Shown here one piece after another: positions 1-64,000 of a stretch of 64,000 nt of DNA. This DNA is from Candidatus Enterousia sp. Lineage in GTDB: Bacteria > Pseudomonadota > Alphaproteobacteria > Rs-D84. A program made the position numbers and the translations under genes. The stretch lies in contig JAZLBQ010000007.1 in the NCBI GenBank assembly GCA_045613785.1, positions 78,547-142,546 of the forward strand, given 5' to 3'. The notes below the pieces were generated by a model that saw only the letters and a program-made list of their open reading frames with translations, was not told the DNA's origin and did not search any database. Every line of letters begins with the position of its first letter. Positions within the stretch are counted from its first letter, which is position 1.

Positions 1-273
1 GGCCAACTGGCTTAGATAATCAACACCACCAACAGATTCCAAAACGCCTTGTTGGTCCAGATAGTTTTTTGCAGTAATGATATCGAACGGGATACCGGCG
101 GCAAACTGCCGATTTGCCAACTTAAAAATTTCTTGGTGTGCGGGGTGGGTAAAGTGTTCCGCCCGCAGGAATTCACCCACACGTTCCAACGCACGATTGT
201 CCATCAGCACAGCGGCCAACACGGCCTGTTCTGCTTCCAAGTTTTCAGGCAATTTTTTGGGGGTAAAATCCAT
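1..273 (-). CDS. dnaB: Replicative DNA helicase DnaB, N-terminal part (runs off the window edge; not in the ORF track)
   Basis: Manual translation from ATG at 273: MDFTPKKLPENLEAEQAVLAAVLMDN...EHFTHPAHQEIF...LESVGGVDYLSQLA, the typical DnaB N-terminal signature. Confidence 0.95.
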   Translation of the reverse strand, partial: MDFTPKKLPENLEAEQAVLAAVLMDNRALERVGEFLRAEHFTHPAHQEIFKLANRQFAAGIPFDIITAKNYLDQQGVLESVGGVDYLSQLA

Positions 274-292
274 GACACAATCCTTTTCTTCT

Positions 293-586
293 ATGCCCAT
301 AGTATATGAAAAAAACGCTTTTTCAACGCCTTTTTTATCGGGATATAAAACCTTGAAAATTCCGATAGTTAGTCCTGAGGGCGAACCTGCATGGCCTGAA
401 TTGTTTCCACTTTCCAGGATTCATCAATTACAAGAAACAGTTGGACATCGCCACTTTTCGTCTCAGATGATGCTGGAATTTGTTCCGCCAAATCGCATTC
501 GCCTAGATCCTGGAAGTTTGCATTTTTACGACAGCGAATTTGACCGTCGGTCGGCAAATCAGTCTTGGAACATTTGCGTCAGATAA
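293..586 (+). pseudogene. Fragment of a phage/GTA terminase large subunit (start of the nuclease-domain region), 3'-truncated
   Basis: LKIPIV..GEPAWPELFPLSRIHQLQETVGHRHFSSQMMLE resembles the terminase WPExF...F.SQ.ML motif; similarity ends at about 555. Confidence 0.6.
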
Positions 587-711
587 CAATTGAACGTCCA
601 ATTGGTTCAAACGCCACTGATAATGAATTACGCTGGTTTGCTGCTCAGTCAGCACTGGTCCGTCACATAGAATCTCTTGTTTCCCAGGGCAGGGGGTGTT
701 CAAATGTTTAA
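553..711 (+). pseudogene. C-terminal half of a Bbp19-like podophage protein with no start codon
   Basis: Manual translation GKSVLEHLRQITIERPIGSNATDNELRWFAAQSALVRHIESLVSQGRG; different frame from the terminase fragment and abutting it. Confidence 0.6.
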
Positions 712-940
712 CCTGGAATTTTTACGCAACAGTTGGTTTTTGATTGCATTTATTGGTGGGCTGATTTATTGGGCAGCTCGCCAAGATTTATCTGTTGCGG
801 AACACGAACACTTTGACAGTCGTATAACCTCGCTGGAAAATCGCACGACGATACTGGAAACTGGTATTGGTCAGATTCAGATAAAAATAGACGACATCAA
901 AGAAGATTTAAATTTAATAAAAAGTGCCGTTATAAAGTAA
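704..940 (+). CDS. Small single-TM plus coiled-coil protein (holin/XhlA-like, phage-derived)
   Basis: G-rich RBS before ATG 704; one hydrophobic helix then a heptad-like tail; phage gene context. Confidence 0.55.
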   Translation: MFNLEFLRNSWFLIAFIGGLIYWAARQDLSVAEHEHFDSRITSLENRTTILETGIGQIQIKIDDIKEDLNLIKSAVIK

Positions 941-971
941 AGCACGGCCAAAACTATAAAGGAAAAGAATT

Positions 972-1484
972 ATGGCACGCAGCATCAGATTCCGCCGTGG
1001 AACGGCAGTTCAGCATGAAACATTTACCGGTGCCCAGGGGGAAATCACAGTTGACACGACAAACAACACCCTACGGGTTCACGATGGTTTAACGCTTGGT
1101 GGCACCATCTTGGCGAAACGCAGTGAAATTCCAGATTTTTCTGGGGTTGACTACGTTATTGCCTGGCAAAACCCCAGCCCAGAAAACAATTACACCTGGT
1201 ATCGGAAATATAAATCTGGTTGGGTTGAACAGGGGGGCAGTGATTTTACCCCCAGAACCATAAATGCAGGCACGGGAACAGCCTGGTATGTCCCAATGCC
1301 GGTCCCGATGAGTGATACAAAATACAACATTCAAATATCATTTGACAACGGGAACTTGGTCCCTGCTGTGAATAATAACAATCTGACAACCACAACCCAG
1401 GTTTATTTGGGCTGTAAAAACCAGGGCAGTGCAAATGTCACCAGCCAGGTTCAATATTGGTATGTCTGCGGAATATCTGCATAA
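972..1484 (+). CDS. Tail-fibre-like protein: Mtd-N/hyaluronidase-N-like domain plus gp53-like C-terminal domain
   Basis: N-term IRFRRGT..H.TFTGAQGEITVDT..TLRVHDG..GG; C-term WYRKYKSGWVEQGG...YWYVCG. Confidence 0.75.
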   Translation: MARSIRFRRGTAVQHETFTGAQGEITVDTTNNTLRVHDGLTLGGTILAKRSEIPDFSGVDYVIAWQNPSPENNYTWYRKYKSGWVEQGGSDFTPRTINAGTGTAWYVPMPVPMSDTKYNIQISFDNGNLVPAVNNNNLTTTTQVYLGCKNQGSANVTSQVQYWYVCGISA

Positions 1485-1489
1485 CAAAC

Positions 1490-1511
1490 AAAACCGGGGA
1501 AACCCGGTTTT
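1490..1511. terminator. Bidirectional intrinsic terminator
   Basis: aaaaccggg-gaaa-cccggtttt inverted repeat between convergent genes. Confidence 0.75.
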
Positions 1512-3096
1512 ACTTTAATTTTATACCTGTCCATTCCGTAACATTTTTAATTTGTTCGTCATTTTTGCTTTCTGCGACGTTTGTTGCGGCTAATGTCATC
1601 TCGTTAGTCAAACGCAATTCACGTGCAGGATTTACATAAACACACTTGAAATCAGACGGCACAACATTTATCAACGTCTGGTTTTTAACAGCCATTGCCC
1701 AGAACCAAACATCGTCCGCCAACGGTGCCAACTTTTGAAACATTGGCTGATTTAAGACGTCTTTATCCAATACGTGTGGCGGATACAAAACACCGCCAAC
1801 CCCGGTCAAGAAGTTCAGATAAGACGGTGTTTTATTTTTCGTCTGATGTTCCCACTTGTTATACGGGCGCAAATTCCCACGTTTATCAAACAATATTTTA
1901 TGCGCACGCAGGCAATGAATCTGATTTGGTGTTTTCAGGTATGCATTGTATAATTTTTCAACCAACCAATCAGGATAATAAATATCGTCATCAACGGTTA
2001 TTATTATATCATTTGGAAATTCCTTTAATGACGGCACCAGTTTTGTATAAGACCGAATATCATCACACCATTTGATTGTTAAACCCTTGTCCAGAAACTG
2101 CAATACAGATTCCGGTAAATCTGCTTCTTTGTTTGGGAATTTATCCGCACCCAACCACAAAACAATCATATCGGGTTTTAATGTCTGGGTCAGCAAAGAA
2201 TACAATGTAAAATGAATATCAGACATCCGTTGTGGAAATGACGTCAACGACATAATAATCCGTGGATTGCGTCCTGAATTTTTATCAATGCCAACATCGT
2301 TAAAATTTTTAATCTGTTCGTCAATCGCATTGCGGTCAATGTGCGGAATTGAATCAATCTGTGATTGCCGCCAATTTGCCAACGTCCATGGATTAGAACG
2401 GTCCCACGTAATTCCACGTTTTACAATTTGTCCCGGGTTGCCGGCAATAACAACATTTGTTTCCACATAGTTCCGATAGCAAACAGCCCCACCTGAAACG
2501 ATTGAATTATCGTGAATGTTTGCACGCTTGGTTATTCTGACGCCTTCGCCCACCCAAACATGATTACCAATAACAACAGGACCAGTTGGTGTATTCAAAA
2601 TTTCCAATGTTTTCACATCCAGCACCGAATGACCATCCGATGCCCATATGTTAATCGAATTTGAAAACATACAATCGTTTCCAATTATGCAACCACTGCG
2701 TTCTGGCAGTTTTATTGTTGTTCCATAAAATGTTGAACCTCGTCCAATTTTACAAATCTGTCCATCACCACAACGAATGTCGATATTTACATTATAAAAC
2801 TTTGGCGAAGAACCGATTTCAACCAACGCATTATCATTTTCAATCGTGATTGCTGAATTTGTTGCCACGATTGGCAATTCCAGTTTAACTGTATTGTTAT
2901 TACCACGGATTTTGATTTTCAAACCGTTTATGGTTTCGTTTTTACGCATTGGCCGTTCAACACCATTTTCAACAATGATAATCCGGTTGTTTTGACCAAC
3001 GTTTTTCTGTGTCTTGCGATAACTGATAATCTTAACCCCTAACAAATAAATATGTCGGCGGCCATTTGGGTATCTGACTTTTTTGAAAATCTTCAT
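1510..3096 (-). CDS. Fusion of a hexapeptide-repeat O-acyltransferase and a GT-A-like glycosyltransferase
   Basis: IGNDCMFS, IGNHVWVGEGV, IAGNPG (LbH); SLTSFPQR, SYTKLVP, ITVDDDIYYP, TGVGGVLYPP, DDVWFW (GT). Confidence 0.85.
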   Translation of the reverse strand: MKIFKKVRYPNGRRHIYLLGVKIISYRKTQKNVGQNNRIIIVENGVERPMRKNETINGLKIKIRGNNNTVKLELPIVATNSAITIENDNALVEIGSSPKFYNVNIDIRCGDGQICKIGRGSTFYGTTIKLPERSGCIIGNDCMFSNSINIWASDGHSVLDVKTLEILNTPTGPVVIGNHVWVGEGVRITKRANIHDNSIVSGGAVCYRNYVETNVVIAGNPGQIVKRGITWDRSNPWTLANWRQSQIDSIPHIDRNAIDEQIKNFNDVGIDKNSGRNPRIIMSLTSFPQRMSDIHFTLYSLLTQTLKPDMIVLWLGADKFPNKEADLPESVLQFLDKGLTIKWCDDIRSYTKLVPSLKEFPNDIIITVDDDIYYPDWLVEKLYNAYLKTPNQIHCLRAHKILFDKRGNLRPYNKWEHQTKNKTPSYLNFLTGVGGVLYPPHVLDKDVLNQPMFQKLAPLADDVWFWAMAVKNQTLINVVPSDFKCVYVNPARELRLTNEMTLAATNVAESKNDEQIKNVTEWTGIKLK

Positions 3097-3110
3097 TTTG
3101 TATCCTTTGT

Positions 3111-3893
3111 TTATGCAATATTGCTCGGTTCTCCATATTGTTTAATATATTGTTCATATTTTTCTTTATATGCAGCTTCTTCTGGTCTAAAACTGTGCCA
3201 CGAACCAACCCAATACACATTTTTGCGTTTTACTTGTGCAGGATTGCCTGCAATCATTACATTATTGCCCGGCATTTCCTTTGTAACGACGGCTTTTGTT
3301 GCAACTATACAGTCGTTACCAATTTTTGCTTTTTTAAGAATTGTTGCCCCTGCACCAATCCATACGTGGTCGCCAATGATTAAATCGTGTGGGGTGTCAA
3401 CATATTCGTGTGTTTCTGAATCAAAAACCAAATGTGGAATTTCGCCCAGTCTGAACAAAATATCCTTGGACATCAGACAGCGTTTACCAACGTGCAGTTT
3501 GCAATGATGTTGTTCAACCAAGATTTCTATAGCTACTATACATGCCCCTTCATCAATAAATATTTCAGAATTACTTATTTCTATATGGTTTCCAATATTG
3601 ATGTGAACTGACTGGATTTCGCTTGATGGCATAATATGGATTTTATTATTGTTTCCACGGATATGAATATTCAGTTTTCCTCCACGCACAGATTTTCCAA
3701 CAGTTATTTTATTATTATTTCCATAAATTGCGACACGGGCACGAATGGTTTCGTTATCAATATCGATTTGATTGTTTACTCCGGCATTAAGGATAATATT
3801 TTTTTGCTTTTTGCGATAAGAAAAAACCTTTATTCCTAAAAAGTAGATATGTCTGCGACCATTTTTGAAACGCACTTTTTTGAAAATTTTCAT
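3111..3893 (-). CDS. Hexapeptide-repeat (LbH) acyltransferase
   Basis: IIGDHVWIGAGATILKKAKIGNDCIVA...IAGNPA. Confidence 0.85.
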   Translation of the reverse strand: MKIFKKVRFKNGRRHIYFLGIKVFSYRKKQKNIILNAGVNNQIDIDNETIRARVAIYGNNNKITVGKSVRGGKLNIHIRGNNNKIHIMPSSEIQSVHINIGNHIEISNSEIFIDEGACIVAIEILVEQHHCKLHVGKRCLMSKDILFRLGEIPHLVFDSETHEYVDTPHDLIIGDHVWIGAGATILKKAKIGNDCIVATKAVVTKEMPGNNVMIAGNPAQVKRKNVYWVGSWHSFRPEEAAYKEKYEQYIKQYGEPSNIA

Positions 3894-3932
3894 TTTTTCT
3901 TCCTTTGCTTTACATGCTTACGCATAAAGCGT

Positions 3933-4694
3933 TCATGATTTTTGTGTCGGGATAAAGTGTGAAAATATTCGTTCCAACCAAAATTGTAGTTTCTTTCCTG
4001 TGGACACTTTATCCTGGTTATGTGCAGTGATATATTTAAATTCCAGGTCACCATTCGCCCTGTGTTCGCCAGGTGTTGGATACAGTGGCACAGTTTCAAT
4101 TCCAAATTTCCACGCACAATAGTTGTATGATAATTGGTCTCTCTTTGAATGTTTTTCAACAAAATACCACCACAGTTCCAATAAATGCTTTATTTTGTTA
4201 TGCTGTCTGAACATAACATTTGTTTCTGCCAGTCCCTTATTTGATGGATAACCATCACGTTGTAGAATTCGCATTTGCGTGTCAACGACATTGTCGATAT
4301 CAATTTTGAGCTTTTTTATTATTTCTGCTTCGTCAAAGATACAGTTGCGTTGTGGATGCAATGGGATACTTATTAAAACATCATCTGCAATCAGTTTATT
4401 GACCTTGCTGAAAATATTAGAATTATTCACAGAAATATTCCCGTCCAGCCACAAACTATATTCATATTCAGGAAACAGTATGTGTGCATTTATTTTGTGC
4501 CAGCGTGCATTTTTGACATTTGTTGATTTGTTATATGCCAACGGTCTGACATCCCAGTGTTCGTATTTTCCACGTTCAATCAGATCTTGATTGTCTGTAA
4601 ACAATACATAGTCCCAATTTGGATTTACATATTTATGTACCGGCACATTATCGTAACCGCCAGTAATACAAGTATAGCAAACTTTCTTGCCCAT
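3933..4694 (-). CDS. DUF616 / TOD1-MUCI70-like glycosyltransferase
   Basis: YTCITGGYD, FTDN, SLWLDGN, HPQRNCIFDEA, KRDQLSYNY motifs. Confidence 0.85.
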   Translation of the reverse strand: MGKKVCYTCITGGYDNVPVHKYVNPNWDYVLFTDNQDLIERGKYEHWDVRPLAYNKSTNVKNARWHKINAHILFPEYEYSLWLDGNISVNNSNIFSKVNKLIADDVLISIPLHPQRNCIFDEAEIIKKLKIDIDNVVDTQMRILQRDGYPSNKGLAETNVMFRQHNKIKHLLELWWYFVEKHSKRDQLSYNYCAWKFGIETVPLYPTPGEHRANGDLEFKYITAHNQDKVSTGKKLQFWLERIFSHFIPTQKS

Positions 4695-4703
4695 CTCTCA
4701 CAC

Positions 4704-5642
4704 CTATTTTGCGTGTTTTATGCGGTGAATAAATCCAACCGGCAGAAAACCAAAAAGTTCAACCCGATATTTTAATTCTGCTGCACCGCCAAATGTATCT
4801 GTCATACGGTATATTTTTATAATCTGTAATCCCAGGATACGCAATTGAAATATCGGCTTATATAATAATTTTTTTTCTGGTATCTTTGGCATACGTCCCA
4901 ACCAATTTTGCAAGATTGGAAATAGTTTTTCGTCTTCGATATGTTGCAACAAGAACGCTTTGTTCAACACTTTTTGTGCAATAGACTTCTTTACAAATGG
5001 ACAACCTAAACGCAGTATCATCAACGGTTCGTGATACATTAAATGGTATGTTTCGTCCAAATATTTTTCTGTATCTAAGTATGCTGAAAATTTATAGCCA
5101 CGTCGAACCGCCCGATTTGTTAATTGAAATTCATATTTTGCACAAATAACAGATTTTCCTGCTTCTTTTTTTACACTGCAAATAAAATCGTTAAAAAATT
5201 CCGCTGTTGCAACGTGTTGACTTAACCCCACAAACCACGATTGCAGATGTTCACAAATATTTTTTTCACGGTATGAAATCAACCCTGTTAAATCAACCCC
5301 ACGTGATTCCAGGTCTTCTACAATGGGCTTCAAATCAAACAGTGGTCCCAACACAGAATCATTGACCAGATAAACCCAATCATATTTTTCTAGTAATTTA
5401 TTATCACGGGCCCAGATATACGCACGCTTATACGAACCAAAATCATATTCGCCGTGACGCACCGCATTTGCGTATAAAACATTTGGTATTTGCCTTACCT
5501 TTTCAATTTCGACATCGGTCGCATCATTGTCCATAACAAAGACAATATCCCCCAATCCTGACAAATGATTTAAATAATACAACAAACTATCATCGATAAT
5601 TGCATCTTTGTCATAACCTGCAAACAAAAATAAGCGTTTCAT
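4704..5642 (-). CDS. Rhamnan synthesis protein F (RgpF)-like glycosyltransferase
   Basis: LFAGYD, YDFGSYKR, LVNDSVLGP, HLQSWF, PFVKK motifs. Confidence 0.8.
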   Translation of the reverse strand: MKRLFLFAGYDKDAIIDDSLLYYLNHLSGLGDIVFVMDNDATDVEIEKVRQIPNVLYANAVRHGEYDFGSYKRAYIWARDNKLLEKYDWVYLVNDSVLGPLFDLKPIVEDLESRGVDLTGLISYREKNICEHLQSWFVGLSQHVATAEFFNDFICSVKKEAGKSVICAKYEFQLTNRAVRRGYKFSAYLDTEKYLDETYHLMYHEPLMILRLGCPFVKKSIAQKVLNKAFLLQHIEDEKLFPILQNWLGRMPKIPEKKLLYKPIFQLRILGLQIIKIYRMTDTFGGAAELKYRVELFGFLPVGFIHRIKHAK

Positions 5643-5755
5643 ACAATGCTCCTCATAACTATAAAAACAAAAACATCATAAGAACAAAAGCCAATGATGT
5701 CAAGGTTGCTGTTTTTTGTTTTTATCCCTTCAGGTTTTGTGATATAATACTGGGT

Positions 5756-6718
5756 ATGAGAAAAAGAAACGGACTTATTTTTACACTATTATCAATGTTG
5801 GTGGCGACACCTGCATTTTCTGATTGGCAGTATCCTGGAACCTATGTCGGTGATGGGTGGTATTCTGATGATGGAACACGGTTTGTTATATCTGCCCGTG
5901 GCGGTGCGTCATTTGGTATGGGTGGCGTGAAAAATGGGCTGGGGGCGGCATCAGTTGGTTACTATGTATTGCCTGATTCTGACCAGATTATTCCATGGGG
6001 GCAATGTGCCATAACAAACAGTTGTGATGACTTGACCTTTGCGGGTTATGCCGAAATGGGGCAGTTGCCAGCAGCCAAAGATTTTGATAGCTTTGCATTT
6101 GCGGCTGGTGCCAGTATTGGTTGGACAATTCCAAATCGTCCTCAGTGGCGTATTGAGGCGGGCTGGGATCATATTGCAGAAAGTGAATATAATTCATCGC
6201 CAATGTTTAAGGGTGAATTGGATTTAATTGGTGGCACACTGGGCAGGACATATATCGAAAGTTTATCTGTAAATTCTGAGGTTTCAACCGATGTTATCAG
6301 CGTAATGGCTTTTTACGATTTTTTTGACGGTCTGCAAAAGCCCTCACGTCAGGTTATCCCATACATTGGTTTTGGTATTGGCTATGCCGACACGACGGCA
6401 ATATTAAACCTGTATGACCCATATGGTGATATTTCTGCACAACAAGAATTTTCTCAATATGGCGAACCTGATGACTATGGTCTAACACAGTTTTATCGTT
6501 CTGAATATACAACTCCGAATGTTGCAGGTTTGTTATCATTGGGCTTGTCGTATGGAATAAATGAAACAATGTTCTTGGATTTTGGTGTTCGTGGGATATA
6601 TTTGCCACGTGTAAAGTGGGAATTAGTCAACACAGAGCAAGACCGTCATCGTGAAGTATTCAGTGTTGATAACCTGATATATATAAATGCGATGATAGGA
6701 TTGCGATTTGAATTTTAA
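5756..6718 (+). CDS. Outer-membrane beta-barrel protein (opacity/OmpA-like porin)
   Basis: Signal peptide from ATG 5756; amphipathic strands (IPYIGFGIGY); C-terminal IGLRFEF BAM signal. Confidence 0.8.
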   Translation: MRKRNGLIFTLLSMLVATPAFSDWQYPGTYVGDGWYSDDGTRFVISARGGASFGMGGVKNGLGAASVGYYVLPDSDQIIPWGQCAITNSCDDLTFAGYAEMGQLPAAKDFDSFAFAAGASIGWTIPNRPQWRIEAGWDHIAESEYNSSPMFKGELDLIGGTLGRTYIESLSVNSEVSTDVISVMAFYDFFDGLQKPSRQVIPYIGFGIGYADTTAILNLYDPYGDISAQQEFSQYGEPDDYGLTQFYRSEYTTPNVAGLLSLGLSYGINETMFLDFGVRGIYLPRVKWELVNTEQDRHREVFSVDNLIYINAMIGLRFEF

Positions 6719-6743
6719 TCTCCGCCCCTTTGGGCGGATTTTT
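6718..6743 (+). terminator. Intrinsic terminator
   Basis: tccgccc-cttt-gggcgga followed by a T run. Confidence 0.7.
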
Positions 6744-6823
6744 ATTTAGTGAATTTAATTTCATGGCAATTTTCCAAGATAAGATTAGGAAAAATAAAAA
6801 CCTGCGATTGCAGGTTTAAATTA

Positions 6824-6901
6824 TGGGGCGGATAACCGGACTCGAACCGGCGACATTTGGTACCACAAACCAACGCTCTAACCAACTGAGCTATATCCGC
6901 C
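6824..6901 (-). tRNA. tRNA-His(GTG) with encoded G-1, C73 and CCA
   Basis: Reverse complement GGCGGATATAGCTCAGTTGG...TTGTGGT...GGTTCGAGTCCGGTTATCCGCCCCA folds into a cloverleaf. Confidence 0.95.
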
Positions 6902-6929
6902 ATACTTTGGGTCAAAAGACCTATTTTTT

Positions 6930-7004
6930 TGGTGGAGCTGATCGGACTCGAACCGACGAGATGCGTGTTGCATGCCATCAAGTGTCCAACCCGTTCGCAA
7001 CCCT
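6930..7004 (-). pseudogene. Degenerate tandem copy of tRNA-Ala
   Basis: 3' 30 nt identical to the neighbouring tRNA-Ala; anticodon region nearly retained; D-arm and variable loop divergent. Confidence 0.75.
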
Positions 7005-7011
7005 TTTGTTT

Positions 7012-7087
7012 TGGTGGAGCTGATCGGACTCGAACCGACGACCCCTTGCATGCCATGCAAGTGCTCTACCAACTGAGCTACAACCCC
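7012..7087 (-). tRNA. tRNA-Ala(GGC)
   Basis: GGGGTTGTAGCTCAGTTGG...ATGGCAT...GGTTCGAGTCCGATCAGCTCCACCA; G3:U70 pair. Confidence 0.96.
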
Positions 7088-7437
7088 AATGCCGTCTTAT
7101 TTTATATGTCTTGATGACAAAAGTCAAATCAAATTGCGACAAAATCGGAAAATATTTTCGTGTCAGCAAAAATCCTTAAACTTTTGGGGCTTTTATTTGC
7201 TTGCAATAATGGTGCCTGTTTTTCCTGCCATTCGCACAGGCACCCCAGCGAACCAACAACCTGGACAATGAGGTCAAAAACCAGGCGGCAGAGGACTTTA
7301 CACTATAAATAAGACTTTGTTCCGGCTTGTCAAGGGGTAGGCAGTGCTTTTTTTACAAAGATTCTTAAATTCATATTTATTCTTGCCAAATGTCAAATCA
7401 ATTTGCTAATCTCTGATATGTCTTTAAGGAGTATTAT

Positions 7438-7998
7438 ATGGATTATCAAATATTAAAGGCCGAAGTTGAACAAAAAACGGCACAAACAATCGAAGTATTA
7501 AAAAATGAATATGCGGGGTTACGCACGGGGCGTGCATCTGTTCATTTGTTGGACGCTATTCGTGTTCCTGTTTATGGTTCTGAAATGCCAATCAACCAGG
7601 TTGCAACAGTTTCGACACCTGACAATCAGACATTGTCTGTAACTGTTTGGGACATTACAAATGCACCTGCAGTTGAAAAGGCGATTCGTGATTCTGGCTT
7701 GGGTTTGAATCCGATGACTGCTGGCGGTGTTATTCGTCTGAACATGCCACCATTGACCGAAGAACGTCGTCGTGAATTGACCAAGGTTGCTGGCAAATAT
7801 GCCGAAGAAGCCAAGATTTCGATGCGTAATATCCGTCAGGACGCAATGAGTAAAATCAAACGTGCCGTCACAGACAAGGAAATATCCGAAGACGATCAGC
7901 GTAAATACGAAGATGATATTCAAAAGGTATTTGACAAGCGTGGCACCGAAGTTGATGCATTGGCTCGTGAAAAAGAATCCGACATTATGTCTGTCTAA
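7438..7998 (+). CDS. frr: Ribosome recycling factor
   Basis: LRTGRAS, VYGSEMPINQVA, GLGLNP, PPLTEERR. Confidence 0.97.
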   Translation: MDYQILKAEVEQKTAQTIEVLKNEYAGLRTGRASVHLLDAIRVPVYGSEMPINQVATVSTPDNQTLSVTVWDITNAPAVEKAIRDSGLGLNPMTAGGVIRLNMPPLTEERRRELTKVAGKYAEEAKISMRNIRQDAMSKIKRAVTDKEISEDDQRKYEDDIQKVFDKRGTEVDALAREKESDIMSV

Positions 7999-8022
7999 TA
8001 ATACAAAGAATCTGGAAAGAAT

Positions 8023-8802
8023 ATGTTTAGATTACTTAAAAAGAAAACTGCGACTGTTGCACCTGTTTCTGCTGATGCACCCGTGCCACAGCATATCGCA
8101 TTTATATGCGATGGCAATCGTCGCTGGGCGGAAATGCGTGGTTTGCCACCGCTAATGGGGCACCAGGCAGGCATTGCAAATTTTGAAAACTTGGTTGATT
8201 GGTTTTTTGCGCGTGGTGTATCAACGATAACTTTTTTCTGTTTTTCAACGGAAAATTGGAATCGTTCTCAGGACGAAGTTGATTTCTTGATGGATTTATT
8301 CCGCACAGAATTGAACAAGAATATGGAACACGCCCTGGAAAAGAATATTCGCTGTCGTGTTATTGGTTCTCGTGATCGCTTGCCTGCTGATTTGGCACGT
8401 CAGTGCGATGAACTAGAAGAACGCACAGCTGAAAACACAGGTGGCACGGTTGCTTTTGCGATAAACTATGGCGGTCAACAAGAAATAGTTGATGCAGTAA
8501 ATGCTGCGATTGCATCTGGTCAGCCTGTAACAATGGAAACATTTGAAACCTATCTGGATACGGGGGATCTGTTGCCAATTGATTTGATGGTTCGCACCAG
8601 CAATGAAAACCGTATTTCTAACTTCTTGTTATGGAAATTGGCGTATGCAGAATTGTTGTTTGTTCCAGAACATTGGCCAGATATGGTCAAAGACGAAAAC
8701 AAATGGCAATATGTTTTGAATGAATTTGCTAAACGTAATCGTCGCTTTGGTGGTGGTAAAAAGGCAGATTATTGTGGTAAAAATCAAGGTAAAGGGAAAT
8801 AA
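8023..8802 (+). CDS. uppS: Undecaprenyl diphosphate synthase
   Basis: PQHIAFICDGNRRWA, FSTENWNRS, RTSNENRISNFLLW, RRFG; synteny with frr. Confidence 0.95.
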   Translation: MFRLLKKKTATVAPVSADAPVPQHIAFICDGNRRWAEMRGLPPLMGHQAGIANFENLVDWFFARGVSTITFFCFSTENWNRSQDEVDFLMDLFRTELNKNMEHALEKNIRCRVIGSRDRLPADLARQCDELEERTAENTGGTVAFAINYGGQQEIVDAVNAAIASGQPVTMETFETYLDTGDLLPIDLMVRTSNENRISNFLLWKLAYAELLFVPEHWPDMVKDENKWQYVLNEFAKRNRRFGGGKKADYCGKNQGKGK

Positions 8803-8803
8803 T

Positions 8804-9448
8804 ATGTCAAATACAAAGCAAAGAATTGTTGTTGCTGCTGCAATGGTTGCTGTTGCGGGGCTTGCGGCATTGGGTGAATATTTTGGTATTCATTTGGTTC
8901 GATTTTTAGGGATTGCAATTGTTGTTGCAATGATTGCAGAATATATTGTCCAGCTACGTCGTGCACCAAAGGATTTGCTAATTCAGAATCAATTGGTGTT
9001 TGCTGGCTTTGCATTACTGTTGTTGTTTATGTTGTTATCAGCAAACGCAGTATTTGCCCGTCCGTGGATTGTCTTGCTGCTGTTTATGATAATCTGTGGT
9101 GCTGATGTTGGTGCCTGGTTTTTTGGTCGTCTGATTGGCGGGGACAAGATGTGGGAACGTCTGTCGTCTGGCAAAACATGGTCAGGTCAGATTGCAGGAA
9201 TTTTGTGCGGCACATTTGCGGCTGTAATGTATGGCTTGCTGGGTGCGGATACATTTATGCCACAGTTGTTGTGGATTGGAATCGGTGTGTCATTGTTGTC
9301 GCAATACGGCGATTTAACTGCCAGTTGGATTAAACGCAAACTGGGCATCAAAGACTTTGGTACAATTTTACCGGGGCACGGTGGTATCATCGACAGATTT
9401 GATGGCTGGATTTATGTTTTGCCAATTATCTGGTTTATTATGTTGTAA
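8804..9448 (+). CDS. cdsA: Phosphatidate cytidylyltransferase
   Basis: SSGKTW.G, GDLTASWIKRKLGIKDFGTILPGHGGIIDRFDG; ATG at 8804. Confidence 0.93.
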   Translation: MSNTKQRIVVAAAMVAVAGLAALGEYFGIHLVRFLGIAIVVAMIAEYIVQLRRAPKDLLIQNQLVFAGFALLLLFMLLSANAVFARPWIVLLLFMIICGADVGAWFFGRLIGGDKMWERLSSGKTWSGQIAGILCGTFAAVMYGLLGADTFMPQLLWIGIGVSLLSQYGDLTASWIKRKLGIKDFGTILPGHGGIIDRFDGWIYVLPIIWFIML

Positions 9449-9478
9449 TGGTTATCTTATAAGGAAAAGGGGATTAGT

Positions 9479-10546
9479 ATGCAGATTTTATTGACCGTTG
9501 TCGCATTATTGATTGTTCTGGGCGTGGTTGTTTTTGTGCACGAACTTGGGCATTTTCTAGCGGCACGTTGGGCTGGTGTGCGTGTTGATACCTTTTCCAT
9601 TGGTTTTGGACCTGCAATTATAAAATGGCATGATAAACATGGCACGCTGTGGAAAATTGCATGTTTGCCATTGGGTGGGTATGTTTCCATCTATGGTCAA
9701 GAAGACATGTTCAACCGCAAAAAATATGCAGACTTGCCAGCAGATAAAAAGGTTGGTCATTACCTGTCTGTCCCTGCCTGGAAACAGTTTATTATAATTG
9801 CTGCCGGTGTCTGCATGAACTTTTTATTGGCTTGGGGGATTTATACGTCGTTATTCATGTTCCAGCCACGTTTGGTTGCAAATTCTCAATTACCAGTTGT
9901 CGGCCAAGTTATCCAAGAATCTGTTGCATTTAATGCAGGTGTAAAACCGGGCGACACGATTGTCCGCATAGATAACGCCAAGATAACTAATTGGGGGGAT
10001 TTAATTCTGGCCAAAGAACTGGCGTCTAATCGTGATGCAGAAGTTTTAATTGTGCGTAATGATGCCTTGGTTCAGGTTAAATTAGCACCATCTGAACGCT
10101 GGGGGATTGTTGCAGACGGTGCACGTCGTGCCGACCCAGAACGTCAAGGTTTATTCCGTGCAATGTATTCTGGTGCACGTAAAACTTACTATGAATCAAA
10201 AACATTATTGGTTGTTTTGAAACAAATAATCACGGGCGAGCGTTCATCAAAGCAGCTGGGGTCGTTTATCACTATTGCTCAATATTCTGGTTTGGCGATG
10301 GCGGCAGGTTTCTTTACATTATTGTCGTTGATTGCGTTATTGTCTGTAAACTTGGGCATTTTGAATTTATTACCATTACCGGTTTTGGACGGTGGATACC
10401 TGCTGATATTGATTATCGAAGGCATTACACGTCGTAAACTTCAAGGGCGTGGTATGGAAATCGCAATTATGGTTGGTTGGGTATTGATTCTTGGTTTGTT
10501 TATCCTGACCATGTGGAATGATTTAGCACGTGTATTTGGGTTATAA
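9479..10546 (+). CDS. rseP: Intramembrane zinc protease RseP with PDZ domain
   Basis: HELGH, FSIGFG, PLGGYV, NLLPLPVLDGG. Confidence 0.95.
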   Translation: MQILLTVVALLIVLGVVVFVHELGHFLAARWAGVRVDTFSIGFGPAIIKWHDKHGTLWKIACLPLGGYVSIYGQEDMFNRKKYADLPADKKVGHYLSVPAWKQFIIIAAGVCMNFLLAWGIYTSLFMFQPRLVANSQLPVVGQVIQESVAFNAGVKPGDTIVRIDNAKITNWGDLILAKELASNRDAEVLIVRNDALVQVKLAPSERWGIVADGARRADPERQGLFRAMYSGARKTYYESKTLLVVLKQIITGERSSKQLGSFITIAQYSGLAMAAGFFTLLSLIALLSVNLGILNLLPLPVLDGGYLLILIIEGITRRKLQGRGMEIAIMVGWVLILGLFILTMWNDLARVFGL

Positions 10547-10548
10547 TT

Positions 10549-12822
10549 ATGCAAAAGATTTCTTTACTAACATTAGTTTCTTGTTTCGTTGCATCGAATT
10601 TATACGGTGCAACGGTTTCACGCATTAATGTATCAGGTAATCAGCGTATGGATTCTGAATCTATTCGTATTTTGTCTGATGTGAAAGTTGGTGATAACGT
10701 TGGTGAATCTAGGTCGAATCAAATTGCTAAGAAATTACAGGAAAGTGGTTATTTTTCCAAAATCAACGTCCAAATGTCTGGCAACACGTTGAATATATCT
10801 GTAACAGAATCACCGATTGTAAATATGGTTACTGTCGAAGGTAATGACGAAGTTTCGACAGATGATTTAAAGAAAGAAATCAAAACAGCCGAACGGACAT
10901 CATACAATGCATCAACCATTGGTGCAGACGTTCAGCGTATGTTGACAGTCTATCAACGCCAGGGTTATTTTGGCACCAAGATAGAACCTCAGCGTATTGA
11001 CTTGCCTGACAATCGTGTAAACATCGTCTATGAAATTACCGAAGGGCACCCAACCTGGATTACAGACATTGATTTTGTTGGAAATGAAAAGTTTTCAGAT
11101 CGCATGCTGCGTGGTGAAATTTTGTCTCGTGAACACGCCTGGTGGCGTTTTATGACCCAGTTTGATACATATGATTCTGACCGTATTCAATATGATGGTC
11201 AAATGTTGCGTCAGTTTTATTTGCGTAATGGTTATGTCGATTTTTCGGTAAAAAATACAGCCGGCACATTTACGCCTGACCGCCAGTATTATTCGGTTGT
11301 ATTCACTGTTGACGAAGGCGATCAATATAAGTTTGGCAAAATAACCGTTGACAATCCATTTTCTGATATTCCAACCGATATTTTGACAGACGTTATTGTT
11401 ATGGATTCCAAAGACGTTTATAACGTTGACCAGGTTGATGAAACAATGTCGGCTCTGCGTAGTGCGGTTGCTGATTATGGGTATGCCTTTATCCAGGTTG
11501 AACCAATTCCAACCAAAAATGACGATGAAAAAACAATTGATTTGGTATTCAAAATACAAAAGACCAATCGAATATATTTAAATTCAATCAATATTCTGGG
11601 CAACGTTCGCACATTTGATTCAGTGATAGAGCATATATTGCCTATGCGTTCAGGCGACCCTTTTTCATTACAGACAATCGAAGAAGGACGTCAAAAGCTG
11701 ATGCGAACCCGTTATTTCAAAGATGTCCAAATGATTCCGACCCGTGTAGCGGATTCCAATATGATGAATTTGGATGTCAAGGTCGAAGAACAACCGACAG
11801 GCGAATTGTCTGGTGGATTTGGCTGGTCTAATATCAACGGATTTATGGTTGATGCTGGCATCACAGAAAATAACTTTATGGGGCGTGGTCAGATTGTTCA
11901 ATTGCGTGCCTCTATTGCCCAGTATCAGAAACAGGCATTATTTAGTTTTACTGAACCTTACTTGTTTGGTCGTGCATTATCTGGTGGATTTGATGTTTCA
12001 TATACAATGTATGATTATTCCTCATTGGGCAGTTTTGGTTATGATCGTGACAGTTTAACGATTGCGGGTCGCCTGGGGTGGCGTTTGACAGACCACTGGA
12101 CACAAAATGTTCGTCTGTCTGCATCTTTTGACCAGAACTATGATATATATTCTGGCTGGCGTGATGCAAATCTTTACACATTGGGAACGAATTTTAGATA
12201 TTATAATCTTGATACAAACTTTACCCAGAACACACACACAGGTGTTGTTGCAAACCTAGGCATTGCATATACGGGATTTGGTGGCACAGAAAGTTATATG
12301 CGATACAGTGGTGATATTGTTGGTATGGTAAATTTCTGGGACGATCGCTGGCAGTTGCGTTCATCACTGGATTTTGGGTATATCCAACCGCTGGGGGACG
12401 ATGATTATGTATCTCGTGTTTATCGCTATTTCTTAGGCGGTGAATCATTGCGTGGTTTTGATGTGGCGGGTGTTGGCTCTCGTTTGTGGTATAGCAATAC
12501 GTATGCGCTGGGTGGATTGTGGAAAATCAACGGTTCAACGCAGTTAAATTTCCCAATATTTATTCCAGATGAATATCAGATAAAAGGCTTTGTGTTTGCA
12601 GATTATGGTATTCTGGGCAAGCCACCAAAAACAGACTATTATTATCCACGTGGTTCAACATTTGAAAACCATATTGATGACGATTTGCGGACATCGGTTG
12701 GTTTTGGAATCTATTGGAATACGCCGATGGGGCCAATGAATTTCAGTTGGGGCTGGCCGTTAAAGATGAACAAATACGACCGAGAACAACGTTTCTTACT
12801 ATCGTTTGAAACCCAGTTTTAG
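10549..12822 (+). CDS. bamA: Outer-membrane protein assembly factor BamA
   Basis: POTRA repeats, LGGESLRGF, TPMGPM, terminal Phe; synteny with rseP. Confidence 0.96.
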   Translation: MQKISLLTLVSCFVASNLYGATVSRINVSGNQRMDSESIRILSDVKVGDNVGESRSNQIAKKLQESGYFSKINVQMSGNTLNISVTESPIVNMVTVEGNDEVSTDDLKKEIKTAERTSYNASTIGADVQRMLTVYQRQGYFGTKIEPQRIDLPDNRVNIVYEITEGHPTWITDIDFVGNEKFSDRMLRGEILSREHAWWRFMTQFDTYDSDRIQYDGQMLRQFYLRNGYVDFSVKNTAGTFTPDRQYYSVVFTVDEGDQYKFGKITVDNPFSDIPTDILTDVIVMDSKDVYNVDQVDETMSALRSAVADYGYAFIQVEPIPTKNDDEKTIDLVFKIQKTNRIYLNSINILGNVRTFDSVIEHILPMRSGDPFSLQTIEEGRQKLMRTRYFKDVQMIPTRVADSNMMNLDVKVEEQPTGELSGGFGWSNINGFMVDAGITENNFMGRGQIVQLRASIAQYQKQALFSFTEPYLFGRALSGGFDVSYTMYDYSSLGSFGYDRDSLTIAGRLGWRLTDHWTQNVRLSASFDQNYDIYSGWRDANLYTLGTNFRYYNLDTNFTQNTHTGVVANLGIAYTGFGGTESYMRYSGDIVGMVNFWDDRWQLRSSLDFGYIQPLGDDDYVSRVYRYFLGGESLRGFDVAGVGSRLWYSNTYALGGLWKINGSTQLNFPIFIPDEYQIKGFVFADYGILGKPPKTDYYYPRGSTFENHIDDDLRTSVGFGIYWNTPMGPMNFSWGWPLKMNKYDREQRFLLSFETQF

Positions 12823-12825
12823 GTC

Positions 12826-12855
12826 TTGACGGATATTGGAAAAATTGCGTATAAT
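12826..12855 (+). promoter_or_regulatory. Sigma70-type promoter
   Basis: TTGACG-N18-TATAAT upstream of the ORF at 12884. Confidence 0.6.
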
Positions 12856-12883
12856 TTGAACATAAGGAAAAGGGGGAATACCA

Positions 12884-13030
12884 ATGAAAAAATTACTTTT
12901 AGGTCTGTTTGTTGCAGTATGCTTGGCTGGTTGTGGCCAGGTTTATGACCGTGAACCTGTTGGTGTTGGCTTTGATAATAATGAATTAAAACTTAGTCCT
13001 TGTGCCTGCATAATGGTTTACCAGGCGTAA
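12884..13030 (+). CDS. 48-aa lipoprotein, VirB7-like (below the ORF-track cutoff)
   Basis: MKKLLLGLFVAVCLAGC lipobox; C-terminal LKLSPCAC; RBS and promoter present. Confidence 0.7.
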   Translation: MKKLLLGLFVAVCLAGCGQVYDREPVGVGFDNNELKLSPCACIMVYQA

Positions 13031-13058
13031 AATCCTTTCGAACGGGCAGGGGGGACAT

Positions 13059-13763
13059 TTGAATTATCCAGACGAATTTAACACACCGACATTTCCTGCG
13101 GGGCCTCGCATTGCATCGTCCCGTGCTGTTTCTATTGCGATAATGGCAGTGTTATTTTTGATTATGTGTGCGTGTGGATTTTTATTATGGGCTCAACGCT
13201 CTGCCCAGGTTCACCCATTTTTAGTATCCATCAATAATATAACTGGACAGTGGGATATCATAGGTCATCATCACAATCGAACACGTGAAATTACAACAAC
13301 ACAATCATTACAAGAATCGGTTATTGGAAAATTTTTAACCAGTTGGTTTTGGATATCGGGCAATGAACGCCTGAATGCGGCACTGTGGAAGCGGTGTGAT
13401 TATGCCGCAGATTGTAATCCTGAATCTCAAACTTCAAATGAAACAGGGCCTGTGGCGTGTTCATTATATTGTTTAACAGGTGGTGGAATATTTTCCAGTT
13501 TTACTTCTGATGTTATGCCGGATTATGAACGGCGTGCAGCATCTGGTGAAACTTGGATGGTTGACATGTCAACTGTTCAGTTTGTTCCACTTGGGACAAT
13601 TGGTGCAAATGGTGGTTCTTGGCAAATTCGTGCAACAATTATGTCGAACCTAAGCGAGCCGATAAATATATTGGCCTATGCCCAGGTATCACGCAACACA
13701 GAAACATATCCACAAACATTGGGTTATTACATTTCGGACTTTAATGCGTATAAGATGAACTAA
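13059..13763 (+). CDS. VirB8-like bitopic membrane protein
   Basis: One TM helix, PFLVSI, helix ESVIGKFLTSWF and C-terminal LGYYISDF resembling the VirB8 end motif. Confidence 0.5.
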   Translation: MNYPDEFNTPTFPAGPRIASSRAVSIAIMAVLFLIMCACGFLLWAQRSAQVHPFLVSINNITGQWDIIGHHHNRTREITTTQSLQESVIGKFLTSWFWISGNERLNAALWKRCDYAADCNPESQTSNETGPVACSLYCLTGGGIFSSFTSDVMPDYERRAASGETWMVDMSTVQFVPLGTIGANGGSWQIRATIMSNLSEPINILAYAQVSRNTETYPQTLGYYISDFNAYKMN

Positions 13764-14404
13764 TGAGGAAGTTGATATTATTTTTATCAGGCTTGATATT
13801 ATTGGCAGTAATGTTTGGTGTCATTACTGTGTCTGGCTTGATATATGATACCAGTGCCAAGACCACTGTTGAAACGTATTTCTTTCAGCCTGCTGATAAT
13901 AATTTGCGTCGTCCTGGTGTTCCTGTATCACCATCAGATTTGGGGGACGAAGCGATGCGTCAACGCCTTATTTCAAAATATATCACAGAATATTTTTATG
14001 TGACCCCCGATACGACAGATTTAGAACGCAGAAAATCTGGACAGACTGCATTGGCACGCATGTCAACACGTGCAGCATTTGATACATGGTTGGCAACTGC
14101 TGTTCCTGAAATAGAAGAATTATCTACCCAGGGTGCATTACGCACGGTTTCTTTGATTTCTGCGACCCAGCGTCCAAATGAAAAGTATTGGGAAATAGTT
14201 TATGAATTAAAGACCTGGTCAAAATCGAATAATTTTTCGGTTTTGCCGACAACAGACCGCGGCATTTTGTATCTGGATATCTTTTATCAGCCTGGTATGC
14301 GTGCCATGGTTGGGAAAAAGACCATCGAACAATATCTTGAATCCGGGGGCGATCCTGCTGTTGTGTTCAGATTTGGTGTCTTAGATGTTGCATCACAGAA
14401 CTAA
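13763..14404 (+). CDS. Second VirB8-like bitopic protein
   Basis: One TM helix, RLISKYITEYFYV, MST..AFD.W, YWEIVYELKTW, C-terminal FRFGVLDV; coupled to the upstream gene. Confidence 0.45.
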   Translation: MRKLILFLSGLILLAVMFGVITVSGLIYDTSAKTTVETYFFQPADNNLRRPGVPVSPSDLGDEAMRQRLISKYITEYFYVTPDTTDLERRKSGQTALARMSTRAAFDTWLATAVPEIEELSTQGALRTVSLISATQRPNEKYWEIVYELKTWSKSNNFSVLPTTDRGILYLDIFYQPGMRAMVGKKTIEQYLESGGDPAVVFRFGVLDVASQN

Positions 14405-14423
14405 CGGGGTTAAAATAAGAATA

Positions 14424-15203
14424 ATGTTTATGCGTTTGTTTACAATTTTATTTCTGACTATAATTATACCCGTCTGTGGATACGCAGCGTCTGATGCGTT
14501 TGATTTTGAAAATTTTGCAATTATTGACAGCACGGACGCAGACCTAACGACAGAACCTGTTGCACTAAATTCTGATGCTGATGTTGTGGGGGTTGGCGGA
14601 TTTGATGTTGCGGGTATTATGTTGGGGATGTCATTTGACGATGTTTATTCTCTGTTTTTCAAGCAAAATGGTTTATATGCACCACGTCGTCAAAACGGTA
14701 TAATTTATACAATACATCCTGATTGGAAATATAACTTGGATTATGAGTGTCGCAATCAAGGAACGGTAATTCCATCAGAATTGGAAAAGTGCATAAACAG
14801 CCTGGCACGTGCCCGTGGATTATTGTATGTGTCCCAGGTTCATCTTGTTCGTGAAAACACTGGTGAAACATTGACTGTATATTTTACCAGCAACGCAACA
14901 GATAACGTTGTTTACCGTGTTGTTTATAATAACGACGTTAACGTGCAAGAAGGTGCGTCTGAAAAGTTTGCCAAACAACGTGAAAACAAAATATTATCTT
15001 TTTGGCAAAGTGTGTTGGATAAATATGGTGCACCAAATTCTGGCACTGACCGTTGGATATCCAGCACCAGTTCATATGATCCAATGCTGATTGCGTATTA
15101 TGGTGCATTAGATTTAATTGACAATGGTCGTAATGCATCTGACCAGGTAAAAAACAGTCAGTCGGCACGTGAAAATTTCCGGGCAAAACCTTATGCATTC
15201 TAG
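14424..15203 (+). CDS. Exported hypothetical protein
   Basis: Signal peptide, long ORF with host-like codon use. Confidence 0.7.
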   Translation: MFMRLFTILFLTIIIPVCGYAASDAFDFENFAIIDSTDADLTTEPVALNSDADVVGVGGFDVAGIMLGMSFDDVYSLFFKQNGLYAPRRQNGIIYTIHPDWKYNLDYECRNQGTVIPSELEKCINSLARARGLLYVSQVHLVRENTGETLTVYFTSNATDNVVYRVVYNNDVNVQEGASEKFAKQRENKILSFWQSVLDKYGAPNSGTDRWISSTSSYDPMLIAYYGALDLIDNGRNASDQVKNSQSARENFRAKPYAF

Positions 15204-15543
15204 GTCGTCATATCAGCGTGGTTTATTTGCGGAATTTCTGGCACGCACATATTTGCGACTGCACGGTTTTAGGATAATCAAATCCAGATATATAACCGGT
15301 CGGCACACGAACCGTGCTGAAATTGATATTATTGCCCGTCGTGGGAAACTGTTGCTTTTCATAGAGGTAAAAAATCGCCCTAGTGTATTAAAATCATTCG
15401 AGGCAATCACTGCCGTCCAGGCTTCACGTTTGCGTCGTGCTGCCGAAACTTATATTGTTCAAACAGGCTGGACAGGCGATGCACGCTTTGATGTTATTTC
15501 TGTATCTGGTTATAAAATAAAATGGATAAAAAATTGCATATAA
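15193..15543 (+). CDS. yraN: YraN/UPF0102 family putative endonuclease
   Basis: G..AE..A..YL...G, EIDIIA, LFIEVK, RFDVI. Confidence 0.9.
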   Translation: MHSRSSYQRGLFAEFLARTYLRLHGFRIIKSRYITGRHTNRAEIDIIARRGKLLLFIEVKNRPSVLKSFEAITAVQASRLRRAAETYIVQTGWTGDARFDVISVSGYKIKWIKNCI

Positions 15544-15608
15544 ATATTGCGATTTGGATATAAATCCTATATAATGACAAATGTTGATCATAACAAAAAG
15601 GAGAACAT

Positions 15609-15758
15609 ATGAAAAAAGTTATGTTAGCATTGTTTGCTGTTTTGACATTGGCAGCTTGCACTGGTTCATATAAATCAGGTAATTGTGAATATGATTTCTT
15701 GCTGCACAAAGATATTTCAGTTTCAAAAATCATCGGCAATATGACCGGCGGTTGTTAA
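15609..15758 (+). CDS. 49-aa lipoprotein, YhfL/DUF4223-like (below the ORF-track cutoff)
   Basis: MKKVMLALFAVLTLAACTG...NCEYDFLLHKDISVSKIIG resembles YhfL NCSYDYLLHPAISISKIIG; AAGGAG RBS. Confidence 0.75.
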   Translation: MKKVMLALFAVLTLAACTGSYKSGNCEYDFLLHKDISVSKIIGNMTGGC

Positions 15759-15760
15759 TA

Positions 15761-15842
15761 AAAATCCCCCGATTGGGGGATTTTTTTGTGCTTTTATTTT
15801 TTTTGCGACAAAATAAATACCCCACCATTAGGTGGGGATATT
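15761..15842. terminator. Two hairpin terminators between convergent genes
   Basis: aaaatccccc-gatt-gggggatttt and ccccacc-atta-ggtgggg. Confidence 0.75.
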
Positions 15843-15843
15843 A

Positions 15844-17091
15844 TTATTTTTGTCTTGAAAAACTGTAATCCATCAACAAGTGATTTGGATTATATTTTTT
15901 ATTCATGATTGCCAACGTGTCTTCAACGATAACCAGTTCTTCGTTAGTTGGAATCATAAATACCTTTACAGGGCTGTCAGGTGTGCTGATAACGCTTTCG
16001 CCAAATCCCTTGCGAGCCAATGTCTCAGCGTTCTTTTTGACATCTAACTTGATACCGATGTTTTCCAGTCCTGTGCAGAAACGTTCACGCAGATATTCGT
16101 CATTTTCGCCAACACCTGCTGTAAATACAACTGCATCAACACGTCCCAGTTCTGCCATATAAGCACCGATGTATTTTTTTACATTTTGAACTTCGGTTTC
16201 GATGGCCAAGCGGCACAAATCATTTGTTCCCTTGTTTTCTTCTACATCACGACGGTCTGCATAGCATTCTGTGATACCTTTTAATCCAGAATCCTTGTTT
16301 AAATGAGTCTGCATTTGTGCAGGGCTCAGTTTTAGTTGTTCCATCACATACAATACAACACCTGGATCCAAATCGCCTGGGCGTGTTCCCATTGTCAAAC
16401 CCGACAGTGGTGTCATACCCAACGAAGTATCTACGGAAATACCATTTCGAATAGCAGTTGCAGATGCCCCTGAACCGATGTGCATTGTAATCAAGTTGCA
16501 GTCTTTTGCTGGTTTTCCCAACATAGCTGCTGCACGTTTCGAAACATACAAGTGGCTTGTTCCGTGGAATCCATAGCGACGAACGCCTAATTCTTTATAC
16601 CATGCGTTTGGCACGGCATAGCGGTATGAATAGTCTGGCATTGTCTGATGGAATGCAGTATCAAACACTGCGACCTGCTTTGCATTTGGCAACAACTGTT
16701 TAGCAGTCATAATACCACGCAGTGCAGGTGGGTTATGCAATGGTGCCAAAGGCGACAATTTATCAATAGTCTTGATAACTTCATCTGTAATTTCAACTGA
16801 AGAAGCGAATTTATCACCCCCCATAACAACACGATGACCGACACCGCCGATTTCGTTCAAATCAACAGAAGCTTCACGCAGCATAAACAGAACTACGTTC
16901 AAAGCCTCGTCGTGATTTTTCATAGAAGTTTCCTTCTTTTGCTTTGTTCCATCTGGATACTTTTGAGTAACAAAGGAATCAGGCAAGCCAATTTTTTCAA
17001 CATTACCACCAACGATGGCTGATTTTGTATCTGCGTCAAAGACCTGATATTTCAGGGACGAAGACCCACAGTTCAGTGCAAGTATATACAT
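15844..17091 (-). CDS. ackA: Acetate kinase
   Basis: LNCGSSSLKY, GHRVV, APLHNP, VFDTAFHQT, RRYGFHGTSH, FTAGVGEN, PTNEE. Confidence 0.97.
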   Translation of the reverse strand: MYILALNCGSSSLKYQVFDADTKSAIVGGNVEKIGLPDSFVTQKYPDGTKQKKETSMKNHDEALNVVLFMLREASVDLNEIGGVGHRVVMGGDKFASSVEITDEVIKTIDKLSPLAPLHNPPALRGIMTAKQLLPNAKQVAVFDTAFHQTMPDYSYRYAVPNAWYKELGVRRYGFHGTSHLYVSKRAAAMLGKPAKDCNLITMHIGSGASATAIRNGISVDTSLGMTPLSGLTMGTRPGDLDPGVVLYVMEQLKLSPAQMQTHLNKDSGLKGITECYADRRDVEENKGTNDLCRLAIETEVQNVKKYIGAYMAELGRVDAVVFTAGVGENDEYLRERFCTGLENIGIKLDVKKNAETLARKGFGESVISTPDSPVKVFMIPTNEELVIVEDTLAIMNKKYNPNHLLMDYSFSRQK

Positions 17092-17144
17092 ATTTCATCC
17101 TTTTTTCTTCTTCGCCCCCAGCATAGCAAACGATATTATTGTTT

Positions 17145-17717
17145 TCAACAGTAAACTCGGAATTTTACGTCCCAATTTTCATCATTTACATATGTTGTTT
17201 CACCTGTTTCTTTGTGGCTAACCCAGTATTGTTCATATCCGACCATAAGGCAAACATGAAGGCCATTTTCATCTGTGTGCGTATTAGGTATAGGGTTGGT
17301 TCGGTTGCCGATTCCAAAAGCGTTTACAACATCGCCAACTTGATAGCCTGCATCAGAGGCTTTACAAACCAGGGTAGTTTGAATAAATTCAGGTTGTTTA
17401 TCAGTATTGATGATAAAGTCCAGAAACGCACACTTGCTGTTGATTGGCACAGTGCGTGTTTCGATTGTATCGAAAGTTTTTGGAGCAAATTTTTCAACGA
17501 TCTGTGTCCAGAATTCATCTGGGACGGTTTCTATGTCGATATTTCCAGAATTTGAATTTATCTGGTCTGCACGTGCCAGTGGTATTCCACCGATTGTCTG
17601 ACCGTCGTGGACACGCAGTGTTTTATTGTCGGTATCCATTGTGATTTCACCAATCATACCTGTAAAATTATCGTGTTCGTTTGCCGAGCCACGCCTGATT
17701 TGTATTATTCGTGACAT
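17145..17717 (-). CDS. Second Mtd-N-domain (tail-fibre-like) protein
   Basis: IQIRRGS..EHDNFTG..GEITMDTD.KTLRVHDG.T.GG, paralogous to the N-terminus of 972-1484. Confidence 0.7.
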   Translation of the reverse strand: MSRIIQIRRGSANEHDNFTGMIGEITMDTDNKTLRVHDGQTIGGIPLARADQINSNSGNIDIETVPDEFWTQIVEKFAPKTFDTIETRTVPINSKCAFLDFIINTDKQPEFIQTTLVCKASDAGYQVGDVVNAFGIGNRTNPIPNTHTDENGLHVCLMVGYEQYWVSHKETGETTYVNDENWDVKFRVYC

Positions 17718-17874
17718 AATCTCATCCTTTTTATTTTAGATTTTTTAATTAAAAAATCCCCACCCAAACGGGGCAGGGAATATAAAAAAGCAAACGCCAC
17801 CAAAACCTGGTGACGATGTCGTTATTATATCACAAAAACACAAAAAAATCAAGCCGTTTGATACAGGGTATATT

Positions 17875-19677
17875 TTATCGTCCTATGTTATTTGAATTAT
17901 AAAAATCTTCGAACTGGTTTTCCATATTCGTATTTGTTGACCCTGTTGGCTTTGTGTCTGCTTGTTTCTGACGTTTTTTATGAGAAACAAATATATTATA
18001 ATCTTTAGTGTTCGCAGACGAATTTACAAAATCCCAGAATGCAAACAGTTCTTCCATCATTGCCCTTTTTGCTGGGTCGCTATATTCAATACTGTCTGTG
18101 ATACGCTTTCCCAGTCTGCTTGTTCCTTGTTTAAATTTTACGCCATTTTCTTTGATTAGATTCTTTGCCATATTGCCCAGTTCAAATGCACCCATCAATG
18201 CGGTATTGACAACTTTATCAAATGCGTTTGTGACAATTTGCATTCCTTGGTTTTTATTCCATGAATATTTTGAATCTGATACCAAATTAAGTGGTGATTT
18301 TTTTAACTGGTCACGAATTGACGATGTTGTGGTAGTGTATCGCATTACTGCCAGCATTTCCAAAGCAACTTTTGCTTCTGCCTTTTTATCATCGTGTGCA
18401 GCCGCTTTGATTATCTCCGATATCAATGCACGCATCTGGTCACCGTCCTTCAGTGCCTCTTTAAAGAAATCCAAGCCAGATAATTTTGTCATGGTTTCCT
18501 TTACCCACTTCAATTTTTTTTGCACTGGATTTGGCAACTTGCCGTTTATATCGCCAAAAGTGTCCAAAATTTTCTTGGTCCCATCGGTTGGTTTTACGCC
18601 TTTTTTTATCAATTCAGGAACGATATACCGTGCATCTGTTGAATATATGTGTCTTGTGTGTTTGGTATTTAGTTTGCTAACAGTATCGACTTTCCAGTCG
18701 TTTATTTTGTCTTGGGCACGCTTCCAAAATGTTTTTCTGTCTGAATACTTTGGGGTTAACGCATTATCCCCATCTTTATAGTTTGTTTCATACAGACCCT
18801 TGTTTATCCATTTTGTGATATCACCTTCTGTATCTTTTTCTGCAAATTTGCCACGCAATTTTTCATCAGACACCAGTTTGCCCAACATTTTCGGCATTTC
18901 TGACTCAAATGTAGCCAATGAAGCGGGAACGATTGGTGAGTTTAATTGTTTACGAATTGCATCAATTGATGTTATATCCAATTGAGCAGCCGGTCCTACC
19001 CCTGGAATCGTTACAGCTGTCCCCAGACATGCAGGAATGTTATTCGCAGGCAATGGTTTGTCGCCACCCCACTGATAATAATGGCTGATGCTGCCCAAAA
19101 ACTTGTGTAAATTTTTCTGGGTTTTTGTATCTGATACATATGCACCACTGCTCAGATTATCGACCAGGCCCTTCAGGTCTTTTTCTTTCAATTCCCCGTT
19201 AAAGAAATTTGTAAAATCATTCAGGTTTGTGTTAATGTAATTTGCAATGCCTACCGGGTCTGCTAGTGCAGGAATAGTATATTGTTCAATTGCCTTGCCA
19301 GAACCATAGAACGCATTCAGAAATTTTTTCGTGGGGTCATTTTCACGCAGTTCCTTGTCTGCTTGAATATCACGCATCACAGGTGCAAGTTTTAGATATA
19401 AATCCTTCAAATCCGCAATAACTGGACTTACACCTGTTGCGACATCTTCGCCATTGTATGTGTATGTTGCGGCTCTTGGTGGGGTTGCTGTTGGGTCGGC
19501 TGGGGTTATATCACCAATTGTTGGTAAATTAGCCGCAGGATTCCACTCCTGTTGCTTTTTTGTTAACAGACCTTTTTTTCTTAAATCTTCCAATTTTGCA
19601 CGTGTGGCATCATCCATATTTCGCAGATTTAACTGCTTTGCCAAATCAATAATAAACTTTTCGTTATCAAACGCCAT
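17875..19677 (-). CDS. Large hypothetical protein (600 aa)
   Basis: Long ORF with host-like codons; no recognisable motif. Confidence 0.75.
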   Translation of the reverse strand: MAFDNEKFIIDLAKQLNLRNMDDATRAKLEDLRKKGLLTKKQQEWNPAANLPTIGDITPADPTATPPRAATYTYNGEDVATGVSPVIADLKDLYLKLAPVMRDIQADKELRENDPTKKFLNAFYGSGKAIEQYTIPALADPVGIANYINTNLNDFTNFFNGELKEKDLKGLVDNLSSGAYVSDTKTQKNLHKFLGSISHYYQWGGDKPLPANNIPACLGTAVTIPGVGPAAQLDITSIDAIRKQLNSPIVPASLATFESEMPKMLGKLVSDEKLRGKFAEKDTEGDITKWINKGLYETNYKDGDNALTPKYSDRKTFWKRAQDKINDWKVDTVSKLNTKHTRHIYSTDARYIVPELIKKGVKPTDGTKKILDTFGDINGKLPNPVQKKLKWVKETMTKLSGLDFFKEALKDGDQMRALISEIIKAAAHDDKKAEAKVALEMLAVMRYTTTTSSIRDQLKKSPLNLVSDSKYSWNKNQGMQIVTNAFDKVVNTALMGAFELGNMAKNLIKENGVKFKQGTSRLGKRITDSIEYSDPAKRAMMEELFAFWDFVNSSANTKDYNIFVSHKKRQKQADTKPTGSTNTNMENQFEDFYNSNNIGR

Positions 19678-19789
19678 ATCTGTGCACCTTTTCTTATCCC
19701 ATTTATTATAGTTCTTTTTATGCAGATTTTCAATATTTACTATACTTTTGTGGCAAAAAAATTATATACTCGTCCCAAAGGGGAAAAGC

Positions 19790-20965
19790 GTGAAAAGATT
19801 ATTTATTTCATTATACGGATTTGCATTTTTTAACAAGTTTTTACTGCTTACCCCTGTTTATGCTATTTTTATGCAGGAAAACGGTCTGTCTGACCTGCAA
19901 TTGTCCACAATGTTTATTGTTTCTGCACTGGGGACAATATTAGGACAAATTCCCATTGCGTTTCTGACAAATCGTTTGGGACAGCGTTGGTCAATGATTG
20001 TTGGGCAATTTGCTAAACTGTTCGCTATATTGCTTTGGCTGTTTATGCCGAATTATATTGGGTTTTTTGTTGGTATGTTCTTGTGGGGTGTTCAGGCTGG
20101 TTTTCGCAGTGTTGCATTCGAAGGCCTGGTCTATGATTCAATATCCGCCTATGGGTTGCGGGCTGATTATTCACGTATCTTAGGGCGAAAATCAACGTAT
20201 GAGTCTGTTGGGGTTGCATTATCTGCATTTGGTTCATTGCTGATGTTTCTAGGCTATGATTGGGTGACTTGGGCGTCTGCATTTGCGATATTGTCGTCAA
20301 TGTTATGTTTGCTGGCTATTCCATACCGTCCAGAAATGCAAAGTGTTCCTGTTTCAACATTAAAGTTCCGTAAATTATTGCGTTCAGGCATTCGTGTAAT
20401 ATTAAAGACGCCGTGTTTAATGTCTGTTATGCTGGTGACGTTATTAGCGATAAACCTGCCATATCTGGACGATTTTTTAAGTCCGATTGGATTACAAATT
20501 GGTATCCCAACAGAGTTTGTAGGGCTTGTTCCGTTGTTCTTGTTAGGGTGTGCTACATTAGGGCAACGCTTTGCCTATAGGTTCAGTCATATCACAGATT
20601 GGTTTTTATATTGTCTGATTGGTGTTGTTGGTATATGTTTTATCTTGTTCGGTGGCACATACAACACAGGAACACTGTGGTTGCTGGGGGTTGCGTATAT
20701 GTTGTTCTATGGAATATATACTCTGCTTTACGCACGATTTCAGCACATGTTGCCGGTGGCATATCGGTCAATAGTTTTATCTGTTTACACAACAATCAAT
20801 TACTTGATTTATATTGGCGTATGTGGGGTTGTTGGGCTGGGCTCAACACTTGGCAGCTGGCGTTTCAGCATAATAATTCTTGGGGTCTTGATGTTGATAT
20901 TGATGGCTGGGGCGTTTTTGTTTGTTCGACCACGCTGTAAAATACGGGCAGGGGACTTGTCCTAG
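19790..20965 (+). CDS. MFS transporter
   Basis: About 12 hydrophobic segments; motif A-like LTNRLGQR; GTG start after GGGG RBS. Confidence 0.85.
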   Translation: MKRLFISLYGFAFFNKFLLLTPVYAIFMQENGLSDLQLSTMFIVSALGTILGQIPIAFLTNRLGQRWSMIVGQFAKLFAILLWLFMPNYIGFFVGMFLWGVQAGFRSVAFEGLVYDSISAYGLRADYSRILGRKSTYESVGVALSAFGSLLMFLGYDWVTWASAFAILSSMLCLLAIPYRPEMQSVPVSTLKFRKLLRSGIRVILKTPCLMSVMLVTLLAINLPYLDDFLSPIGLQIGIPTEFVGLVPLFLLGCATLGQRFAYRFSHITDWFLYCLIGVVGICFILFGGTYNTGTLWLLGVAYMLFYGIYTLLYARFQHMLPVAYRSIVLSVYTTINYLIYIGVCGVVGLGSTLGSWRFSIIILGVLMLILMAGAFLFVRPRCKIRAGDLS

Positions 20966-21013
20966 GTGTTTGTTCTTATACAAATTGCCGTAAAAGTGAT
21001 TTAAAATACGCTT

Positions 21014-21697
21014 ATGAAGCTAAGCGTCAGAACATTTATGTTAAAAAGTCTGCCATACCTGATGTCCATTGCAGGTGGTGTAATTTTATATACCGGTGCG
21101 ATTGACAATGCCCCCAATGCAAATATCCGAGATTTAGTAATAAATGTATCTGCGTCATTGCTGTCAATTCCATTGGTGTTTTTGTTATATGATTACACTA
21201 ATTCCCGAATAAACAGTCAAATGAAAAAGACCCTTGCGAATAGCTTATCTGACAAATTAAATACGCTGATATTGAACATAATAATGACATTACGAGAATC
21301 GATGTCTATTCGGACGAAACTAACTCCAGAAAATTTGAACAGGATGCTGATATTGCGAGCACCAGAAATATCACGTCGTCAAAAAATGACACTACGCATA
21401 TTACAAGACCTCCATACATACCACGACAGTTTGGATACGTTATTATATCGGAACTCACAAAGTGATGTATTGACCCCGACCCAAGTCCAGATTTTATCAG
21501 GTTTAACACGTGATATAACACACTTGATAAACGAGAACAAATTTCGTCGGAACAAACATATTGCATCGAAATACACAGAAAACATAATGAATCACATCTT
21601 AGACTGGCTAGATTCTGATGCACTAGCAAGCATAACAATTCAGGCACATTTATCGCCAAACATAGTGAAAAAACCAGGAAAAACGAATAAAAAATAA
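21014..21697 (+). CDS. Hypothetical membrane protein (two N-terminal TMs)
   Basis: ORF length and hydrophobicity pattern. Confidence 0.65.
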   Translation: MKLSVRTFMLKSLPYLMSIAGGVILYTGAIDNAPNANIRDLVINVSASLLSIPLVFLLYDYTNSRINSQMKKTLANSLSDKLNTLILNIIMTLRESMSIRTKLTPENLNRMLILRAPEISRRQKMTLRILQDLHTYHDSLDTLLYRNSQSDVLTPTQVQILSGLTRDITHLINENKFRRNKHIASKYTENIMNHILDWLDSDALASITIQAHLSPNIVKKPGKTNKK

Positions 21698-21799
21698 AAA
21701 AGTATTATTTTTTCTTGCAATTTAAATTTTTTTATGTCAAAATATCGCCCGACCCTTGGGAAAAAGATAGAAATATTTTTGATTCCCAGGTCCGGTTTT

Positions 21800-21875
21800 G
21801 GGGACATAGCTCAGTTGGTAGAGCAAATGACTTTTAATCATTGGGTCCAGGGTTCGAGTCCCTGTGTCCCCACCA
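21800..21875 (+). tRNA. tRNA-Lys(TTT)
   Basis: GGGGACATAGCTCAGTTGG...CTTTTAA...GGTTCGAGTCCCTGTGTCCCCACCA. Confidence 0.96.
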
Positions 21876-21877
21876 GG

Positions 21878-21903
21878 AAATCCGCAGAAATCTGCGGTTT
21901 TTT
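21878..21903 (+). terminator. tRNA-Lys terminator
   Basis: ccgcaga-aa-tctgcgg followed by a T run. Confidence 0.75.
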
Positions 21904-21966
21904 ATTTTGTCCTAGTTGTCGAAAATACCAATTTGTGCTGTAAAAAAGCACGAAAAAGCGTGTTTT

Positions 21967-21996
21967 TGCACAAAGTTTGCACAAAATCTGCACAAA
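21967..21996. repeat. Three TGCACAAA direct repeats, 11-bp period (possible integrase arm-type sites)
   Basis: Copies at 21967, 21978 and 21989, about 90 bp downstream of tRNA-Lys. Confidence 0.6.
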
Positions 21997-24285
21997 TGCC
22001 CCTTTCAGACTGTGCATAATATTTACTTGGTCTTTGATTGCTTTGCTGATTGTTTTCTCACGTTCCTGCATAGTTTCCGTTGTAGATGGTATGATTTCGC
22101 CGTTTTCGTCACGTGGGTTCGTCATACTATCTCTTGCAGGACTGGATGGGATTGGTGGCAAAGTCATATTCCCATACCATACATTGAAGAAATCAACCGC
22201 TGACTGGTCTAATACTGGATGGACAATCATACCGTTTTCGTTTCTAAATCCAATCTGTGCGATAGATTTATACTTTTCAGGTATCCAGTTCAAGTATTCT
22301 GTCATTGGCAGTGTAGCACCATCAGGAACGGGTGCAAGACCAGTAATAACTGCTTCGGTCATCGTTGCGAATGTTTCCTGCTGACTGCGTGTCAATGTTT
22401 CCTGCTGTGGGTCTATGCCTAGAATACCGAATAAAGTGTTGGTTTCGTCAATCCACTGCTGACCGATAGTCAATTCCCCTTTGGATGCTTTCTTGAACAT
22501 AGAAAACGTATTGTCCAGCCAGAAATGTGCCATTTCGTGTGGCAGGGTCATTGTATTCATATTTCTACCCAGAACAATAACCTTTAACTCTGCATCATAG
22601 TATCCGTTCGCTTGTGTGCGTTGGAATAACTGGTTGCCCAATTGGTCAAATTTCTTACGTAATACTTTTACATCTTTATCGTTGAATATTACGAAGCAGC
22701 GACCATCCTGTTGACCGTCATAAGTAATCCCTTTAATGCCATGCTTTTCCAACAACTGTGATGCTTCTTTATCATTACCAACCAAGTTAGAAATACGGTC
22801 GTATATGTTGCCACCACTAAAGCCAAGTTCCCAATCTGTTATTTCTTGCTGAACAAAATCAACGCCGTCTTCGTGGTATTTATCAAACACAGGGTCTGCT
22901 AAAACTTCTTTCAGTTTTTCTTTTACAAATGCTGGCTGGTCTTTTAATAATTTCTGTTCATCTAGCAATACGTCCATTTCTGGTATATCTACTTCGTGAA
23001 CTTGCCCCTTTGGTTCTATGTATTTTAACAAATCAACATTCATATCTTCTAACAATGACAGTGTTTTTTTGTATGCTTGTATGTCTGCGTTGCCTTCAAG
23101 AAACCACTCTTCGCTATGTTCAGAACGTTTGGCAGTAGATAATAAATCTTCAATATCTTTTATGCGCGCGGTTATCCATCGTTCTGTTGCGTTTTTACCT
23201 GTGTCAGTTAAATGTTTTAATGTAAGTCCGTCAATATCTTTATACTTTGTTTCTGGCATTGGCTTACCATTATAAAAATAATTGTTTGAACCGCGTTTTT
23301 CGTCTGCAATAAATGTTTCACGATATTTTTCTGCAATCTGTGGGTCAAGTGCATAATACAATCCCCAGCCGTGTGCCTGTGCGCCTTCGCCTGTTCCTAT
23401 TGCTTCTAGCGAAGGTCTATCATAGTCAACACGAGAACCAGCATAGGCAGATTGGTATAAGACCCCTTCATTATATCTTGCAGGCTTGACTTTTTGTCTT
23501 AAAACACCTAAACTAATAGTAGTGATAGAACCAGTATCCAACCGCTTAAACGGTCTCGCTGCTGGTTCTATTTCTATTTCAGTGATTTTTTGCCCTGCAA
23601 ACACATTAGGATTATCCGCTCTGGTGGACACATCCACATATATTGCCACACTGTATGGAATGTTATCTATTACTAATGCAGAATGATATATATCTTGTCC
23701 TTTGACATTTGGGTGTCTTATATCCGATTTTCTAAAACCTGAATAATGTGCTTTTTGTAATATTTGTTTTATTTCTTGCAAAACAGCAAAGTATTCTTTT
23801 TTATGTCCCTTGGAAACAGCACGTTTTATTCCGGCGTTTGATAACAACACAATTTCTCCGTTGGATTTGATGCTTACATTCCTTTCATCGCCTAGAACCG
23901 ATTGTATATATTCTATCAGTTTCTTTTTAGTTCCAAATGCCTTTATTGTTTTTTCTGAAACCTTGACCGGTTCAATAGTTTCGCTATCATCAGCAATTTG
24001 TGGTCCTTCTTCTCTTTGAACAAGGTCTGTCTGTTCTAGAACCTGTATATCAACTGTATTATCAAACTGGTTCATTCTAGACATCAGGACTGCTGTTAAA
24101 CTTTTACTGGTGCAGTGGTCGCCGTCAAATGATTCAAGATTTTGTTCTTTTAACGCCTGATAATACAAATCGTCATCGTTGAATATACCTTTCTTGCCTA
24201 GACGATTATTGCCGTTTTTTTATTATTGCTTTTTTGCCCGTTTTTGTTAAATTCAAGCCAGGATAAAATAATACAGGTGGGAAAA

Positions 24286-24729
24286 ATGAAATATAATCTT
24301 GGTTTATTTGCGTGCGTGCTTATTCTGACGGGCTGTGCAGAATACAGTGTGATAAATAATTATTCGCTAGAAAAGTTTAATAATTCAGAAGTGCCAGTTT
24401 GCGTAAACTATCCCCAACGCGTCAAAAAGGTCGGTTATGCCTATCAGACAAAGGGGGTATGTGGCCCCATTCAAATTCCTGCTGAATACGAAGTCTTAGA
24501 TGGTGAATGTGATGTCCTTGCACCAGAGGTAGTATCCTATTCATACTGTCTGGCTCAAATGCCAAAGCCTGTTCATCTGGTTGAAAAACAAGAAAAGGAT
24601 ATGACAATTTGTTATGATCGAAACAATCATGTTGAATTGCCCATATCGTATTGTCAAAAGGATATAAACGTAATACAAAACACAAATGTTACTACTCGTG
24701 TTTCCCAGGTGTCGGCATTTGTTTGGTAG
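24286..24729 (+). CDS. Cys-rich lipoprotein
   Basis: MKYNLGLFACVLILTGC lipobox; several Cys. Confidence 0.7.
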   Translation: MKYNLGLFACVLILTGCAEYSVINNYSLEKFNNSEVPVCVNYPQRVKKVGYAYQTKGVCGPIQIPAEYEVLDGECDVLAPEVVSYSYCLAQMPKPVHLVEKQEKDMTICYDRNNHVELPISYCQKDINVIQNTNVTTRVSQVSAFVW

Positions 24730-24779
24730 TTCAGAATAAAAGCAATAAAACAAGGGCAGCGTTTGCTGCCCTGATTTTT

Positions 24780-26846
24780 TTACTTATCATATTCACCTTC
24801 GAATATAAACGGTGATGCGGTTGCAGATTTTCCACAACAGGTATTTGCACGGTATAAACTAAGTGTTTGTTTGGAACGAGTTGCCGCAACATAAAACAGT
24901 CGTCTTTCAGCCTCGTATGCTTCTGGACTGGTTTGAGATTGTGATTTAGGCCAGATTCCGTCGTCAACGTTCAAGATAAATACTTGGTCATATTGGCGAC
25001 CCTTTACACGCAGGGCAGTTGACAGTATAACACGGACATCATCTGAATTTTGCAGTGTTTCATTTTCTTCGGTCGCAAACTTTGCTTTTTCAATCGCTGC
25101 ATTAAAGTCGTCCAAGAATCCGTCATAGTCATCACCATATTTTGACGCAAAGTCCAACAAACTGCGTAATGGTGGCTCACGGAAATACAGGTCTTCCATT
25201 GAACGGCTGTAATTTTGTTTCAAGCCATCAAAATTATTCAACAGGCAATCCAATGTTTCATATACATTTTCTGCCGCCAAGAAATCCTGCAACAGACTTT
25301 CAAAGTTTTCGATAAAGGTGTCATCAAATATCCGAAATTCCTTTGGGTGTTCAGTTGCCAATGTTGCCAGTGCTGCCCGAATTGTTTCTGGTTTGGTGTT
25401 CATCTTCAAGAACGTCCGCCCGATTGTATTTCTGGCCTTTGGATATACCTGATTACGACAGGCTAAACAAACCAGTTCGATTAAATCCTCCCGGTTTATG
25501 CGATTGCCTTTTTGTTTTATTGCCATCACACGGTTCAGGCTGGCTGCGGCATCAGTCAGAAAGAATGCCAAGTCAGCACTGACTTTATAGTCAACTTGTT
25601 CTTTGGTCAACAGCACCTGATAAGGCAACAAACTGGCCTTTAATCTAGACAACACAGCGACAGTCTGATTGGTTTCTCTTGCAATTCGTTTAATTTCTGC
25701 CACAACGTCATCAATCATTTGTTCTTGGGTATCAAATACTTTCAGATTGATATTTGCCAAATCCATCGCAGTGCTTGATTTTACTGTTTTGGGTTCTCGA
25801 TTTTTATTGTATGAAATCAATTTCATTGACTTTTCAACAATATTTTTAGGCGAACGGAAATTTTCATCCAGTAAAAACGTAGTAAACATATTCCCAAATA
25901 TTTCATCAGGGTGCAGAATAAAATATGGTGCAGCCCCACGGAATTCATAAATAGACTGGTCGTCGTCGCCCACGATAATCAGCCCAGCATCATTTAATTT
26001 TTGCAGGTTTGAAATCAGCATTAAATCCAACGGGCTGGTATCTTGAAATTCATCGACAAAGATATAGTCTATTTTTGTTGCTCCGTTCCAACGTTCGCCA
26101 CGTTGAACTTTTTTGTTCAGTTCAATATTTGCAAAATATTTTTGGTCATCAAACGTATAGACGCCCATTGCTCTCATTTGTTCGCAGCAATCCCCCCAGA
26201 ATGGAATCCAATATTTTACGATGAATTCGTCTTTATCTTTGATTGTTTTTATAACACTGCTGCATTCCTGAATAAGCGTATCGACCAACGTGTTATAGTA
26301 TCTTTCCAAGTCAACTTTTTTTATAAATTTCAGGTGTTCATCATAAATTTTCTTGTCTTGTTCATAATTGCCGGAAAAAGCGGTGTGCAAAAAGCCAATA
26401 TTTTTGAATTGGTCAACGATATCCAGCATAGTCAGACATCTATTTTTATTAAATTTACCTGAAAACATTTTACCAAAAGTATCCTTGTATTCAGGTTTGT
26501 CGCCCCAAATTGGTTGCAAGAAGTTTGAAAAACAAAATTGTCTGTCTTTTAGTGTGTTTAGTATTTTTGGGTTTTTTAGCGTGTTTGTTTTTATATAGTT
26601 GTTTCCCCAACTGTTCAGTGTATTTGCCGAAACGCAGTCTTCGTCATTGCAACGTTGTCTAATTTCATCAGCTGCCCCACGTGTAAAGGTAAACATATGA
26701 ATACGGGCGCGATTTTTCTTTGCGATGATATTGCGTGCTTTTTCGATAATAGAAAAAGTTTTTCCGCACCCCGCTGGTGCCAGCAATCTGATAAACTTTG
26801 CATCACTGTTGATGAAATCTGATTGTGATTTAGTGTAATTCGACAT
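24780..26846 (-). CDS. UvrD/Rep-family SF1 helicase
   Basis: APAGCGKT, FTFTRGAA, VDEFQD, VGDDDQSIYEFRGA, NFRS, ERRLFYVAATR. Confidence 0.92.
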   Translation of the reverse strand: MSNYTKSQSDFINSDAKFIRLLAPAGCGKTFSIIEKARNIIAKKNRARIHMFTFTRGAADEIRQRCNDEDCVSANTLNSWGNNYIKTNTLKNPKILNTLKDRQFCFSNFLQPIWGDKPEYKDTFGKMFSGKFNKNRCLTMLDIVDQFKNIGFLHTAFSGNYEQDKKIYDEHLKFIKKVDLERYYNTLVDTLIQECSSVIKTIKDKDEFIVKYWIPFWGDCCEQMRAMGVYTFDDQKYFANIELNKKVQRGERWNGATKIDYIFVDEFQDTSPLDLMLISNLQKLNDAGLIIVGDDDQSIYEFRGAAPYFILHPDEIFGNMFTTFLLDENFRSPKNIVEKSMKLISYNKNREPKTVKSSTAMDLANINLKVFDTQEQMIDDVVAEIKRIARETNQTVAVLSRLKASLLPYQVLLTKEQVDYKVSADLAFFLTDAAASLNRVMAIKQKGNRINREDLIELVCLACRNQVYPKARNTIGRTFLKMNTKPETIRAALATLATEHPKEFRIFDDTFIENFESLLQDFLAAENVYETLDCLLNNFDGLKQNYSRSMEDLYFREPPLRSLLDFASKYGDDYDGFLDDFNAAIEKAKFATEENETLQNSDDVRVILSTALRVKGRQYDQVFILNVDDGIWPKSQSQTSPEAYEAERRLFYVAATRSKQTLSLYRANTCCGKSATASPFIFEGEYDK

Positions 26847-26999
26847 TTTGCAACCCTTGTTTTGTCCAGAAGTAATGTTATCCTAAATATTTTATATTTC
26901 TACAAATTTTTACGATTTTTGTCCTAGACAATGACATCAAATATTTTGTAGTCTATAAGCGTTATACAAAGAATCTTTTAAAATTCCCAGGGGGCAAAA

Positions 27000-28430
27000 A
27001 TGGCAAAGAAACAGACGAAAAATCAAGAAAAACCAAACAAGAAAAAATATTATGTCCGTGCTGCATTTTTTAGTGCGATTTTTGGCATTTTGTCATTGCT
27101 TGGAATGCTGTATCTAGGTGGGGCAGGTTGGTTGGACAGCTTTATTACTGCGGTATTTTGTGCTGGAATGATGTGGCTGTTGGTTCATGATCTGATTTTT
27201 CACAAGTATTGTGCATCTTGGTATCCGACAATTGGTATGTTGGGAACATTTGTTGGAATTTTTGTCGGATTACAAGGCCTAGATATTTCTGATTTTGCAA
27301 CAATTGTTGATAACTTGTCTAATTTGCTAGACGGCTTGAAACTGGCATTTATTACCAGTATTGTTGGTGTGGGGTTATCTGGCCTTCGAAAAATCTTGGA
27401 TTACATTGGTGTGAACAAGATTGATACCGATGTTCAGGAAACTTCTTTGTTTGAAATCTTGTCAAACGGTTCGAACGCATCGCTTGCCATCAGTGAAAAT
27501 ACCGCACAATTCAAAGGTGGCGATATTGCAGGGCAAATTGCTGCATTGCAGGCCGAATTTAAGCAGTTTTCCGAACGTGCTGCTGAAAATATGGGAAATC
27601 AGTTTGCAAATGCCCTGGGGAATATTGCAACGGATTTGAATACAAAAATATCGGAACAGTTTGGTGGGAATCTTGCCAAATTTGCAGATTCTGTTGATGT
27701 CCTGGTCGAATGGCAAAAACAGAACAAGGCCGATATGGATTCTTACATTGCCCAGTTAAAAGCCTATGCGGATACCTATAATGAAAAACTGGATAAACTA
27801 ACTGGTGCGGCTGACAGTCTGGAACAGATTATTACCCGTGCGAATGCCCAGATTGAAATTCTGGCCGGTGGCTTGACCGCAATGCAACAACTGGGCAAGG
27901 ATGCCGCTGATGCAATCCCTCAGGTTCAATCCCTGGTGGCTGAGGCAAAAAATACCTATGAACAGGTATCCACAATCCCTGCGGTTATCGAAAGTGGCCT
28001 TGAAACCGCCAACACCGATATTCAGACCAAGATGCAAGAAACGGCAAAACGTATTGTTTATGACGTGACCAAGGCTGCATCCGATGAAATGGGAAAAATC
28101 AGCGATGTTGCCACCAAAAATATCACAGGAATCGAAACGGCACTAGAAAAATTGGATAACGCTGTTCGCAACTTCTATGGCGGTGCCGGTGCGTTAAGCA
28201 CGCTAAAAGGGGAAATGGAACGCCTAAAAGCCAATCTAAGAGATGGTGGGAATTTCCTGTGTGGTGCAATGGAAAAAAGTGCAATAACTGTTTACGAAGA
28301 ATTGAATAAGTATTCGGAAACACAGGCAAATATTGAACGTTTGTTGACCAAGCTAACCGAACAAGAAACTGCAAAAGCCGCCCAGACTACCAAAAAAACA
28401 AAAACATCAAAACAAAAGCAAGAGGCCTAA
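27000..28430 (+). CDS. zorA: ZorA-like (MotA/TolQ-type TM domain with long cytoplasmic helical tail)
   Basis: PTIGMLGTFVGI, GLKLAFITSIVG, then a long coiled-coil tail including QFGGNL..F..SV..L.EWQ. Confidence 0.85.
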   Translation: MAKKQTKNQEKPNKKKYYVRAAFFSAIFGILSLLGMLYLGGAGWLDSFITAVFCAGMMWLLVHDLIFHKYCASWYPTIGMLGTFVGIFVGLQGLDISDFATIVDNLSNLLDGLKLAFITSIVGVGLSGLRKILDYIGVNKIDTDVQETSLFEILSNGSNASLAISENTAQFKGGDIAGQIAALQAEFKQFSERAAENMGNQFANALGNIATDLNTKISEQFGGNLAKFADSVDVLVEWQKQNKADMDSYIAQLKAYADTYNEKLDKLTGAADSLEQIITRANAQIEILAGGLTAMQQLGKDAADAIPQVQSLVAEAKNTYEQVSTIPAVIESGLETANTDIQTKMQETAKRIVYDVTKAASDEMGKISDVATKNITGIETALEKLDNAVRNFYGGAGALSTLKGEMERLKANLRDGGNFLCGAMEKSAITVYEELNKYSETQANIERLLTKLTEQETAKAAQTTKKTKTSKQKQEA

Positions 28431-28433
28431 TAA

Positions 28434-29165
28434 ATGCTGTTAAAAAATCATGATGATTCATCGCATTTCATATCGCTGTCAGACATTATGACAGCCTTGA
28501 TGATGGTCTTTATGTTTATTTCTGTGGCAATTATTACCCAGATTCAAAAGGAAAACGTATCAGGCCTGCGTGAATCCCAGCAAAAACGTCAACAACACCT
28601 TGCAGCAACGATGATTGATGCTGTTGACAGCAAACTGGATCGTTGGGGGGCCAGTATTGATGCCGATAATCTGACTATAACTTTTGTGGATTCTGCTGGC
28701 ACAGGTGCGGTATCTAGCGGTGGCAGTATTGCGGATTTTCGTTCCCGGACATTGTTTGATGTCGGCAGTTCTGAACTTAGTCCTGAATTTAAGCAGACGC
28801 TTTCTGAATTTTTCCCTGTTTATATCAAATGGGTTCAAAAGAACAAAGACCTGATTCAGGAAATTCGTATCGAAGGTCATGCGGATTCCACGGGCAAGGC
28901 TGGTCAAACCGAACGTGAAAGTTATTTCTTTAATATGGCGCTGTCCCAGGCACGCACAATCAGTGTGTTGGAATATTGTATGACCCTGCCGAACTTTACA
29001 AATACTGATTTTGAAAATATGAAGGAATTTATAACCGCCAACGGTTTCAGTTTTTCCCACGTGATAAAGGATGCCAGTGGTCGTGAAAATCGTGCTGCAT
29101 CACGTCGTGTTGAATTTCGTGCGTTGCCAAAAAGTGTATTCCAAACCAAGTCAGGGGATTTGTAA
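28434..29165 (+). CDS. zorB: ZorB-like (MotB/OmpA peptidoglycan-binding)
   Basis: ISLSDIMTALM (conserved Asp), IRIEGHADS, NMALSQAR, SRRVEF. Confidence 0.88.
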   Translation: MLLKNHDDSSHFISLSDIMTALMMVFMFISVAIITQIQKENVSGLRESQQKRQQHLAATMIDAVDSKLDRWGASIDADNLTITFVDSAGTGAVSSGGSIADFRSRTLFDVGSSELSPEFKQTLSEFFPVYIKWVQKNKDLIQEIRIEGHADSTGKAGQTERESYFFNMALSQARTISVLEYCMTLPNFTNTDFENMKEFITANGFSFSHVIKDASGRENRAASRRVEFRALPKSVFQTKSGDL

Positions 29166-30355
29166 TGTCAGGTATAAAAATGACCGATGTCGGTGAATTT
29201 GATGCTTTAAAGCCTGTTGTTGACCGTTTGCACGAATTGGCCAGGCGGGTTGGTGCCCCTGATGTCTATGCCGAAATCCCGGAAACTTTTTATGGCAGCC
29301 TGGACGAATTGGTTAACGATGGATATCTGGTCGCCCCACGGCAGGACGACAAGGGAAATTTTGTCCCGACAACGACAGGTCAGGTCTTGCGTAATCGTGA
29401 TGGTGACGTTGTGTTTTTGTATATCCCAGATTCATCAAATGTTCCCCGTGATGAAAAAAAACGTAATCGTATTCATATGTATTGGTGCGGTCATTTGACC
29501 CGGGGCCTGAATGAAAAACGTCAGGATCGTTATTGTGGCACGGTTGATGTTTCCGACAGTGGATATTTCTGCATGGAAAACGATGCAGTTGTTCGCATGT
29601 TGCCGTGTAAAAATTGCTATGATTATGCACATCGCTATCGTGATTGCGACTATGGCACGATTGACAAGTTCAAATACAAAAAATTTGCCACCGAAAACAG
29701 TTTAGATGCAAAACGCAAGGCCATTAAATCAACTGTTGGCAATGGTGTTGACGCAACACCAATTTATGGGTGTGCAAATTGTGATTTTACAACCACTGAC
29801 CCTGATGAACTGGACCCAAAATATCTGTTATGCCCGACCTGTTTTGCGATGGAGCAAATATTTTTACCGCTTCGCAGTGCCAGAACACTGGACGACTTGC
29901 GTGATTGGTTTACAAACACAGGAACCAAGGATTTACGTTATGGCAATGGTCAGACCCCACTAATGTATCTGGTTCGTCATAATTCACGCCCAAAACTTAT
30001 CAAGGCAATGGTTGAAACATATGGCTGTGATGTAAACGCCACTGACAACGATAACAAAAGTGTTCTGATGCACTTTGTAGAAAGCAATAACCTTCGTCCA
30101 TATTCTGACTTGTCTGATGAACTTGATACTTTGCGTTCATTAGGGGCAAATGTAAAGCATGAACACCGTGTTCCTGACAAGATGCTGGGGCATGCAAACA
30201 AAATGGCTGTTGGATATGCCGGGGAAAATACAGAATTACGTCGTGCACTGCTGGCATGGGCTGGACGCTATGGTATGTCCAAGGCTGATAACAGAAGAAG
30301 GGTTTCTTACAGTGTTGACCGTTCTGGATTTCGCTCACGTGATGACGATGATTGA
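29165..30355 (+). CDS. ZorE-like protein with degenerate HNH zinc finger and C-terminal ankyrin repeats
   Basis: VFLYIPD, RIHMYWC, DRY, PCKNC match the ZorE-type N-domain; CANC-16 aa-CPTCF lacks the catalytic His; GQTPLMY...GCDVNATDNDNKSVLM...GANV are ankyrin motifs. Confidence 0.7.
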   Translation: MSGIKMTDVGEFDALKPVVDRLHELARRVGAPDVYAEIPETFYGSLDELVNDGYLVAPRQDDKGNFVPTTTGQVLRNRDGDVVFLYIPDSSNVPRDEKKRNRIHMYWCGHLTRGLNEKRQDRYCGTVDVSDSGYFCMENDAVVRMLPCKNCYDYAHRYRDCDYGTIDKFKYKKFATENSLDAKRKAIKSTVGNGVDATPIYGCANCDFTTTDPDELDPKYLLCPTCFAMEQIFLPLRSARTLDDLRDWFTNTGTKDLRYGNGQTPLMYLVRHNSRPKLIKAMVETYGCDVNATDNDNKSVLMHFVESNNLRPYSDLSDELDTLRSLGANVKHEHRVPDKMLGHANKMAVGYAGENTELRRALLAWAGRYGMSKADNRRRVSYSVDRSGFRSRDDDD

Positions 30356-30424
30356 CAATAACGCTATACATTAGTCGGCAGTCTATGCTATGATTTTTTT
30401 GTCGGATTTCAATAGGGGATTTCA

Positions 30425-31453
30425 ATGGCACAACGCAAGGCAAAGAAAATTCGTGATGACAACAAAAAATTCGGTAAATTACTGGATTTGATTCAGGCAC
30501 TCAGCAGTTATTCCAACGGCATGACCTATGACCAGATTATGGAATTGATGGAATACAGTGATGTTCGCCAGGCAAATCGTGATATCGGATTTATCAAGAC
30601 TCGTTTTGCCGACACCTTTGCCGAAGAACGTGATCGTGAAAACTATCGGTTAAAGCGTTTCCGGTTGTATAATCCTGACGGCCTGCCACTGGAAAATTTA
30701 ACGGACGAAGAACTGGTGGCTCTGGCGGCGGCAATACAATCGATAAACAATCAGGATATCAGGATTCCACTGGAAAAATTACAGTATAAAATAAATCAGT
30801 TCTTGGTTGCGAACAAGCGTCGCAAAATAGCCCGCTATATGGATTTGGACAGCATTGTTTTATCACGTGCTGCATCGCATATTCCTCATCCGCATATAAA
30901 AACAGATGAAAATATAATTCATCAAATCGACAATGCAGTTTTGTCATTTACCAAGGTTTTGATAACATATACCTATGATGACGGCGGCACTCGGCAATAC
31001 AAGGTTCGCCCACTAGGATTCTTATACGGAAAAAATAATAATTACCTGGTTGCATACCGTGATGATGACCCAAAACTTGTCCGATCGTATGTTCTGGGGA
31101 ATATCAGCCAGGTTATCCCCACTGACGAGTCTTTTGATGCAGGCGATTTTGATATTGAATCTTATGCAAAAAAGTCTTTTGGGATATATCACTCGCCAAA
31201 TGGACCATTTGATATAGAATGGCGTGCATCGCCAGATGTTGCCAACGCAGTTATGCGATATACATTTCATCCTGAACAAACTTTGACCAAGAATCCAGAC
31301 GGCTCGGTCAGTATTCGTTTTCGTGCAGATGGTTTTATGGAAATGGCACTGTATCTGTTCCAGTGGCGTGGCAAAATCGTCCCGGTTGCCCCAACTGAAT
31401 TGGTCGAAGAGTATCGTAAACTATTGACCACCGCTTTGGAATCAATATCATAA
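30425..31453 (+). CDS. WYL-domain transcriptional regulator (wHTH-WYL-WCX)
   Basis: N-terminal HTH (RQANRDIGFIK); ITY...VRPLGFLY...YLVAY...RSYVLGNI; SFGIY; FHPEQ. Confidence 0.88.
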   Translation: MAQRKAKKIRDDNKKFGKLLDLIQALSSYSNGMTYDQIMELMEYSDVRQANRDIGFIKTRFADTFAEERDRENYRLKRFRLYNPDGLPLENLTDEELVALAAAIQSINNQDIRIPLEKLQYKINQFLVANKRRKIARYMDLDSIVLSRAASHIPHPHIKTDENIIHQIDNAVLSFTKVLITYTYDDGGTRQYKVRPLGFLYGKNNNYLVAYRDDDPKLVRSYVLGNISQVIPTDESFDAGDFDIESYAKKSFGIYHSPNGPFDIEWRASPDVANAVMRYTFHPEQTLTKNPDGSVSIRFRADGFMEMALYLFQWRGKIVPVAPTELVEEYRKLLTTALESIS

Positions 31454-31523
31454 TATTATTCTCAAACGTCCAATTTTGTCCGACGATATTGTTATATTAG
31501 TCTTGTAAACAACGGGAACAGAT

Positions 31524-32081
31524 ATGAACAAATCGAAATTATTTACATTGTTTGTCATTTTTATCGGTGTGATGTTGGGGTATTTTATGACCGCACGTCC
31601 TACATGTCCAGATGTTCAGGAATGTGACGATTTCGCCTATGATGGTGATTTTGTTGCTCAGTATTATCTGGAAAACAAGGATAAATATTGTTATTCGTAT
31701 TGGGTCCCACACGGTGGTTTATGGCAAGAAATATGTTTTGACACCGCTGCCCAGTGTCAGGCAGAACTGGCTGCCGATTGGCACAAGACGAACACAGAAA
31801 CATGCTATATCCCGTCCATTGTGCCAGCCTGGTGTGTTGGTGATATCCAAACAGGCGAATATCGCACAGACGACGTTGTCGGCGAAGAATATCAGCTTTT
31901 GGCGACAATTTGTGTTCAGGATAAAAACACCTGTGAACAAATGCGTCGCTATCAATTGCCATACAGCAAATTTGAGTGTGTTGGCAGAATGGTATTCCAG
32001 CATGAAAGCGAAACATCATATCTGACCCCTGATTACGAACTGGAATCAATAATAAAAAATAACGAAAACAGCCCAAGGTAA
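31524..32081 (+). CDS. Cys-rich exported or membrane-anchored hypothetical protein
   Basis: N-terminal TM/signal sequence; about 10 Cys. Confidence 0.65.
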   Translation: MNKSKLFTLFVIFIGVMLGYFMTARPTCPDVQECDDFAYDGDFVAQYYLENKDKYCYSYWVPHGGLWQEICFDTAAQCQAELAADWHKTNTETCYIPSIVPAWCVGDIQTGEYRTDDVVGEEYQLLATICVQDKNTCEQMRRYQLPYSKFECVGRMVFQHESETSYLTPDYELESIIKNNENSPR

Positions 32082-32086
32082 AAAAT

Positions 32087-33298
32087 ATGCACGAAATCAA
32101 ATGTCCAAATTGTGGAAAAACATTCAGCACAGACGAAGCCGCCTATGCTGCGATTTTGAAACAAGTTCACAACAGTGAATTTGACAAAGCACTGGCCGAA
32201 CGCATTGACCAGTTTAACCGTGAAAAGCAGGACGCACTGACTCTGGCTGCTGCCCAGGCAGAACAGGCCAAAACCACAGCCCTGGCACAACAACAAAAAC
32301 AGATTTCTGAATTGAACATCAAGGTTCTAGAATTGGAAAAAGGCAAAGATCTGGCGGTTGCTCAGGCGATTGCAAAAATACAGTCAGACCTAGCTGACAA
32401 GGATAAAAAGATTGTCGAATTAAATGGTCTGATTGAAAGCACAAAACACAAAGGTGCTCTGGACGTTCAGTCGCTTAAAAATGAATACGAGGCAAAACTG
32501 CGTATCAAGGACGAAGAAATTGCTCTTCACAAAGATATGAAGACCAGAATGTCAACCAAGATGGTTGGCGAAACCTTGGAACAGCATTGCAGTATTGAAT
32601 TTGAACGCCTGCGTGCCACTGCGTTCCAGCACGCAGAATTTGGCAAAGATAACGATGCAGCATCTGGCAGCAAGGGCGACTTTATCTTCCGTGATTTTGA
32701 TGCCGATGGTAATGAATACATTTCAATTATGTTCGAAATGAAAAATGAATCTGATGCGACCACATCAAAACATAAAAACGAACACTTTTTCAAGGAATTA
32801 GACAAAGACCGCAACGAAAAGAAGTGTGAATATGCTGTTCTGGTATCACTTTTGGAACAAGACAACGAACTTTATAACAGTGGTATCGTCGATGTTTCGC
32901 ATAAATACGACAAAATGTATGTAATTCGCCCACAGTGCTTTATTCCAATGATAACACTGTTACGTAATGCCGCACAGAAATCAATCGATTACAAGCGTGA
33001 AATAACACGTCTAGAACGTGCCAGCATTGATGTGTCGAATTTTGAAAATGCAATGAACGCCTTCAAAGACGGTTTTTCAAGAAATTGCAAAGATGCTGGC
33101 GACCGCTATGAAGAAGCGATAAAAAACATAGACGACATCATCAAAAAATTGGAAAAGACCAAAGATGCCTTGCGTTTATGGAACAAACATCTGGGAACAG
33201 CCGCAAATAAATTGGAAGATTTAACGATAAAAAAACTAACACGTGACAATCCGACAATGGCTGCTAAATTTGCTGCTGCCGCCACATCAGACGACTAA
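32087..33298 (+). CDS. DUF2130 family protein (copy 1)
   Basis: IKCPNCG, coiled coil, [36 protein letters not shown]. Confidence 0.9.
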   Translation: MHEIKCPNCGKTFSTDEAAYAAILKQVHNSEFDKALAERIDQFNREKQDALTLAAAQAEQAKTTALAQQQKQISELNIKVLELEKGKDLAVAQAIAKIQSDLADKDKKIVELNGLIESTKHKGALDVQSLKNEYEAKLRIKDEEIALHKDMKTRMSTKMVGETLEQHCSIEFERLRATAFQHAEFGKDNDAASGSKGDFIFRDFDADGNEYISIMFEMKNESDATTSKHKNEHFFKELDKDRNEKKCEYAVLVSLLEQDNELYNSGIVDVSHKYDKMYVIRPQCFIPMITLLRNAAQKSIDYKREITRLERASIDVSNFENAMNAFKDGFSRNCKDAGDRYEEAIKNIDDIIKKLEKTKDALRLWNKHLGTAANKLEDLTIKKLTRDNPTMAAKFAAAATSDD

Positions 33299-33395
33299 AG
33301 GCAGGGGGCAGGCATAAAAACATAACAACACGATTGACATTTTGTCTTTTGGTTGCATAATATTCCTTGTATCTAGAATATCAGGGGAATATCTA

Positions 33396-34193
33396 ATGAA
33401 CGAAACGCCACGTGTATCTGTTTTAATGCCTGCATACAATGCACAGAATTTTATTGGCCAGGCAATTGAATCTATATTGACCCAAACGTTTCGTAATTTT
33501 GAATTTATTATCATCAATGATGGGTCAACCGATAAAACCCCTGAAATAATTCAGTTTTATGCCGACAGGGATAAACGAATTAGGTTTATAAATAATCCGG
33601 AAAATCAGGGGCTAATTGCGGTCTTGAATCAGGGACTTGATATTTGCCGTGGGGAATATATTGCCCGTATGGACAGTGATGATATTTCTTTGCCTGGTCG
33701 TCTAGAAGCCCAGGTGAAATACATGGACTTTCATCCTGCGTGCGGTGTTCTTGGAACTTCCCAGGTTTTGTTTGGTGATATAAATCAACCTGTGTTTTAT
33801 CAACCTGTTGTTCACATCCTGGACATAATGACTTATAACCCTGTTTCTCATCCAACAGTGATGTTTCGTAAATCTGTTATCGACGAACACAACATCCGTT
33901 ATAACCCAGATTACAAACATTGCGAAGACCTAGAGCTCTGGACCCGAATGATTCATATAACCCAGATTCATAATTTGCAAACTATCTTTTTATATAATCG
34001 CATAACCGCAGGCAATGTTACTACTACACACTGGGAGCATCAGCAGAAATTGACCCAGAAAATACGTCAACAGGTCAAAGATTACATTTTGGGAAATCCA
34101 GAAGTTATAAGCCAGATTTTATCATCTTTACAAACTGAAAAACCACGTATTATGGTCGTAAGTTTAGATGTTGTCGCTTTGAATAAAAAATAG
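33396..34193 (+). CDS. Family 2 glycosyltransferase
   Basis: VSVLMPAYNA, INDGSTD, ARMDSDD, HPTVMFRK, EDLELW; overlaps the mcrC 3' end by 30 bp. Confidence 0.9.
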   Translation: MNETPRVSVLMPAYNAQNFIGQAIESILTQTFRNFEFIIINDGSTDKTPEIIQFYADRDKRIRFINNPENQGLIAVLNQGLDICRGEYIARMDSDDISLPGRLEAQVKYMDFHPACGVLGTSQVLFGDINQPVFYQPVVHILDIMTYNPVSHPTVMFRKSVIDEHNIRYNPDYKHCEDLELWTRMIHITQIHNLQTIFLYNRITAGNVTTTHWEHQQKLTQKIRQQVKDYILGNPEVISQILSSLQTEKPRIMVVSLDVVALNKK

Positions 34194-35459
34194 TTCACGC
34201 AAATCCGATATAATATTATTTTGATTTTCCTGTTTGGTTAAATCTTTGTTCAAATCAAATGTTGCTGTTCTGATAAGTGGGGACTCTGCATCGTTATCCA
34301 TATTCAGATAATATTTATTTGCAATAGTGTTTTCTTCATCTGCTCGTGGATATAGTAATATTGCATTTTCAGACTGATGAATTTTGCAGTATGTTACAAC
34401 CTGAAAAACGTCGGCTGTATCAAATCTAGATTTTGTTTTATACTTTGTATCCAACACTATTCCTGATGGAATCTCTTTGGTTTTTACAAACATATCAACG
34501 TATGTATTTCCATATTTGCGATCGTTTTCGATACAGCGTAATAAACGTCGTCCTCGTTGATACTCAATGGAATCGATTCCAATTTTATCCTTGTTTCTTT
34601 TTATAAATTCGAACACAAATTCTTCGAACAATATGTTCATATCCCACAACAGTGCGATATTTTCAATATTATTCTTGGACATATCCACAGACATTTGTCC
34701 GATAAACATTTTTGCCAACATCAATGGCACTTCAAAGCACTTTTGACTTCTGTTCAGCTGTATTTTTTCAACGTCAGAATATTTCAAATGTTTAAAAGAA
34801 ATATCGGCATAGTTATTTACAATAAATCCTAAAATTTTCTTTGTTTTTGGATTTTTTGTAATGCTGCCCAGACATCTTGAAACGAATAAAAAAGTCTGAT
34901 TTAATAAATTATCTTCGCTAAATTCGTCGAAGTTGCAGTAGAATTTGGCCTGGTTTGCACAGTTTTGTTTAATATGCTCCGTTAAATTTAATTTGCCACG
35001 CACGCACGCAATGTTTTCGGCTTGTCTAACATAGTTCTTTGGAACTGAATATTTCAACGAATTAAACAATGATTGTGCATAAAACAGCATCAGTGTTTCA
35101 ATAAAATCAGCCTGCATTTGCCCCATCAGTGCAGAATCCATGCTGTTGACATTTAACTGCCGTGTCCAGCCCAACATAAAGATAAGATTTTTCAGTATTT
35201 GATCTCGATTGCTAGTGTCCTTGGCCAGCAGTTTAGGCAAGATTTCAATTTGTATATTTTTATACTTCAAAACCCCAACAAAATTTGTTGCCCTTATGCC
35301 ATTTTGTTCAAGTTTGATAGCATCCTGTAATTTTTGCTTTGCCAAGAAACGTTCCAGACCGTCAGCGAATGCCGGTTTTTGCAAAGATTCTGCAATAATG
35401 TCCGGCATATCATCAAACTTGACATAGTCATATTCAAAGACGTTCAGACTTTGTCCCAT
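34164..35459 (-). CDS. mcrC: McrC-family restriction nuclease subunit
   Basis: FVGV..IEILPK, EDNLLNQ, DMNILFEEFV, VLDTKYK, DVFQV.TY, LLYP. Confidence 0.9.
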   Translation of the reverse strand: MGQSLNVFEYDYVKFDDMPDIIAESLQKPAFADGLERFLAKQKLQDAIKLEQNGIRATNFVGVLKYKNIQIEILPKLLAKDTSNRDQILKNLIFMLGWTRQLNVNSMDSALMGQMQADFIETLMLFYAQSLFNSLKYSVPKNYVRQAENIACVRGKLNLTEHIKQNCANQAKFYCNFDEFSEDNLLNQTFLFVSRCLGSITKNPKTKKILGFIVNNYADISFKHLKYSDVEKIQLNRSQKCFEVPLMLAKMFIGQMSVDMSKNNIENIALLWDMNILFEEFVFEFIKRNKDKIGIDSIEYQRGRRLLRCIENDRKYGNTYVDMFVKTKEIPSGIVLDTKYKTKSRFDTADVFQVVTYCKIHQSENAILLYPRADEENTIANKYYLNMDNDAESPLIRTATFDLNKDLTKQENQNNIISDLRELFFIQSDNI

Positions 35460-35462
35460 AAG

Positions 35463-37766
35463 TTATTCCGCCTGTTCAGTTTGTTCTGCCAACTTGTTGA
35501 TTGCTTCAACAAAACGATTGTTGTCAAAATTTTCAATTTTTTCGAACTGCCAAAATTCATCTTCTGAAATCAGATTTTTAACAGACTTGTCAGCGATATT
35601 GCGTTTGATCACAAAATCATTTCCCAACACAATTTTCAACTTGTCCCAATCGCCCCAGAAATATTCCTTCATCAGTGGCATAATTTCATTGAACCAAACA
35701 TCTTTTAGCATTTGGACAGATTTACATTTTTTAAAGAAACTATGTCCAATCAAGTGGTCTTCGTCCAACAGAGCGTTTATTTTGTTGTTTAGTTCTTCAA
35801 AGACCGCCCGAACTTTGATTCCATCAATTTCTTGGTCAATCAGATTTGCATCTGGCAACACAGGTATAAACTTAAAGCGTCTTCGCAGTGCAATATCAAT
35901 TGCCGCAATAGAACGGTCAGCGGTATTCATTGTTCCGATAATATACAGGTTTTGTGGCACACCAAAAGACTCCTGACTGTATGGCAACGTAATAGTTAGC
36001 TCTTCTTCTGCCCCGATGCGTTTGGTGCTTTCTATCAGTGTAATCAATTCTCCGAAAATCTTGGAAATATTTCCACGATTGATTTCATCAATCACCAAAA
36101 CGTAATTTTTGTTCTGTGGTGCATCACCCGTGATTAAACTGTTCAAGACCTTTATATCGATGTCCTTTTTGTCTAATTCGTAAACAGACTGCATACTGAA
36201 CTTTTTACCCTTAACAATAGCACTAACGGGTATGGTTTCATGTGAAATCCAGTTTACATTTCTAAAATGTTTATATTCGATATCCGCTTCTGGATTGAAA
36301 ACATAGTCGCCCGTTATTTCTGCGATTGCAGCAATTTCACTTTTCCCGTTTGCGATTAAAACAATGTCGCCTGGTTTCATTTCACAACGCAGGAAATTCA
36401 TCGCTGTTCTTGCAAAATTATCCAGTTTATTATCCTTGACCAGTTTTTCCACATCACGACGATTTTTCGCATTTGAAAAATCAATATCTCCGCCATAGTT
36501 GTTCGCAATCACACTATTTTCCATACAGAATTCAAATACGTCATTCTCTATTCCTGACCCCAAAGACATTTTGAATATGCGTGCATTTGCAGGGATTTCT
36601 TTTTTGCTGTATTTCTGATGGTCTGCCTTTGCATTTGCACGTTCTGCAATTTTTTTGAATATTCCGTCAACACGTCTGTATCCAAGGCTGGTTTCGTTGT
36701 CCAGAACAGGGCGAATTCCTTCCACAAAGTCTTCGTATGACATAGATTGGTGGAACGTTACAAATTCAACACGACCTTGCTTTTTCAAATCATTGAATTT
36801 TCCGTGCAGTTCATTATATCTTTCTTTTGAGATATTAAAGCCATAATCCCCACCATCATTTTCCAGGATTTCCATCGCCTTGATAATGGTAGAATATGTT
36901 TTTCCTGTTCCTGGTGCTCCATATAAAATTTGATTTAATGGTATTTGTGATGAATTTGTTTCTGGCATTTTGTTCCCCCGTGTTTTTTTATTGCCAATCG
37001 TGGTCATGGAATTCTCTTTGTCTGGTAATCCAATATCATCTCCAACAATCGTTTCAAATATGCCCAACGGCACCTTACATTCCCGTGCAAATACGGCGAC
37101 CTCGCCAACTGTTGCATAGATGTCATCGTGCCAGGTCAGCCCCAGCATATCGCATGCACGTTTGAAATAATCCTTCGCATACCATGACGACATTTTTTTG
37201 ATGTGAACAATACGTAAATATTTTCTAATCCATATTTGTTCATAAAATTTTTCGGGCAATCCCAGTTTGTTACACTTATTCTGAAAAGTCGTCCCCAGTT
37301 TTTTGTATTCTTCAACCGTTTTTAGTTCGTTGCGTTCGATTTCATCTGATGCAAAAACCAGAAAATCACGAATTTTTTCAGCGATTTTTCTTGCCTTGTT
37401 TATATCTATTGTGTCGCTTGCAAGTTTTTTTGCATCGGTTGGATTTTTTTTCCAATAATACCATTGGTTATTGTCTTTTGATATCAGGTATCCCAATTTT
37501 GCTTTTGGATAGCCCTGTATGTTGCCAAAAAAACGTGTCAAATTATCATCATATTCCAAGCGATGCATCATATCGTCCATGTTTCCATTTTGAAAACAAA
37601 GTCTGTTCAGCAAATCGGCTGGTTTCATATTTTTTAATTTGTCTGGGCCAAAATCTTTCAAGAATTCTGCACGATATTTTTTTATGCTCTTACTAGCGTC
37701 GTCATATTTTGCACGATTTGTTTTATACAGCTGAATTATTTGATTTTTGACTTCCAGATTGGCCAT
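35463..37766 (-). CDS. mcrB: McrB-family AAA+ GTPase with extra N-terminal and inserted specificity domains
   Basis: ILYGAPGTGKT, VTFHQSMSYEDFVEG, IDEINRGN, TMNTADRS, LRRRF, IGHSFF. Confidence 0.93.
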   Translation of the reverse strand: MANLEVKNQIIQLYKTNRAKYDDASKSIKKYRAEFLKDFGPDKLKNMKPADLLNRLCFQNGNMDDMMHRLEYDDNLTRFFGNIQGYPKAKLGYLISKDNNQWYYWKKNPTDAKKLASDTIDINKARKIAEKIRDFLVFASDEIERNELKTVEEYKKLGTTFQNKCNKLGLPEKFYEQIWIRKYLRIVHIKKMSSWYAKDYFKRACDMLGLTWHDDIYATVGEVAVFARECKVPLGIFETIVGDDIGLPDKENSMTTIGNKKTRGNKMPETNSSQIPLNQILYGAPGTGKTYSTIIKAMEILENDGGDYGFNISKERYNELHGKFNDLKKQGRVEFVTFHQSMSYEDFVEGIRPVLDNETSLGYRRVDGIFKKIAERANAKADHQKYSKKEIPANARIFKMSLGSGIENDVFEFCMENSVIANNYGGDIDFSNAKNRRDVEKLVKDNKLDNFARTAMNFLRCEMKPGDIVLIANGKSEIAAIAEITGDYVFNPEADIEYKHFRNVNWISHETIPVSAIVKGKKFSMQSVYELDKKDIDIKVLNSLITGDAPQNKNYVLVIDEINRGNISKIFGELITLIESTKRIGAEEELTITLPYSQESFGVPQNLYIIGTMNTADRSIAAIDIALRRRFKFIPVLPDANLIDQEIDGIKVRAVFEELNNKINALLDEDHLIGHSFFKKCKSVQMLKDVWFNEIMPLMKEYFWGDWDKLKIVLGNDFVIKRNIADKSVKNLISEDEFWQFEKIENFDNNRFVEAINKLAEQTEQAE

Positions 37767-37859
37767 ATTCCCACCTTTGTAAACGCATTTCAGTCTGGAT
37801 TATAGTCATATTAAAATATTATCACAAGTAAATAAAAACACCTGTCGCCCATGGGGTTG

Positions 37860-38864
37860 CTATCGCACTTGTTGATATTGCATTGCAATCAGGTCTTTTA
37901 CCTTTTTGATAACATCCTTCATACCGTCTGTGTTTTCGATGTATGGTATAACCAGGGCGTCCTTGATTAACGGACTTGGTGGCAACCAGGACGGAACACA
38001 ATTTCCATATCCATGGTGATCGTCCGAATAACTATAAAAAAGAAATTTTTCACGAATATTCCATTTATTTCGTTCCCACTCTGAAAAAACCAATCGTCGC
38101 AACATTGACGGATGTGCCAAACAGAACAACAATTTTTCTGGATAAATTATATCGGTTGTATCCTTGATTTTTATATATGTTTCATAGAAATCATAATCAT
38201 CTTCTGCCTGCATGCTGAACTTGTTCGTAGCAAATGCGATTGTAATTTCTGTTTGGATATTTGCCATTTCCAACGCATCAATAATTTGATATACGGTGTA
38301 TCCTCGTTTCAATACATCTGCCACAGGCACCTCGCGATGAAATGTTCCGACAATTATGACTTTTTGAATCCGTGCGGGCAGGGCGTGTGCCACCGAGGTG
38401 TTGATACGTCGCATACAGTCAGGCACCCCCGATAAATATCGACCAATGTTCACAGAACTGCCTGCAATATCATACTTTGATTGCATTTCATAGTGCTGTT
38501 GTAATTCTTCTTTCGATGGTAAATCAAGGATATGCATTTCTTTTAATTGTTTTAGACCCTCAAACCACCCAGATTTCGCCAGATTTAGTGCCTCGTCAAA
38601 CGACCAGGTTAGCGTCATGTTGTGCCGTCTTGTTGATTGTGCCTGTGAAGACCTTCGGTTTTCATGTCCTTTCCAATCTATGTATTCCAAGAACTGTTCC
38701 CAGTCAAAAAATTTCTGTAATCGTGGATAATCATATTTTTCAGTTTTTACAACACGTGGTTCTTTTTTCGCAACTTTGTCGCCAGTGTTGCCTGAACCAG
38801 ACCGTGGGATATAAAAGTCCCCCGCCGCCTCCATTGAACCAATATGTTCGGTAATCCACGCCAT
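37860..38864 (-). CDS. vWA-like partner of a MoxR/CbbQ-type ATPase
   Basis: YDIAGSSVNIGRYLSGVPDCM, IDALE, AHPSMLRRL resemble phage AAA-associated vWA-like proteins; 5 bp from the AAA gene. Confidence 0.55.
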   Translation of the reverse strand: MAWITEHIGSMEAAGDFYIPRSGSGNTGDKVAKKEPRVVKTEKYDYPRLQKFFDWEQFLEYIDWKGHENRRSSQAQSTRRHNMTLTWSFDEALNLAKSGWFEGLKQLKEMHILDLPSKEELQQHYEMQSKYDIAGSSVNIGRYLSGVPDCMRRINTSVAHALPARIQKVIIVGTFHREVPVADVLKRGYTVYQIIDALEMANIQTEITIAFATNKFSMQAEDDYDFYETYIKIKDTTDIIYPEKLLFCLAHPSMLRRLVFSEWERNKWNIREKFLFYSYSDDHHGYGNCVPSWLPPSPLIKDALVIPYIENTDGMKDVIKKVKDLIAMQYQQVR

Positions 38865-38869
38865 AATTA

Positions 38870-39805
38870 TTATCTGGTATTTCTGCGAATTTTTTCTATA
38901 TCGGCTGCGTTCATTCCCTTGAATACAACCATTTTTTCAACTACATCACGTGGCACGCCAGCATTTAATAGCCTTTCGCCATGCAGCACAGCACGAGTTC
39001 CCACAACCGCCTTCATATCCAATAGGTTTACAGCATTACGAACGCTGTGAACCCAATCCAGCCATTCTTTATTTGCACACAATCTATTTTCCAGATTGAT
39101 ATCATAGTCAGTCCAAATCATCACAAATCTGTCCAGCGTTGCAGCGTCCAGCGGATTGCGACCAATGTATTTGATATTTGCACCTGTTCCGTATGTATTG
39201 CCACTGGCTGCCATTATAAAGCGTGGATGCTTATCAACAATTTTGTCTGGGAAAGCATATTTATCTTGGCTCATTGCGTTGTTGATTACTGTCAAGACAT
39301 TTGGATTACCCGCATCAATTTCTTCGAAACTGAAAATGCCACCGTTTTCATATGCCTTACGAAAGATTGTAGGAACATATTTTCCATTTGCATCATTGTA
39401 TCCGATGATATTATAGTCGCTGGTCAGCGAATTTACAGACAACGGATAAAAAGGCAACTCCATTGCGGTTGCAATTTGCTGTAATATTGTGCTTTTTCCA
39501 CTGCCAGCTGGACCAACCAAAAACGGCGAACAGCCTGCTAAAATCGCACGGTATGTCGTTTCAAAAGATGCGTGTTGTGCATTAAAATCGACATCAGGAT
39601 TTAATCCTAAACTTTTTCGCACTTGTGCATCGTTCACCTGACCCAGCATTTGTCTAGCCACGCCCACGCCGTCCATCAGCTGTTGAATTTCAGTGTTTAT
39701 CTGTTTTTTCTTTTGTTTTGAACGGATTACAAAGTCTAATAAATTGTCCAGTTCCCCACTTTTATACAGCTTGTAAACTTGGGAAAATTCACTAAAGAAA
39801 CCCAT
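38870..39805 (-). CDS. MoxR/CbbQ/CobS-like AAA+ ATPase
   Basis: GPAGSGKST, FEEIDAG, AASGNT, RNPLDAATLDRF. Confidence 0.88.
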   Translation of the reverse strand: MGFFSEFSQVYKLYKSGELDNLLDFVIRSKQKKKQINTEIQQLMDGVGVARQMLGQVNDAQVRKSLGLNPDVDFNAQHASFETTYRAILAGCSPFLVGPAGSGKSTILQQIATAMELPFYPLSVNSLTSDYNIIGYNDANGKYVPTIFRKAYENGGIFSFEEIDAGNPNVLTVINNAMSQDKYAFPDKIVDKHPRFIMAASGNTYGTGANIKYIGRNPLDAATLDRFVMIWTDYDINLENRLCANKEWLDWVHSVRNAVNLLDMKAVVGTRAVLHGERLLNAGVPRDVVEKMVVFKGMNAADIEKIRRNTR

Positions 39806-40028
39806 ATTATAACCTTATTTGTATGTATTTTTTTGCTGATGATAGCACTGTAAAACAAATTGTCAATGTTTGCTGTTTTTGCTTTACATTGTATCAATTT
39901 TTGTTAGGATTATAAATGTGGTATCCATTCCACGATAAAAACTCTCAAAACTTCAACAAAAATTTCACGTGCACAGCACTGTTGCACGACAGGTTGTGTT
40001 CTGAAATACATAACTAAAAAGGCTAAAG

Positions 40029-40577
40029 ATGTCAGAAAATATTTTTTCAGCATTATGCTTTGCAGCAAATGCACACAGTGGTCAATATCGCAAATCTACT
40101 AATATTCCATACCTGGTTCACCCGATTACGGCGATGCGTCATTTGATACGATATGGTGCCAGTTCTGATGCTGTTGCGGCGGCAATTTTGCACGATACTT
40201 TGGAAGATACACCTACTACAGCATCTGATTTACGTTCTGCATTTGGCGACCGCATAACAGAACTGATAATTGGTGCATCTGAACCAGACAAAACCTTGTC
40301 ATGGCAAGAACGCAAAGAGCACACTATCAAACAGTTGTCTCAGGTTAGTGATATTGATCAACTGATGGTGATTTGTGCAGATAAGTTGAGTAATATATCG
40401 GACATTGCTGCTGATTATCAATCCTTGGGAGATGTGGTCTGGGAACGATTTGGTCGTGGTTATGAACATCAAAAATGGTATTATCGCAGTTTGGCGGAAG
40501 TGTTTGCTCGTCACATATCTAAATCCGGCATTTTTAGTGAATTTATCGACATCGTCAACCAGGTATTTGTGGATTAG
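40029..40577 (+). CDS. HD-domain small alarmone hydrolase (Mesh1/SAH-like)
   Basis: AH.GQYRK...PYLVHP, AAILHDTLEDT, ADKLSN. Confidence 0.85.
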   Translation: MSENIFSALCFAANAHSGQYRKSTNIPYLVHPITAMRHLIRYGASSDAVAAAILHDTLEDTPTTASDLRSAFGDRITELIIGASEPDKTLSWQERKEHTIKQLSQVSDIDQLMVICADKLSNISDIAADYQSLGDVVWERFGRGYEHQKWYYRSLAEVFARHISKSGIFSEFIDIVNQVFVD

Positions 40578-40653
40578 TCTGTTCAGCTCTCTTGAACAAA
40601 GGGTGGGCAAGAGAGAAACAAGGCAATATGATTTAAACGAAGACATGTTTGAA

Positions 40654-40670
40654 GACATACGGATTAACAG
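40654..40670 (-). repeat. 17-bp copy of the tRNA-Asn att core
   Basis: GACATACGGATTAACAG, identical to 58707-58723 and 63936-63952. Confidence 0.85.
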
Positions 40671-40842
40671 GTTAAATGGCAAATAAACTGCGCAGAAAAA
40701 GTGGCGGATTTCTGCAGGTTGTAGCGAGTCGTTTTTGTGTAAAAATCACATTGTGATGACAGCGTGTGCTTTTCGGGATAGAACTGATGTCTTGTGTGAT
40801 TTGATTTTCTGAAAGCCAAGCACAGCAAGGCTTACAGCCTAG

Positions 40843-40890
40843 GTACCCCTACCTGTGAAATCAACGATGATATCTATCAGATTTCTATAG
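40843..40890. repeat. Island end motif (GTACCCCTACC plus GAAATC/GATTTCTAT boxes)
   Basis: Matches 58950-58984 at an equivalent position inside island B. Confidence 0.65.
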
Positions 40891-41060
40891 CTGAACCAGT
40901 TGCATAACACAATGAATTTACATAGAAATTTTTATTTCAAAAACGCAATGTATTATTTTTGTCCAAAAATGGATAAAACATGGATTGTAGCCGAAATGTC
41001 AGTATGCTTAACTTGCTTTTATATGAATAATTTAGTAGCCTTTTGTGTAAAGGAACCGGT

Positions 41061-41447
41061 GTGAAAGTAACTGCTGCAATTTTTAGAAATGGCGATAATG
41101 TTCTGCTGATGCGACGGGCGGCTGACCAACCTTTGGCGGGCGAATGGGAATATCCTGGTGGCAAGTTTGAAGATGGCGAAGACGGACCAACATGCCTGCA
41201 CAGGGAACTCTACGAAGAATTGGGAATAGACGCAGAAATTGGCGACCTGATTACCATTGCAAAACATACAACGGATTCGGGTAAGATTATTGAACTTCAT
41301 ACATACGAAATCACATCCTACACAGGCGAAATCCAACTGCGCGTCCACGACGATATGCATTGGGTGCCAGTCCAGGACTTACCCTCCCACCCACAACTCC
41401 TCGCCGACCAAATCGTATCTAAAACACTACAAGCCATGGGGAAGTAA
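41061..41447 (+). CDS. Nudix hydrolase (MutT/NudG-like)
   Basis: WEYPGGKFEDGE....CLHRELYEELG Nudix box. Confidence 0.9.
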   Translation: MKVTAAIFRNGDNVLLMRRAADQPLAGEWEYPGGKFEDGEDGPTCLHRELYEELGIDAEIGDLITIAKHTTDSGKIIELHTYEITSYTGEIQLRVHDDMHWVPVQDLPSHPQLLADQIVSKTLQAMGK

Positions 41448-41514
41448 AACGCGTTTTTTCTGTGGAAAAAATCATACAAACTTTGCTATGATCATCAAAA
41501 CAAGGAAGGTAAAT

Positions 41515-43227
41515 ATGAGTTTAGCATCAAACATAAATGAAAAAGCGAATTTAATTTGGGCAATCGCAGACAAATTAACAGGGCCATTCAAACCTCATGA
41601 ATATGGCGAGGTTATATTACCTTTGATGGTAATCCGTCGCTTTGACTGTATCTTACAAGATACAAAACAGGCGGTTTTGAATGCAAATAAATCAATCCCA
41701 GATGGCCCGATGAAACATGCGCTGCTGTGCGATGCGTCCAAGCATTCGTTTTATAATGTCAGTGATTTTACCTTCCCGCGTTTGATGGATGCCCCGGAAC
41801 ATATCGCAGAAAATTTTGCCGCATATATCGCAGGTTTTTCTGAAAACATTCGTGACATTATTGATAATTTTAAGTTTCAAAATATAATTGAGCGTTTGGT
41901 TGAAAACGACCTGTTGTATATCATCATAGAAGAGTTTTGCTCGCCCAAGGCCGATTTGCACCCATCAAAAATCAGTAATTTGGAAATGGGATACATTTTT
42001 GAAGAGGTTATACGTCGTTTTTCGGAATCACATAACGAAGACGCTGGGCAACATTATACCCCACGTGAAGTTATTGAATTGATGGTAAATATTTTGTTTG
42101 AAAACGATGATGAGTTTTTAACGGGTAATGTTGCAAAAACCTTGTATGACCCGACGGTGGGAACAGGCGGTATGTTATCCGAGGCGCAAGAATATCTGCA
42201 ATCAATGAATCCTGATGCAAAATTGGTATGTTATGGCCAGGAAATAAACCCACAAACATATGCGATTTGCAAGGGGGATATGCTGATCAAGGGCAATGAT
42301 GCAGACAATATCAGACGCGGAAATACATTGTCCGATGATAAGTTTGAAGGCGACAAATTTGATTATATTTTATCAAATCCGCCGTTCGGTCGTGAATGGA
42401 AAAAAGAAAAAGATGATGTTGAAAAAGAAGCAAAATTGGGGCATGCCGGTCGTTTTGGGGCCGGATTACCACCGATCAGCGACAGTCAAATGTTGTTCCT
42501 GCAAGTATGTGCCGCAAAATTACGTGACCAAGGTGGACGTGCGTGCGTTGTTCAAAACGGCTCGCCGTTGTTCAGTGGTGATGCCGGCAGCGGTTCATCA
42601 GAAATCCGTCGCTATTTGCTGGAACATGATTGGGTAGAAGCGATTATCGCATTACCAAATGATTTGTTTTATAACACGCCAATTGCGACATATATCTGGG
42701 TTTTATCAAACCGCAAGGCATCATACCGACAGCACAAGGTGCAGCTAATTGATGCCAGCCAAATGTATGAAAAACGTCGCAAAGCATTGGGAAATAAACG
42801 CAACGATATCCCACAATCTGCCATTGATGAAATAACGCGTATTTACGGTGAATTCAAAGAAACAGAAATCAGCAAGATATTCAATACAGATGAATTCGGA
42901 TATCGCAAGATTGTTGTTGAACGTCCATTGCGTGATGAAAACGGTGATGTTGTTTTGAAGAAAGGTAAACCGGTTGCCGACCCAAAGTTACGCGACACAG
43001 AAAACATCCCATTGACCGAAGATATTCAGACGTATTTTGAGCGCGAGGTTTTGCCATTTGCACCCGATGCATGGATTGATGAATCCAAGACAAAAATCGG
43101 ATACGAAATACCATTTACGCGCTATTTCTATAAATACACCCCGCCACGCAAATCAGAAGACATCATGGCGGAAATAATGACATTGGAATCTGAATTGGAT
43201 GCACTGTTGAAAGGGGTGTCCAAATGA
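41515..43227 (+). CDS. hsdM: Type I RM methyltransferase subunit
   Basis: GQHYTPREV, YDPTVGTGGML, SNPPFG, FYNT.I.TYIW; ATG 41515. Confidence 0.95.
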   Translation: MSLASNINEKANLIWAIADKLTGPFKPHEYGEVILPLMVIRRFDCILQDTKQAVLNANKSIPDGPMKHALLCDASKHSFYNVSDFTFPRLMDAPEHIAENFAAYIAGFSENIRDIIDNFKFQNIIERLVENDLLYIIIEEFCSPKADLHPSKISNLEMGYIFEEVIRRFSESHNEDAGQHYTPREVIELMVNILFENDDEFLTGNVAKTLYDPTVGTGGMLSEAQEYLQSMNPDAKLVCYGQEINPQTYAICKGDMLIKGNDADNIRRGNTLSDDKFEGDKFDYILSNPPFGREWKKEKDDVEKEAKLGHAGRFGAGLPPISDSQMLFLQVCAAKLRDQGGRACVVQNGSPLFSGDAGSGSSEIRRYLLEHDWVEAIIALPNDLFYNTPIATYIWVLSNRKASYRQHKVQLIDASQMYEKRRKALGNKRNDIPQSAIDEITRIYGEFKETEISKIFNTDEFGYRKIVVERPLRDENGDVVLKKGKPVADPKLRDTENIPLTEDIQTYFEREVLPFAPDAWIDESKTKIGYEIPFTRYFYKYTPPRKSEDIMAEIMTLESELDALLKGVSK

Positions 43228-44486
43228 GAGAAATGAAAGACAGCGGTATTGAATGGATTGGGGATATTCCTGCGAATAAGAATATAGTTAGGAACAAGTA
43301 TTATGTATCTTATACAAAGGGGAAAAATCCGATATCTCTTAATTCAGAAGGATTCGGCAAACCATATATCGGGGCATCTGATTTAGATACGTTAAATAAC
43401 ACTTATGAAAATTATACTACCGACGAGTATATTCCAGAATGCACGAAAGATGACATTCTTGTTTTGTGGGATGGTGCTAGAGCGGGATTGTTAGGAACTA
43501 ATAAAATAGGTTGTATTTCATCAACCATTGTAAAGCTTGAAGTTATTCCTGAAGTAATCTATACACATTTCTTTTTCTGGTACTTGAAGGGATTTGAGAA
43601 ATTTTTATCCGATATGGTTACAGGAACAACGATTCCTCATATGAATAGAAGATATATAGAGGATATACAATTTATAGACTTTTCATTACACCAACAACAA
43701 GCCATTGCGGATTATTTGGATGGGGAATGTGCACGAATTGATGGCATTGTTACAACCCAGCGCCAGATAATTGAACGCCTGAAGGAATACAAAAAGTCAG
43801 TTATTACCGAGACGGTTACACGTGGTCTGAACCCCGATGCGCCAATGAAAGACAGCGGCATTGAATGGATAGGCAAAATACCGGAACATTGGGAAGTAAA
43901 AAAAATAAAGTATTTATTTCAACTTAGGGATGAACGAAATTATCTTCCATTAGAACAAGTCAATTTGATTTCTTTATACACAGACAAAGGTGTTTTACAA
44001 CATGCTGACATAGAAGAAACCACAGGGAATAAGGCACAAAATGCAGATGGATACAAACTCGTTTATGAAGGAGATATTATCGTAAATATTATTTTATGTT
44101 GGATGGGTGCTATAGGGTTTTCTGCTTACAATGGCGTTACTAGTCCTGCTTATGATATTTATAAACCTTTACCAAAAACTAATAGTAAATATTATCACTA
44201 TTTGTTTAGAACATCGTTGTTTTCCGGAGAGTGTTACAAAGTTGGTAGAGGAATAATGTTGATGAGATGGAGAACATATTCAGACCAATTCAAATCAATT
44301 TATGTTTCTGTTCCGCCAATAGAAGAACAACAAGAGATAGCAGATTATCTTGACCGTAAATGTAGTGAAATCGATAGCATTATTGAAAAGCGTGAGCGGA
44401 TGATAGAACTGATGACGGAATATAAAAAATCACTGATATACGAATGTGTTACCGGCAAAAAGGAAATAGTTGATGTCGTGGAATGA
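43224..44486 (+). CDS. hsdS: Type I RM specificity subunit
   Basis: Two MKDSGIEWIG.IP conserved repeats, two TRDs, EQQ.IADYLD. Confidence 0.95.
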   Translation: MREMKDSGIEWIGDIPANKNIVRNKYYVSYTKGKNPISLNSEGFGKPYIGASDLDTLNNTYENYTTDEYIPECTKDDILVLWDGARAGLLGTNKIGCISSTIVKLEVIPEVIYTHFFFWYLKGFEKFLSDMVTGTTIPHMNRRYIEDIQFIDFSLHQQQAIADYLDGECARIDGIVTTQRQIIERLKEYKKSVITETVTRGLNPDAPMKDSGIEWIGKIPEHWEVKKIKYLFQLRDERNYLPLEQVNLISLYTDKGVLQHADIEETTGNKAQNADGYKLVYEGDIIVNIILCWMGAIGFSAYNGVTSPAYDIYKPLPKTNSKYYHYLFRTSLFSGECYKVGRGIMLMRWRTYSDQFKSIYVSVPPIEEQQEIADYLDRKCSEIDSIIEKRERMIELMTEYKKSLIYECVTGKKEIVDVVE

Positions 44487-44904
44487 TTTCTTTTCTTCAC
44501 AGTTGTTTGGGGTTATTATTGGGGCGCTGATGACCGGTGGTTTTACGTGGCTATTGGATTGCCTGCGATACAAACGCGAACGCAAGGCACATATTCAACA
44601 AAAACGCGAAGAATTATATATTCAAGTATGTCATGTGTTGATGGAACATGATAAATACTGTCGCGACCACGAATGGCCTAAACAGTGCAAAGAAATGTTC
44701 AATGAATTACAGGGCAAAATGCTGATATATGCATCCAAAAAGATTTACAAACAATATTATACATTAGATACTGAAATTTGTTCTGTTTATGCTAAAATGA
44801 AATCCAAGAAACAACGTGAAGAAATGTCAAACCAAATCGCAGACAAGGTAGAGGCATTTGCATCAGAAATGCGTAAAGAACTTGGTATAAAAGGAGTGTT
44901 ATAA
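44473..44904 (+). CDS. Small single-TM helical protein inserted between hsdS and hsdR
   Basis: Overlaps both neighbours; N-terminal TM helix. Confidence 0.7.
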   Translation: MSWNDFFSSQLFGVIIGALMTGGFTWLLDCLRYKRERKAHIQQKREELYIQVCHVLMEHDKYCRDHEWPKQCKEMFNELQGKMLIYASKKIYKQYYTLDTEICSVYAKMKSKKQREEMSNQIADKVEAFASEMRKELGIKGVL

Positions 44905-47900
44905 TGGCCGGCGATAACCTGAGAGAAATCAATTTAGAAGCAGCAATAGAAGAATCTTTGCTTACAGAGGGCGGTTATGAACGTGGTGACGCCAAGGTGT
45001 TTAATGCTGTAAATGCGCTGGATGAGCAAACTTTGCTAAAATTTATACAGACCAGCCAACCAAAAGCCTGGAAAAAATATACTTTGATATATCCTGCTAA
45101 CCCAGATCAATGTTTTATTGATCGTGTATGCAAGGTTATTCGTGAACGTGGCCTTCTGGACGTGTTGCGCAAGGGGTTCAAGGATCGCGGTATTGAGTTT
45201 AAATTGATGTTTAAGCGCCCAACCAATACATTAAATCCGGATTTGATAACACAATATAACCAAAATATCTTACAGTGTATGCGCCAGGTTCATCATTCTG
45301 TTTCGCGACCAAATGACAGTGTGGATATTATGTTGTTGCTGAACGGGATACCGGTTGTTTCAATGGAACTGAAAAACCAATTTACAGGCCAAGATGTAAC
45401 CAATGCGATTGATCAATACAAGTTTGATAGATCTGGTGCAGACGCCGCATTTGAATTCAAGCGTCGTGTTTTGGTGCATTTTGCGGTTGATTTATACAAT
45501 GTGTTTATGACAACAAAATTAAATGGTGCAAAAACATTCTTTTTGCCGTTTAATCAGGGATCAAATGGCGCAGGCAATGTTGGTGGACGGGGAAATCCAG
45601 CCAATCTGAATGGATTTACAACAGATTATTTATGGAAAAACATTCTGCAGCGCGATCGATTGTTGGAAATTATTGAAAAATACATTCATCTGGAAGTAAT
45701 ACGTGATAAGAAAACAAAGAAAGTTACCAAGGAAACAATGATATTTCCACGTTATCACCAATTGGATGTTGTGACAAAACTGATAGAAGATGTCCAAAAG
45801 AACGGTTCAGGTCACAGTTATTTGATTCAGCACTCTGCAGGTTCTGGAAAATCTAACTCTATTGCATGGTTAACGCATCGGTTATCCAGTTTGGCGGATG
45901 CAGAATCCAATCGTATATTTAATTCTGTAATTGTTTTGACGGATAGACGTGTCTTGGATGGCCAATTACGCGATACAATCAGTCAGTTTGACCATGTTGA
46001 AGGTACTTTGGAAGCTATTACAGAAGGTTCTGCACAGTTAAAAGAAGCGATTAACGACGGAAAACACATAATTATATCTACGTTGCAAAAGTTTCCGTAC
46101 ATTTACAATGAATTACAAAAGACAGATAAAAAGTTTGCTGTCATAATTGACGAAGCACACTCGTCCCAATCAGGCAAGGCCGCATCAACTGTTATTGCAG
46201 GTTTGGGGGATACAGAAGCGGCACTGGCAGAACAGGCGGCTATTGAAGCACAAGCAGAAGGTGATGTTACTGACGGGTACGATGAACTGGATAAAGTATT
46301 AGCAGGCCAAGGTCAGCACGATAACTTGTCTTTCTTTGCTTTTACCGCTACGCCAAAGGCAAAAACACTGAATAGATTTGGAACCAAACAGGCGGATGGC
46401 AAATATGTGCCTTTCCATGTTTATTCAATGCGTCAGGCGATTGAAGAAGGCTTTATTTTGGATGTTTTGCGCAATTATACGACATATAGCACATATTATA
46501 AGCTAATGAAAAATATACCTGACGATCCACAGCTTGAAACGTCTAAAGGGGCAAAGGCGGTACGTAGATTCCAAACCTTACATCCTCATAATATAGCCCA
46601 GAAAACCCAGATAATGATCGAGCATTTTCGCGATGTGACAAAGAATAAGATCGATGGACGCGCAAAAGCTATGGTTGTTTCTTCGTCTCGGCTGCAGGCA
46701 TTAAAATACTATCAAGCATTTAAAAAGTATATTGCCGAACATGGATACACGGATGTAGATGTCTTGATTGCTTTTTCTGGTGAATTAACAGTAGATGGGC
46801 AAAAATATACAGAAGAAGGTTTGAATATTGCAAAAGATGGCAAAACGCGTATCAAAGAAAAACAGCTTCCTGAATATTTTAAGCAAGACTTTAATGTATT
46901 GATTGTTGCAGACAAATATCAAACAGGATTTGATGAACCGTTATTGCATACAATGTTTGTTGATAAAAAACTGAACGACGTAAAGGCAGTGCAAACATTA
47001 TCTCGTTTAAATCGTACAACCGCAGGCAAAACAGATACTTTTGTGCTAGACTTTGTTAATACGGCGGAAGACATTCAAAAATCATTCCAGCAATATTATC
47101 AGGCAACATTTCTCACTGAAGAAGTTGATCCAAATGAATTGTATAAATTACAGGCTGTGTTGGATGGAAAAGCGGTTTATACGCCACAAGAAGTCGAAAA
47201 TTTTGCTTCTATATTCTTTGCGGACAAGCAAAGCAAAACAGACCTTGGTAAATTATCAAGCATTCTAAAGCCGGCACAAGACAGGTTCATTGCGCTGGAT
47301 CAACAGCAAAAGGATGAGTTCAGAAGTGTTTTGAATAATTTTATCCGCATGTACAGCTTTGTCGCCCAAATTGTACGTTTGTTTGATCGTGATTTGCAGA
47401 AGTTCTATGTGTTTGCGTCGTTCTTGATAAAAGTACTAAGAAATGAAAAAACGGAAAATCCAAAATTGGACGACAAACTAGTGCTAGAATATTATAAACT
47501 GGTAAAAACACACGAAGGGGATATTGCCTTAAAACAGGAAGATGGCGGAACCGTACCGCCAAAGGGTGGAACGGCAACTACCAAGAAAGAGAAGGCGCCA
47601 TTATCAGCGATTATTGATAAGTTTAATGAACGTTTTGGAACTGATTTTTCTGGTGTTGATAAGGTGCTGGAACAAGTTATGGACGTTCTTAGCAAGGACG
47701 CAATGCTATCAGAAGCAGCAAAAACAGATAACAGAACATTGTTTGACGGTTTGATGCCAGAACGCTTTAATAAAGCAATGATTGACAGATATAATCAAAA
47801 CGACCGTTTCTTCAAGGAAATCTTCTCGGATGAAGAGAAATTAGAGTTCCTGAAGCATTTATTGTTTGAAGAAGCCTATCGTTCTATGTCCGCCAAAAAG

Positions 47901-47909
47901 AAAAAATAG
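44904..47909 (+). CDS. hsdR: Type I RM restriction subunit
   Basis: NGIP...ELKN, PRYHQ, HSAGSGKS, DEAHSSQ, FTATP, KYQTGFD, QTLSRLNR. Confidence 0.96.
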   Translation: MAGDNLREINLEAAIEESLLTEGGYERGDAKVFNAVNALDEQTLLKFIQTSQPKAWKKYTLIYPANPDQCFIDRVCKVIRERGLLDVLRKGFKDRGIEFKLMFKRPTNTLNPDLITQYNQNILQCMRQVHHSVSRPNDSVDIMLLLNGIPVVSMELKNQFTGQDVTNAIDQYKFDRSGADAAFEFKRRVLVHFAVDLYNVFMTTKLNGAKTFFLPFNQGSNGAGNVGGRGNPANLNGFTTDYLWKNILQRDRLLEIIEKYIHLEVIRDKKTKKVTKETMIFPRYHQLDVVTKLIEDVQKNGSGHSYLIQHSAGSGKSNSIAWLTHRLSSLADAESNRIFNSVIVLTDRRVLDGQLRDTISQFDHVEGTLEAITEGSAQLKEAINDGKHIIISTLQKFPYIYNELQKTDKKFAVIIDEAHSSQSGKAASTVIAGLGDTEAALAEQAAIEAQAEGDVTDGYDELDKVLAGQGQHDNLSFFAFTATPKAKTLNRFGTKQADGKYVPFHVYSMRQAIEEGFILDVLRNYTTYSTYYKLMKNIPDDPQLETSKGAKAVRRFQTLHPHNIAQKTQIMIEHFRDVTKNKIDGRAKAMVVSSSRLQALKYYQAFKKYIAEHGYTDVDVLIAFSGELTVDGQKYTEEGLNIAKDGKTRIKEKQLPEYFKQDFNVLIVADKYQTGFDEPLLHTMFVDKKLNDVKAVQTLSRLNRTTAGKTDTFVLDFVNTAEDIQKSFQQYYQATFLTEEVDPNELYKLQAVLDGKAVYTPQEVENFASIFFADKQSKTDLGKLSSILKPAQDRFIALDQQQKDEFRSVLNNFIRMYSFVAQIVRLFDRDLQKFYVFASFLIKVLRNEKTENPKLDDKLVLEYYKLVKTHEGDIALKQEDGGTVPPKGGTATTKKEKAPLSAIIDKFNERFGTDFSGVDKVLEQVMDVLSKDAMLSEAAKTDNRTLFDGLMPERFNKAMIDRYNQNDRFFKEIFSDEEKLEFLKHLLFEEAYRSMSAKKKK

Positions 47910-47926
47910 AATAAAAGGATGTTCTT

Positions 47927-49128
47927 ATGCCTGAAATAAGTGTCCAAATTGTGGGAAAACATTTACGGTTGATGAATCTGGCTATGCTGCCATTGTAGCC
48001 CAGGTTAGAGATGGAGAATTTCATAAGTCTATTGACGAGCGCCTAAAACAGTTCGAAAAAGAAAAAGCAAACGAGTTAAAACTTGCTGAAACCACCGCGA
48101 AAATGGAAAAAGAACAATCCGAGGCACAATTAAAGCAACAGATTGAACAGCTGAAGGCCAAGCTGGATTCTAATGAAAAGGATATTGCTATTGCGGTAAA
48201 TAAAGCGATGCAGCAGTCAAGTGAAGTGTTGGCTGAAAAAGATAAAAAAATAATGGAGTTGCAAAACAGTCTATATAATTCTGAAAAAGATAAACTGTTA
48301 ACAGAAGAATCCTTGAAGAATCAATTCGCTGCTACAATTAAGGAAAAAGATGCGGAAATCGCATTCTATAAAGACATGAAAACAAAAATGTCTACCAAAA
48401 TGGTCGGTGAAAGCTTAGAACAGCATTGCGATGTTGAATTCAACAGATTGCGCCAAACTGCATTCCCAAATGCATATTTTGAAAAAGATAATGATGCGAA
48501 AACTGGCAGCAAGGGTGACTTTATTTTTAGAGACTATGTTGATGGGACTGAATATATATTCATTATGTTTGAAATGAAAAACGAAATGGATACGACAGCC
48601 ACAAAACATAAAAACGAAGACTTTTTCAAAGAATTGGATAAAGATCGTCGGGAAAAAGGCTGTGAATACGCAGTATTGGTATCCTTGCTAGAAGCGGATA
48701 ACGAATTGTATAATGGTGGTATTGTCGATGTGTCGCACAAATACGACAAAATGTATGTTGTGCGTCCACAATGCTTTATACCAATTATAACACTGTTACG
48801 TAATGCCGCATTAAATTCTGTTCAATATAAACGTCAGATTGCAGAGTATAAACAGACGAACATCGATGTATCAAACTTCGAAAAAGAAATGAACGAATTT
48901 AAAGAAAAATTCGGAAGGAATTATGCGCTGGCGAGTGATAAGTTCAAAAAGGCGATTGATGAAATTGATAAAACAATCGACCATCTGCAAAAAACAAAAG
49001 AGGCACTGCTAGGGTCTGAAAACAATCTGCGTTTGGCAAATGATAAAGCCCAGGACTTATCAATCAAACGCCTGACAAAAAACAACCCGACAATGACCAA
49101 AGCGTTTGAAGATTTGAAAGAGGAGTAA
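47927..49128 (+). pseudogene. DUF2130 family (copy 2) with a 1-nt deletion at codon 5
   Basis: ATG CCT GAA ATA AG TGT CCA AAT: adding one base restores MPEIKCPNCG in frame with ORF 48103-49128. Confidence 0.8.
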
Positions 49129-49132
49129 AATT

Positions 49133-50968
49133 GTGTATTTACATTCTTTAAAAATAAAAGGGTTCAGAAAAATATCTAATGCTGAAATAATATTTTCACC
49201 AAATACTACATTTTTAATTGGTGCCAATAATGCTGGAAAAAGCAGTGTGTTCGCAGCATTAAAGTTGTTTTTGTCTGCTAATAAAACTACGGCAGAAGAT
49301 GATTTTTGTAGAGAAAACAGCGAATGTTTGCCTAGTGATATAATTGAGTTGGAAGGAGAATTTAGAGGAGTGAATCCCGAAGTTATTTCTAATCCAAGTT
49401 GGAAAGGTTTTAATGCTAGACGAGTGTTGAAATATGCCAAAGATGACGGAACATATGATTATAGAATTTTTTACAAGAGAGTGTTTCATAGAGGAGGATC
49501 AAGCACCTTTTATATGCGAGAATTTAGCGCCGTTCCTAAACAAGAATATGCTAATGCTAGAACCTGGCGTAATTTAATTGAGAATGGATTAGATAGATTT
49601 TTAATTCATGTAGAAGACGATAAATTAGATGATCCTATATATAAAACAACAAGAAACTCTGTAAAAAACCCCGTAGATGAACTGTATGATATGGATGCGT
49701 TTTGGAATATTGATACAGACAGTGAGGATAATTTAGATTGGAAAGAAAATCCTGGCGGTTTCGCATCAAACGTTATTTCGAAATTGCCAAAAATTTTGCT
49801 TATCCCTCCTCATGATGATATTGATGAATATGGCGAAAAGAAGGGGACTTTATATGATCTTTTAAACGAAATATTTGATGAAATAAAATCTGTTTCAGAC
49901 AATTATCGTAATGCCCAACATTATTTATCATTATTGGCAAACGAATTTTCCTCTACTGATTCTAGTTCTCCATTAAGAGAGTTAATTGGCAATTTGAATA
50001 GTGTTATTGGTGGTGTTTTCCCAGGAGCAAAACTTGAAGCCACCACCACTTTTGATTATGACAATGCTTTGACACCAAAGTACAATATACGTTTGGGGAG
50101 TAATATCAGTACAAAACCAGAATACCAGGGAACAGGTCAGGTTAGAGCCGCAGTGTTTGGTTTGTTAAAATATAAAGAATCTCATGATAAAGAAAAAGGT
50201 AGAACAGAAAAAGATTTAATAATAGCATTTGAAGAACCTGAATTGTATTTGCATCCTCATGCGGCCTATTTAATGAAAGAAGTTATCTATAAATTATCCG
50301 AAAGTTGCCAAATGGTATGTTCAACACATTCTCCGTATATGATAGACTTATCAAAAGATAGAGAACAGATATTAAATAGGTTATCAGTAATTCGTGATGA
50401 ATATGATATTGAACAAACAAAAATTGAAGCATTCAACTTATCTCCTACGTACGAAACCTTACAAGATGATGAGAAATCGTATCTAAAAATGTTATTAAAA
50501 ATAGACAGTGAAATAGCAAAAGTGTTTTTTGGACAAAAAATACTCATCGTAGAAGGGGACACGGAAGAAATTGTATTGAAGAAAGTTTTATCATTACTTG
50601 AGGAAGATAAACGTAACAAGATAGTAGCGTCATGGACAATAGTAAAGGCTAGAGGTAAGCCTGTGATCATATCTTTAGTCAAATATTTAAGAGCAATGGG
50701 CTTTAGTGAGATAACAGTAATGCACGATAGCGACAATTCGAATGACAGAGCTATGGTATTTAACCAACCAATAAAAGATGTAGTCGGAAACGATGAACGT
50801 GTTGTTGTGTTAAATGGATGTATAGAAGAAGAGCTAGGGTATCAGGCTCCTGCAATAGATAAACCTTTTAAAGCGTTTTGCAAAGCGAATGAATGGCATG
50901 AATATACAGACGTGCCTGAATCATTTAGGTTAAAACTAGAACAAATATTCGGCTTAGAACATTTATAA
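49133..50968 (+). CDS. OLD-family ATP-dependent nuclease (ABC ATPase + TOPRIM)
   Basis: GANNAGKSS, QGTG, FEEPELYLHP, STHSP, IVEGDTE, HDSD. Confidence 0.9.
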   Translation: MYLHSLKIKGFRKISNAEIIFSPNTTFLIGANNAGKSSVFAALKLFLSANKTTAEDDFCRENSECLPSDIIELEGEFRGVNPEVISNPSWKGFNARRVLKYAKDDGTYDYRIFYKRVFHRGGSSTFYMREFSAVPKQEYANARTWRNLIENGLDRFLIHVEDDKLDDPIYKTTRNSVKNPVDELYDMDAFWNIDTDSEDNLDWKENPGGFASNVISKLPKILLIPPHDDIDEYGEKKGTLYDLLNEIFDEIKSVSDNYRNAQHYLSLLANEFSSTDSSSPLRELIGNLNSVIGGVFPGAKLEATTTFDYDNALTPKYNIRLGSNISTKPEYQGTGQVRAAVFGLLKYKESHDKEKGRTEKDLIIAFEEPELYLHPHAAYLMKEVIYKLSESCQMVCSTHSPYMIDLSKDREQILNRLSVIRDEYDIEQTKIEAFNLSPTYETLQDDEKSYLKMLLKIDSEIAKVFFGQKILIVEGDTEEIVLKKVLSLLEEDKRNKIVASWTIVKARGKPVIISLVKYLRAMGFSEITVMHDSDNSNDRAMVFNQPIKDVVGNDERVVVLNGCIEEELGYQAPAIDKPFKAFCKANEWHEYTDVPESFRLKLEQIFGLEHL

Positions 50969-51169
50969 AACCCTTGTATATTTGTAATGGCCTTTTATGT
51001 ATTTGTTATGATAGGTCCCTTTGGAGTCGGTCTTCATTAAATTTAAGAATTCTGTTTCTGGTACACCAAAGTATTGATATACGCTCTGGCTCTTAAATTC
51101 AATTTCTAAACCCCCATTTGCAAACCCAATAGTTGCAATATTGCTTGATTCAACTGGAATTCTATGCAT
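50963..51169 (-). CDS. KTSC-domain protein
   Basis: R.PVESSNIA.IG...LEIEF...YQYFGVP.....L....SKG.Y....IKG.Y. Confidence 0.88.
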   Translation of the reverse strand: MHRIPVESSNIATIGFANGGLEIEFKSQSVYQYFGVPETEFLNLMKTDSKGTYHNKYIKGHYKYTRVL

Positions 51170-51430
51170 AAATGCTCCTTTTTTTAAGAATTTTAGCTAA
51201 AATTTTGTAAAAAGCTATGTTTTTATACATTATGATATTACACTAATGTTTTTATTGGTGTGTTTGTTAAAATACAAGAAATTTAATATGGTGACGTTAA
51301 ACAGGCAACGAGGATCCAGTCACACAGTGGGTAGCAATAATTGCTTGTGTTCACAAGAATAACGAATAAAATATAATAGAACTTACTGATTATTTGCAGA
51401 GCAAAAAAATCTAGATGTCAGGAGAGCATA

Positions 51431-52357
51431 ATGATCAAACTTAATACATTGGAAGAAATACGTGATTTAAGAACCGTTTGGCCAAAAGAAGCATTGGACT
51501 TTACGCCGTGGTTGGCCAAAGAAGAGAATATGCTTTTGCTTGCAAATACGGTTGGTATTGATATTTCTGTAAACGAAACGGAAGCACCAGTAGGTGGATA
51601 TCGTGCAGATATTTATGCATATGAAACAGGAACGGACCGAAAGATCATTATAGAAAACCAATTAGAAGACACAAATCATGAACATTTGGGCAAGTTAATA
51701 ACCTATGCTTCTGGCAAAGGTGCCGATATTGTGATTTGGGTTGTAAAACATGCGAGAGATGAGCATAGATCAGCTGTAGAGTGGCTTAACAATCACACTG
51801 ATAAAGATATTAACTTTTTTCTTTGTGAGATAAAGTTGTATAAAATCGGCTCGTCTGAACCTGCTGTTAAGTTTGAGATTGTCGAACAGCCAAACGACTG
51901 GTCTAAGGAAATGAAAAAGCATAGTGGTTCTAGTGAAACGGAACAAAAACGTTACGATTATTGGGTAGATTTTCAGGAATATGCTTTCAAAAATGAGTCT
52001 TTTGCAAATAATTTTAATCGCAGAAAGCCATCATTTGATCATTGGAAAGATTTTAGCATAGGGGTTTCTGGTGCTTGGCTGGCCGTTTCCCTGATACACA
52101 AACGAAATGAATTAGATGTAGAATTATACATTGCGGACGATAAAGATCTGTTTAATTCACTGTTTCAGCATAAGGATGAGATAGAAGCTGAAACGGGACT
52201 GAAATTTGATTGGAAAGGTCTGCCAAATAAGAAGGGATGCAGAATAGTGACCGCTAAAAAGGCAGATCTAGCAAACAAAGATCTGTGGCCTGAACAATTT
52301 AACTGGTTGATAGACACTATGCTTAAAATGAAAAAAGCATTCAAAAAGTATTTATAA
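51431..52357 (+). CDS. PD-(D/E)xK-type nuclease domain + DUF4268
   Basis: VWPKEA.DFTPWL, ADI, IIENQL..T.H.HLGKLITYA. Confidence 0.85.
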   Translation: MIKLNTLEEIRDLRTVWPKEALDFTPWLAKEENMLLLANTVGIDISVNETEAPVGGYRADIYAYETGTDRKIIIENQLEDTNHEHLGKLITYASGKGADIVIWVVKHARDEHRSAVEWLNNHTDKDINFFLCEIKLYKIGSSEPAVKFEIVEQPNDWSKEMKKHSGSSETEQKRYDYWVDFQEYAFKNESFANNFNRRKPSFDHWKDFSIGVSGAWLAVSLIHKRNELDVELYIADDKDLFNSLFQHKDEIEAETGLKFDWKGLPNKKGCRIVTAKKADLANKDLWPEQFNWLIDTMLKMKKAFKKYL

Positions 52358-52370
52358 AGCAGCACTTTAA

Positions 52371-54002
52371 TTAAGAAAAATTAGATATAAATTCCATATT
52401 TTCAAAATATGAATGTCTAAAGTGTTCTAAATCAAAAGCCGAGGCTGTGTCAATGTTTGGCTCTGGCTCAACCCATTTAGGCTCTCGGTTAAGCTTGATG
52501 GATACAGCAATACGGCCATTGTTATCAATGGGATTTTTATTCCCCATGTTGTCGTAATCGACGATCCATTCCAGTGGTGACTGTTGATTAGCGCAAACTT
52601 TGAAAAAACGGTCTACATTATCTCTAATAACTAATTTTCCCATATTTTTATATGTTGCTTCAGAATATATAGAAGAAAAACCTTGAAGGTTTGGAATTAC
52701 AGGTATGATTACCTCTTTCTTAGTGTCTTCAAATTTTTTATTGGCGTTTTCTCCAAACACAATATATGCATATGATTTTTTATCATTTTTTGAGAATATT
52801 TTATGTAAAACCCCACCGTATTGACCATAGATAAAATCATTTGTTTTTAGGTGATTATATACTTGAATGTCAAATTCATGTAAACAAACCAGCAATGTTA
52901 CTAAATCGGGCGAATAAAATTCATTTATAGATGCGATATGTTTGGAAAATAAAACCAATCGGTCAAAAATTTGTTCCATTTGTCGCAAATTGAATTTGAA
53001 CCAAATGCTATAATACGTAAAATAATTTATTATAATATTTTCACATGTTTGGTGTTGGTTATATGTGTCGGCTTGTTTTATAAACTCATTTAAGTTTTCT
53101 CCAAAAAAAGTTTGGTTAATATAATCTCTATATTTGTCTCTCCTGATTTTGAATAACAAATCCTTTTTATTCTCTTGAATGCGCTGTATAATATTTGGCA
53201 TATCTGACCTGCTATATAAATATTCCGTAAATTTTGCTTTGTCGGGTTTGGGCAAGACAAAAGAATTATTTATAAATTTGCGCTTATAGCCGTCAAAATT
53301 CTTTGTGCCATACAGGGTTTCTACCGAGCTTTTAAGCTGATCCTCATCGATTGCCAAAACAAATACGAATCCGGGGATATCAAAGAAATGTTTGAGTATT
53401 TCAAGTGTTTTAACTGCATAGTCTGGACGACAACGATCTAGTTCATCAATAATGATAATGATCGGTTTGTTAATACGTTTCGCCCAAGCAGATAGAAAGT
53501 TTTTGGTTTTGTGTAGCTGTGCTTCATACTCCAAATAAGAGTTGTACAACTTACTTTTAGAAGGTTTTAGTTGCTTGTATAATCTAACGATCTTATCGAT
53601 GTTAAAGCCAAAGTATTTTAGAAAACGTTTGAAAAGCCATGTTGTTATATTGATGCTGATTTTTAGCTTGTTTGACATCCATATACGAAATTTATTATTT
53701 TTTATATAAACATCCTGCAATTTAATCAGCAAAGGGATCAATGGATTATCATAAAAATCCATTTTCCATATATTTAGCATGCTTACAGGAACATCGTCTT
53801 GCTCCAAGATGTCTGCCAGTCTTTCGCAAAAAAATGTTTTTCCAACACCAAATTCAGCAGAAATGGAATAAACTTTTGATGTCCCATTTTCTACGTATTT
53901 TTCCTGCTTTAAAATATTGGCAAAGCTTGTAACGTGCTGCTTTATACCAAGTTTGTCTTTCAACCAAATATCTTCATTTTTAATAGTTTCGCTTTTTGCC
54001 AT
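52371..54002 (-). CDS. KAP-family P-loop NTPase
   Basis: D.LG, SAEFGVGKT, IIIIDELDRCRP, LEILKHFF, FVLAID. Confidence 0.88.
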   Translation of the reverse strand: MAKSETIKNEDIWLKDKLGIKQHVTSFANILKQEKYVENGTSKVYSISAEFGVGKTFFCERLADILEQDDVPVSMLNIWKMDFYDNPLIPLLIKLQDVYIKNNKFRIWMSNKLKISINITTWLFKRFLKYFGFNIDKIVRLYKQLKPSKSKLYNSYLEYEAQLHKTKNFLSAWAKRINKPIIIIIDELDRCRPDYAVKTLEILKHFFDIPGFVFVLAIDEDQLKSSVETLYGTKNFDGYKRKFINNSFVLPKPDKAKFTEYLYSRSDMPNIIQRIQENKKDLLFKIRRDKYRDYINQTFFGENLNEFIKQADTYNQHQTCENIIINYFTYYSIWFKFNLRQMEQIFDRLVLFSKHIASINEFYSPDLVTLLVCLHEFDIQVYNHLKTNDFIYGQYGGVLHKIFSKNDKKSYAYIVFGENANKKFEDTKKEVIIPVIPNLQGFSSIYSEATYKNMGKLVIRDNVDRFFKVCANQQSPLEWIVDYDNMGNKNPIDNNGRIAVSIKLNREPKWVEPEPNIDTASAFDLEHFRHSYFENMEFISNFS

Positions 54003-54166
54003 GTTATGATCCGTATCTTTAAATTATTTTGTTTAAAACATAGCAAAATTCAAACAATTACGCAACATGATATAGGGATAAAAACTTTCTTGCGTATTCC
54101 TATCTATTTCACTAGCTATTCCATTTTTTGTTGGCATTGTTGTGTTGAAAAAGCAAGAGGTGCGAC

Positions 54167-54700
54167 ATGACAACAATAAACAAGCAACACGGATTCTATG
54201 GTGCGCTGGCGGCACATTATGGCAACCCAGACCACCAAAACGCAATCTGGGACATCACGGTTAAACGCCTGGGGCAAATTTGCCCCGAAAAGTCCGCCGA
54301 TGAAATCCTGGAATTTCTGAACGGTCGCGCCAGACGACACCTGGCCGACGAGATATTCGACGGCCCCGGTACCCTGAGTTATGGGGTGGCGATGCTGCGC
54401 GTGGCAATGCTGAACAAACTAAAAATGGCCAAGTGGTGGGCGTATCACACCGGTGCAACGCCACGCCCAATCATGGTGGACAAGCGCATGCTGTACCGGT
54501 CCGCAATCAATAACGAAATGCGCAACCGCCGCATCCGCAAATTGGTGGACGGTGCGCTGGCCTGTGCCCAGGACGACGTATGGCAGACACCAGAAATGTG
54601 GTTAAAATCAGATCTGACGGGGCTGGACGAACTGGAAATGATGTGGACACAGATTCAGCAAGAACTTAAAACCAAAGGCACAGCACATGGAAACGATTGA
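54167..54700 (+). CDS. GC-rich mobile-element hypothetical protein
   Basis: GFYGAL...W...EFLNGR.RRHLAD resembles MGE hypotheticals; visibly higher GC than its flanks. Confidence 0.6.
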   Translation: MTTINKQHGFYGALAAHYGNPDHQNAIWDITVKRLGQICPEKSADEILEFLNGRARRHLADEIFDGPGTLSYGVAMLRVAMLNKLKMAKWWAYHTGATPRPIMVDKRMLYRSAINNEMRNRRIRKLVDGALACAQDDVWQTPEMWLKSDLTGLDELEMMWTQIQQELKTKGTAHGND

Positions 54701-54956
54701 TGCGCTGGAACAGAAACTGTACGCCGCCCGGCGGGGTGTGCCGGGGGCGAGATATCAAACAGACCTGGTCATCGACCTGAGCGGGCCGGCGGGCAATATC
54801 TTCTATCTTATGGGCGTGTGTAATCGCCTGGTGCGCGAACTGGGATTGTCAGAACAGCTAAAACGCGAATATGAAATAGAAATCAACTCTGCGGATGACT
54901 ATCAATCCCGCCTGACCATCATGCAAAAATGGTTTGGGATTGTGTTTGTGGAATAA
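54687..54956 (+). CDS. Small phage/ICE-type hypothetical protein
   Basis: IDLSGPAGNIFYLMG...SADDY motif; overlaps the upstream gene. Confidence 0.6.
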   Translation: METIDALEQKLYAARRGVPGARYQTDLVIDLSGPAGNIFYLMGVCNRLVRELGLSEQLKREYEIEINSADDYQSRLTIMQKWFGIVFVE

Positions 54957-55020
54957 GAAACCACATAGATTGATTTATCGATTATTTTGTACTAAACTTC
55001 TGATCAACAGGGGAATAGCA

Positions 55021-55668
55021 ATGATAGAAATGAAAGCGAAAGATAAAGAGGAATTAGAAAAGATAGTTTCTATCTTGCTTAACAAGTCAATAAGCGCATA
55101 TATTGATAGCTACATTTATCTAACATCGTACAATCAAGAGATAAATACAAATCAACATACTTTTGTATTCAGATACAGTTTTTATGCTATTCAGCAGCGA
55201 CTGATTATTTCAGTTAAAAAGCTACTTGAGCCCGCAAAGACAGATAAAATTACTATGTTTTCCATAGGTAAAATTATAGAACGTCCGGATTTTTGCGATA
55301 ATCTTTACGATAAAAACGGCATAAAGTATATTTATACAGATAGATTAAATCTTATTTTTAACTCAGTTCATGCTAAAAGACTAAAGAATACACGAGATAT
55401 TTTTTGTCACAACTTATGCAATGAAAGTAAAGAACCAGTGTGTTATTGCAAAGATTTTATGAACGTCTTGCAAGAATGCTTAAATATATTATTAGATGTC
55501 CGAGAACAGGTGCTTGGCTTAACAGATATAAACTTCCAGCAAATAAAAGATCTTGCTTTAAAAATTGCGGAAGACTATTGGAGCTGTATAAATTCGGGAG
55601 CTACGGAAACAGCATTGACACTAAAAGAACTGCAGCTTTACGACGAGCTAGTTGGAAACACTCAGTAA
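55021..55668 (+). CDS. AbiU2-like HEPN protein 1
   Basis: All-helical; IISVKKLLEP; LKNTRDIFCHN (R-x4-H). Confidence 0.55.
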   Translation: MIEMKAKDKEELEKIVSILLNKSISAYIDSYIYLTSYNQEINTNQHTFVFRYSFYAIQQRLIISVKKLLEPAKTDKITMFSIGKIIERPDFCDNLYDKNGIKYIYTDRLNLIFNSVHAKRLKNTRDIFCHNLCNESKEPVCYCKDFMNVLQECLNILLDVREQVLGLTDINFQQIKDLALKIAEDYWSCINSGATETALTLKELQLYDELVGNTQ

Positions 55669-55700
55669 GGAAATTTTTAGATTAAATATAAGGAACTCGC

Positions 55701-56333
55701 ATGGATATAGAAAACGCGATAGACTATTTGAATTCTCTTGACGATATATTAACGGAACTAATCCTTAATAGGACCTGTTATCTTGATTTTAATAACGCAT
55801 TGATTGAGCAAAAGGCCAAACAAAATAACTTTATATCATGGTGTCTTAGTAATTATTATAAAGTTACGGTAATAAATTTATGCAAGTTATTAGAATCAAG
55901 GGGGAGCGATAATAATAAAAGAACTCTGCGGTATTTTGTAAATTTTTGGAAAAAACAAAAAAATTATGAAGTGTTGAAAAGTAGTATGGAAAACGCTGTT
56001 ATTGAATATCATGAACCCGATACGGGTAAAGTATATACTGAAGATATAAGTCAAGATATGCTAAGATACTTGGCAAGTATTAGCCTTGAAAACGATTTAA
56101 TTAAAATACAAAGCATGCACACAAAATTAAAAACGTTAAGAGATAAAAAGTTAGTACATAATGACTATGTGGATTTTGATATCGACTCTCCACGCGTTGT
56201 AGAGTTGCATAACTTTATAGACGAAGTAGAGGCAATGATAAAAAGTTATTACGGGTTGTTTCGTCAAGGAATTGTATATGAGGATTTAAAACGTTCGCCA
56301 AGATATGGCAAATTTACCTTGTGTTTAAAGTAG
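55701..56333 (+). CDS. AbiU2-like HEPN protein 2
   Basis: VINLCKLLE; LKTLRDKKLVHND (R-x5-H). Confidence 0.65.
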   Translation: MDIENAIDYLNSLDDILTELILNRTCYLDFNNALIEQKAKQNNFISWCLSNYYKVTVINLCKLLESRGSDNNKRTLRYFVNFWKKQKNYEVLKSSMENAVIEYHEPDTGKVYTEDISQDMLRYLASISLENDLIKIQSMHTKLKTLRDKKLVHNDYVDFDIDSPRVVELHNFIDEVEAMIKSYYGLFRQGIVYEDLKRSPRYGKFTLCLK

Positions 56334-56339
56334 TTTGAA

Positions 56340-56660
56340 TCATCTTATTGGTTGTTTTTTATACGTCCCCCACAACACTTCAAATCTTTTACTATATTCT
56401 TGCGCTGGGTGGGGCAGGAAGATGCAGTTTTCACTGTTATACTTGGTGGCGGCGGTGGTCCAGTTATAGGAACCCGTCACTATACGCCGATTATCAAAGA
56501 CAGCGAATTTATTATGTTCAATCTTGTGCCGGCGGTTGGTGCGGACGGGTATGCCGGCGACGACCTGTTCATCAATCATGGACGATTTATGTCCGGCCAT
56601 AGTTCGGTCGGTGATGATGCGGACATGGGCGCCCCGTTGGTGGGCGGCAATAAAAAACAA
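56340..56660 (-). pseudogene. 5'-truncated phospholipase D/Nuc-family nuclease
   Basis: HNKFAVFD...TGSYNWT..A...N.EN (HKD motif); N-terminal part absent. Confidence 0.7.
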
Positions 56661-56760
56661 TGTTACAGATCGGGAATAAATGTAGTAAAAAAGGGCTTTA
56701 AAAGCGTTTTTATTACCGAGCGGGAAGATTCGTGGTGTTTTTGGTGTGTTTTTGGCAAAA

Positions 56761-56828
56761 TCTTACATATCGGTAAGAAAACAGTTGATTCTATGATTTT
56801 TTTATGATAATCTTACCGATGAGGAAGA
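56761..56828 (+). promoter_or_regulatory. hipBA promoter with two operator palindromes
   Basis: TCTTAC-N6-GTAAGA (56761-56778) and TCTTAC-N6-GGAAGA (56811-56828) flank TTGATT and -10-like elements. Confidence 0.65.
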
Positions 56829-56843
56829 AAAGGGGGAGAGTGT

Positions 56844-57065
56844 ATGATGAAGATAAAAGACTCAAGGGTTTTTGGTGAAGTTATACGCAAGGTACGTAAA
56901 AAACAGGGGCTGACCCAGGCACAACTTGCAGGGATTGTAAACACTAGTCCACGACTGATTGGTGAGTTAGAACGTGGCAAGCCTACAATTCAGCTGGAAA
57001 AAGCGTTAAAGGTTGCTTGGATGCTGGGGGTTAACATAGAAACACCGGAAATCGAAAATGACTAG
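56844..57065 (+). CDS. hipB: HipB-like HTH antitoxin
   Basis: RK.RKKQGLTQAQLA....S...IGELERGK; overlaps hipA. Confidence 0.88.
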   Translation: MMKIKDSRVFGEVIRKVRKKQGLTQAQLAGIVNTSPRLIGELERGKPTIQLEKALKVAWMLGVNIETPEIEND

Positions 57066-58314
57066 AACTTTGAATGTTTTTTTATATAGCCAAAAAGTTG
57101 GCAAACTATCCGAAGACGATGTAGGTTATTTGGAATTTAAATACGCAAATGATGCAAAATGGCCGATATCAGTTCGTATGCCGGTTAGAACAAGAAAGTA
57201 TGATCGTCGTTACGCTGAACCATTCTTTGATAATCTGACACCAGAGGGTGATGCGCTGAAGCTGATAGCGGATAAATTCCATATATCAGATGATAATACT
57301 TTTTCTGTGCTGGACAAGATTGGTGGCGAATGTGCGGGGGCTATTTCACTGTATCCAGATGAGATGCCAAATGTCGATGAAGATTTGGTGGAAATTACAG
57401 ACGATAAACTGGTAAAAATAATTCAAGAATTGCCCCAAAACCCATTGCTGACGGGTATTGAGGGAGCACCTAGATTATCATTGGCCGGCGCGCAATCTAA
57501 ATTCGCTGTGGTAAAGGGCGTAGATGACAAATACTATCGTTCCACGAACACTCACCCCACAACGCACATAATAAAAATCGTAAATCAGCGTTTTCCAGAA
57601 TTACTGAATAATGAATTATTCTGTATGAAGTTGGCGGCCAAAACATTGTTAGGCATGGGAACGGTTCCTGTGGCACTGCGTGCAACGGGTGGGCATAAAT
57701 ATCTGGAAATTGAACGGTATGACAGACGTGTTGTAGCAGATGGGCGGGTCGAAAGGGTTCATCAGGAAGATTTTTGTCAGATTTTGGGGTATTTGGAACG
57801 TAGCAAGTATCAAAAGGATCGTGGGCCAGGAATCCGTGATGTCTATAATGCAATCCTGGAATATTCGTCTGCACCGGCAACTGATGCATACAGATTTGTT
57901 GAATTGGTAATGTTTAACTATCTGATTGGTAATACGGATGCACATGCCAAGAATTTTTCAATATTGCACGAAGATTATGGAAAAAACATATTTTTGGCGC
58001 CGGCCTATGATTTGATTTCGGTAGAGGTGTATCCAGAAACAACAGTTGATCATGAAACTGCAATGATTATAAACGGCAAGGCTAAATATGATGCTATGAC
58101 CAAGAAAGACTGGTTGGCATTATATGAACAGCTGGAGCTGAATCCGGCACGCGTTTTGCAGACACTTCGGGACAGATTAAGCGGGGTGCTTGGGGCGGCC
58201 AAAACATTGCGTGATGAATTGAATGCAGATGTGCTGACTAAATCGGATATCTATGACAAGATTGTAGATATCATAGAAAAGCGTTATTCGGCCATCATCG
58301 CTGATAATAAATAA
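57058..58314 (+). CDS. hipA: HipA-family kinase toxin
   Basis: LSLAGAQSK, RYDR, HQEDFCQ, GNTDAHAKNFS, LAPAYD. Confidence 0.93.
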   Translation: MTRTLNVFLYSQKVGKLSEDDVGYLEFKYANDAKWPISVRMPVRTRKYDRRYAEPFFDNLTPEGDALKLIADKFHISDDNTFSVLDKIGGECAGAISLYPDEMPNVDEDLVEITDDKLVKIIQELPQNPLLTGIEGAPRLSLAGAQSKFAVVKGVDDKYYRSTNTHPTTHIIKIVNQRFPELLNNELFCMKLAAKTLLGMGTVPVALRATGGHKYLEIERYDRRVVADGRVERVHQEDFCQILGYLERSKYQKDRGPGIRDVYNAILEYSSAPATDAYRFVELVMFNYLIGNTDAHAKNFSILHEDYGKNIFLAPAYDLISVEVYPETTVDHETAMIINGKAKYDAMTKKDWLALYEQLELNPARVLQTLRDRLSGVLGAAKTLRDELNADVLTKSDIYDKIVDIIEKRYSAIIADNK

Positions 58315-58337
58315 CGGACGTGTTTTGTTGATTAAAT

Positions 58338-58367
58338 AGAGGTGTCGGAAGTGATGCCTCTTTTTTT
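58338..58367 (+). terminator. Intrinsic terminator
   Basis: agaggtgtc...gatgcctct followed by a T run. Confidence 0.65.
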
Positions 58368-58678
58368 AGGCTTGTGATAAATCGGCAATAGTTGATTTGG
58401 TGTCGTATCTATATTCAAGAACACCTGCATTTTATCTGTGCAAATATTCATTCCAAAAACGCCCATTTTTGCAATATGTTCAAAATATGTAGATTTTTTT
58501 ATGGGTTGTGAAATGGTAAGTTATTCATCGGACTGCGGACAGGTTGCGGATCCTGTGTAGCTGCTGTGTAGCCAAGGGGTTAAATAGTGGTGTTTTTGGG
58601 TGGATTGTGGTGTGCCTAAATCCAAAAGTGTTAACAAAGAAAAACGCCGCAAAATCAACGATTTTGCGACGGAATTCG

Positions 58679-58725
58679 TGGCTCGGGCAACTGGACTCGA
58701 ACCAGTGACATACGGATTAACAGTC
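58679..58725 (-). repeat. 47-bp duplicated 3' half of tRNA-Asn (att site)
   Basis: Identical to 63908-63954, from anticodon loop to CCA. Confidence 0.93.
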
Positions 58726-58949
58726 AAAAAGCGGCAGTTGCTGTAAAATCGCTGTAAGCCAGTGTGAGCAAGGGATTGCGAGTTTTTGTAAAAGTCGCTT
58801 TTGGGGTGCTTGGTGTAAGATTATGTGTTTTTATAAAAAAATATTTTGAAACTCAAAATGCAAGCGGTTAAGAGTTGTAAAAAAACATTTTTTTCAAAAA
58901 TTAAAAATTTATAAAAAAGCCAGAAATCTGCATATTATAAGGCCTCGCT

Positions 58950-58984
58950 GTACCCCTACCATAGAAATCAGTGTAGATTTCTAT
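58950..58984. repeat. Island end motif with ATAGAAATC-N6-GATTTCTAT inverted repeat
   Basis: GTACCCCTACC then a perfect 9-bp inverted repeat at 58961-58984. Confidence 0.7.
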
Positions 58985-59105
58985 AAAAACGCTATTTTCA
59001 CTACATATAAAATTGAATTTTTAATGATATGTTCAAAGAGACTTGATTTGATATTTTTTGTAATTATACTATAACACAGATAACCAATGCATTAAGGGGG
59101 TATAT

Positions 59106-59771
59106 ATGAACAACGACTATGTTGGTAGAGGGGTTTATACTTATCCTGATATTATAAGAATTGTTGGTATTTCTCGTTCCAGAATTAAAGGTCTGGTTGA
59201 TGGTCACACGAAACAAAACAAGACAAAAACACCTGTTATAACAAAAAGATCATTTATATTCGAAAATAAAGAATACTTCTCTTTTTTAGATTTAATTGAA
59301 ATAAAATTTATAAAACATTTCCTAGACCAAGGAGTTCCTAGAAAGAATATTATTCAAGCATACAATAAGATTAAAGAGGAATTAAAAAAAGAGCATCCTT
59401 TTGCAACCAGGTTTGTTGCTAATGTTACACATAATATTTTTATGGATAATAATAGAGATTTAGTTAGTTCGCTGGATAATCAAGTTTGGATGCGAGAACT
59501 TACAGAGGGAGAATTATTAAAAGGAATTGATTTTGAACATGATTTAGCAGCTCGCTGGTATCCATATGAGGACGAGCTTCCAGAAGTTGTATTAGATCCA
59601 GAATACAATTATGGAATGCCGATATTAAAATCTTGCAACATCAAAACTTCGAGTATATATGATGCATATGTTGCAGAAAATTGCAATGCTGATATTGTTG
59701 CGGACTGGTTTAATATACCTGTGGATTTTGTGAACCAAGCTGTAAAGTACGAAACAAGGTTGGGGATATAA
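59106..59771 (+). CDS. VapB45-like antitoxin (HTH + DUF433)
   Basis: GVYT, FSFLDLIEI, HPFA, VVLDP...GMPI, VADWF. Confidence 0.8.
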   Translation: MNNDYVGRGVYTYPDIIRIVGISRSRIKGLVDGHTKQNKTKTPVITKRSFIFENKEYFSFLDLIEIKFIKHFLDQGVPRKNIIQAYNKIKEELKKEHPFATRFVANVTHNIFMDNNRDLVSSLDNQVWMRELTEGELLKGIDFEHDLAARWYPYEDELPEVVLDPEYNYGMPILKSCNIKTSSIYDAYVAENCNADIVADWFNIPVDFVNQAVKYETRLGI

Positions 59772-60197
59772 ATGGTATTTGTGTTTGATGAAAATATTCC
59801 CAGTAAAATCGTAGAAACTTTATCAGCGCTGTATAAAGATTGCGCTGGAATACATAATTTGTATTCTGTGGAGCAACTGAATATGCGTGGCACAAAAGAT
59901 GTTGATTTAATGTCAAAGATAAAAGAGACTTTTCCAGAAGAAAAATGCATTTTTATTTCTGGTGATAAAAATATTTTAAAGAGGCCGCCGGAATTAGAAG
60001 CAATAAAAAATGCTGGTTTTGTTGGATTTATATGCGCTCCCAGTTCTTGTCAAAAAAATTTTCTTGAAAGGGGATTATATATTATGAATTTATGGCCAAG
60101 AATTTTGGAATTAGCTGAAAAATCTCGTCAGAAAACGATCTATAAAATGCCTGCAATATCTTTCGTGCCCACAGAGAAAGAATTTAAAAAATTGTAA
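59772..60197 (+). CDS. PIN-domain toxin (VapC45-like)
   Basis: FVFDENIP, GTKDVD, ISGD.NI..RP.E; adjacent to the antitoxin. Confidence 0.8.
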   Translation: MVFVFDENIPSKIVETLSALYKDCAGIHNLYSVEQLNMRGTKDVDLMSKIKETFPEEKCIFISGDKNILKRPPELEAIKNAGFVGFICAPSSCQKNFLERGLYIMNLWPRILELAEKSRQKTIYKMPAISFVPTEKEFKKL

Positions 60198-60218
60198 GTT
60201 TAGTTTTTGTAGCTGGTT

Positions 60219-60854
60219 TTATGCCACCCATTTTGATCGTTTGTCCATGTATAATGGTTCTAAGTTGTGTCTGAATTCTTCAACAATGTCGTTGATTTCT
60301 TTGTTAACTTTGTCATCGGATATAACTTTGCCATCTTTCATTTCGCAAAATATAAAATCATACAACGGTCTATATTCCGGGGTGTCTTTGCCATAATACA
60401 AATCTTTAGATGCCTGCATAATTCTAAAATTATATTCGGTCAGTTTAAGTATGGCGATGATAATTTCTTTCCCCCAGTACATATAGGCCTGATTTTGTAA
60501 TGACCGCAATTTTTCAATAATGTCTTGTTGTTTTATTAGTCTCTGGTGCGGAACCAAGTGATCTACTCGTTCTGGATATACATCAGCATTGCCGGGATGT
60601 GCAGCTGTTTCTGCTTTTATCCATTCAAGTGCTTCGTCATGTTCTACTTTTGCTATCATTGGCATTCTAACGCCAATATACAGGTCTTGAATATCGTAAA
60701 CAGCACGCATGATGTCCGCGGCAAGTTCAATTTTCTTTTTACCAATAAATTCACGTTTCCAAGTATAAAGAGCCACCACAGCAATAATGGCTGTTGTGAC
60801 GGATGCTGTACAAGAAATAATGTCTGTTACAATCATGTGTTTGATAATATTCAT
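60219..60854 (-). CDS. Single-TM helical hypothetical protein
   Basis: N-terminal TM followed by TWKRE..GKKKIELA. Confidence 0.7.
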   Translation of the reverse strand: MNIIKHMIVTDIISCTASVTTAIIAVVALYTWKREFIGKKKIELAADIMRAVYDIQDLYIGVRMPMIAKVEHDEALEWIKAETAAHPGNADVYPERVDHLVPHQRLIKQQDIIEKLRSLQNQAYMYWGKEIIIAILKLTEYNFRIMQASKDLYYGKDTPEYRPLYDFIFCEMKDGKVISDDKVNKEINDIVEEFRHNLEPLYMDKRSKWVA

Positions 60855-60938
60855 AATTTTACGTCATTTCAATAATATTCTATTTCATTTACCGAGATAT
60901 TTATTGCGCTGGATATAGCAGTGTGTTATCATCCAGAT

Positions 60939-62075
60939 ATGTTCTATGAAAAACAACCTATTGCGAACAGAGAAGAATATAAGCAAATGCTGGCTTTGGT
61001 AGGTCAGCTGTCTAATATTTTTTCTGAAAGCGATTGTCCGTTTTTGTCTTATAGAGCCCATGAAAATATTTTTTGTAAATATTTGGGCGCGGAAAATATA
61101 GCTCGTTCTGATTGTTCTGCTGATGCAAAGCACGACAAACTTGGTATAGGGTTAAAAACTTGGATGGGTAGTGACGATCAAAAGGTTGCCGAGTTTGGAC
61201 GGTTGAAAAAGAATTATGCACAGTTGACAGGTATTGATCTTGTAAAACAAATTGCTGAATATAGAAATGAACGTATAAGAGTAACGAAGAAATTACATGG
61301 TTTGGATTCTATGATTTATCACGTTGTTAAACGTGTGCCTGGTGCCATGCAAGTTCTTGAGGGTGTATTTGATGAAATCGATATTGATAATATAACGCTT
61401 CTCCCTAAAAAGGGTAAGGAAAACAATACATATTTTACAGACGGAAAACATAAATATCATTTCAGCACATCAAAAAATACATTGTATATGATATTTGATT
61501 TTCTTGAACAGTTGGATTCATTTGAGGTCAAGATTCTGGAAGATCCGTATACGGTTTTATTGAAAACCATGGAAAATCCGGACGAAAGAATTAGAAAATT
61601 TATTGATTTTGGAACGCAGAAGCCTCAGTTGTGTTTGAGATTATACTCTGTTGAGAAAGATAAAAAATTTGTTGGGCTCAAAAGTGGTCTTAACCAGTGG
61701 AATGCTAAGGGCAGGCCTCGTAATCCAAATGAGGTGTACATACCATATCCTAAAGTTGATAGAGATAGAATACCTGATTTCTTTCCACCGAGAAACACCC
61801 CGTTCAATTTGCGTTTGCCGGATGGTACAGTAATCCCAGCGAAGGTATGTCAACAAGATAACAAAGCTATCATGAGTAATCCAAATAGGTTGCTAGGTAA
61901 GTGGTTGTTGAGAGATGTTTTTGAATTGCCAGACTGGAAGTTGGTTACGTATGAAATGTTGGAAAAGTTTGGTATAGATAGTGTGATATTCACTAAGAAC
62001 GCGGAACTGGACTATTCTATTGAATTTTCTGATTTGGGAACATATGAACAGTTTTATGGTCTTGAAGACGAATAA
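60939..62075 (+). CDS. Type II restriction endonuclease, NgoFVII-like family
   Basis: YR.HEN.FCK, DA..GIGLKT, QKVAEF, SGLNQWNA.GR.R..NEVYIP, KAIMSNPN..LGKW. Confidence 0.82.
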   Translation: MFYEKQPIANREEYKQMLALVGQLSNIFSESDCPFLSYRAHENIFCKYLGAENIARSDCSADAKHDKLGIGLKTWMGSDDQKVAEFGRLKKNYAQLTGIDLVKQIAEYRNERIRVTKKLHGLDSMIYHVVKRVPGAMQVLEGVFDEIDIDNITLLPKKGKENNTYFTDGKHKYHFSTSKNTLYMIFDFLEQLDSFEVKILEDPYTVLLKTMENPDERIRKFIDFGTQKPQLCLRLYSVEKDKKFVGLKSGLNQWNAKGRPRNPNEVYIPYPKVDRDRIPDFFPPRNTPFNLRLPDGTVIPAKVCQQDNKAIMSNPNRLLGKWLLRDVFELPDWKLVTYEMLEKFGIDSVIFTKNAELDYSIEFSDLGTYEQFYGLEDE

Positions 62076-62106
62076 AAAATTTTTCGTTTTTTGATTGATT
62101 TCTATT

Positions 62107-62118
62107 GCGGCGCGCCGC
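62107..62118. promoter_or_regulatory. GCGGCGCGCCGC palindrome (two GCSGC sites) in the methyltransferase promoter
   Basis: 12-bp all-GC palindrome in AT-rich intergenic DNA about 45 bp upstream of the MTase start. Confidence 0.6.
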
Positions 62119-62163
62119 GATTTATGATAAGTATATTATCAGGAAAAGAAAGAGAGGTTGGAT

Positions 62164-63150
62164 ATGTATACTATTGCATCATTTTTCGCAGGGGTTGGTG
62201 GTATAGATTTGGGATTTGAACAAACCAACAAGTGCAAAACAATTTACGCAAATGAATTTGATCCTTATGCAAGTGAAACGTTCGAAAAGAACTTTCCTAA
62301 TGTTAAAGTAGATCAAAGAGATATACATATCGTTCCAGAAAAAGATGTGCCAAATGCAGATATATTCATAGGTGGGTTCCCTTGTCAGGCGTTTTCCATC
62401 GCTGGTTATAGACAGGGTTTCGACGATGAAAAGGGTAGAGGAAATCTGTTTTTTGAGCTGGTTCGTATGATGAAAGCAAAAAAACCTCGGGTTGCGTTAT
62501 TTGAAAATGTAAAAAATTTGGTCAGCCATGATAATGGGAACACCTTTCGTGTTATTTGTAATGAGTTAGAAAAGTTAGGATATAGCTATACATATCAGGT
62601 TTTGAATGCAATGAATTATGGGAATATGGCACAAAACAGAGAACGTATATATATTGTAGCGTTTCGAAACAAGAAAGATTTTGCCAAATTTAAATGGCCG
62701 ACTACAGTTCCTTTGACCACAACAGTAAAAGACATTATAGATTTTACCAAAAAGGTGGACGACAGGTTTTATTACACCAAAGATAAATATAAAGGTGACA
62801 TATATGAACAGCTTGTAGAAGCCACAAAAGATGATGACAGTAAGCATCCCGCGATTTATCAATGGCGAAGAAAATACGTTAGAAAAAACAAAAGCGGTGT
62901 AGTTCCAACACTTACAGCCAACCAGGGCGAAGGTGGTCATAATGTTTGCATAGTTAAAACAAAATACGGTTTACGTAAAATGACACCACAAGAATGTTTT
63001 AATACCCAGGGGTATCCCAAAACATTTGTGTTACCAAAACAAAGTGATGCGCGTTTATATAAGCAAGCAGGAAATTCTGTTTGTGTACCAGTTATTCATA
63101 ACATAGCAGAAAATATAGTTGTTGCCATATCTGATGGCGGTGAAGACTAA
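62164..63150 (+). CDS. dcm: C5 cytosine DNA methyltransferase
   Basis: FAGVGG, GFPCQAFS, ENVKNL, Q.RER, YKQAGNSV. Confidence 0.95.
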   Translation: MYTIASFFAGVGGIDLGFEQTNKCKTIYANEFDPYASETFEKNFPNVKVDQRDIHIVPEKDVPNADIFIGGFPCQAFSIAGYRQGFDDEKGRGNLFFELVRMMKAKKPRVALFENVKNLVSHDNGNTFRVICNELEKLGYSYTYQVLNAMNYGNMAQNRERIYIVAFRNKKDFAKFKWPTTVPLTTTVKDIIDFTKKVDDRFYYTKDKYKGDIYEQLVEATKDDDSKHPAIYQWRRKYVRKNKSGVVPTLTANQGEGGHNVCIVKTKYGLRKMTPQECFNTQGYPKTFVLPKQSDARLYKQAGNSVCVPVIHNIAENIVVAISDGGED

Positions 63151-63512
63151 TTATGGAGCCCATTTTTCCACAAAGTGGCCATTTGGAATAATTTGCGCTG
63201 GTAGCGACGGAGCAACCATGTCTGCCGGCATGTTGGGTCGCCATTGTTGGTTCTGCGTATAGCGTTCTCTAACTCGTGCAGTGATCGACATGTTGCGAAA
63301 TAAAGCATAATAAAGTCAGTCTTGTTACTGGGCTCAATTTCCCGAAAATGTTTGTACTCCATAGACAATCCTTTTAAGGTTGTCGTATTCGTCAATATCT
63401 TTCAGCGAAAGTCCAGTCATTTGTTCAATGTAACAAAAATAAAAATACACAATCTTACACCACGAGTGCGATTTTTACTAGAAAAGGGTTAGAATATTAC
63501 GGGTTTTGCTTT

Positions 63513-63545
63513 TACGACATACGGACTAGCATTCCGTGTGTCGTA
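63513..63545. repeat. 13-bp inverted repeat resembling the tRNA-Asn anticodon arm
   Basis: TACGACATACGGA-CTAGCAT-TCCGTGTGTCGTA; 19/22 match to 63936-63957. Confidence 0.65.
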
Positions 63546-63664
63546 GGGGGGGTGGTGTGTAATAAATGCTTTATGGTGTATATGTCTGCAGTTGATTTAG
63601 AATCATGATTTTTGATTTTCCAAAAAACAAAAAATAACAATCGTTGAAATTACTTGATTTTTTA

Positions 63665-63709
63665 ATAGAAATCTACATAGAAATCAATATAGAAATCTAT
63701 ATACAAATC
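63665..63709. repeat. Four ATAGAAATC-like direct repeats, 12-bp period (possible arm-type sites)
   Basis: Copies at 63665, 63677, 63689 and ATACAAATC at 63701. Confidence 0.75.
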
Positions 63710-63907
63710 ATAAAAAAAGCCATCGGACAAGAAAACGTATTTATAGAAATGTAAGGGTGGTTTTTCATAGGTGTTCTGTGTATTTTGGTGTATTTTTATT
63801 AAAAAACAAGGGTAAAAATGCCCATTTTTGACGTTTTTGTGTGTTTTATACAGGAACAAATTGCCGCTATGAAAGCAAAGAAAAATCCCGGAAAACCGGG
63901 AAATTTT

Positions 63908-63983
63908 TGGCTCGGGCAACTGGACTCGAACCAGTGACATACGGATTAACAGTCCGTTGTTCTACCGACTGAACTATGCCCGA
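63908..63983 (-). tRNA. tRNA-Asn(GTT)
   Basis: TCGGGCATAGTTCAGTCGG...CTGTTAA...GGTTCGAGTCCAGTTGCCCGAGCCA. Confidence 0.96.
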
Positions 63984-64000
63984 ATAGCGAACAGAATAAT

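Follow-up and report, generated by a model that had tools for sequence, protein, structure and literature searches.

What a Zorya motor may act through, when the ZorE-like protein encoded next to it has lost its HNH catalytic residues, is the question raised by a locus of Candidatus Enterousia, a small-genome gut alphaproteobacterium. In published Zorya systems ZorA5B2 forms a motor that is driven by ions and fixed to the peptidoglycan; envelope damage is sensed at phage entry, and the ZorA tail recruits soluble effectors (PMC11946911, PMC11890865). The locus was analyzed within a stretch of 64,000 nucleotides, hereafter the window. As a whole, it is best explained, with a probability of about 0.6, as a derivative of type II Zorya made of four genes, a mobile accessory module whose output would pass to a helicase through ankyrin repeats. 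The narrower statement, that a four-gene module with a dead HNH domain is present, is very likely correct.

Layout of the locus and its motor pair

The features of the locus are listed below, with window coordinates and, in brackets, the source of each assignment.

24780-26846, minus strand: UvrD/GajB-like SF1 helicase, 688 aa, proposed fourth component and effector (Pfam, PADLOC)
26847-26999, no strand: divergent intergenic region of 153 bp between helicase and zorA, where promoters are presumed to lie (sequence)
27000-28430, plus strand: ZorA, 476 aa, a channel subunit of MotA-like type whose C-terminal tail is long (PADLOC, Pfam, NCBIfam)
28434-29165, plus strand: ZorB, MotB-like, with transmembrane Asp D17 and an OmpA-like peptidoglycan-binding domain, 243 aa (PADLOC, Pfam)
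29165-30355, plus strand: third gene, 396 aa, with DUF8245, HNH-remnant zinc ribbon and ankyrin repeats (PADLOC, homologues)
29282-29719, plus strand: DUF8245 (ZorE N-domain), about residues 40-185, zinc ligands H104, C108, C148 and C151 (alignment, AF2)
29756-29854, plus strand: HNH remnant, about residues 198-230, CANC, 16 residues, CPTC and F227, catalytic core deleted (alignments)
29855-30268, plus strand: ankyrin-repeat domain, about residues 231-368, four helix pairs (Pfam, phmmer, Foldseek)
30425-31453, plus strand: 342-aa protein with WYL and WCX domains, probably an accessory regulator of transcription, linkage partly conserved (Pfam, PADLOC)
31524-32081, plus strand: 185-aa ORF (ORF order)

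The reading frames of the module genes are all intact. The zorB stop codon and the ATG of the third gene share base 29165, which indicates translational coupling and agrees with the tight association read earlier from the sequence. Within 26847-26999, no inverted repeat of at least 10 bases is present, and promoter-like sites are not more frequent than in shuffled sequences. Pfam and PADLOC were run on 14 window proteins, from 19748 to 37766; McrBC-like genes are also present in the island (Pfam).

ZorA is matched by the PADLOC ZorA2 profile (E 1.6e-34, residues 63-389) and by Pfam MotA_ExbB (26.4 bits, cut-off 22.9); ZorB is matched by PADLOC ZorB2 (E 7.3e-62) and Pfam OmpA (E 4.1e-11), and its transmembrane Asp is D17, within SLSDIM. 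The pair therefore looks intact, as the earlier note had claimed from its motifs, the ZorB Asp included, and would be expected to behave as the published motors do, being ion-driven, damage-sensing and effector-recruiting. The NCBIfam equivalog cut-offs are missed, a difference from type II systems: ZorA2 scores 66 bits against 700, ZorB2 127 against 400 and ZorE 15 against 600.

A helicase inherited with the motor genes

The divergently transcribed gene, which in the window lies outside the operon, encodes a protein with UvrD-helicase (PF00580, E 1.3e-28) and UvrD_C (E 7.2e-26) domains. Its best defence profiles are GajB models (PADLOC, E 3.5e-40 to 5.5e-40), and the best 25 of its 46 PADLOC families are all GajB or RTasHel; no nuclease domain was detected in it. 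Walker A residues G26, G28, K29 and T30, and the DEFQD motif at 265-269, are invariant in 32 helicase homologues. Since the genome contains two other UvrD-family genes, this one is not the housekeeping enzyme.

The helicase, proposed earlier as a candidate partner, adjoins the system in all five loci carrying the fused third gene (window, G169, G094, G159 and the metagenome locus L007), which come from just two diverged lineages within a single genus and so are not independent of one another; the distant members P0005, P0008, P0009, P0011 and P0028 are left out of these counts. In three of the five it is the fourth co-directional gene of the operon, 3-16 bp after the third gene. The window helicase is 61-62% identical to those directly following the third gene in L007, L020 and L022. 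Between the two lineages, identity is 38-41% for ZorA, 56-58% for ZorB, 37-38% for the third gene and 61-62% for the helicase, which has thus diverged in step with the other three and is co-inherited with them; flanking genes vary between loci, while the four-gene set stays together. For four further third-gene clusters, the longest contig equals in length that of a close helicase homologue (28475, 5615, 15323 and 24234 bases), a circumstantial sign of linkage. The gene order that the earlier note had proposed to look for in related genomes, zorA, zorB, the ankyrin-fused ZorE N-domain, WYL and uvrD, is found as far as the helicase is concerned (5/5 loci); WYL recurs in a single further species (G094).

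A second arrangement, observed in 3/3 sister-species loci (G001, G093, G073), is split: an SNF2 helicase, an unfused ankyrin protein (about 200 aa), ZorA, ZorB and a protein consisting of DUF8245 alone. In a tree of DUF8245 domains, the fused and split forms fall together in a single clade (ultrafast bootstrap 99, SH-aLRT 98), separate from the ZorEs that bear an HNH domain. This indicates a single origin of the two forms; their ankyrin domains are alike in a generic way only (26% over 69 aa). For the SNF2 helicase, ZorD helicase profiles give E 1.6e-39 and DrmD, the stronger match, E 8e-179; the idea of a ZorD analogue receives unexpected support from the split form.

Defence genes cluster anyway, and the ZorAB-ankyrin unit and the helicase might simply be two independent defence genes sharing an island, as could be suggested by the McrBC-like genes nearby and by the opposite strand of the window helicase. 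The wider helicase family, moreover, is large (394 proteins at E<=1e-30, about 31-35% identity, many phyla), so that most of its members cannot be Zorya-linked, and even the close helicase clusters (28, at identities of at least 46%) outnumber the third-gene clusters found. This explanation is nevertheless unlikely: it accounts poorly for the short, same-strand spacing in three of the five loci, for four genes diverging in step and staying together between differing flanks, and for a split form where ZorAB and DUF8245 are again joined with a helicase and an ankyrin protein.

Among 256 other genomes of the genus, only 7 have DUF8245 genes, in three architectures, beside recombinase or phage genes, a distribution that does not support the long residence suggested in the earlier note. 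In G443, DUF8245 and a small HNH protein are encoded by separate ORFs, and DUF8245 is therefore modular; G024, of the same genus, encodes a canonical type II Zorya whose ZorE has the HNH domain. G051 and G358 contain remnant-like loci, with ZorB- and DUF8245-like genes and without a clear ZorA. Four species of Enterousia carry the fused architecture, which also occurs in metagenomes. For the third gene, dN/dS is 0.05-0.06 among G094, G159 and L007, and 0.19 for G000 versus G169, while across all four genes it ranges from 0.01 to 0.24: the third-protein family is conserved and under purifying selection. Ankyrin fusion and UvrD linkage are thus not confined to one genome under relaxed selection; such confinement had been named in the earlier note as a refutation.

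The third protein and its HNH remnant

The N-terminal part of the third protein contains the ZorE-type motifs that had been noticed in it: FLYIPD (84-89), IHMYWC (103-108), DRY (121-123) and PCKNC (147-151). The PADLOC ZorE2 profile matches residues 77-175 only (E 1.3e-6), through its positions 65-173 out of 283, or about 38%; relatives' third proteins match the ZorE profile better (6e-16), and full-length homologues are 25-41% identical. Pfam PF26739 gave no match to the protein in the local Pfam scan, though it is listed for a near-identical homologue. The zinc ligands H104, C108, C148 and C151 are invariant in 28/28 aligned DUF8245 proteins, and the domain is modelled by AF2 with pLDDT mostly of 90-97. 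H104 aligns with H90 of E. coli ZorE, a zinc-site His kept in 9/9 sequences; the H90A mutant loses defence (PMC13192584).

The HNH domain is altered. For reference, two annotated ZorEs were used, encoded on an E. coli plasmid and on a Psychrobacter plasmid. Both HNH CxxC pairs align with them, in the form of CANC (203-206), 16 residues and CPTC (223-226), followed by F227, as the earlier note had read in the translation. About 15 residues are absent between the two pairs, including the equivalents of E. coli H226, K231 and N234; N238 is replaced by Pro and H247 by Phe. In all seven ankyrin-family members the stretch holding E. coli Y189, H223, H225, H226, K231 and N234 is a gap, and the H247 position reads F/H/S/Y/S/D/I. 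Y189F, H226A and K231A each abolish Zorya II defence (PMC13192584). Pfam HNH gives no match in the third protein, while both references match PF01844. The four remnant Cys are invariant in 12/12 sequences; the other invariant columns are H104, M105, W107, C108, G133, F135, C148, C151, Y163, G164, F169 and F174, together with W248 and N273 in the ankyrin stretch. These alignments support the view of the third protein as a ZorE derivative devoid of HNH catalytic residues and fused to ankyrin repeats; the HNH loss is old and conserved.

A complete HNH active site in a structural model had been named in advance as counter-evidence. Residues 188-235, compared with 48,161 chains by VIA-align, find only weak best matches, to zinc ribbons and zinc fingers (Z 2.0-2.9). 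One of the weak matches is Hpy99I, a beta-beta-alpha-Me enzyme (Z 2.0, rmsd 2.7, 38 aligned residues), and the strand-and-helix layout of the zinc ribbon is retained in the model. Together with the acidic residues DPDELD between the CxxC pairs, and with the functional cooperation of E. coli Zorya II with a helicase-nuclease (PMC13192584), this could fit a protein that still cuts through a non-canonical site, or recruits a host nuclease, with the helicase assisting as DruE does with ZorE. Such a reading is quite improbable, as all HNH residues found essential by experiment are missing, the inter-CxxC segment varies in sequence and length, and conserved His, Asn, Asp, Glu or Lys outside the zinc ligands were counted as zero. 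Scattered His and Asn persist between the CxxC pairs of P0009 and P0011, and some family members may retain residual nuclease activity.

The ankyrin repeats noticed after the zinc finger are recovered by several tests. Pfam Ank_3 (24.7 bits, cut-off 22.3, residues 257-309) and Ank (21.2 bits, cut-off 21.1) are both above threshold; phmmer finds designed ankyrin proteins (E 7e-7), and with the AF2 model as query, Foldseek gives an alignment of about 138 columns to designed ankyrin proteins of four repeats (E 6e-6; TM 0.6, normalised by target). Values of pLDDT lie at 86-96 over residues 231-330 and under 50 over 370-396; the domain is followed, up to residue 396, by a disordered charged tail.

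Regulator, known systems and proposed mechanism

WYL proteins beside defence systems are usually repressors, answering ligands or DNA damage; those of the BrxR/CapW type are WYL-domain defence regulators. The window WYL protein (Pfam WYL E 9e-7, WCX E 4.3e-7; PADLOC WYL E 8.5e-20) shares with them the WYL and WCX domains and the place at the edge of a defence operon. Its role as a regulator is a prediction, and, unlike them, it is linked to the system in only 2/4 distinct species-level loci. The gene starts 69 bp after the third gene. In G094, 2 kb upstream of zorA, a WYL-WCX-UDG fusion, where the WYL homologue is joined to a uracil-DNA-glycosylase-family domain, is 48% identical over 323 aa, and a WYL-domain gene follows zorE on an E. 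coli plasmid. These placements would suit a signalling output, with the ankyrin domain relaying ZorAB activation to WYL or another factor and switching on neighbouring defence genes. In G159 and L007, however, about 8-10 kb contained no WYL gene, nor was one found in L022 or in the three split-form loci; the constant neighbour is the helicase, and repression is the usual activity of defence-linked WYL proteins. A signalling output is thus very improbable, and the partnership with WYL put forward earlier holds for part of the loci only. DUF2130, the other partner then suggested, is present (Pfam E 3.9e-79), but recurs, like the 185-aa gene, only in a 97%-identical relative, and the suggestion is not supported. 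That the locus is a decaying or inactive type II remnant, as the lost nuclease site, the missed equivalog cut-offs of all three proteins and the remnant-like G051 and G358 might suggest, is hardly credible, given the intact frames, a dN/dS of 0.01-0.24 in four genes, a fused protein whose Cys and His stay invariant in a family conserved at identities as low as 25-41%, and an architecture recurring in four species and in metagenomes.

Type II Zorya is reportedly ZorA2-ZorB2-ZorE, as defined by Doron in 2018. The same composition is given by Mariano et al. 2025 (PMC11890865), and ZorE is studied in PMC13192584. The window shares with type II its best PADLOC matches, ZorA2 and ZorB2, the coupled third gene, the DUF8245 zinc site and both HNH CxxC pairs; it differs in the absence of the HNH core (H226, K231, N234, with H247 replaced by Phe), in the ankyrin repeats standing in place of the C-terminal part and in the added, co-inherited helicase. 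In type I, ZorAB is combined with ZorC and with the SNF2 helicase-nuclease ZorD (Hu et al., PMC11946911), whose nuclease is Mrr-like. A motor with a soluble, helicase-containing effector set is common to both, and the helicase of the split form is likewise SNF2; the window helicase, in contrast, is of the SF1 UvrD type with no nuclease domain detected, and its ZorA and ZorB are nearer type II profiles. ZorC is not matched among the 14 window proteins (PADLOC), nor ZorD among the best 25 of the helicase's 46 PADLOC families; for type III, neither ZorF (DUF3348) nor ZorG (DUF2894) is among the Pfam matches of these 14 proteins (19748-37766). As in Gabija, a UvrD-type ATPase with GajB as its best profiles lies in a defence island; here, its partners are ZorAB and an ankyrin protein, and no GajA OLD-family nuclease was matched among the scanned neighbours (Pfam, PADLOC). 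We found no Zorya type with this architecture in the literature, in line with the earlier note, and the system is probably a type II-derived subtype, where an adaptor and a helicase replace the nuclease.

In the proposed mechanism, DUF8245, with its zinc site kept, would be the module that links proteins of the ZorE type with DNA and with ZorAB once activated. In this clade the nuclease would have been reduced to a bare zinc ribbon. The output would be handed to a helicase, UvrD/GajB-like SF1 in the window and SNF2 in the split sister form, which the ankyrin repeats may, more tentatively, hold or activate. With its ATPase motifs intact, the helicase could act near the membrane on incoming or replicating phage DNA, by unwinding, protein stripping or replication block; alternatively, in a GajB-like manner, it might consume nucleotides or lay DNA open to nucleases of the host. 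The WYL protein, an optional component, would regulate the transcription of the module. A point against this mechanism is that a helicase without a nuclease leaves the phage-stopping step unexplained. The earlier proposal, a motor kept and its output rewired from cleavage to recruitment or signalling, is partly supported: ZorAB looks intact, the HNH catalytic residues are lost and synteny favours the helicase as partner; physical recruitment through the ankyrin domain would be a putative step. A Zorya motor with a helicase and an ankyrin-bearing partner that has lost its cutting site points to an undescribed mode of defence.

The locus and its helicase

Five genes lie between 24780 and 31453 of the window:

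24780-26846, minus strand: UvrD-like helicase, 688 aa (PADLOC GajB-type, E 3.5e-40; Pfam UvrD-helicase/UvrD_C); 153 bp separate it from the divergent zorA
27000-28430, plus strand: zorA (PADLOC ZorA2, E 1.6e-34; Pfam MotA_ExbB)
28434-29165, plus strand: zorB (PADLOC ZorB2, E 7.3e-62; Pfam OmpA)
29165-30355, plus strand: third gene, 396 aa (PADLOC ZorE2, weak, E 1.3e-6; Pfam ankyrin repeats, residues 257-309)
30425-31453, plus strand: WYL/WCX gene (Pfam WYL and WCX)

The zorB stop codon and the ATG of the third gene have one base in common. The matches of the third protein in PADLOC are weak, limited to ZorE2 and restricted to residues 77-175. All three Zorya proteins fall far below the NCBIfam Zorya II equivalog cut-offs, and the system is therefore only distantly related to the E. 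coli one; the NCBIfam ZorE model, run on the genome that contains the window (1.04 Mb, completeness 96%), finds nothing at E<=0.001. Neither the zorA-helicase intergenic region nor the DNA upstream of the WYL gene contains an inverted repeat of at least 10 bases. In the regulatory DNA, 24 promoter-like sites are observed, against 23.1 in shuffles, and 11 terminator-like sites, against 9.0.

The N-domain of ZorE, named DUF8245 in a preprint (PMC13192584), is joined to ankyrin repeats in one protein at five loci: the window, the near-identical locus of genome G169, two further species of the genus (G094 and G159) and a metagenome contig (L007). The helicase neighbours the system in all five, since L007, G094 and G159 carry it in the operon, and the window and G169 beside zorA. 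In the former three, zorA, zorB, the third gene and a UvrD-like helicase of 689-692 aa are co-stranded, the helicase starting 3-16 bp after the third gene; in the latter two the same helicase is inverted, on the opposite side of zorA. The linkage of the UvrD helicase, named as a candidate partner in the earlier note, is thus borne out, and the synteny which that note proposed to seek in related genomes recurs, the WYL gene apart, in G094, G159, L007 and G169. Between the two lineages (window/G169 versus the other three), identity is 38-41% for ZorA, 56-58% for ZorB, 37-38% for the third gene and 61-62% for the helicase. Flanking genes vary from locus to locus. In four further lineages, the cluster of the third gene and that of a close helicase homologue have equally long longest contigs (28475, 5615, 15323 and 24234), which fits with their linkage.

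A housekeeping UvrD is ruled out by the sporadic distribution of the gene and by two additional UvrD-family genes elsewhere in the window genome, whose presence marks this helicase as accessory. Its ATPase motifs show no variation across 32 homologues, and no nuclease domain is detected in it. Judged by gene order, the helicase is a component of the Zorya variant. A complex prediction, run without controls, that paired the helicase (32-row alignment) with the third protein's residues 190-396 (12 rows) gave no answer (score 0.00) and speaks neither for nor against binding.

The L007 operon has phage capsid and capsid-assembly genes and a zeta toxin in its vicinity (L007 1267-3432, 18965-19822), and the G159 operon adjoins a serine recombinase accompanied by a DUF2924 gene (L022 13328-15344); both fit with carriage on mobile elements.

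The WYL protein, also suggested earlier as a partner, is only partly upheld in this role. A 48% identical counterpart is found in G094, 2 kb upstream of zorA; no WYL gene is found in the stretches read of G159, L007 and the loci where DUF8245 and ankyrin proteins are separate. It is read as an optional regulator. The G094 counterpart, of 482 aa, is fused to a uracil-DNA-glycosylase (UDG)-family domain (L020 4127-5575); on an E. coli IncY plasmid, zorE is followed at about 1.2 kb by a WYL-domain gene (L005 8020-8445).

Further features of the surroundings are:

21800-21872, plus strand: tRNA gene
34164-35459, minus strand: McrC-like gene
35463-37766, minus strand: McrB-like AAA_5 gene
37860-38864: DUF7192 gene, of a second pair after the McrBC-like genes
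38870-39805: AAA_5 gene, paired with DUF7192

Because of the McrC/McrB-like and DUF7192/AAA_5 pairs (34164-39805), the Zorya variant lies in a defence island. Co-stranded with the WYL gene and downstream of it, 31524-33298 holds a 185-aa ORF without family match, followed by a DUF2130 protein (E 3.9e-79). DUF2130, an earlier candidate partner, is dropped: together with the 185-aa gene, GT2 and the McrBC-like pair, it recurs only at the near-identical G169 locus, and all of these are ruled out as parts of the system. Next to the tRNA (region 21800-24168), a 776-aa minus-strand ORF is called that overlaps the tRNA and carries an LPD3 ('large polyvalent protein') domain; since the near-identical G169/L004 locus is devoid of it, it represents a recent insertion or deletion beside the tRNA.

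A conserved third protein with a lost nuclease core

An exhaustive, profile-free family search returned full-length relatives of the third protein at 25-41% identity (P0005, P0006, P0008, P0009, P0011, P0028 and, later, P0155), along with N-domain-only proteins of 169-173 aa. A word-index search had given one match with the whole protein and two with residues 40-190, the index being too coarse for this family. Among related-locus searches, viral contigs gave 18 pattern matches and no true relative, genome contigs the 97%-identical relative only, and metagenome contigs one locus. Four zinc ligands of the N-domain and four cysteines of the HNH remnant are invariant in the 12 full-length members. 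For the third gene, dN/dS is 0.05-0.06 among G094, G159 and L007, and 0.19 for the window versus G169; zorA, zorB and the helicase have comparably low values. A pseudogene or relaxed selection is ruled out by these values, and confinement of the fusion to one genome under relaxed selection, which would have told against the earlier proposal, is contradicted also by the loci of other species. Sequence conservation indicates that the third protein is a conserved family, not a product of decay.

The motifs attributed to the protein in the earlier note are all found in the translation at their positions. When it is aligned with six full-length homologues and two annotated plasmid ZorEs (reached via the ZorB protein), the N-domain can be followed along its entire length between ZorEs and ankyrin-bearing proteins, and both CxxC pairs framing the HNH core align. 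In all seven ankyrin-bearing proteins the spacing between these pairs is about 15 residues shorter. E. coli ZorE residues Y189, H223, H225, H226, K231 and N234 fall into gaps, while, in the residue map, N238 is replaced by Pro and H247 by Phe in the third protein; with catalytic positions deleted in 7/7 proteins, the alignment agrees with the nuclease-dead HNH first suspected. As described in the preprint PMC13192584, Zorya II defence is lost with ZorE Y189F, H226A or K231A, and likewise with the N-terminal zinc-site mutant H90A. The latter histidine is retained in the third protein, as H104.

As modelled by AF2 at full length (mean pLDDT 78), the protein has an N-domain of compact shape, a small zinc module of strand and helix, and ankyrin repeats forming four helix pairs; in Foldseek, about 138 of its columns align with four-repeat designed ankyrin proteins. 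These results, with the Pfam match at residues 257-309, confirm the ankyrin repeats recognized earlier. Ankyrin proteins are the sole matches of the protein among solved structures. A second model, of residues 36-235, reaches a pLDDT of 85.7. VIA-align matches of the remnant, to zinc ribbons and zinc fingers, are weak (Z 2.0-2.9). For the DUF8245 fold, Foldseek finds no match in the PDB at E<=0.001, and VIA-align none above Z 2.9 in a wide run or above Z 2.5 for residues 36-185, which is no proof of a novel fold. The ESM Atlas search gave no usable match, and the E. coli ZorE query returned no solved ZorE structure. Because the structural matches are so weak (Z 2.0-2.9 for the remnant, at most 2.5 for DUF8245), the predicted structure neither supplies an active site nor places the protein in a known fold; a complete HNH site, which would have spoken against the nuclease-dead reading, is not supplied by the models or their matches.

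Fused and split forms

A DUF8245 profile search of 328 genomes of the order gave 9 with a match. Within the genus, besides the window genome, the domain occurs in 7 of 256 genomes, in three architectures: the fused form in three (G094, G159, G169), a canonical type II system with HNH ZorE in one (G024), and a split form in three (G001, G093, G073). The split form consists of a SNF2 helicase, a free ankyrin protein (190-205 aa), ZorA, ZorB and a DUF8245-only protein (169-216 aa). Its helicase matches both the DrmD profile (E 8e-179) and that of the ZorD helicase (E 1.6e-39).

A maximum-likelihood tree of 28 DUF8245 domains, rooted at midpoint only and with several long branches, places fused and split forms in one clade (ultrafast bootstrap/SH-aLRT 99/98), separate from HNH-bearing ZorEs, with the split form as a subclade (96/96). 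Since they group in one clade of this tree, the combination of HNH loss, ankyrin module and helicase seems to have a single origin; afterwards, the ankyrin module seems to have been fused or split away and the helicase swapped.

Outside the order, a class sample and a phylum sample, of 400 other genomes each, were searched. DUF8245 is found in 12 genomes of the former: the full HNH motif occurs in 8, and HVTY takes the place of HVHH in two; of the other two, one carries a DUF8245-only gene at a locus lacking ZorA, and the other (G443) encodes a small HNH ORF apart from DUF8245. In the phylum sample, 8 of 9 have the full motif and the ninth match sits at the end of a contig. No genome searched outside this genus shows the ankyrin fusion.

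The split form of G093 (L023 9790-18049) and the type II system of G024 (L009 9417-14138) occupy the same chromosomal site, flanked by genes for an IMS/DinB-family polymerase and an ADP-ribosylglycohydrolase, which looks like cassette exchange at a hotspot. In G093 an additional ZorE gene that bears the HNH (15571-16335) is also retained, upstream of the SNF2 helicase gene. On one strand, G443 encodes ZorA, ZorB, a DUF8245-only protein of 168 aa and, as a separate ORF, an HNH_3 protein of 94 aa (L042 9566-12213): either a ZorE split in nature or a frameshift. In two ZorE-like proteins of 386 aa, from G403 (L034) and G571 (L035), HVTY replaces the HVHH of other ZorEs between intact CxxC pairs; the HNH site may have been weakened here for a second time, independently.

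A possible nuclease-free Zorya

ZorAB is described as an ion-driven 5:2 motor, anchored to peptidoglycan; effector recruitment requires the ZorA tail and, on infection, ZorE is drawn to the membrane and nicks DNA (PMC11946911, PMC11890865). Soluble partners define Zorya types. From gene linkage and domain content we infer that DUF8245 could still dock onto the activated motor and/or DNA, that the catalytically dead zinc ribbon would have a structural role, and that the helicase would be the working enzyme, held or activated by the ankyrin repeats. It might act on the phage by unwinding, protein clearing, replication block, nucleotide draining or supplying host nucleases. Taken jointly, DUF8245 would be a general plug joining soluble effectors to the Zorya II motor, and the clade a nuclease-free Zorya, where a membrane rotary motor would act through an ankyrin adaptor on a second motor, a UvrD-type or SNF2-type DNA helicase, by which phage DNA would be cleared or stalled, uncut. 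This reading is tentative, with a probability of about 0.35.

Three Zorya types are described in PMC11946911. A search of the main texts of published papers found these three and no ankyrin- or UvrD-linked form, in keeping with the earlier view of the architecture as undescribed. The system is rated as a type II-derived Zorya subtype, with the nuclease replaced by a proposed adaptor and a helicase. By its own description, the preprint PMC13192584 retained only ZorEs 'containing a recognisable endonuclease domain'; surveys with such a filter, keeping only nuclease-bearing ZorEs, would miss the HNH-less clade.

The clade offers a natural ZorE with the N-domain and both zinc sites retained, the nuclease absent, and an ankyrin module and a helicase as constant company. 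This suggests that DUF8245 is a coupling module, and that Zorya can act by means besides its own nuclease. Operons of the G094/G159 type are compact (about 5.4-5.6 kb), suggesting that motor, adaptor and effector may be deleted separately. If the joint reading is true, the clade would represent a fourth type of Zorya, whose output could come from either of two interchangeable helicases, and a natural separation-of-function mutant, by which the roles of ZorE beyond nicking may be probed.

Follow-up and report, generated by a model that had tools for sequence, protein, structure and literature searches.

Tandem integrase-less defence modules with att-type ends at the tRNA-Asn gene of a Candidatus Enterousia genome

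The window analysed here, 64,000 nucleotides from Candidatus Enterousia sp., contains an intact tRNA-Asn(GTT) gene on the minus strand at 63908–63983 (Rfam, 74 bits), beside which two multi-gene units are arranged in tandem. They are delimited by a 17-nucleotide core, GACATACGGATTAACAG, found on the plus strand at 40654, 58707 and 63936, compared with 0.00 copies expected from 100 shuffles. Unit 1 is 18,053 bp and unit 2 is 5,229 bp between cores, in agreement with a first-pass annotation of the window that had drawn units of about 18 and 5.2 kb. The same annotation described the cargo as almost all defence or toxin–antitoxin (TA) genes, and in Pfam and PADLOC searches it is mostly so.

Unit 1 opens, immediately after its distal arm, with a MutT-like NUDIX gene (41043–41447, plus strand; Pfam NUDIX, 3e-19; PADLOC PDC-S07, 6.5e-34). 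This is followed on the same strand by a Type I restriction–modification (RM) system (41515–47909) comprising HsdM (41515–43227), HsdS (43224–44486) and HsdR (44904–47909), with a 144-aa plus-strand ORF between HsdS and HsdR. Next comes a four-gene block of mixed strands (48103–54002) that contains DUF2130 (48103–49128), an OLD-family ATPase-nuclease (49133–50968), DUF4268/PDC-S11 (51431–52357) and, on the minus strand, a KAP NTPase/PDC-S20 (52371–54002). Two small phage-like ORFs of 48% GC (54167–54700 and 54687–54956), two AbiU2-like HEPN ORFs (54934–55668 and 55701–56333) and a minus-strand PLD nuclease remnant (56340–56660) lead to a plus-strand pair encoding a HipB-like HTH protein (56844–57065) and a HipA kinase toxin (57058–58314).

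Unit 2 begins with a TA-like pair on the plus strand (59106–60197), a 221-aa ORF with a weak DUF433/HTH match and a PIN_10 nuclease ORF. A minus-strand 211-aa ORF (60219–60854) recurs in units of three relatives (L013, L018 and L023, at 82.5–90.8% nucleotide identity), and is followed by a plus-strand Type II RM system consisting of an NgoFVII-like endonuclease (60921–62075) and a C5 cytosine methyltransferase (62158–63150). At the tRNA-proximal end lies a small conserved ORF (63147–63395, minus strand), whose homologues form 243 clusters that all lack a functional name. Its core, about 69 aa, is predicted to fold as a two-helix hairpin (AF2 model, pLDDT 86), and no fold match to the model was found in the PDB. 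With Type I RM, the OLD-family nuclease, PDC-S07, PDC-S11, PDC-S20 (the KAP NTPase), HEPN/AbiU2-like ORFs, HipBA, the PIN pair and type II RM, the array brings together several anti-phage systems, known or candidate, and so counts as a defence island.

The cores coincide with part of the tRNA-Asn gene, including its anticodon loop TTAACAG (63946–63952), the probable crossover region. The junction between the units is a 47-bp plus-strand copy of the tRNA 3′ half (58679–58725) that ends in the loop, matches 63908–63954 at 47 of 47 positions and has its own terminator-like hairpin. The left junction of unit 1 (40654–40670, plus strand) is a 17-bp remnant, also with TTAACAG at its end, whose identity to the 3′ half extends over only 17/17 positions. 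In relatives, all 10 junctions that can be compared retain the 3′ half at its full 47 bp; this left copy, which adjoins an HD_4 gene, is therefore a local truncation, on its left side and in this genome only. Islander-type criteria look for an intact tRNA gene with displaced fragments as direct repeats, found here in the 47- and 17-bp copies, and for a tyrosine integrase inside the island, which is absent. A degenerate fourth core (63516–63532, three mismatches) lies in a 12-bp-stem hairpin at 63510–63545 (plus strand) that mimics the anticodon arm and has counterparts in L013, L018, L002 and L012. A degenerate relic is also present in arm D of L018.

The arms flanking the junctions carry short repeated boxes. 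In the distal arm of unit 1 (type A, 40671–41042, plus strand) the 11-mer GTACCCCTACC at 40843–40853 is followed by the boxes GAAATC, GATATC and GATTTC (40857–40888). In that of unit 2 (type B, 58726–59105, plus strand) it stands at 58950–58960, and the palindrome ATAGAAATC-N6-GATTTCTAT (58961–58984; arms of 9 bp, spacer of 6 bp) comes immediately after it. Tandem boxes of 12-bp period (63665–63709, plus strand) lie in the tRNA-proximal arm of unit 2 and were read at first as four like repeats; three are exact copies of ATAGAAATC, while the fourth, ATACAAATC at 63701, has one mismatch to it. The proximal arm of unit 1 (58315–58678, plus strand) has two copies of CTGTGTAGC and a terminator-like hairpin (58645–58671), and no GAAATC box was found in it. 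There are 10 exact matches to ATAGAAATC in the window against 0.78 expected, six of them in arms (58961, 63665, 63677 and 63689 on the plus strand, 40880 and 58976 on the minus strand). The two copies of GTACCCCTACC are not significant alone, at least two copies arising in 5 of 100 shuffles; it is conservation in relatives that makes the motif significant.

How widespread is this arrangement? When genomes were scanned with the end motif, 23 loci came up, of which 11 were dropped as chance matches in unrelated taxa with no core. The other 12, from 11 ‘Candidatus Enterousia’-like MAG genomes, carry related arms; the core lies within 600 bp in 10 of these, and the remaining two have the loop with the tRNA 5′ half. 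The first-pass annotation had noticed the motif at 40843 and 58950 and had named a lack of conservation elsewhere as a refutation; that refutation fails, the motif being kept in all 12. Their architecture runs from the loop TTAACAG to GTACCCCTACC with inverted GAAATC boxes (179–236 bp from the loop), then cargo, then tandem GAAATC boxes (about 190–280 bp before the next loop), and so to that loop. The loop and GTACCCCTACC-N3-GAAATCA are the only places where arms of types A, B and C can be aligned. Of 16 arms counted, 14 have GAAATC/GATTTC at 5.9–29 per kb (some counts take in terminator hairpins containing GAAATC), compared with 0.3–1.2 per kb inside units and 1.19 per kb over the whole window; the two low-density arms are the proximal arm of window unit 1 (0) and an upstream arm in L009 (2.6 per kb). 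Within a unit the two arms share one subtype of box, which is ATAGAAATC for window unit 2, ATTGAAATC for type C and ATAGATATC for the type A units found in L009 and L018; L009 also has ATAGAAATC.

The flanks and arms of these loci have been freely recombined. Six classes of left flank are joined to four right classes (arm A, arm B, arm D and the tRNA 5′ half); the resulting 10 combinations all break at the loop, as expected of site-specific recombination with a 7-nt overlap. At 3′-type junctions the identity to the tRNA ends at the loop or 2 nt past it, and at 5′-type junctions it begins exactly at the loop. The 5′-type, mirror-form units carry the tRNA 5′ half and its promoter. Between species, arms and some cargo share 92–97% identity, against 66–75% for neighbouring chromosomal genes. 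Type A arms are 91.6–97.2% identical pairwise among six species; the NUDIX gene stands next to this arm in five of six relatives, and arm plus NUDIX in relatives are 93–97% identical to the window. The type B arm is 90.0–93.6% identical to those of L007, L016 and L021. It also falls inside a block running from HipBA through the junction to arm B (56638–58988) that is 96.5% identical to L020 4069–6382; because this block spans a junction, at least some of the spread is by transfer of array segments and not by unit-by-unit integration. L013 and L018 are 95.8% identical over 3.77 kb, starting at the first base of the tRNA half, with different cargo between their conserved ends. At the proximal end, by contrast, the small ORF and its neighbouring hairpin diverge like chromosomal DNA, with 69% identity between the window and L013 or L018, a point against the reading preferred below.

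What is consistently missing is a recombinase. As the first-pass annotation had held, both units lack an integrase: Pfam searches found none between 40654 and 63983 or elsewhere in the 64-kb window (59 ORFs, 11 of them repeated at a lenient threshold), and tblastn with a relative's integrase gave no match to a remnant in the window. For the relatives, the scan of the 12 loci took in 148 ORFs of 100 aa or longer and 48 further frames of 130 aa or longer, and 18 ORFs of no known function were re-scanned at E ≤ 0.5; neither the seven complete units nor the sequence following any of 15 distal arms yielded a recombinase. ORFs were called throughout by a simple longest-ORF rule. The whole search yielded one small resolvase, in L010 and 7 kb outside an array, and one tyrosine integrase, in L020. 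The latter adjoins a different tRNA-like half with different boxes and has another specificity, and so the integrase-bearing element with matching boxes that the first reading had suggested looking for, cognate to the TTAACAG/GAAATC sites, was not found in the window or the 12 related loci. Nor were remnants of conjugation, relaxase or integrase genes found in the units of the window or the relatives. Long units of relatives are visible over 10 kb only, and their far ends may hold an integrase.

We lean towards the view that the locus is a tandem pair of integrase-less, att-flanked defence modules built at tRNA-Asn by site-specific recombination with an integrase supplied from elsewhere. At the level of comparative sequence, the array from 40654 to 63983 is shown to have formed with the 7-nt anticodon loop as the overlap. 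Each module keeps an attP-like pair of arms, the distal with GTACCCCTACC and inverted GAAATC boxes and the tRNA-proximal with tandem GAAATC boxes, the latter continuing into a terminator and a tRNA 3′-half copy that restores the tRNA gene. Because no module encodes a recombinase, integration and any excision would have to depend on an integrase from another source, which might be a phage, a further element at this tRNA or a gene of the chromosome. Cargo within the conserved ends is swapped, probably by homologous recombination between the common ends. In function a CIME-like accreting defence island is the best explanation of the array, and movement of its units by an integrase in trans is plausible. 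The proposal of a non-autonomous cassette family put forward in the first reading thus stands in its att-type junctions at the loop, modular units, recent exchange between species and like boxes at both ends, and falters at unit 1. With its truncated left site and a proximal arm that has no GAAATC box, this unit may be fused or disabled, and has perhaps lost the ability to recombine.

A less probable account, though a possible one, is that the junctions are scars of old integrations, left by elements of which nothing but cargo survives, and that the site is now a hotspot where blocks pass from species to species by homologous recombination through the conserved ends, with no site-specific step left. 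The block common to the window and L020 crosses a junction, the cargo of L013 and L018 is swapped between conserved ends, and the homology of arm B to its relatives ends right after the inverted boxes, at 58988, all as this would predict. It would also fit the truncated left site, the degenerate relics at 63516 and in arm D of L018, and the rearranged neighbourhood, FabI lying to the right of the tRNA in L013 while L018 and L016 have it left of the array. Yet the 11-mer and boxes do not vary among three arm types whose remaining sequence has diverged beyond alignment, which indicates selection on the sites themselves. The agreement of box subtype between the two ends of a unit, the 10 flank-by-arm combinations broken at the same 7 nt, and partial tRNA halves that are mostly undecayed likewise argue against scars.

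It is doubtful that the array is an ordinary composite island, served in cis by an integrase-bearing prophage or island at the same tRNA just out of view, in classical CIME-ICE accretion. Such an element would lie to the right of 64000, where relatives have 5′-type units, or beyond the 10-kb flanks. The window stops 17 bp beyond the tRNA and five units of relatives are seen only in part; in L002, a prophage-like segment with a Phage_GPD gene abuts the same loop, with arrays on the 5′ side of the tRNA. Against this stand the zero integrases in seven complete units or after 15 distal arms, and L013, where the whole locus is visible as a single unit with FabI directly beside the tRNA, in a view reaching about 0.9 kb beyond it. 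The least probable of the readings, that the GTACCCCTACC block and GAAATC boxes are a promoter/operator module, or an origin or oriT of a helper-dependent element, carried along with the cassettes and controlling expression or transfer of cargo, could draw on the S24 (CI/LexA-like) protein of some type A units and on the palindrome, which precedes a promoter-like site by about 60 bp and the first ORF of unit 2 by about 120 bp, but the boxes occur at both ends of units at similar distances from the crossover, the proximal ones face a terminator and tRNA and not a gene, across the unit types there is no Rep protein, no relaxase and no common regulator, and the promoter scan did no better than shuffles (four sites against 3.0 expected). 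The position of the unit 2 boxes upstream of its first gene does count against a recombination-site reading of them, and an operator role for these distal boxes is possible. ATAGAAATT-like boxes also precede a NUDIX copy in L020 that is away from any core, a point on the regulatory side.

Heterobivalent tyrosine integrases act on attP sites with lambda-type core and arm sites, and those of HP1-like phages target tRNA anticodon loops. The modules resemble such sites in a crossover within an anticodon loop flanked by an inverted stem, in the replacement tRNA 3′ half, and in short boxes repeated in each arm, as a tandem series in one and as a pair in the other. We read the GAAATC boxes as putative arm-type sites of such an integrase. 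No integrase gene lies beside them here, and to our knowledge the invariant GTACCCCTACC has no counterpart in those systems. Sedentary chromosomal integrons can hold defence cassettes, and like them the tRNA is a one-site platform that gathers many cassettes with no recombinase of their own. ‘Integron-like’, the label first given to the array, holds as an analogy only: the window has no intI, attI or attC, nor any tyrosine recombinase in its 64 kb, Rfam finds only the tRNA, and the boundaries are tRNA-derived cores of multi-gene units that have arms of about 0.3–0.5 kb at both ends and regenerate the tRNA gene.

The closest concept is already known. In the account cited here, given for ICESt1/ICESt3-related elements of streptococci, CIMEs keep attL and attR without integration or transfer genes, and tandem accretion stacks elements within a target gene's 3′ part through one site-specific integration after another (PMC5704250). 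The window units have no integration or transfer genes, and at the level of sequence unit 2 retains attL and attR, as a core at both ends with box-bearing arms; unit 1, with its truncated left site and box-less proximal arm, fits less well. The present units differ in having no remnant of a conjugation or integration module that would point to the origin of a CIME, by deletion from an ICE or IME, in being integrase-less as a rule across 11 genomes and not as an occasional product of decay, in arms that abut defence cargo in a conserved way, and in the mirror forms with the tRNA 5′ half and its promoter. Prochlorococcus, another small-genome bacterium, has tRNA-flanked islands described as growing by repeated integration, with partial tRNAs between tandem elements and degenerated fragments left behind (bioRxiv 10.1101/2020.12.28.424599). 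In small-genome hosts, tandem units at a tRNA, partial tRNAs between them and degenerate fragments, the present array agrees with this description. A tycheposon is there defined as having a tyrosine (or serine) recombinase of its own and, in most cases, a replication module, and by that definition the Enterousia-group units differ in having neither.

A bolder extension, which we think unlikely, is that the tRNA-Asn loop of the Enterousia group, gut Alphaproteobacteria with reduced genomes, is a dedicated cassette platform. One recombinase encoded elsewhere, host-domesticated or phage-borne, would read the GAAATC boxes and GTACCCCTACC, and would insert, stack and exchange defence cassettes that bear a promoter and no recombinase, to either side of the loop, 3′-half units on one side and 5′-half-plus-promoter units on the other. 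This would make it a tRNA-based functional analogue of an integron, shared across species.

Enterousia-group genomes are described as mostly below 1 Mb (PMC12306168), and at that size a 23-kb defence array at one tRNA is a large investment. Were the cassettes only fossils, this would be an ordinary decayed island. If they are moved by a recombinase that they do not encode, defence genes would circulate among uncultured gut bacteria as minimal modules with cis sites only, a cheap way of sharing immunity between species. Programs that look for islands by their integrase gene would overlook units of this kind, and the conserved 11-mer and boxes would then provide a sequence handle for the cassettes and, beside the same sites, for the missing recombinase.

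The two blocks of defence genes in tandem at the tRNA-Asn, unit 1 (40654-58707) and unit 2 (58707-63936), are bounded by a 17-mer, GACATACGGATTAACAG, that occurs on the + strand at 40654, 58707 and 63936, where 100 shuffles give an expectation of 0. The tRNA-Asn(GTT) gene occupies 63908..63983 on the minus strand (ARAGORN, with which Rfam concurs), and from its position the 17-mer core spans the anticodon loop, TTAACAG as written on the + strand, together with the variable region and the 3′ side of the anticodon stem. At the middle copy the whole 3′ half of the tRNA is duplicated (47/47, 58679-58725) and a terminator-like hairpin precedes the core, while the left copy is just 17 bp in length. 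When three mismatches are permitted a fourth copy is found at 63516-63532 within a hairpin having a 12-bp stem; a search of unit 1 for additional att relics found none. The end motif, the 11-mer GTACCCCTACC, lies at 40843 and 58950, and since two hits arise in 5 of 100 shuffles this pair is not significant by itself. ATAGAAATC is present in 10 copies in the window compared with 0.78 expected, six of them in the arms, and at 63665-63709 four boxes, one of them a one-mismatch copy, follow each other every 12 bp. The repeated core, the end motifs and the integrase-less units described in the first-pass annotation are confirmed.

The hairpin at 63510-63545 imitates the anticodon arm of tRNA-Asn, with its ACGGA/TCCGT stems lengthened to ~10-12 bp and a different loop. 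It stands 130-150 bp ahead of the tandem boxes, and counterparts precede the boxes in four related loci (L013, L018, L002 and L012). It may represent a core left as a relic, or else an additional site for the recombinase. Separately, the 36 bp around the core (58690-58725) are 100% identical to annotated tRNA-Asn genes in Klebsiella and Escherichia phage records, and the target site is therefore common far outside the Enterousia-like group. Compared with the phage records the arms gave no match beyond the tRNA portion, and nothing matched among plasmids.

How widespread are such units? A scan of a genome collection with the query GTACCCCTACC-N3-GAAATC returned 23 loci, of which 12 lie in 11 MAG genomes that bear the name ‘Candidatus Enterousia sp.’ or Alphaproteobacteria, a set that excludes the window's own genome. 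The other 11 loci were discarded, as they belong to unrelated phyla and have no core nearby; we regard them as chance hits, their number being about that estimated for 17 specified bases. The tRNA-Asn halves of the window are the same or nearly the same as those of the relatives, and the flanking genes are 66-75% identical; for these two reasons we take the window to derive from an organism related to them. The sequences that follow the loop (the distal arms) fall into three types, A (like 40843; six loci), B (like 58950; four loci) and C (two loci). On alignment these have in common the loop and the block GTACCCCTACC-N3-GAAATCA, and nothing else, with the end motif 179, 233 and 236 bp from the start of the loop in A, B and C, respectively. 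The proposal that the units form a family is thus supported, with end motif and arms present in 12 loci of 11 MAG genomes.

The arms are also rich in GAAATC/GATTTC hexamers. Counted in 16 arms, they reach a density of 5.9-29 per kb in 14 (a few of the hexamers lying inside terminator hairpins), compared with 0.3-1.2 per kb in unit interiors and 1.19 over the entire window; the two arms of low density are the proximal (tRNA-side) arm of unit 1, which has none, and an upstream arm in L009 (2.6 per kb). Within a unit the boxes are arranged as a tandem run in one arm and as an inverted pair in the other. The three bases preceding GAAATC concur at both ends of a unit, being ATA in unit 2 of the window and ATT in type C. 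In L009 and L018, type A units have ATAGATATC at both ends, with ATAGAAATC additionally in L009. By analogy with the attP sites of heterobivalent integrases, the boxes are putative arm-type sites. The arms were also scanned for promoters and terminators; promoter matches were not above those in shuffled sequences.

In the type A and B junctions of the relatives the core lies within a full tRNA 3′ half in all 10 cases, each half having a terminator hairpin downstream. Among the type A and B junctions compared, the short copy is confined to position 40654 of the window. This core is flanked by an HD_4 gene, as is that of L021, whose HD_4 gene is 68% identical to that of the window. The left junction of the window has therefore undergone a local deletion. 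Six sequence classes are found to the left of the tRNA half and four to the right of the loop (arm A, arm B, a third arm in L018 and the tRNA 5′ half), and these are observed in 10 different combinations. For example, one left class meets arm A in L009 and arm B in L007, while L013 and L018 share a left class that is joined to arm A, to the third arm and to an intact tRNA.

The type C loci are a mirror form, in which units are bounded by the loop with perfect tRNA 5′ halves and a promoter-like flank. Junctions of this kind number three in L002 (4221, 6948 and 11828) and two in L012 (reverse-complemented; 1 and 2886), in all of which tRNA identity begins precisely at TTAACAG. No intact tRNA is present on these stretches of mirror units, and the sequence after two of the 5′-half copies in L002 matches window 63984-64000. 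L012 derives from the same genome as L010, and the two fit a single locus with a 3′-type array on one side and a 5′-type unit on the other. At 3′-type junctions identity stops where the loop ends on the right, or 2 nt past that point, and at 5′-type junctions it begins at the left edge. Exchange is therefore placed within the 7 nt of the loop, which the inverted stem arms enclose. A crossover region between inverted arms is the layout expected for the core of a tyrosine recombinase. That tRNA-derived junctions all break at the loop supports the reading of the repeats as att sites. In L013 the tRNA-Asn has FabI on its right (19159-20020), and in L018 (5226-6090) and L016 the gene is found left of the array, L012 being among the loci compared; since the side of FabI has switched between species, the tRNA neighbourhood has been rearranged.

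No Phage_integrase or other recombinase domain is found in 59 ORFs spread over the whole 64 kb, picked by a simple longest-ORF rule and with 11 of those without a hit rescanned at a lenient threshold. This bears out the earlier claim that both units lack a recombinase. In the relatives, scanning covered 148 ORFs (100 aa or longer) from the twelve loci and 48 more frames (130 aa or longer); 18 ORFs without assigned function gave no weak integrase signal at a lenient threshold. Seven complete units (two in the window, one each in L013, L018 and L012, and two in L002) are without a recombinase, as is a nearly complete unit in L009, and none follows any of 15 distal arms (0.29 to 10 kb being visible past the motif). 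A small resolvase in L010 lies 7 kb outside the array.

The one tyrosine integrase in the relatives (L020:685-1854) is of P4 type, with Phage_integrase and Arm-DNA-bind_3 domains. We considered it as the cognate enzyme, but the sequence immediately on its left is a tRNA-like 3′ half of another kind (read as Thr(UGU)-like; the Rfam tRNA match is weak, at 18.5 bits) with three GGTAGCAAA repeats in place of GAAATC boxes (region 460-1854). The integrase is therefore assigned to another system. Its unit finishes at a tRNA-Asn half, so that its two ends mismatch. The type C unit has three ORFs, none of them supported as a hidden recombinase or Rep; one resembles an Rz-like lipoprotein. A Tn7-like or IS end was rejected, since it is tRNA halves that are duplicated here, as opposed to short target sites, and a Xer/dif-type site because the core has no evident resemblance to dif. 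The first-pass annotation had interpreted the units as a family of non-autonomous cassettes moved by an integrase in trans. This interpretation is partly supported: the att sites, the absence of a recombinase and the family are borne out, and an integrase acting in trans is our inference.

Unit 1 carries a MutT-like NUDIX gene (PADLOC PDC-S07), a type I RM system, DUF2130, an OLD-family nuclease, DUF4268 (PDC-S11), a KAP NTPase (PDC-S20), two AbiU2-like HEPN ORFs, a PLD remnant, HipBA and two small phage-like ORFs, the last coinciding with a patch of 48% GC at 54000-55000 in surroundings of ~31-41%. Unit 2 has a DUF433-like/PIN_10 pair, a 211-aa ORF of no assigned function, an NgoFVII-like endonuclease with a C5 methyltransferase, and an 82-aa ORF at its proximal end (63147-63395). 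The L010 unit, as far as it is visible, finishes with a type I RM system and, after it, an ORF with a reverse-transcriptase domain (19409-20020). A second defence-rich stretch lies at 21800-40577 of the window, between tRNA-Lys (21800-21875) and the HD_4 gene, with an LPD3 protein, a UvrD-like helicase, a MotA/OmpA pair (Zorya-like), a WYL protein, a second DUF2130 gene, McrBC and an AAA_5-DUF7192 pair; neither a core copy nor an integrase was found there. Small proteins with the Major tropism determinant N-terminal domain (Mtd_N) occur at 972-1484 and 17145-17717, and also in L005 and L009.

The 82-aa ORF has 243 clusters of homologues, none with a functional name, and the few with a named source are from Alphaproteobacteria MAGs. 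As it is a predicted two-helix hairpin with no match in Pfam, NCBIfam or PDB, a role as excisionase is unsupported. In some relatives it forms a fusion with a domain homologous to the phage-like ORF at 54687-54956 of unit 1 (89 aa; phrog_1933), so that the two window ORFs may work together; matches to the fused forms are limited to hypothetical phage proteins.

The closest known concept is the cis-mobilizable element (CIME), in which attL and attR are kept without genes for integration or transfer. The present units differ from the textbook CIME in that the integrase-less state is the rule over 11 genomes, one invariant 11-mer is retained by three unrelated arm types, defence cargo directly adjoins the arms, and a mirror form with the tRNA 5′ half exists. 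Tycheposon islands likewise have tandem elements with partial tRNAs between them and degenerate remnants, but their own integrase is a defining feature (10.1101/2020.12.28.424599). In the literature searched on Enterousia and on integrases at anticodon loops and tandem defence islands, no description of this system came up, which is not proof of absence.

Arm A with the NUDIX gene is 93-97% identical between the window and six other species, the segment from HipB to just beyond the palindrome of arm B is 96.5% identical to L020, and the 211-aa ORF has 82.5-90.8% identity in three relatives. Starting at the first base of the tRNA half, L013 and L018 share 95.8% identity over 3.77 kb, beyond which the restriction cargo differs before identity resumes at 95.2% over the small ORF and hairpin. 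Part of this exchange involves segments that span a junction, with cargo swapped between conserved ends, a pattern with which homologous recombination would fit as a second process. Since the chromosomal neighbours have just 66-75% identity, the similarity of the units shows recent exchange between species, and units that are modular in build.
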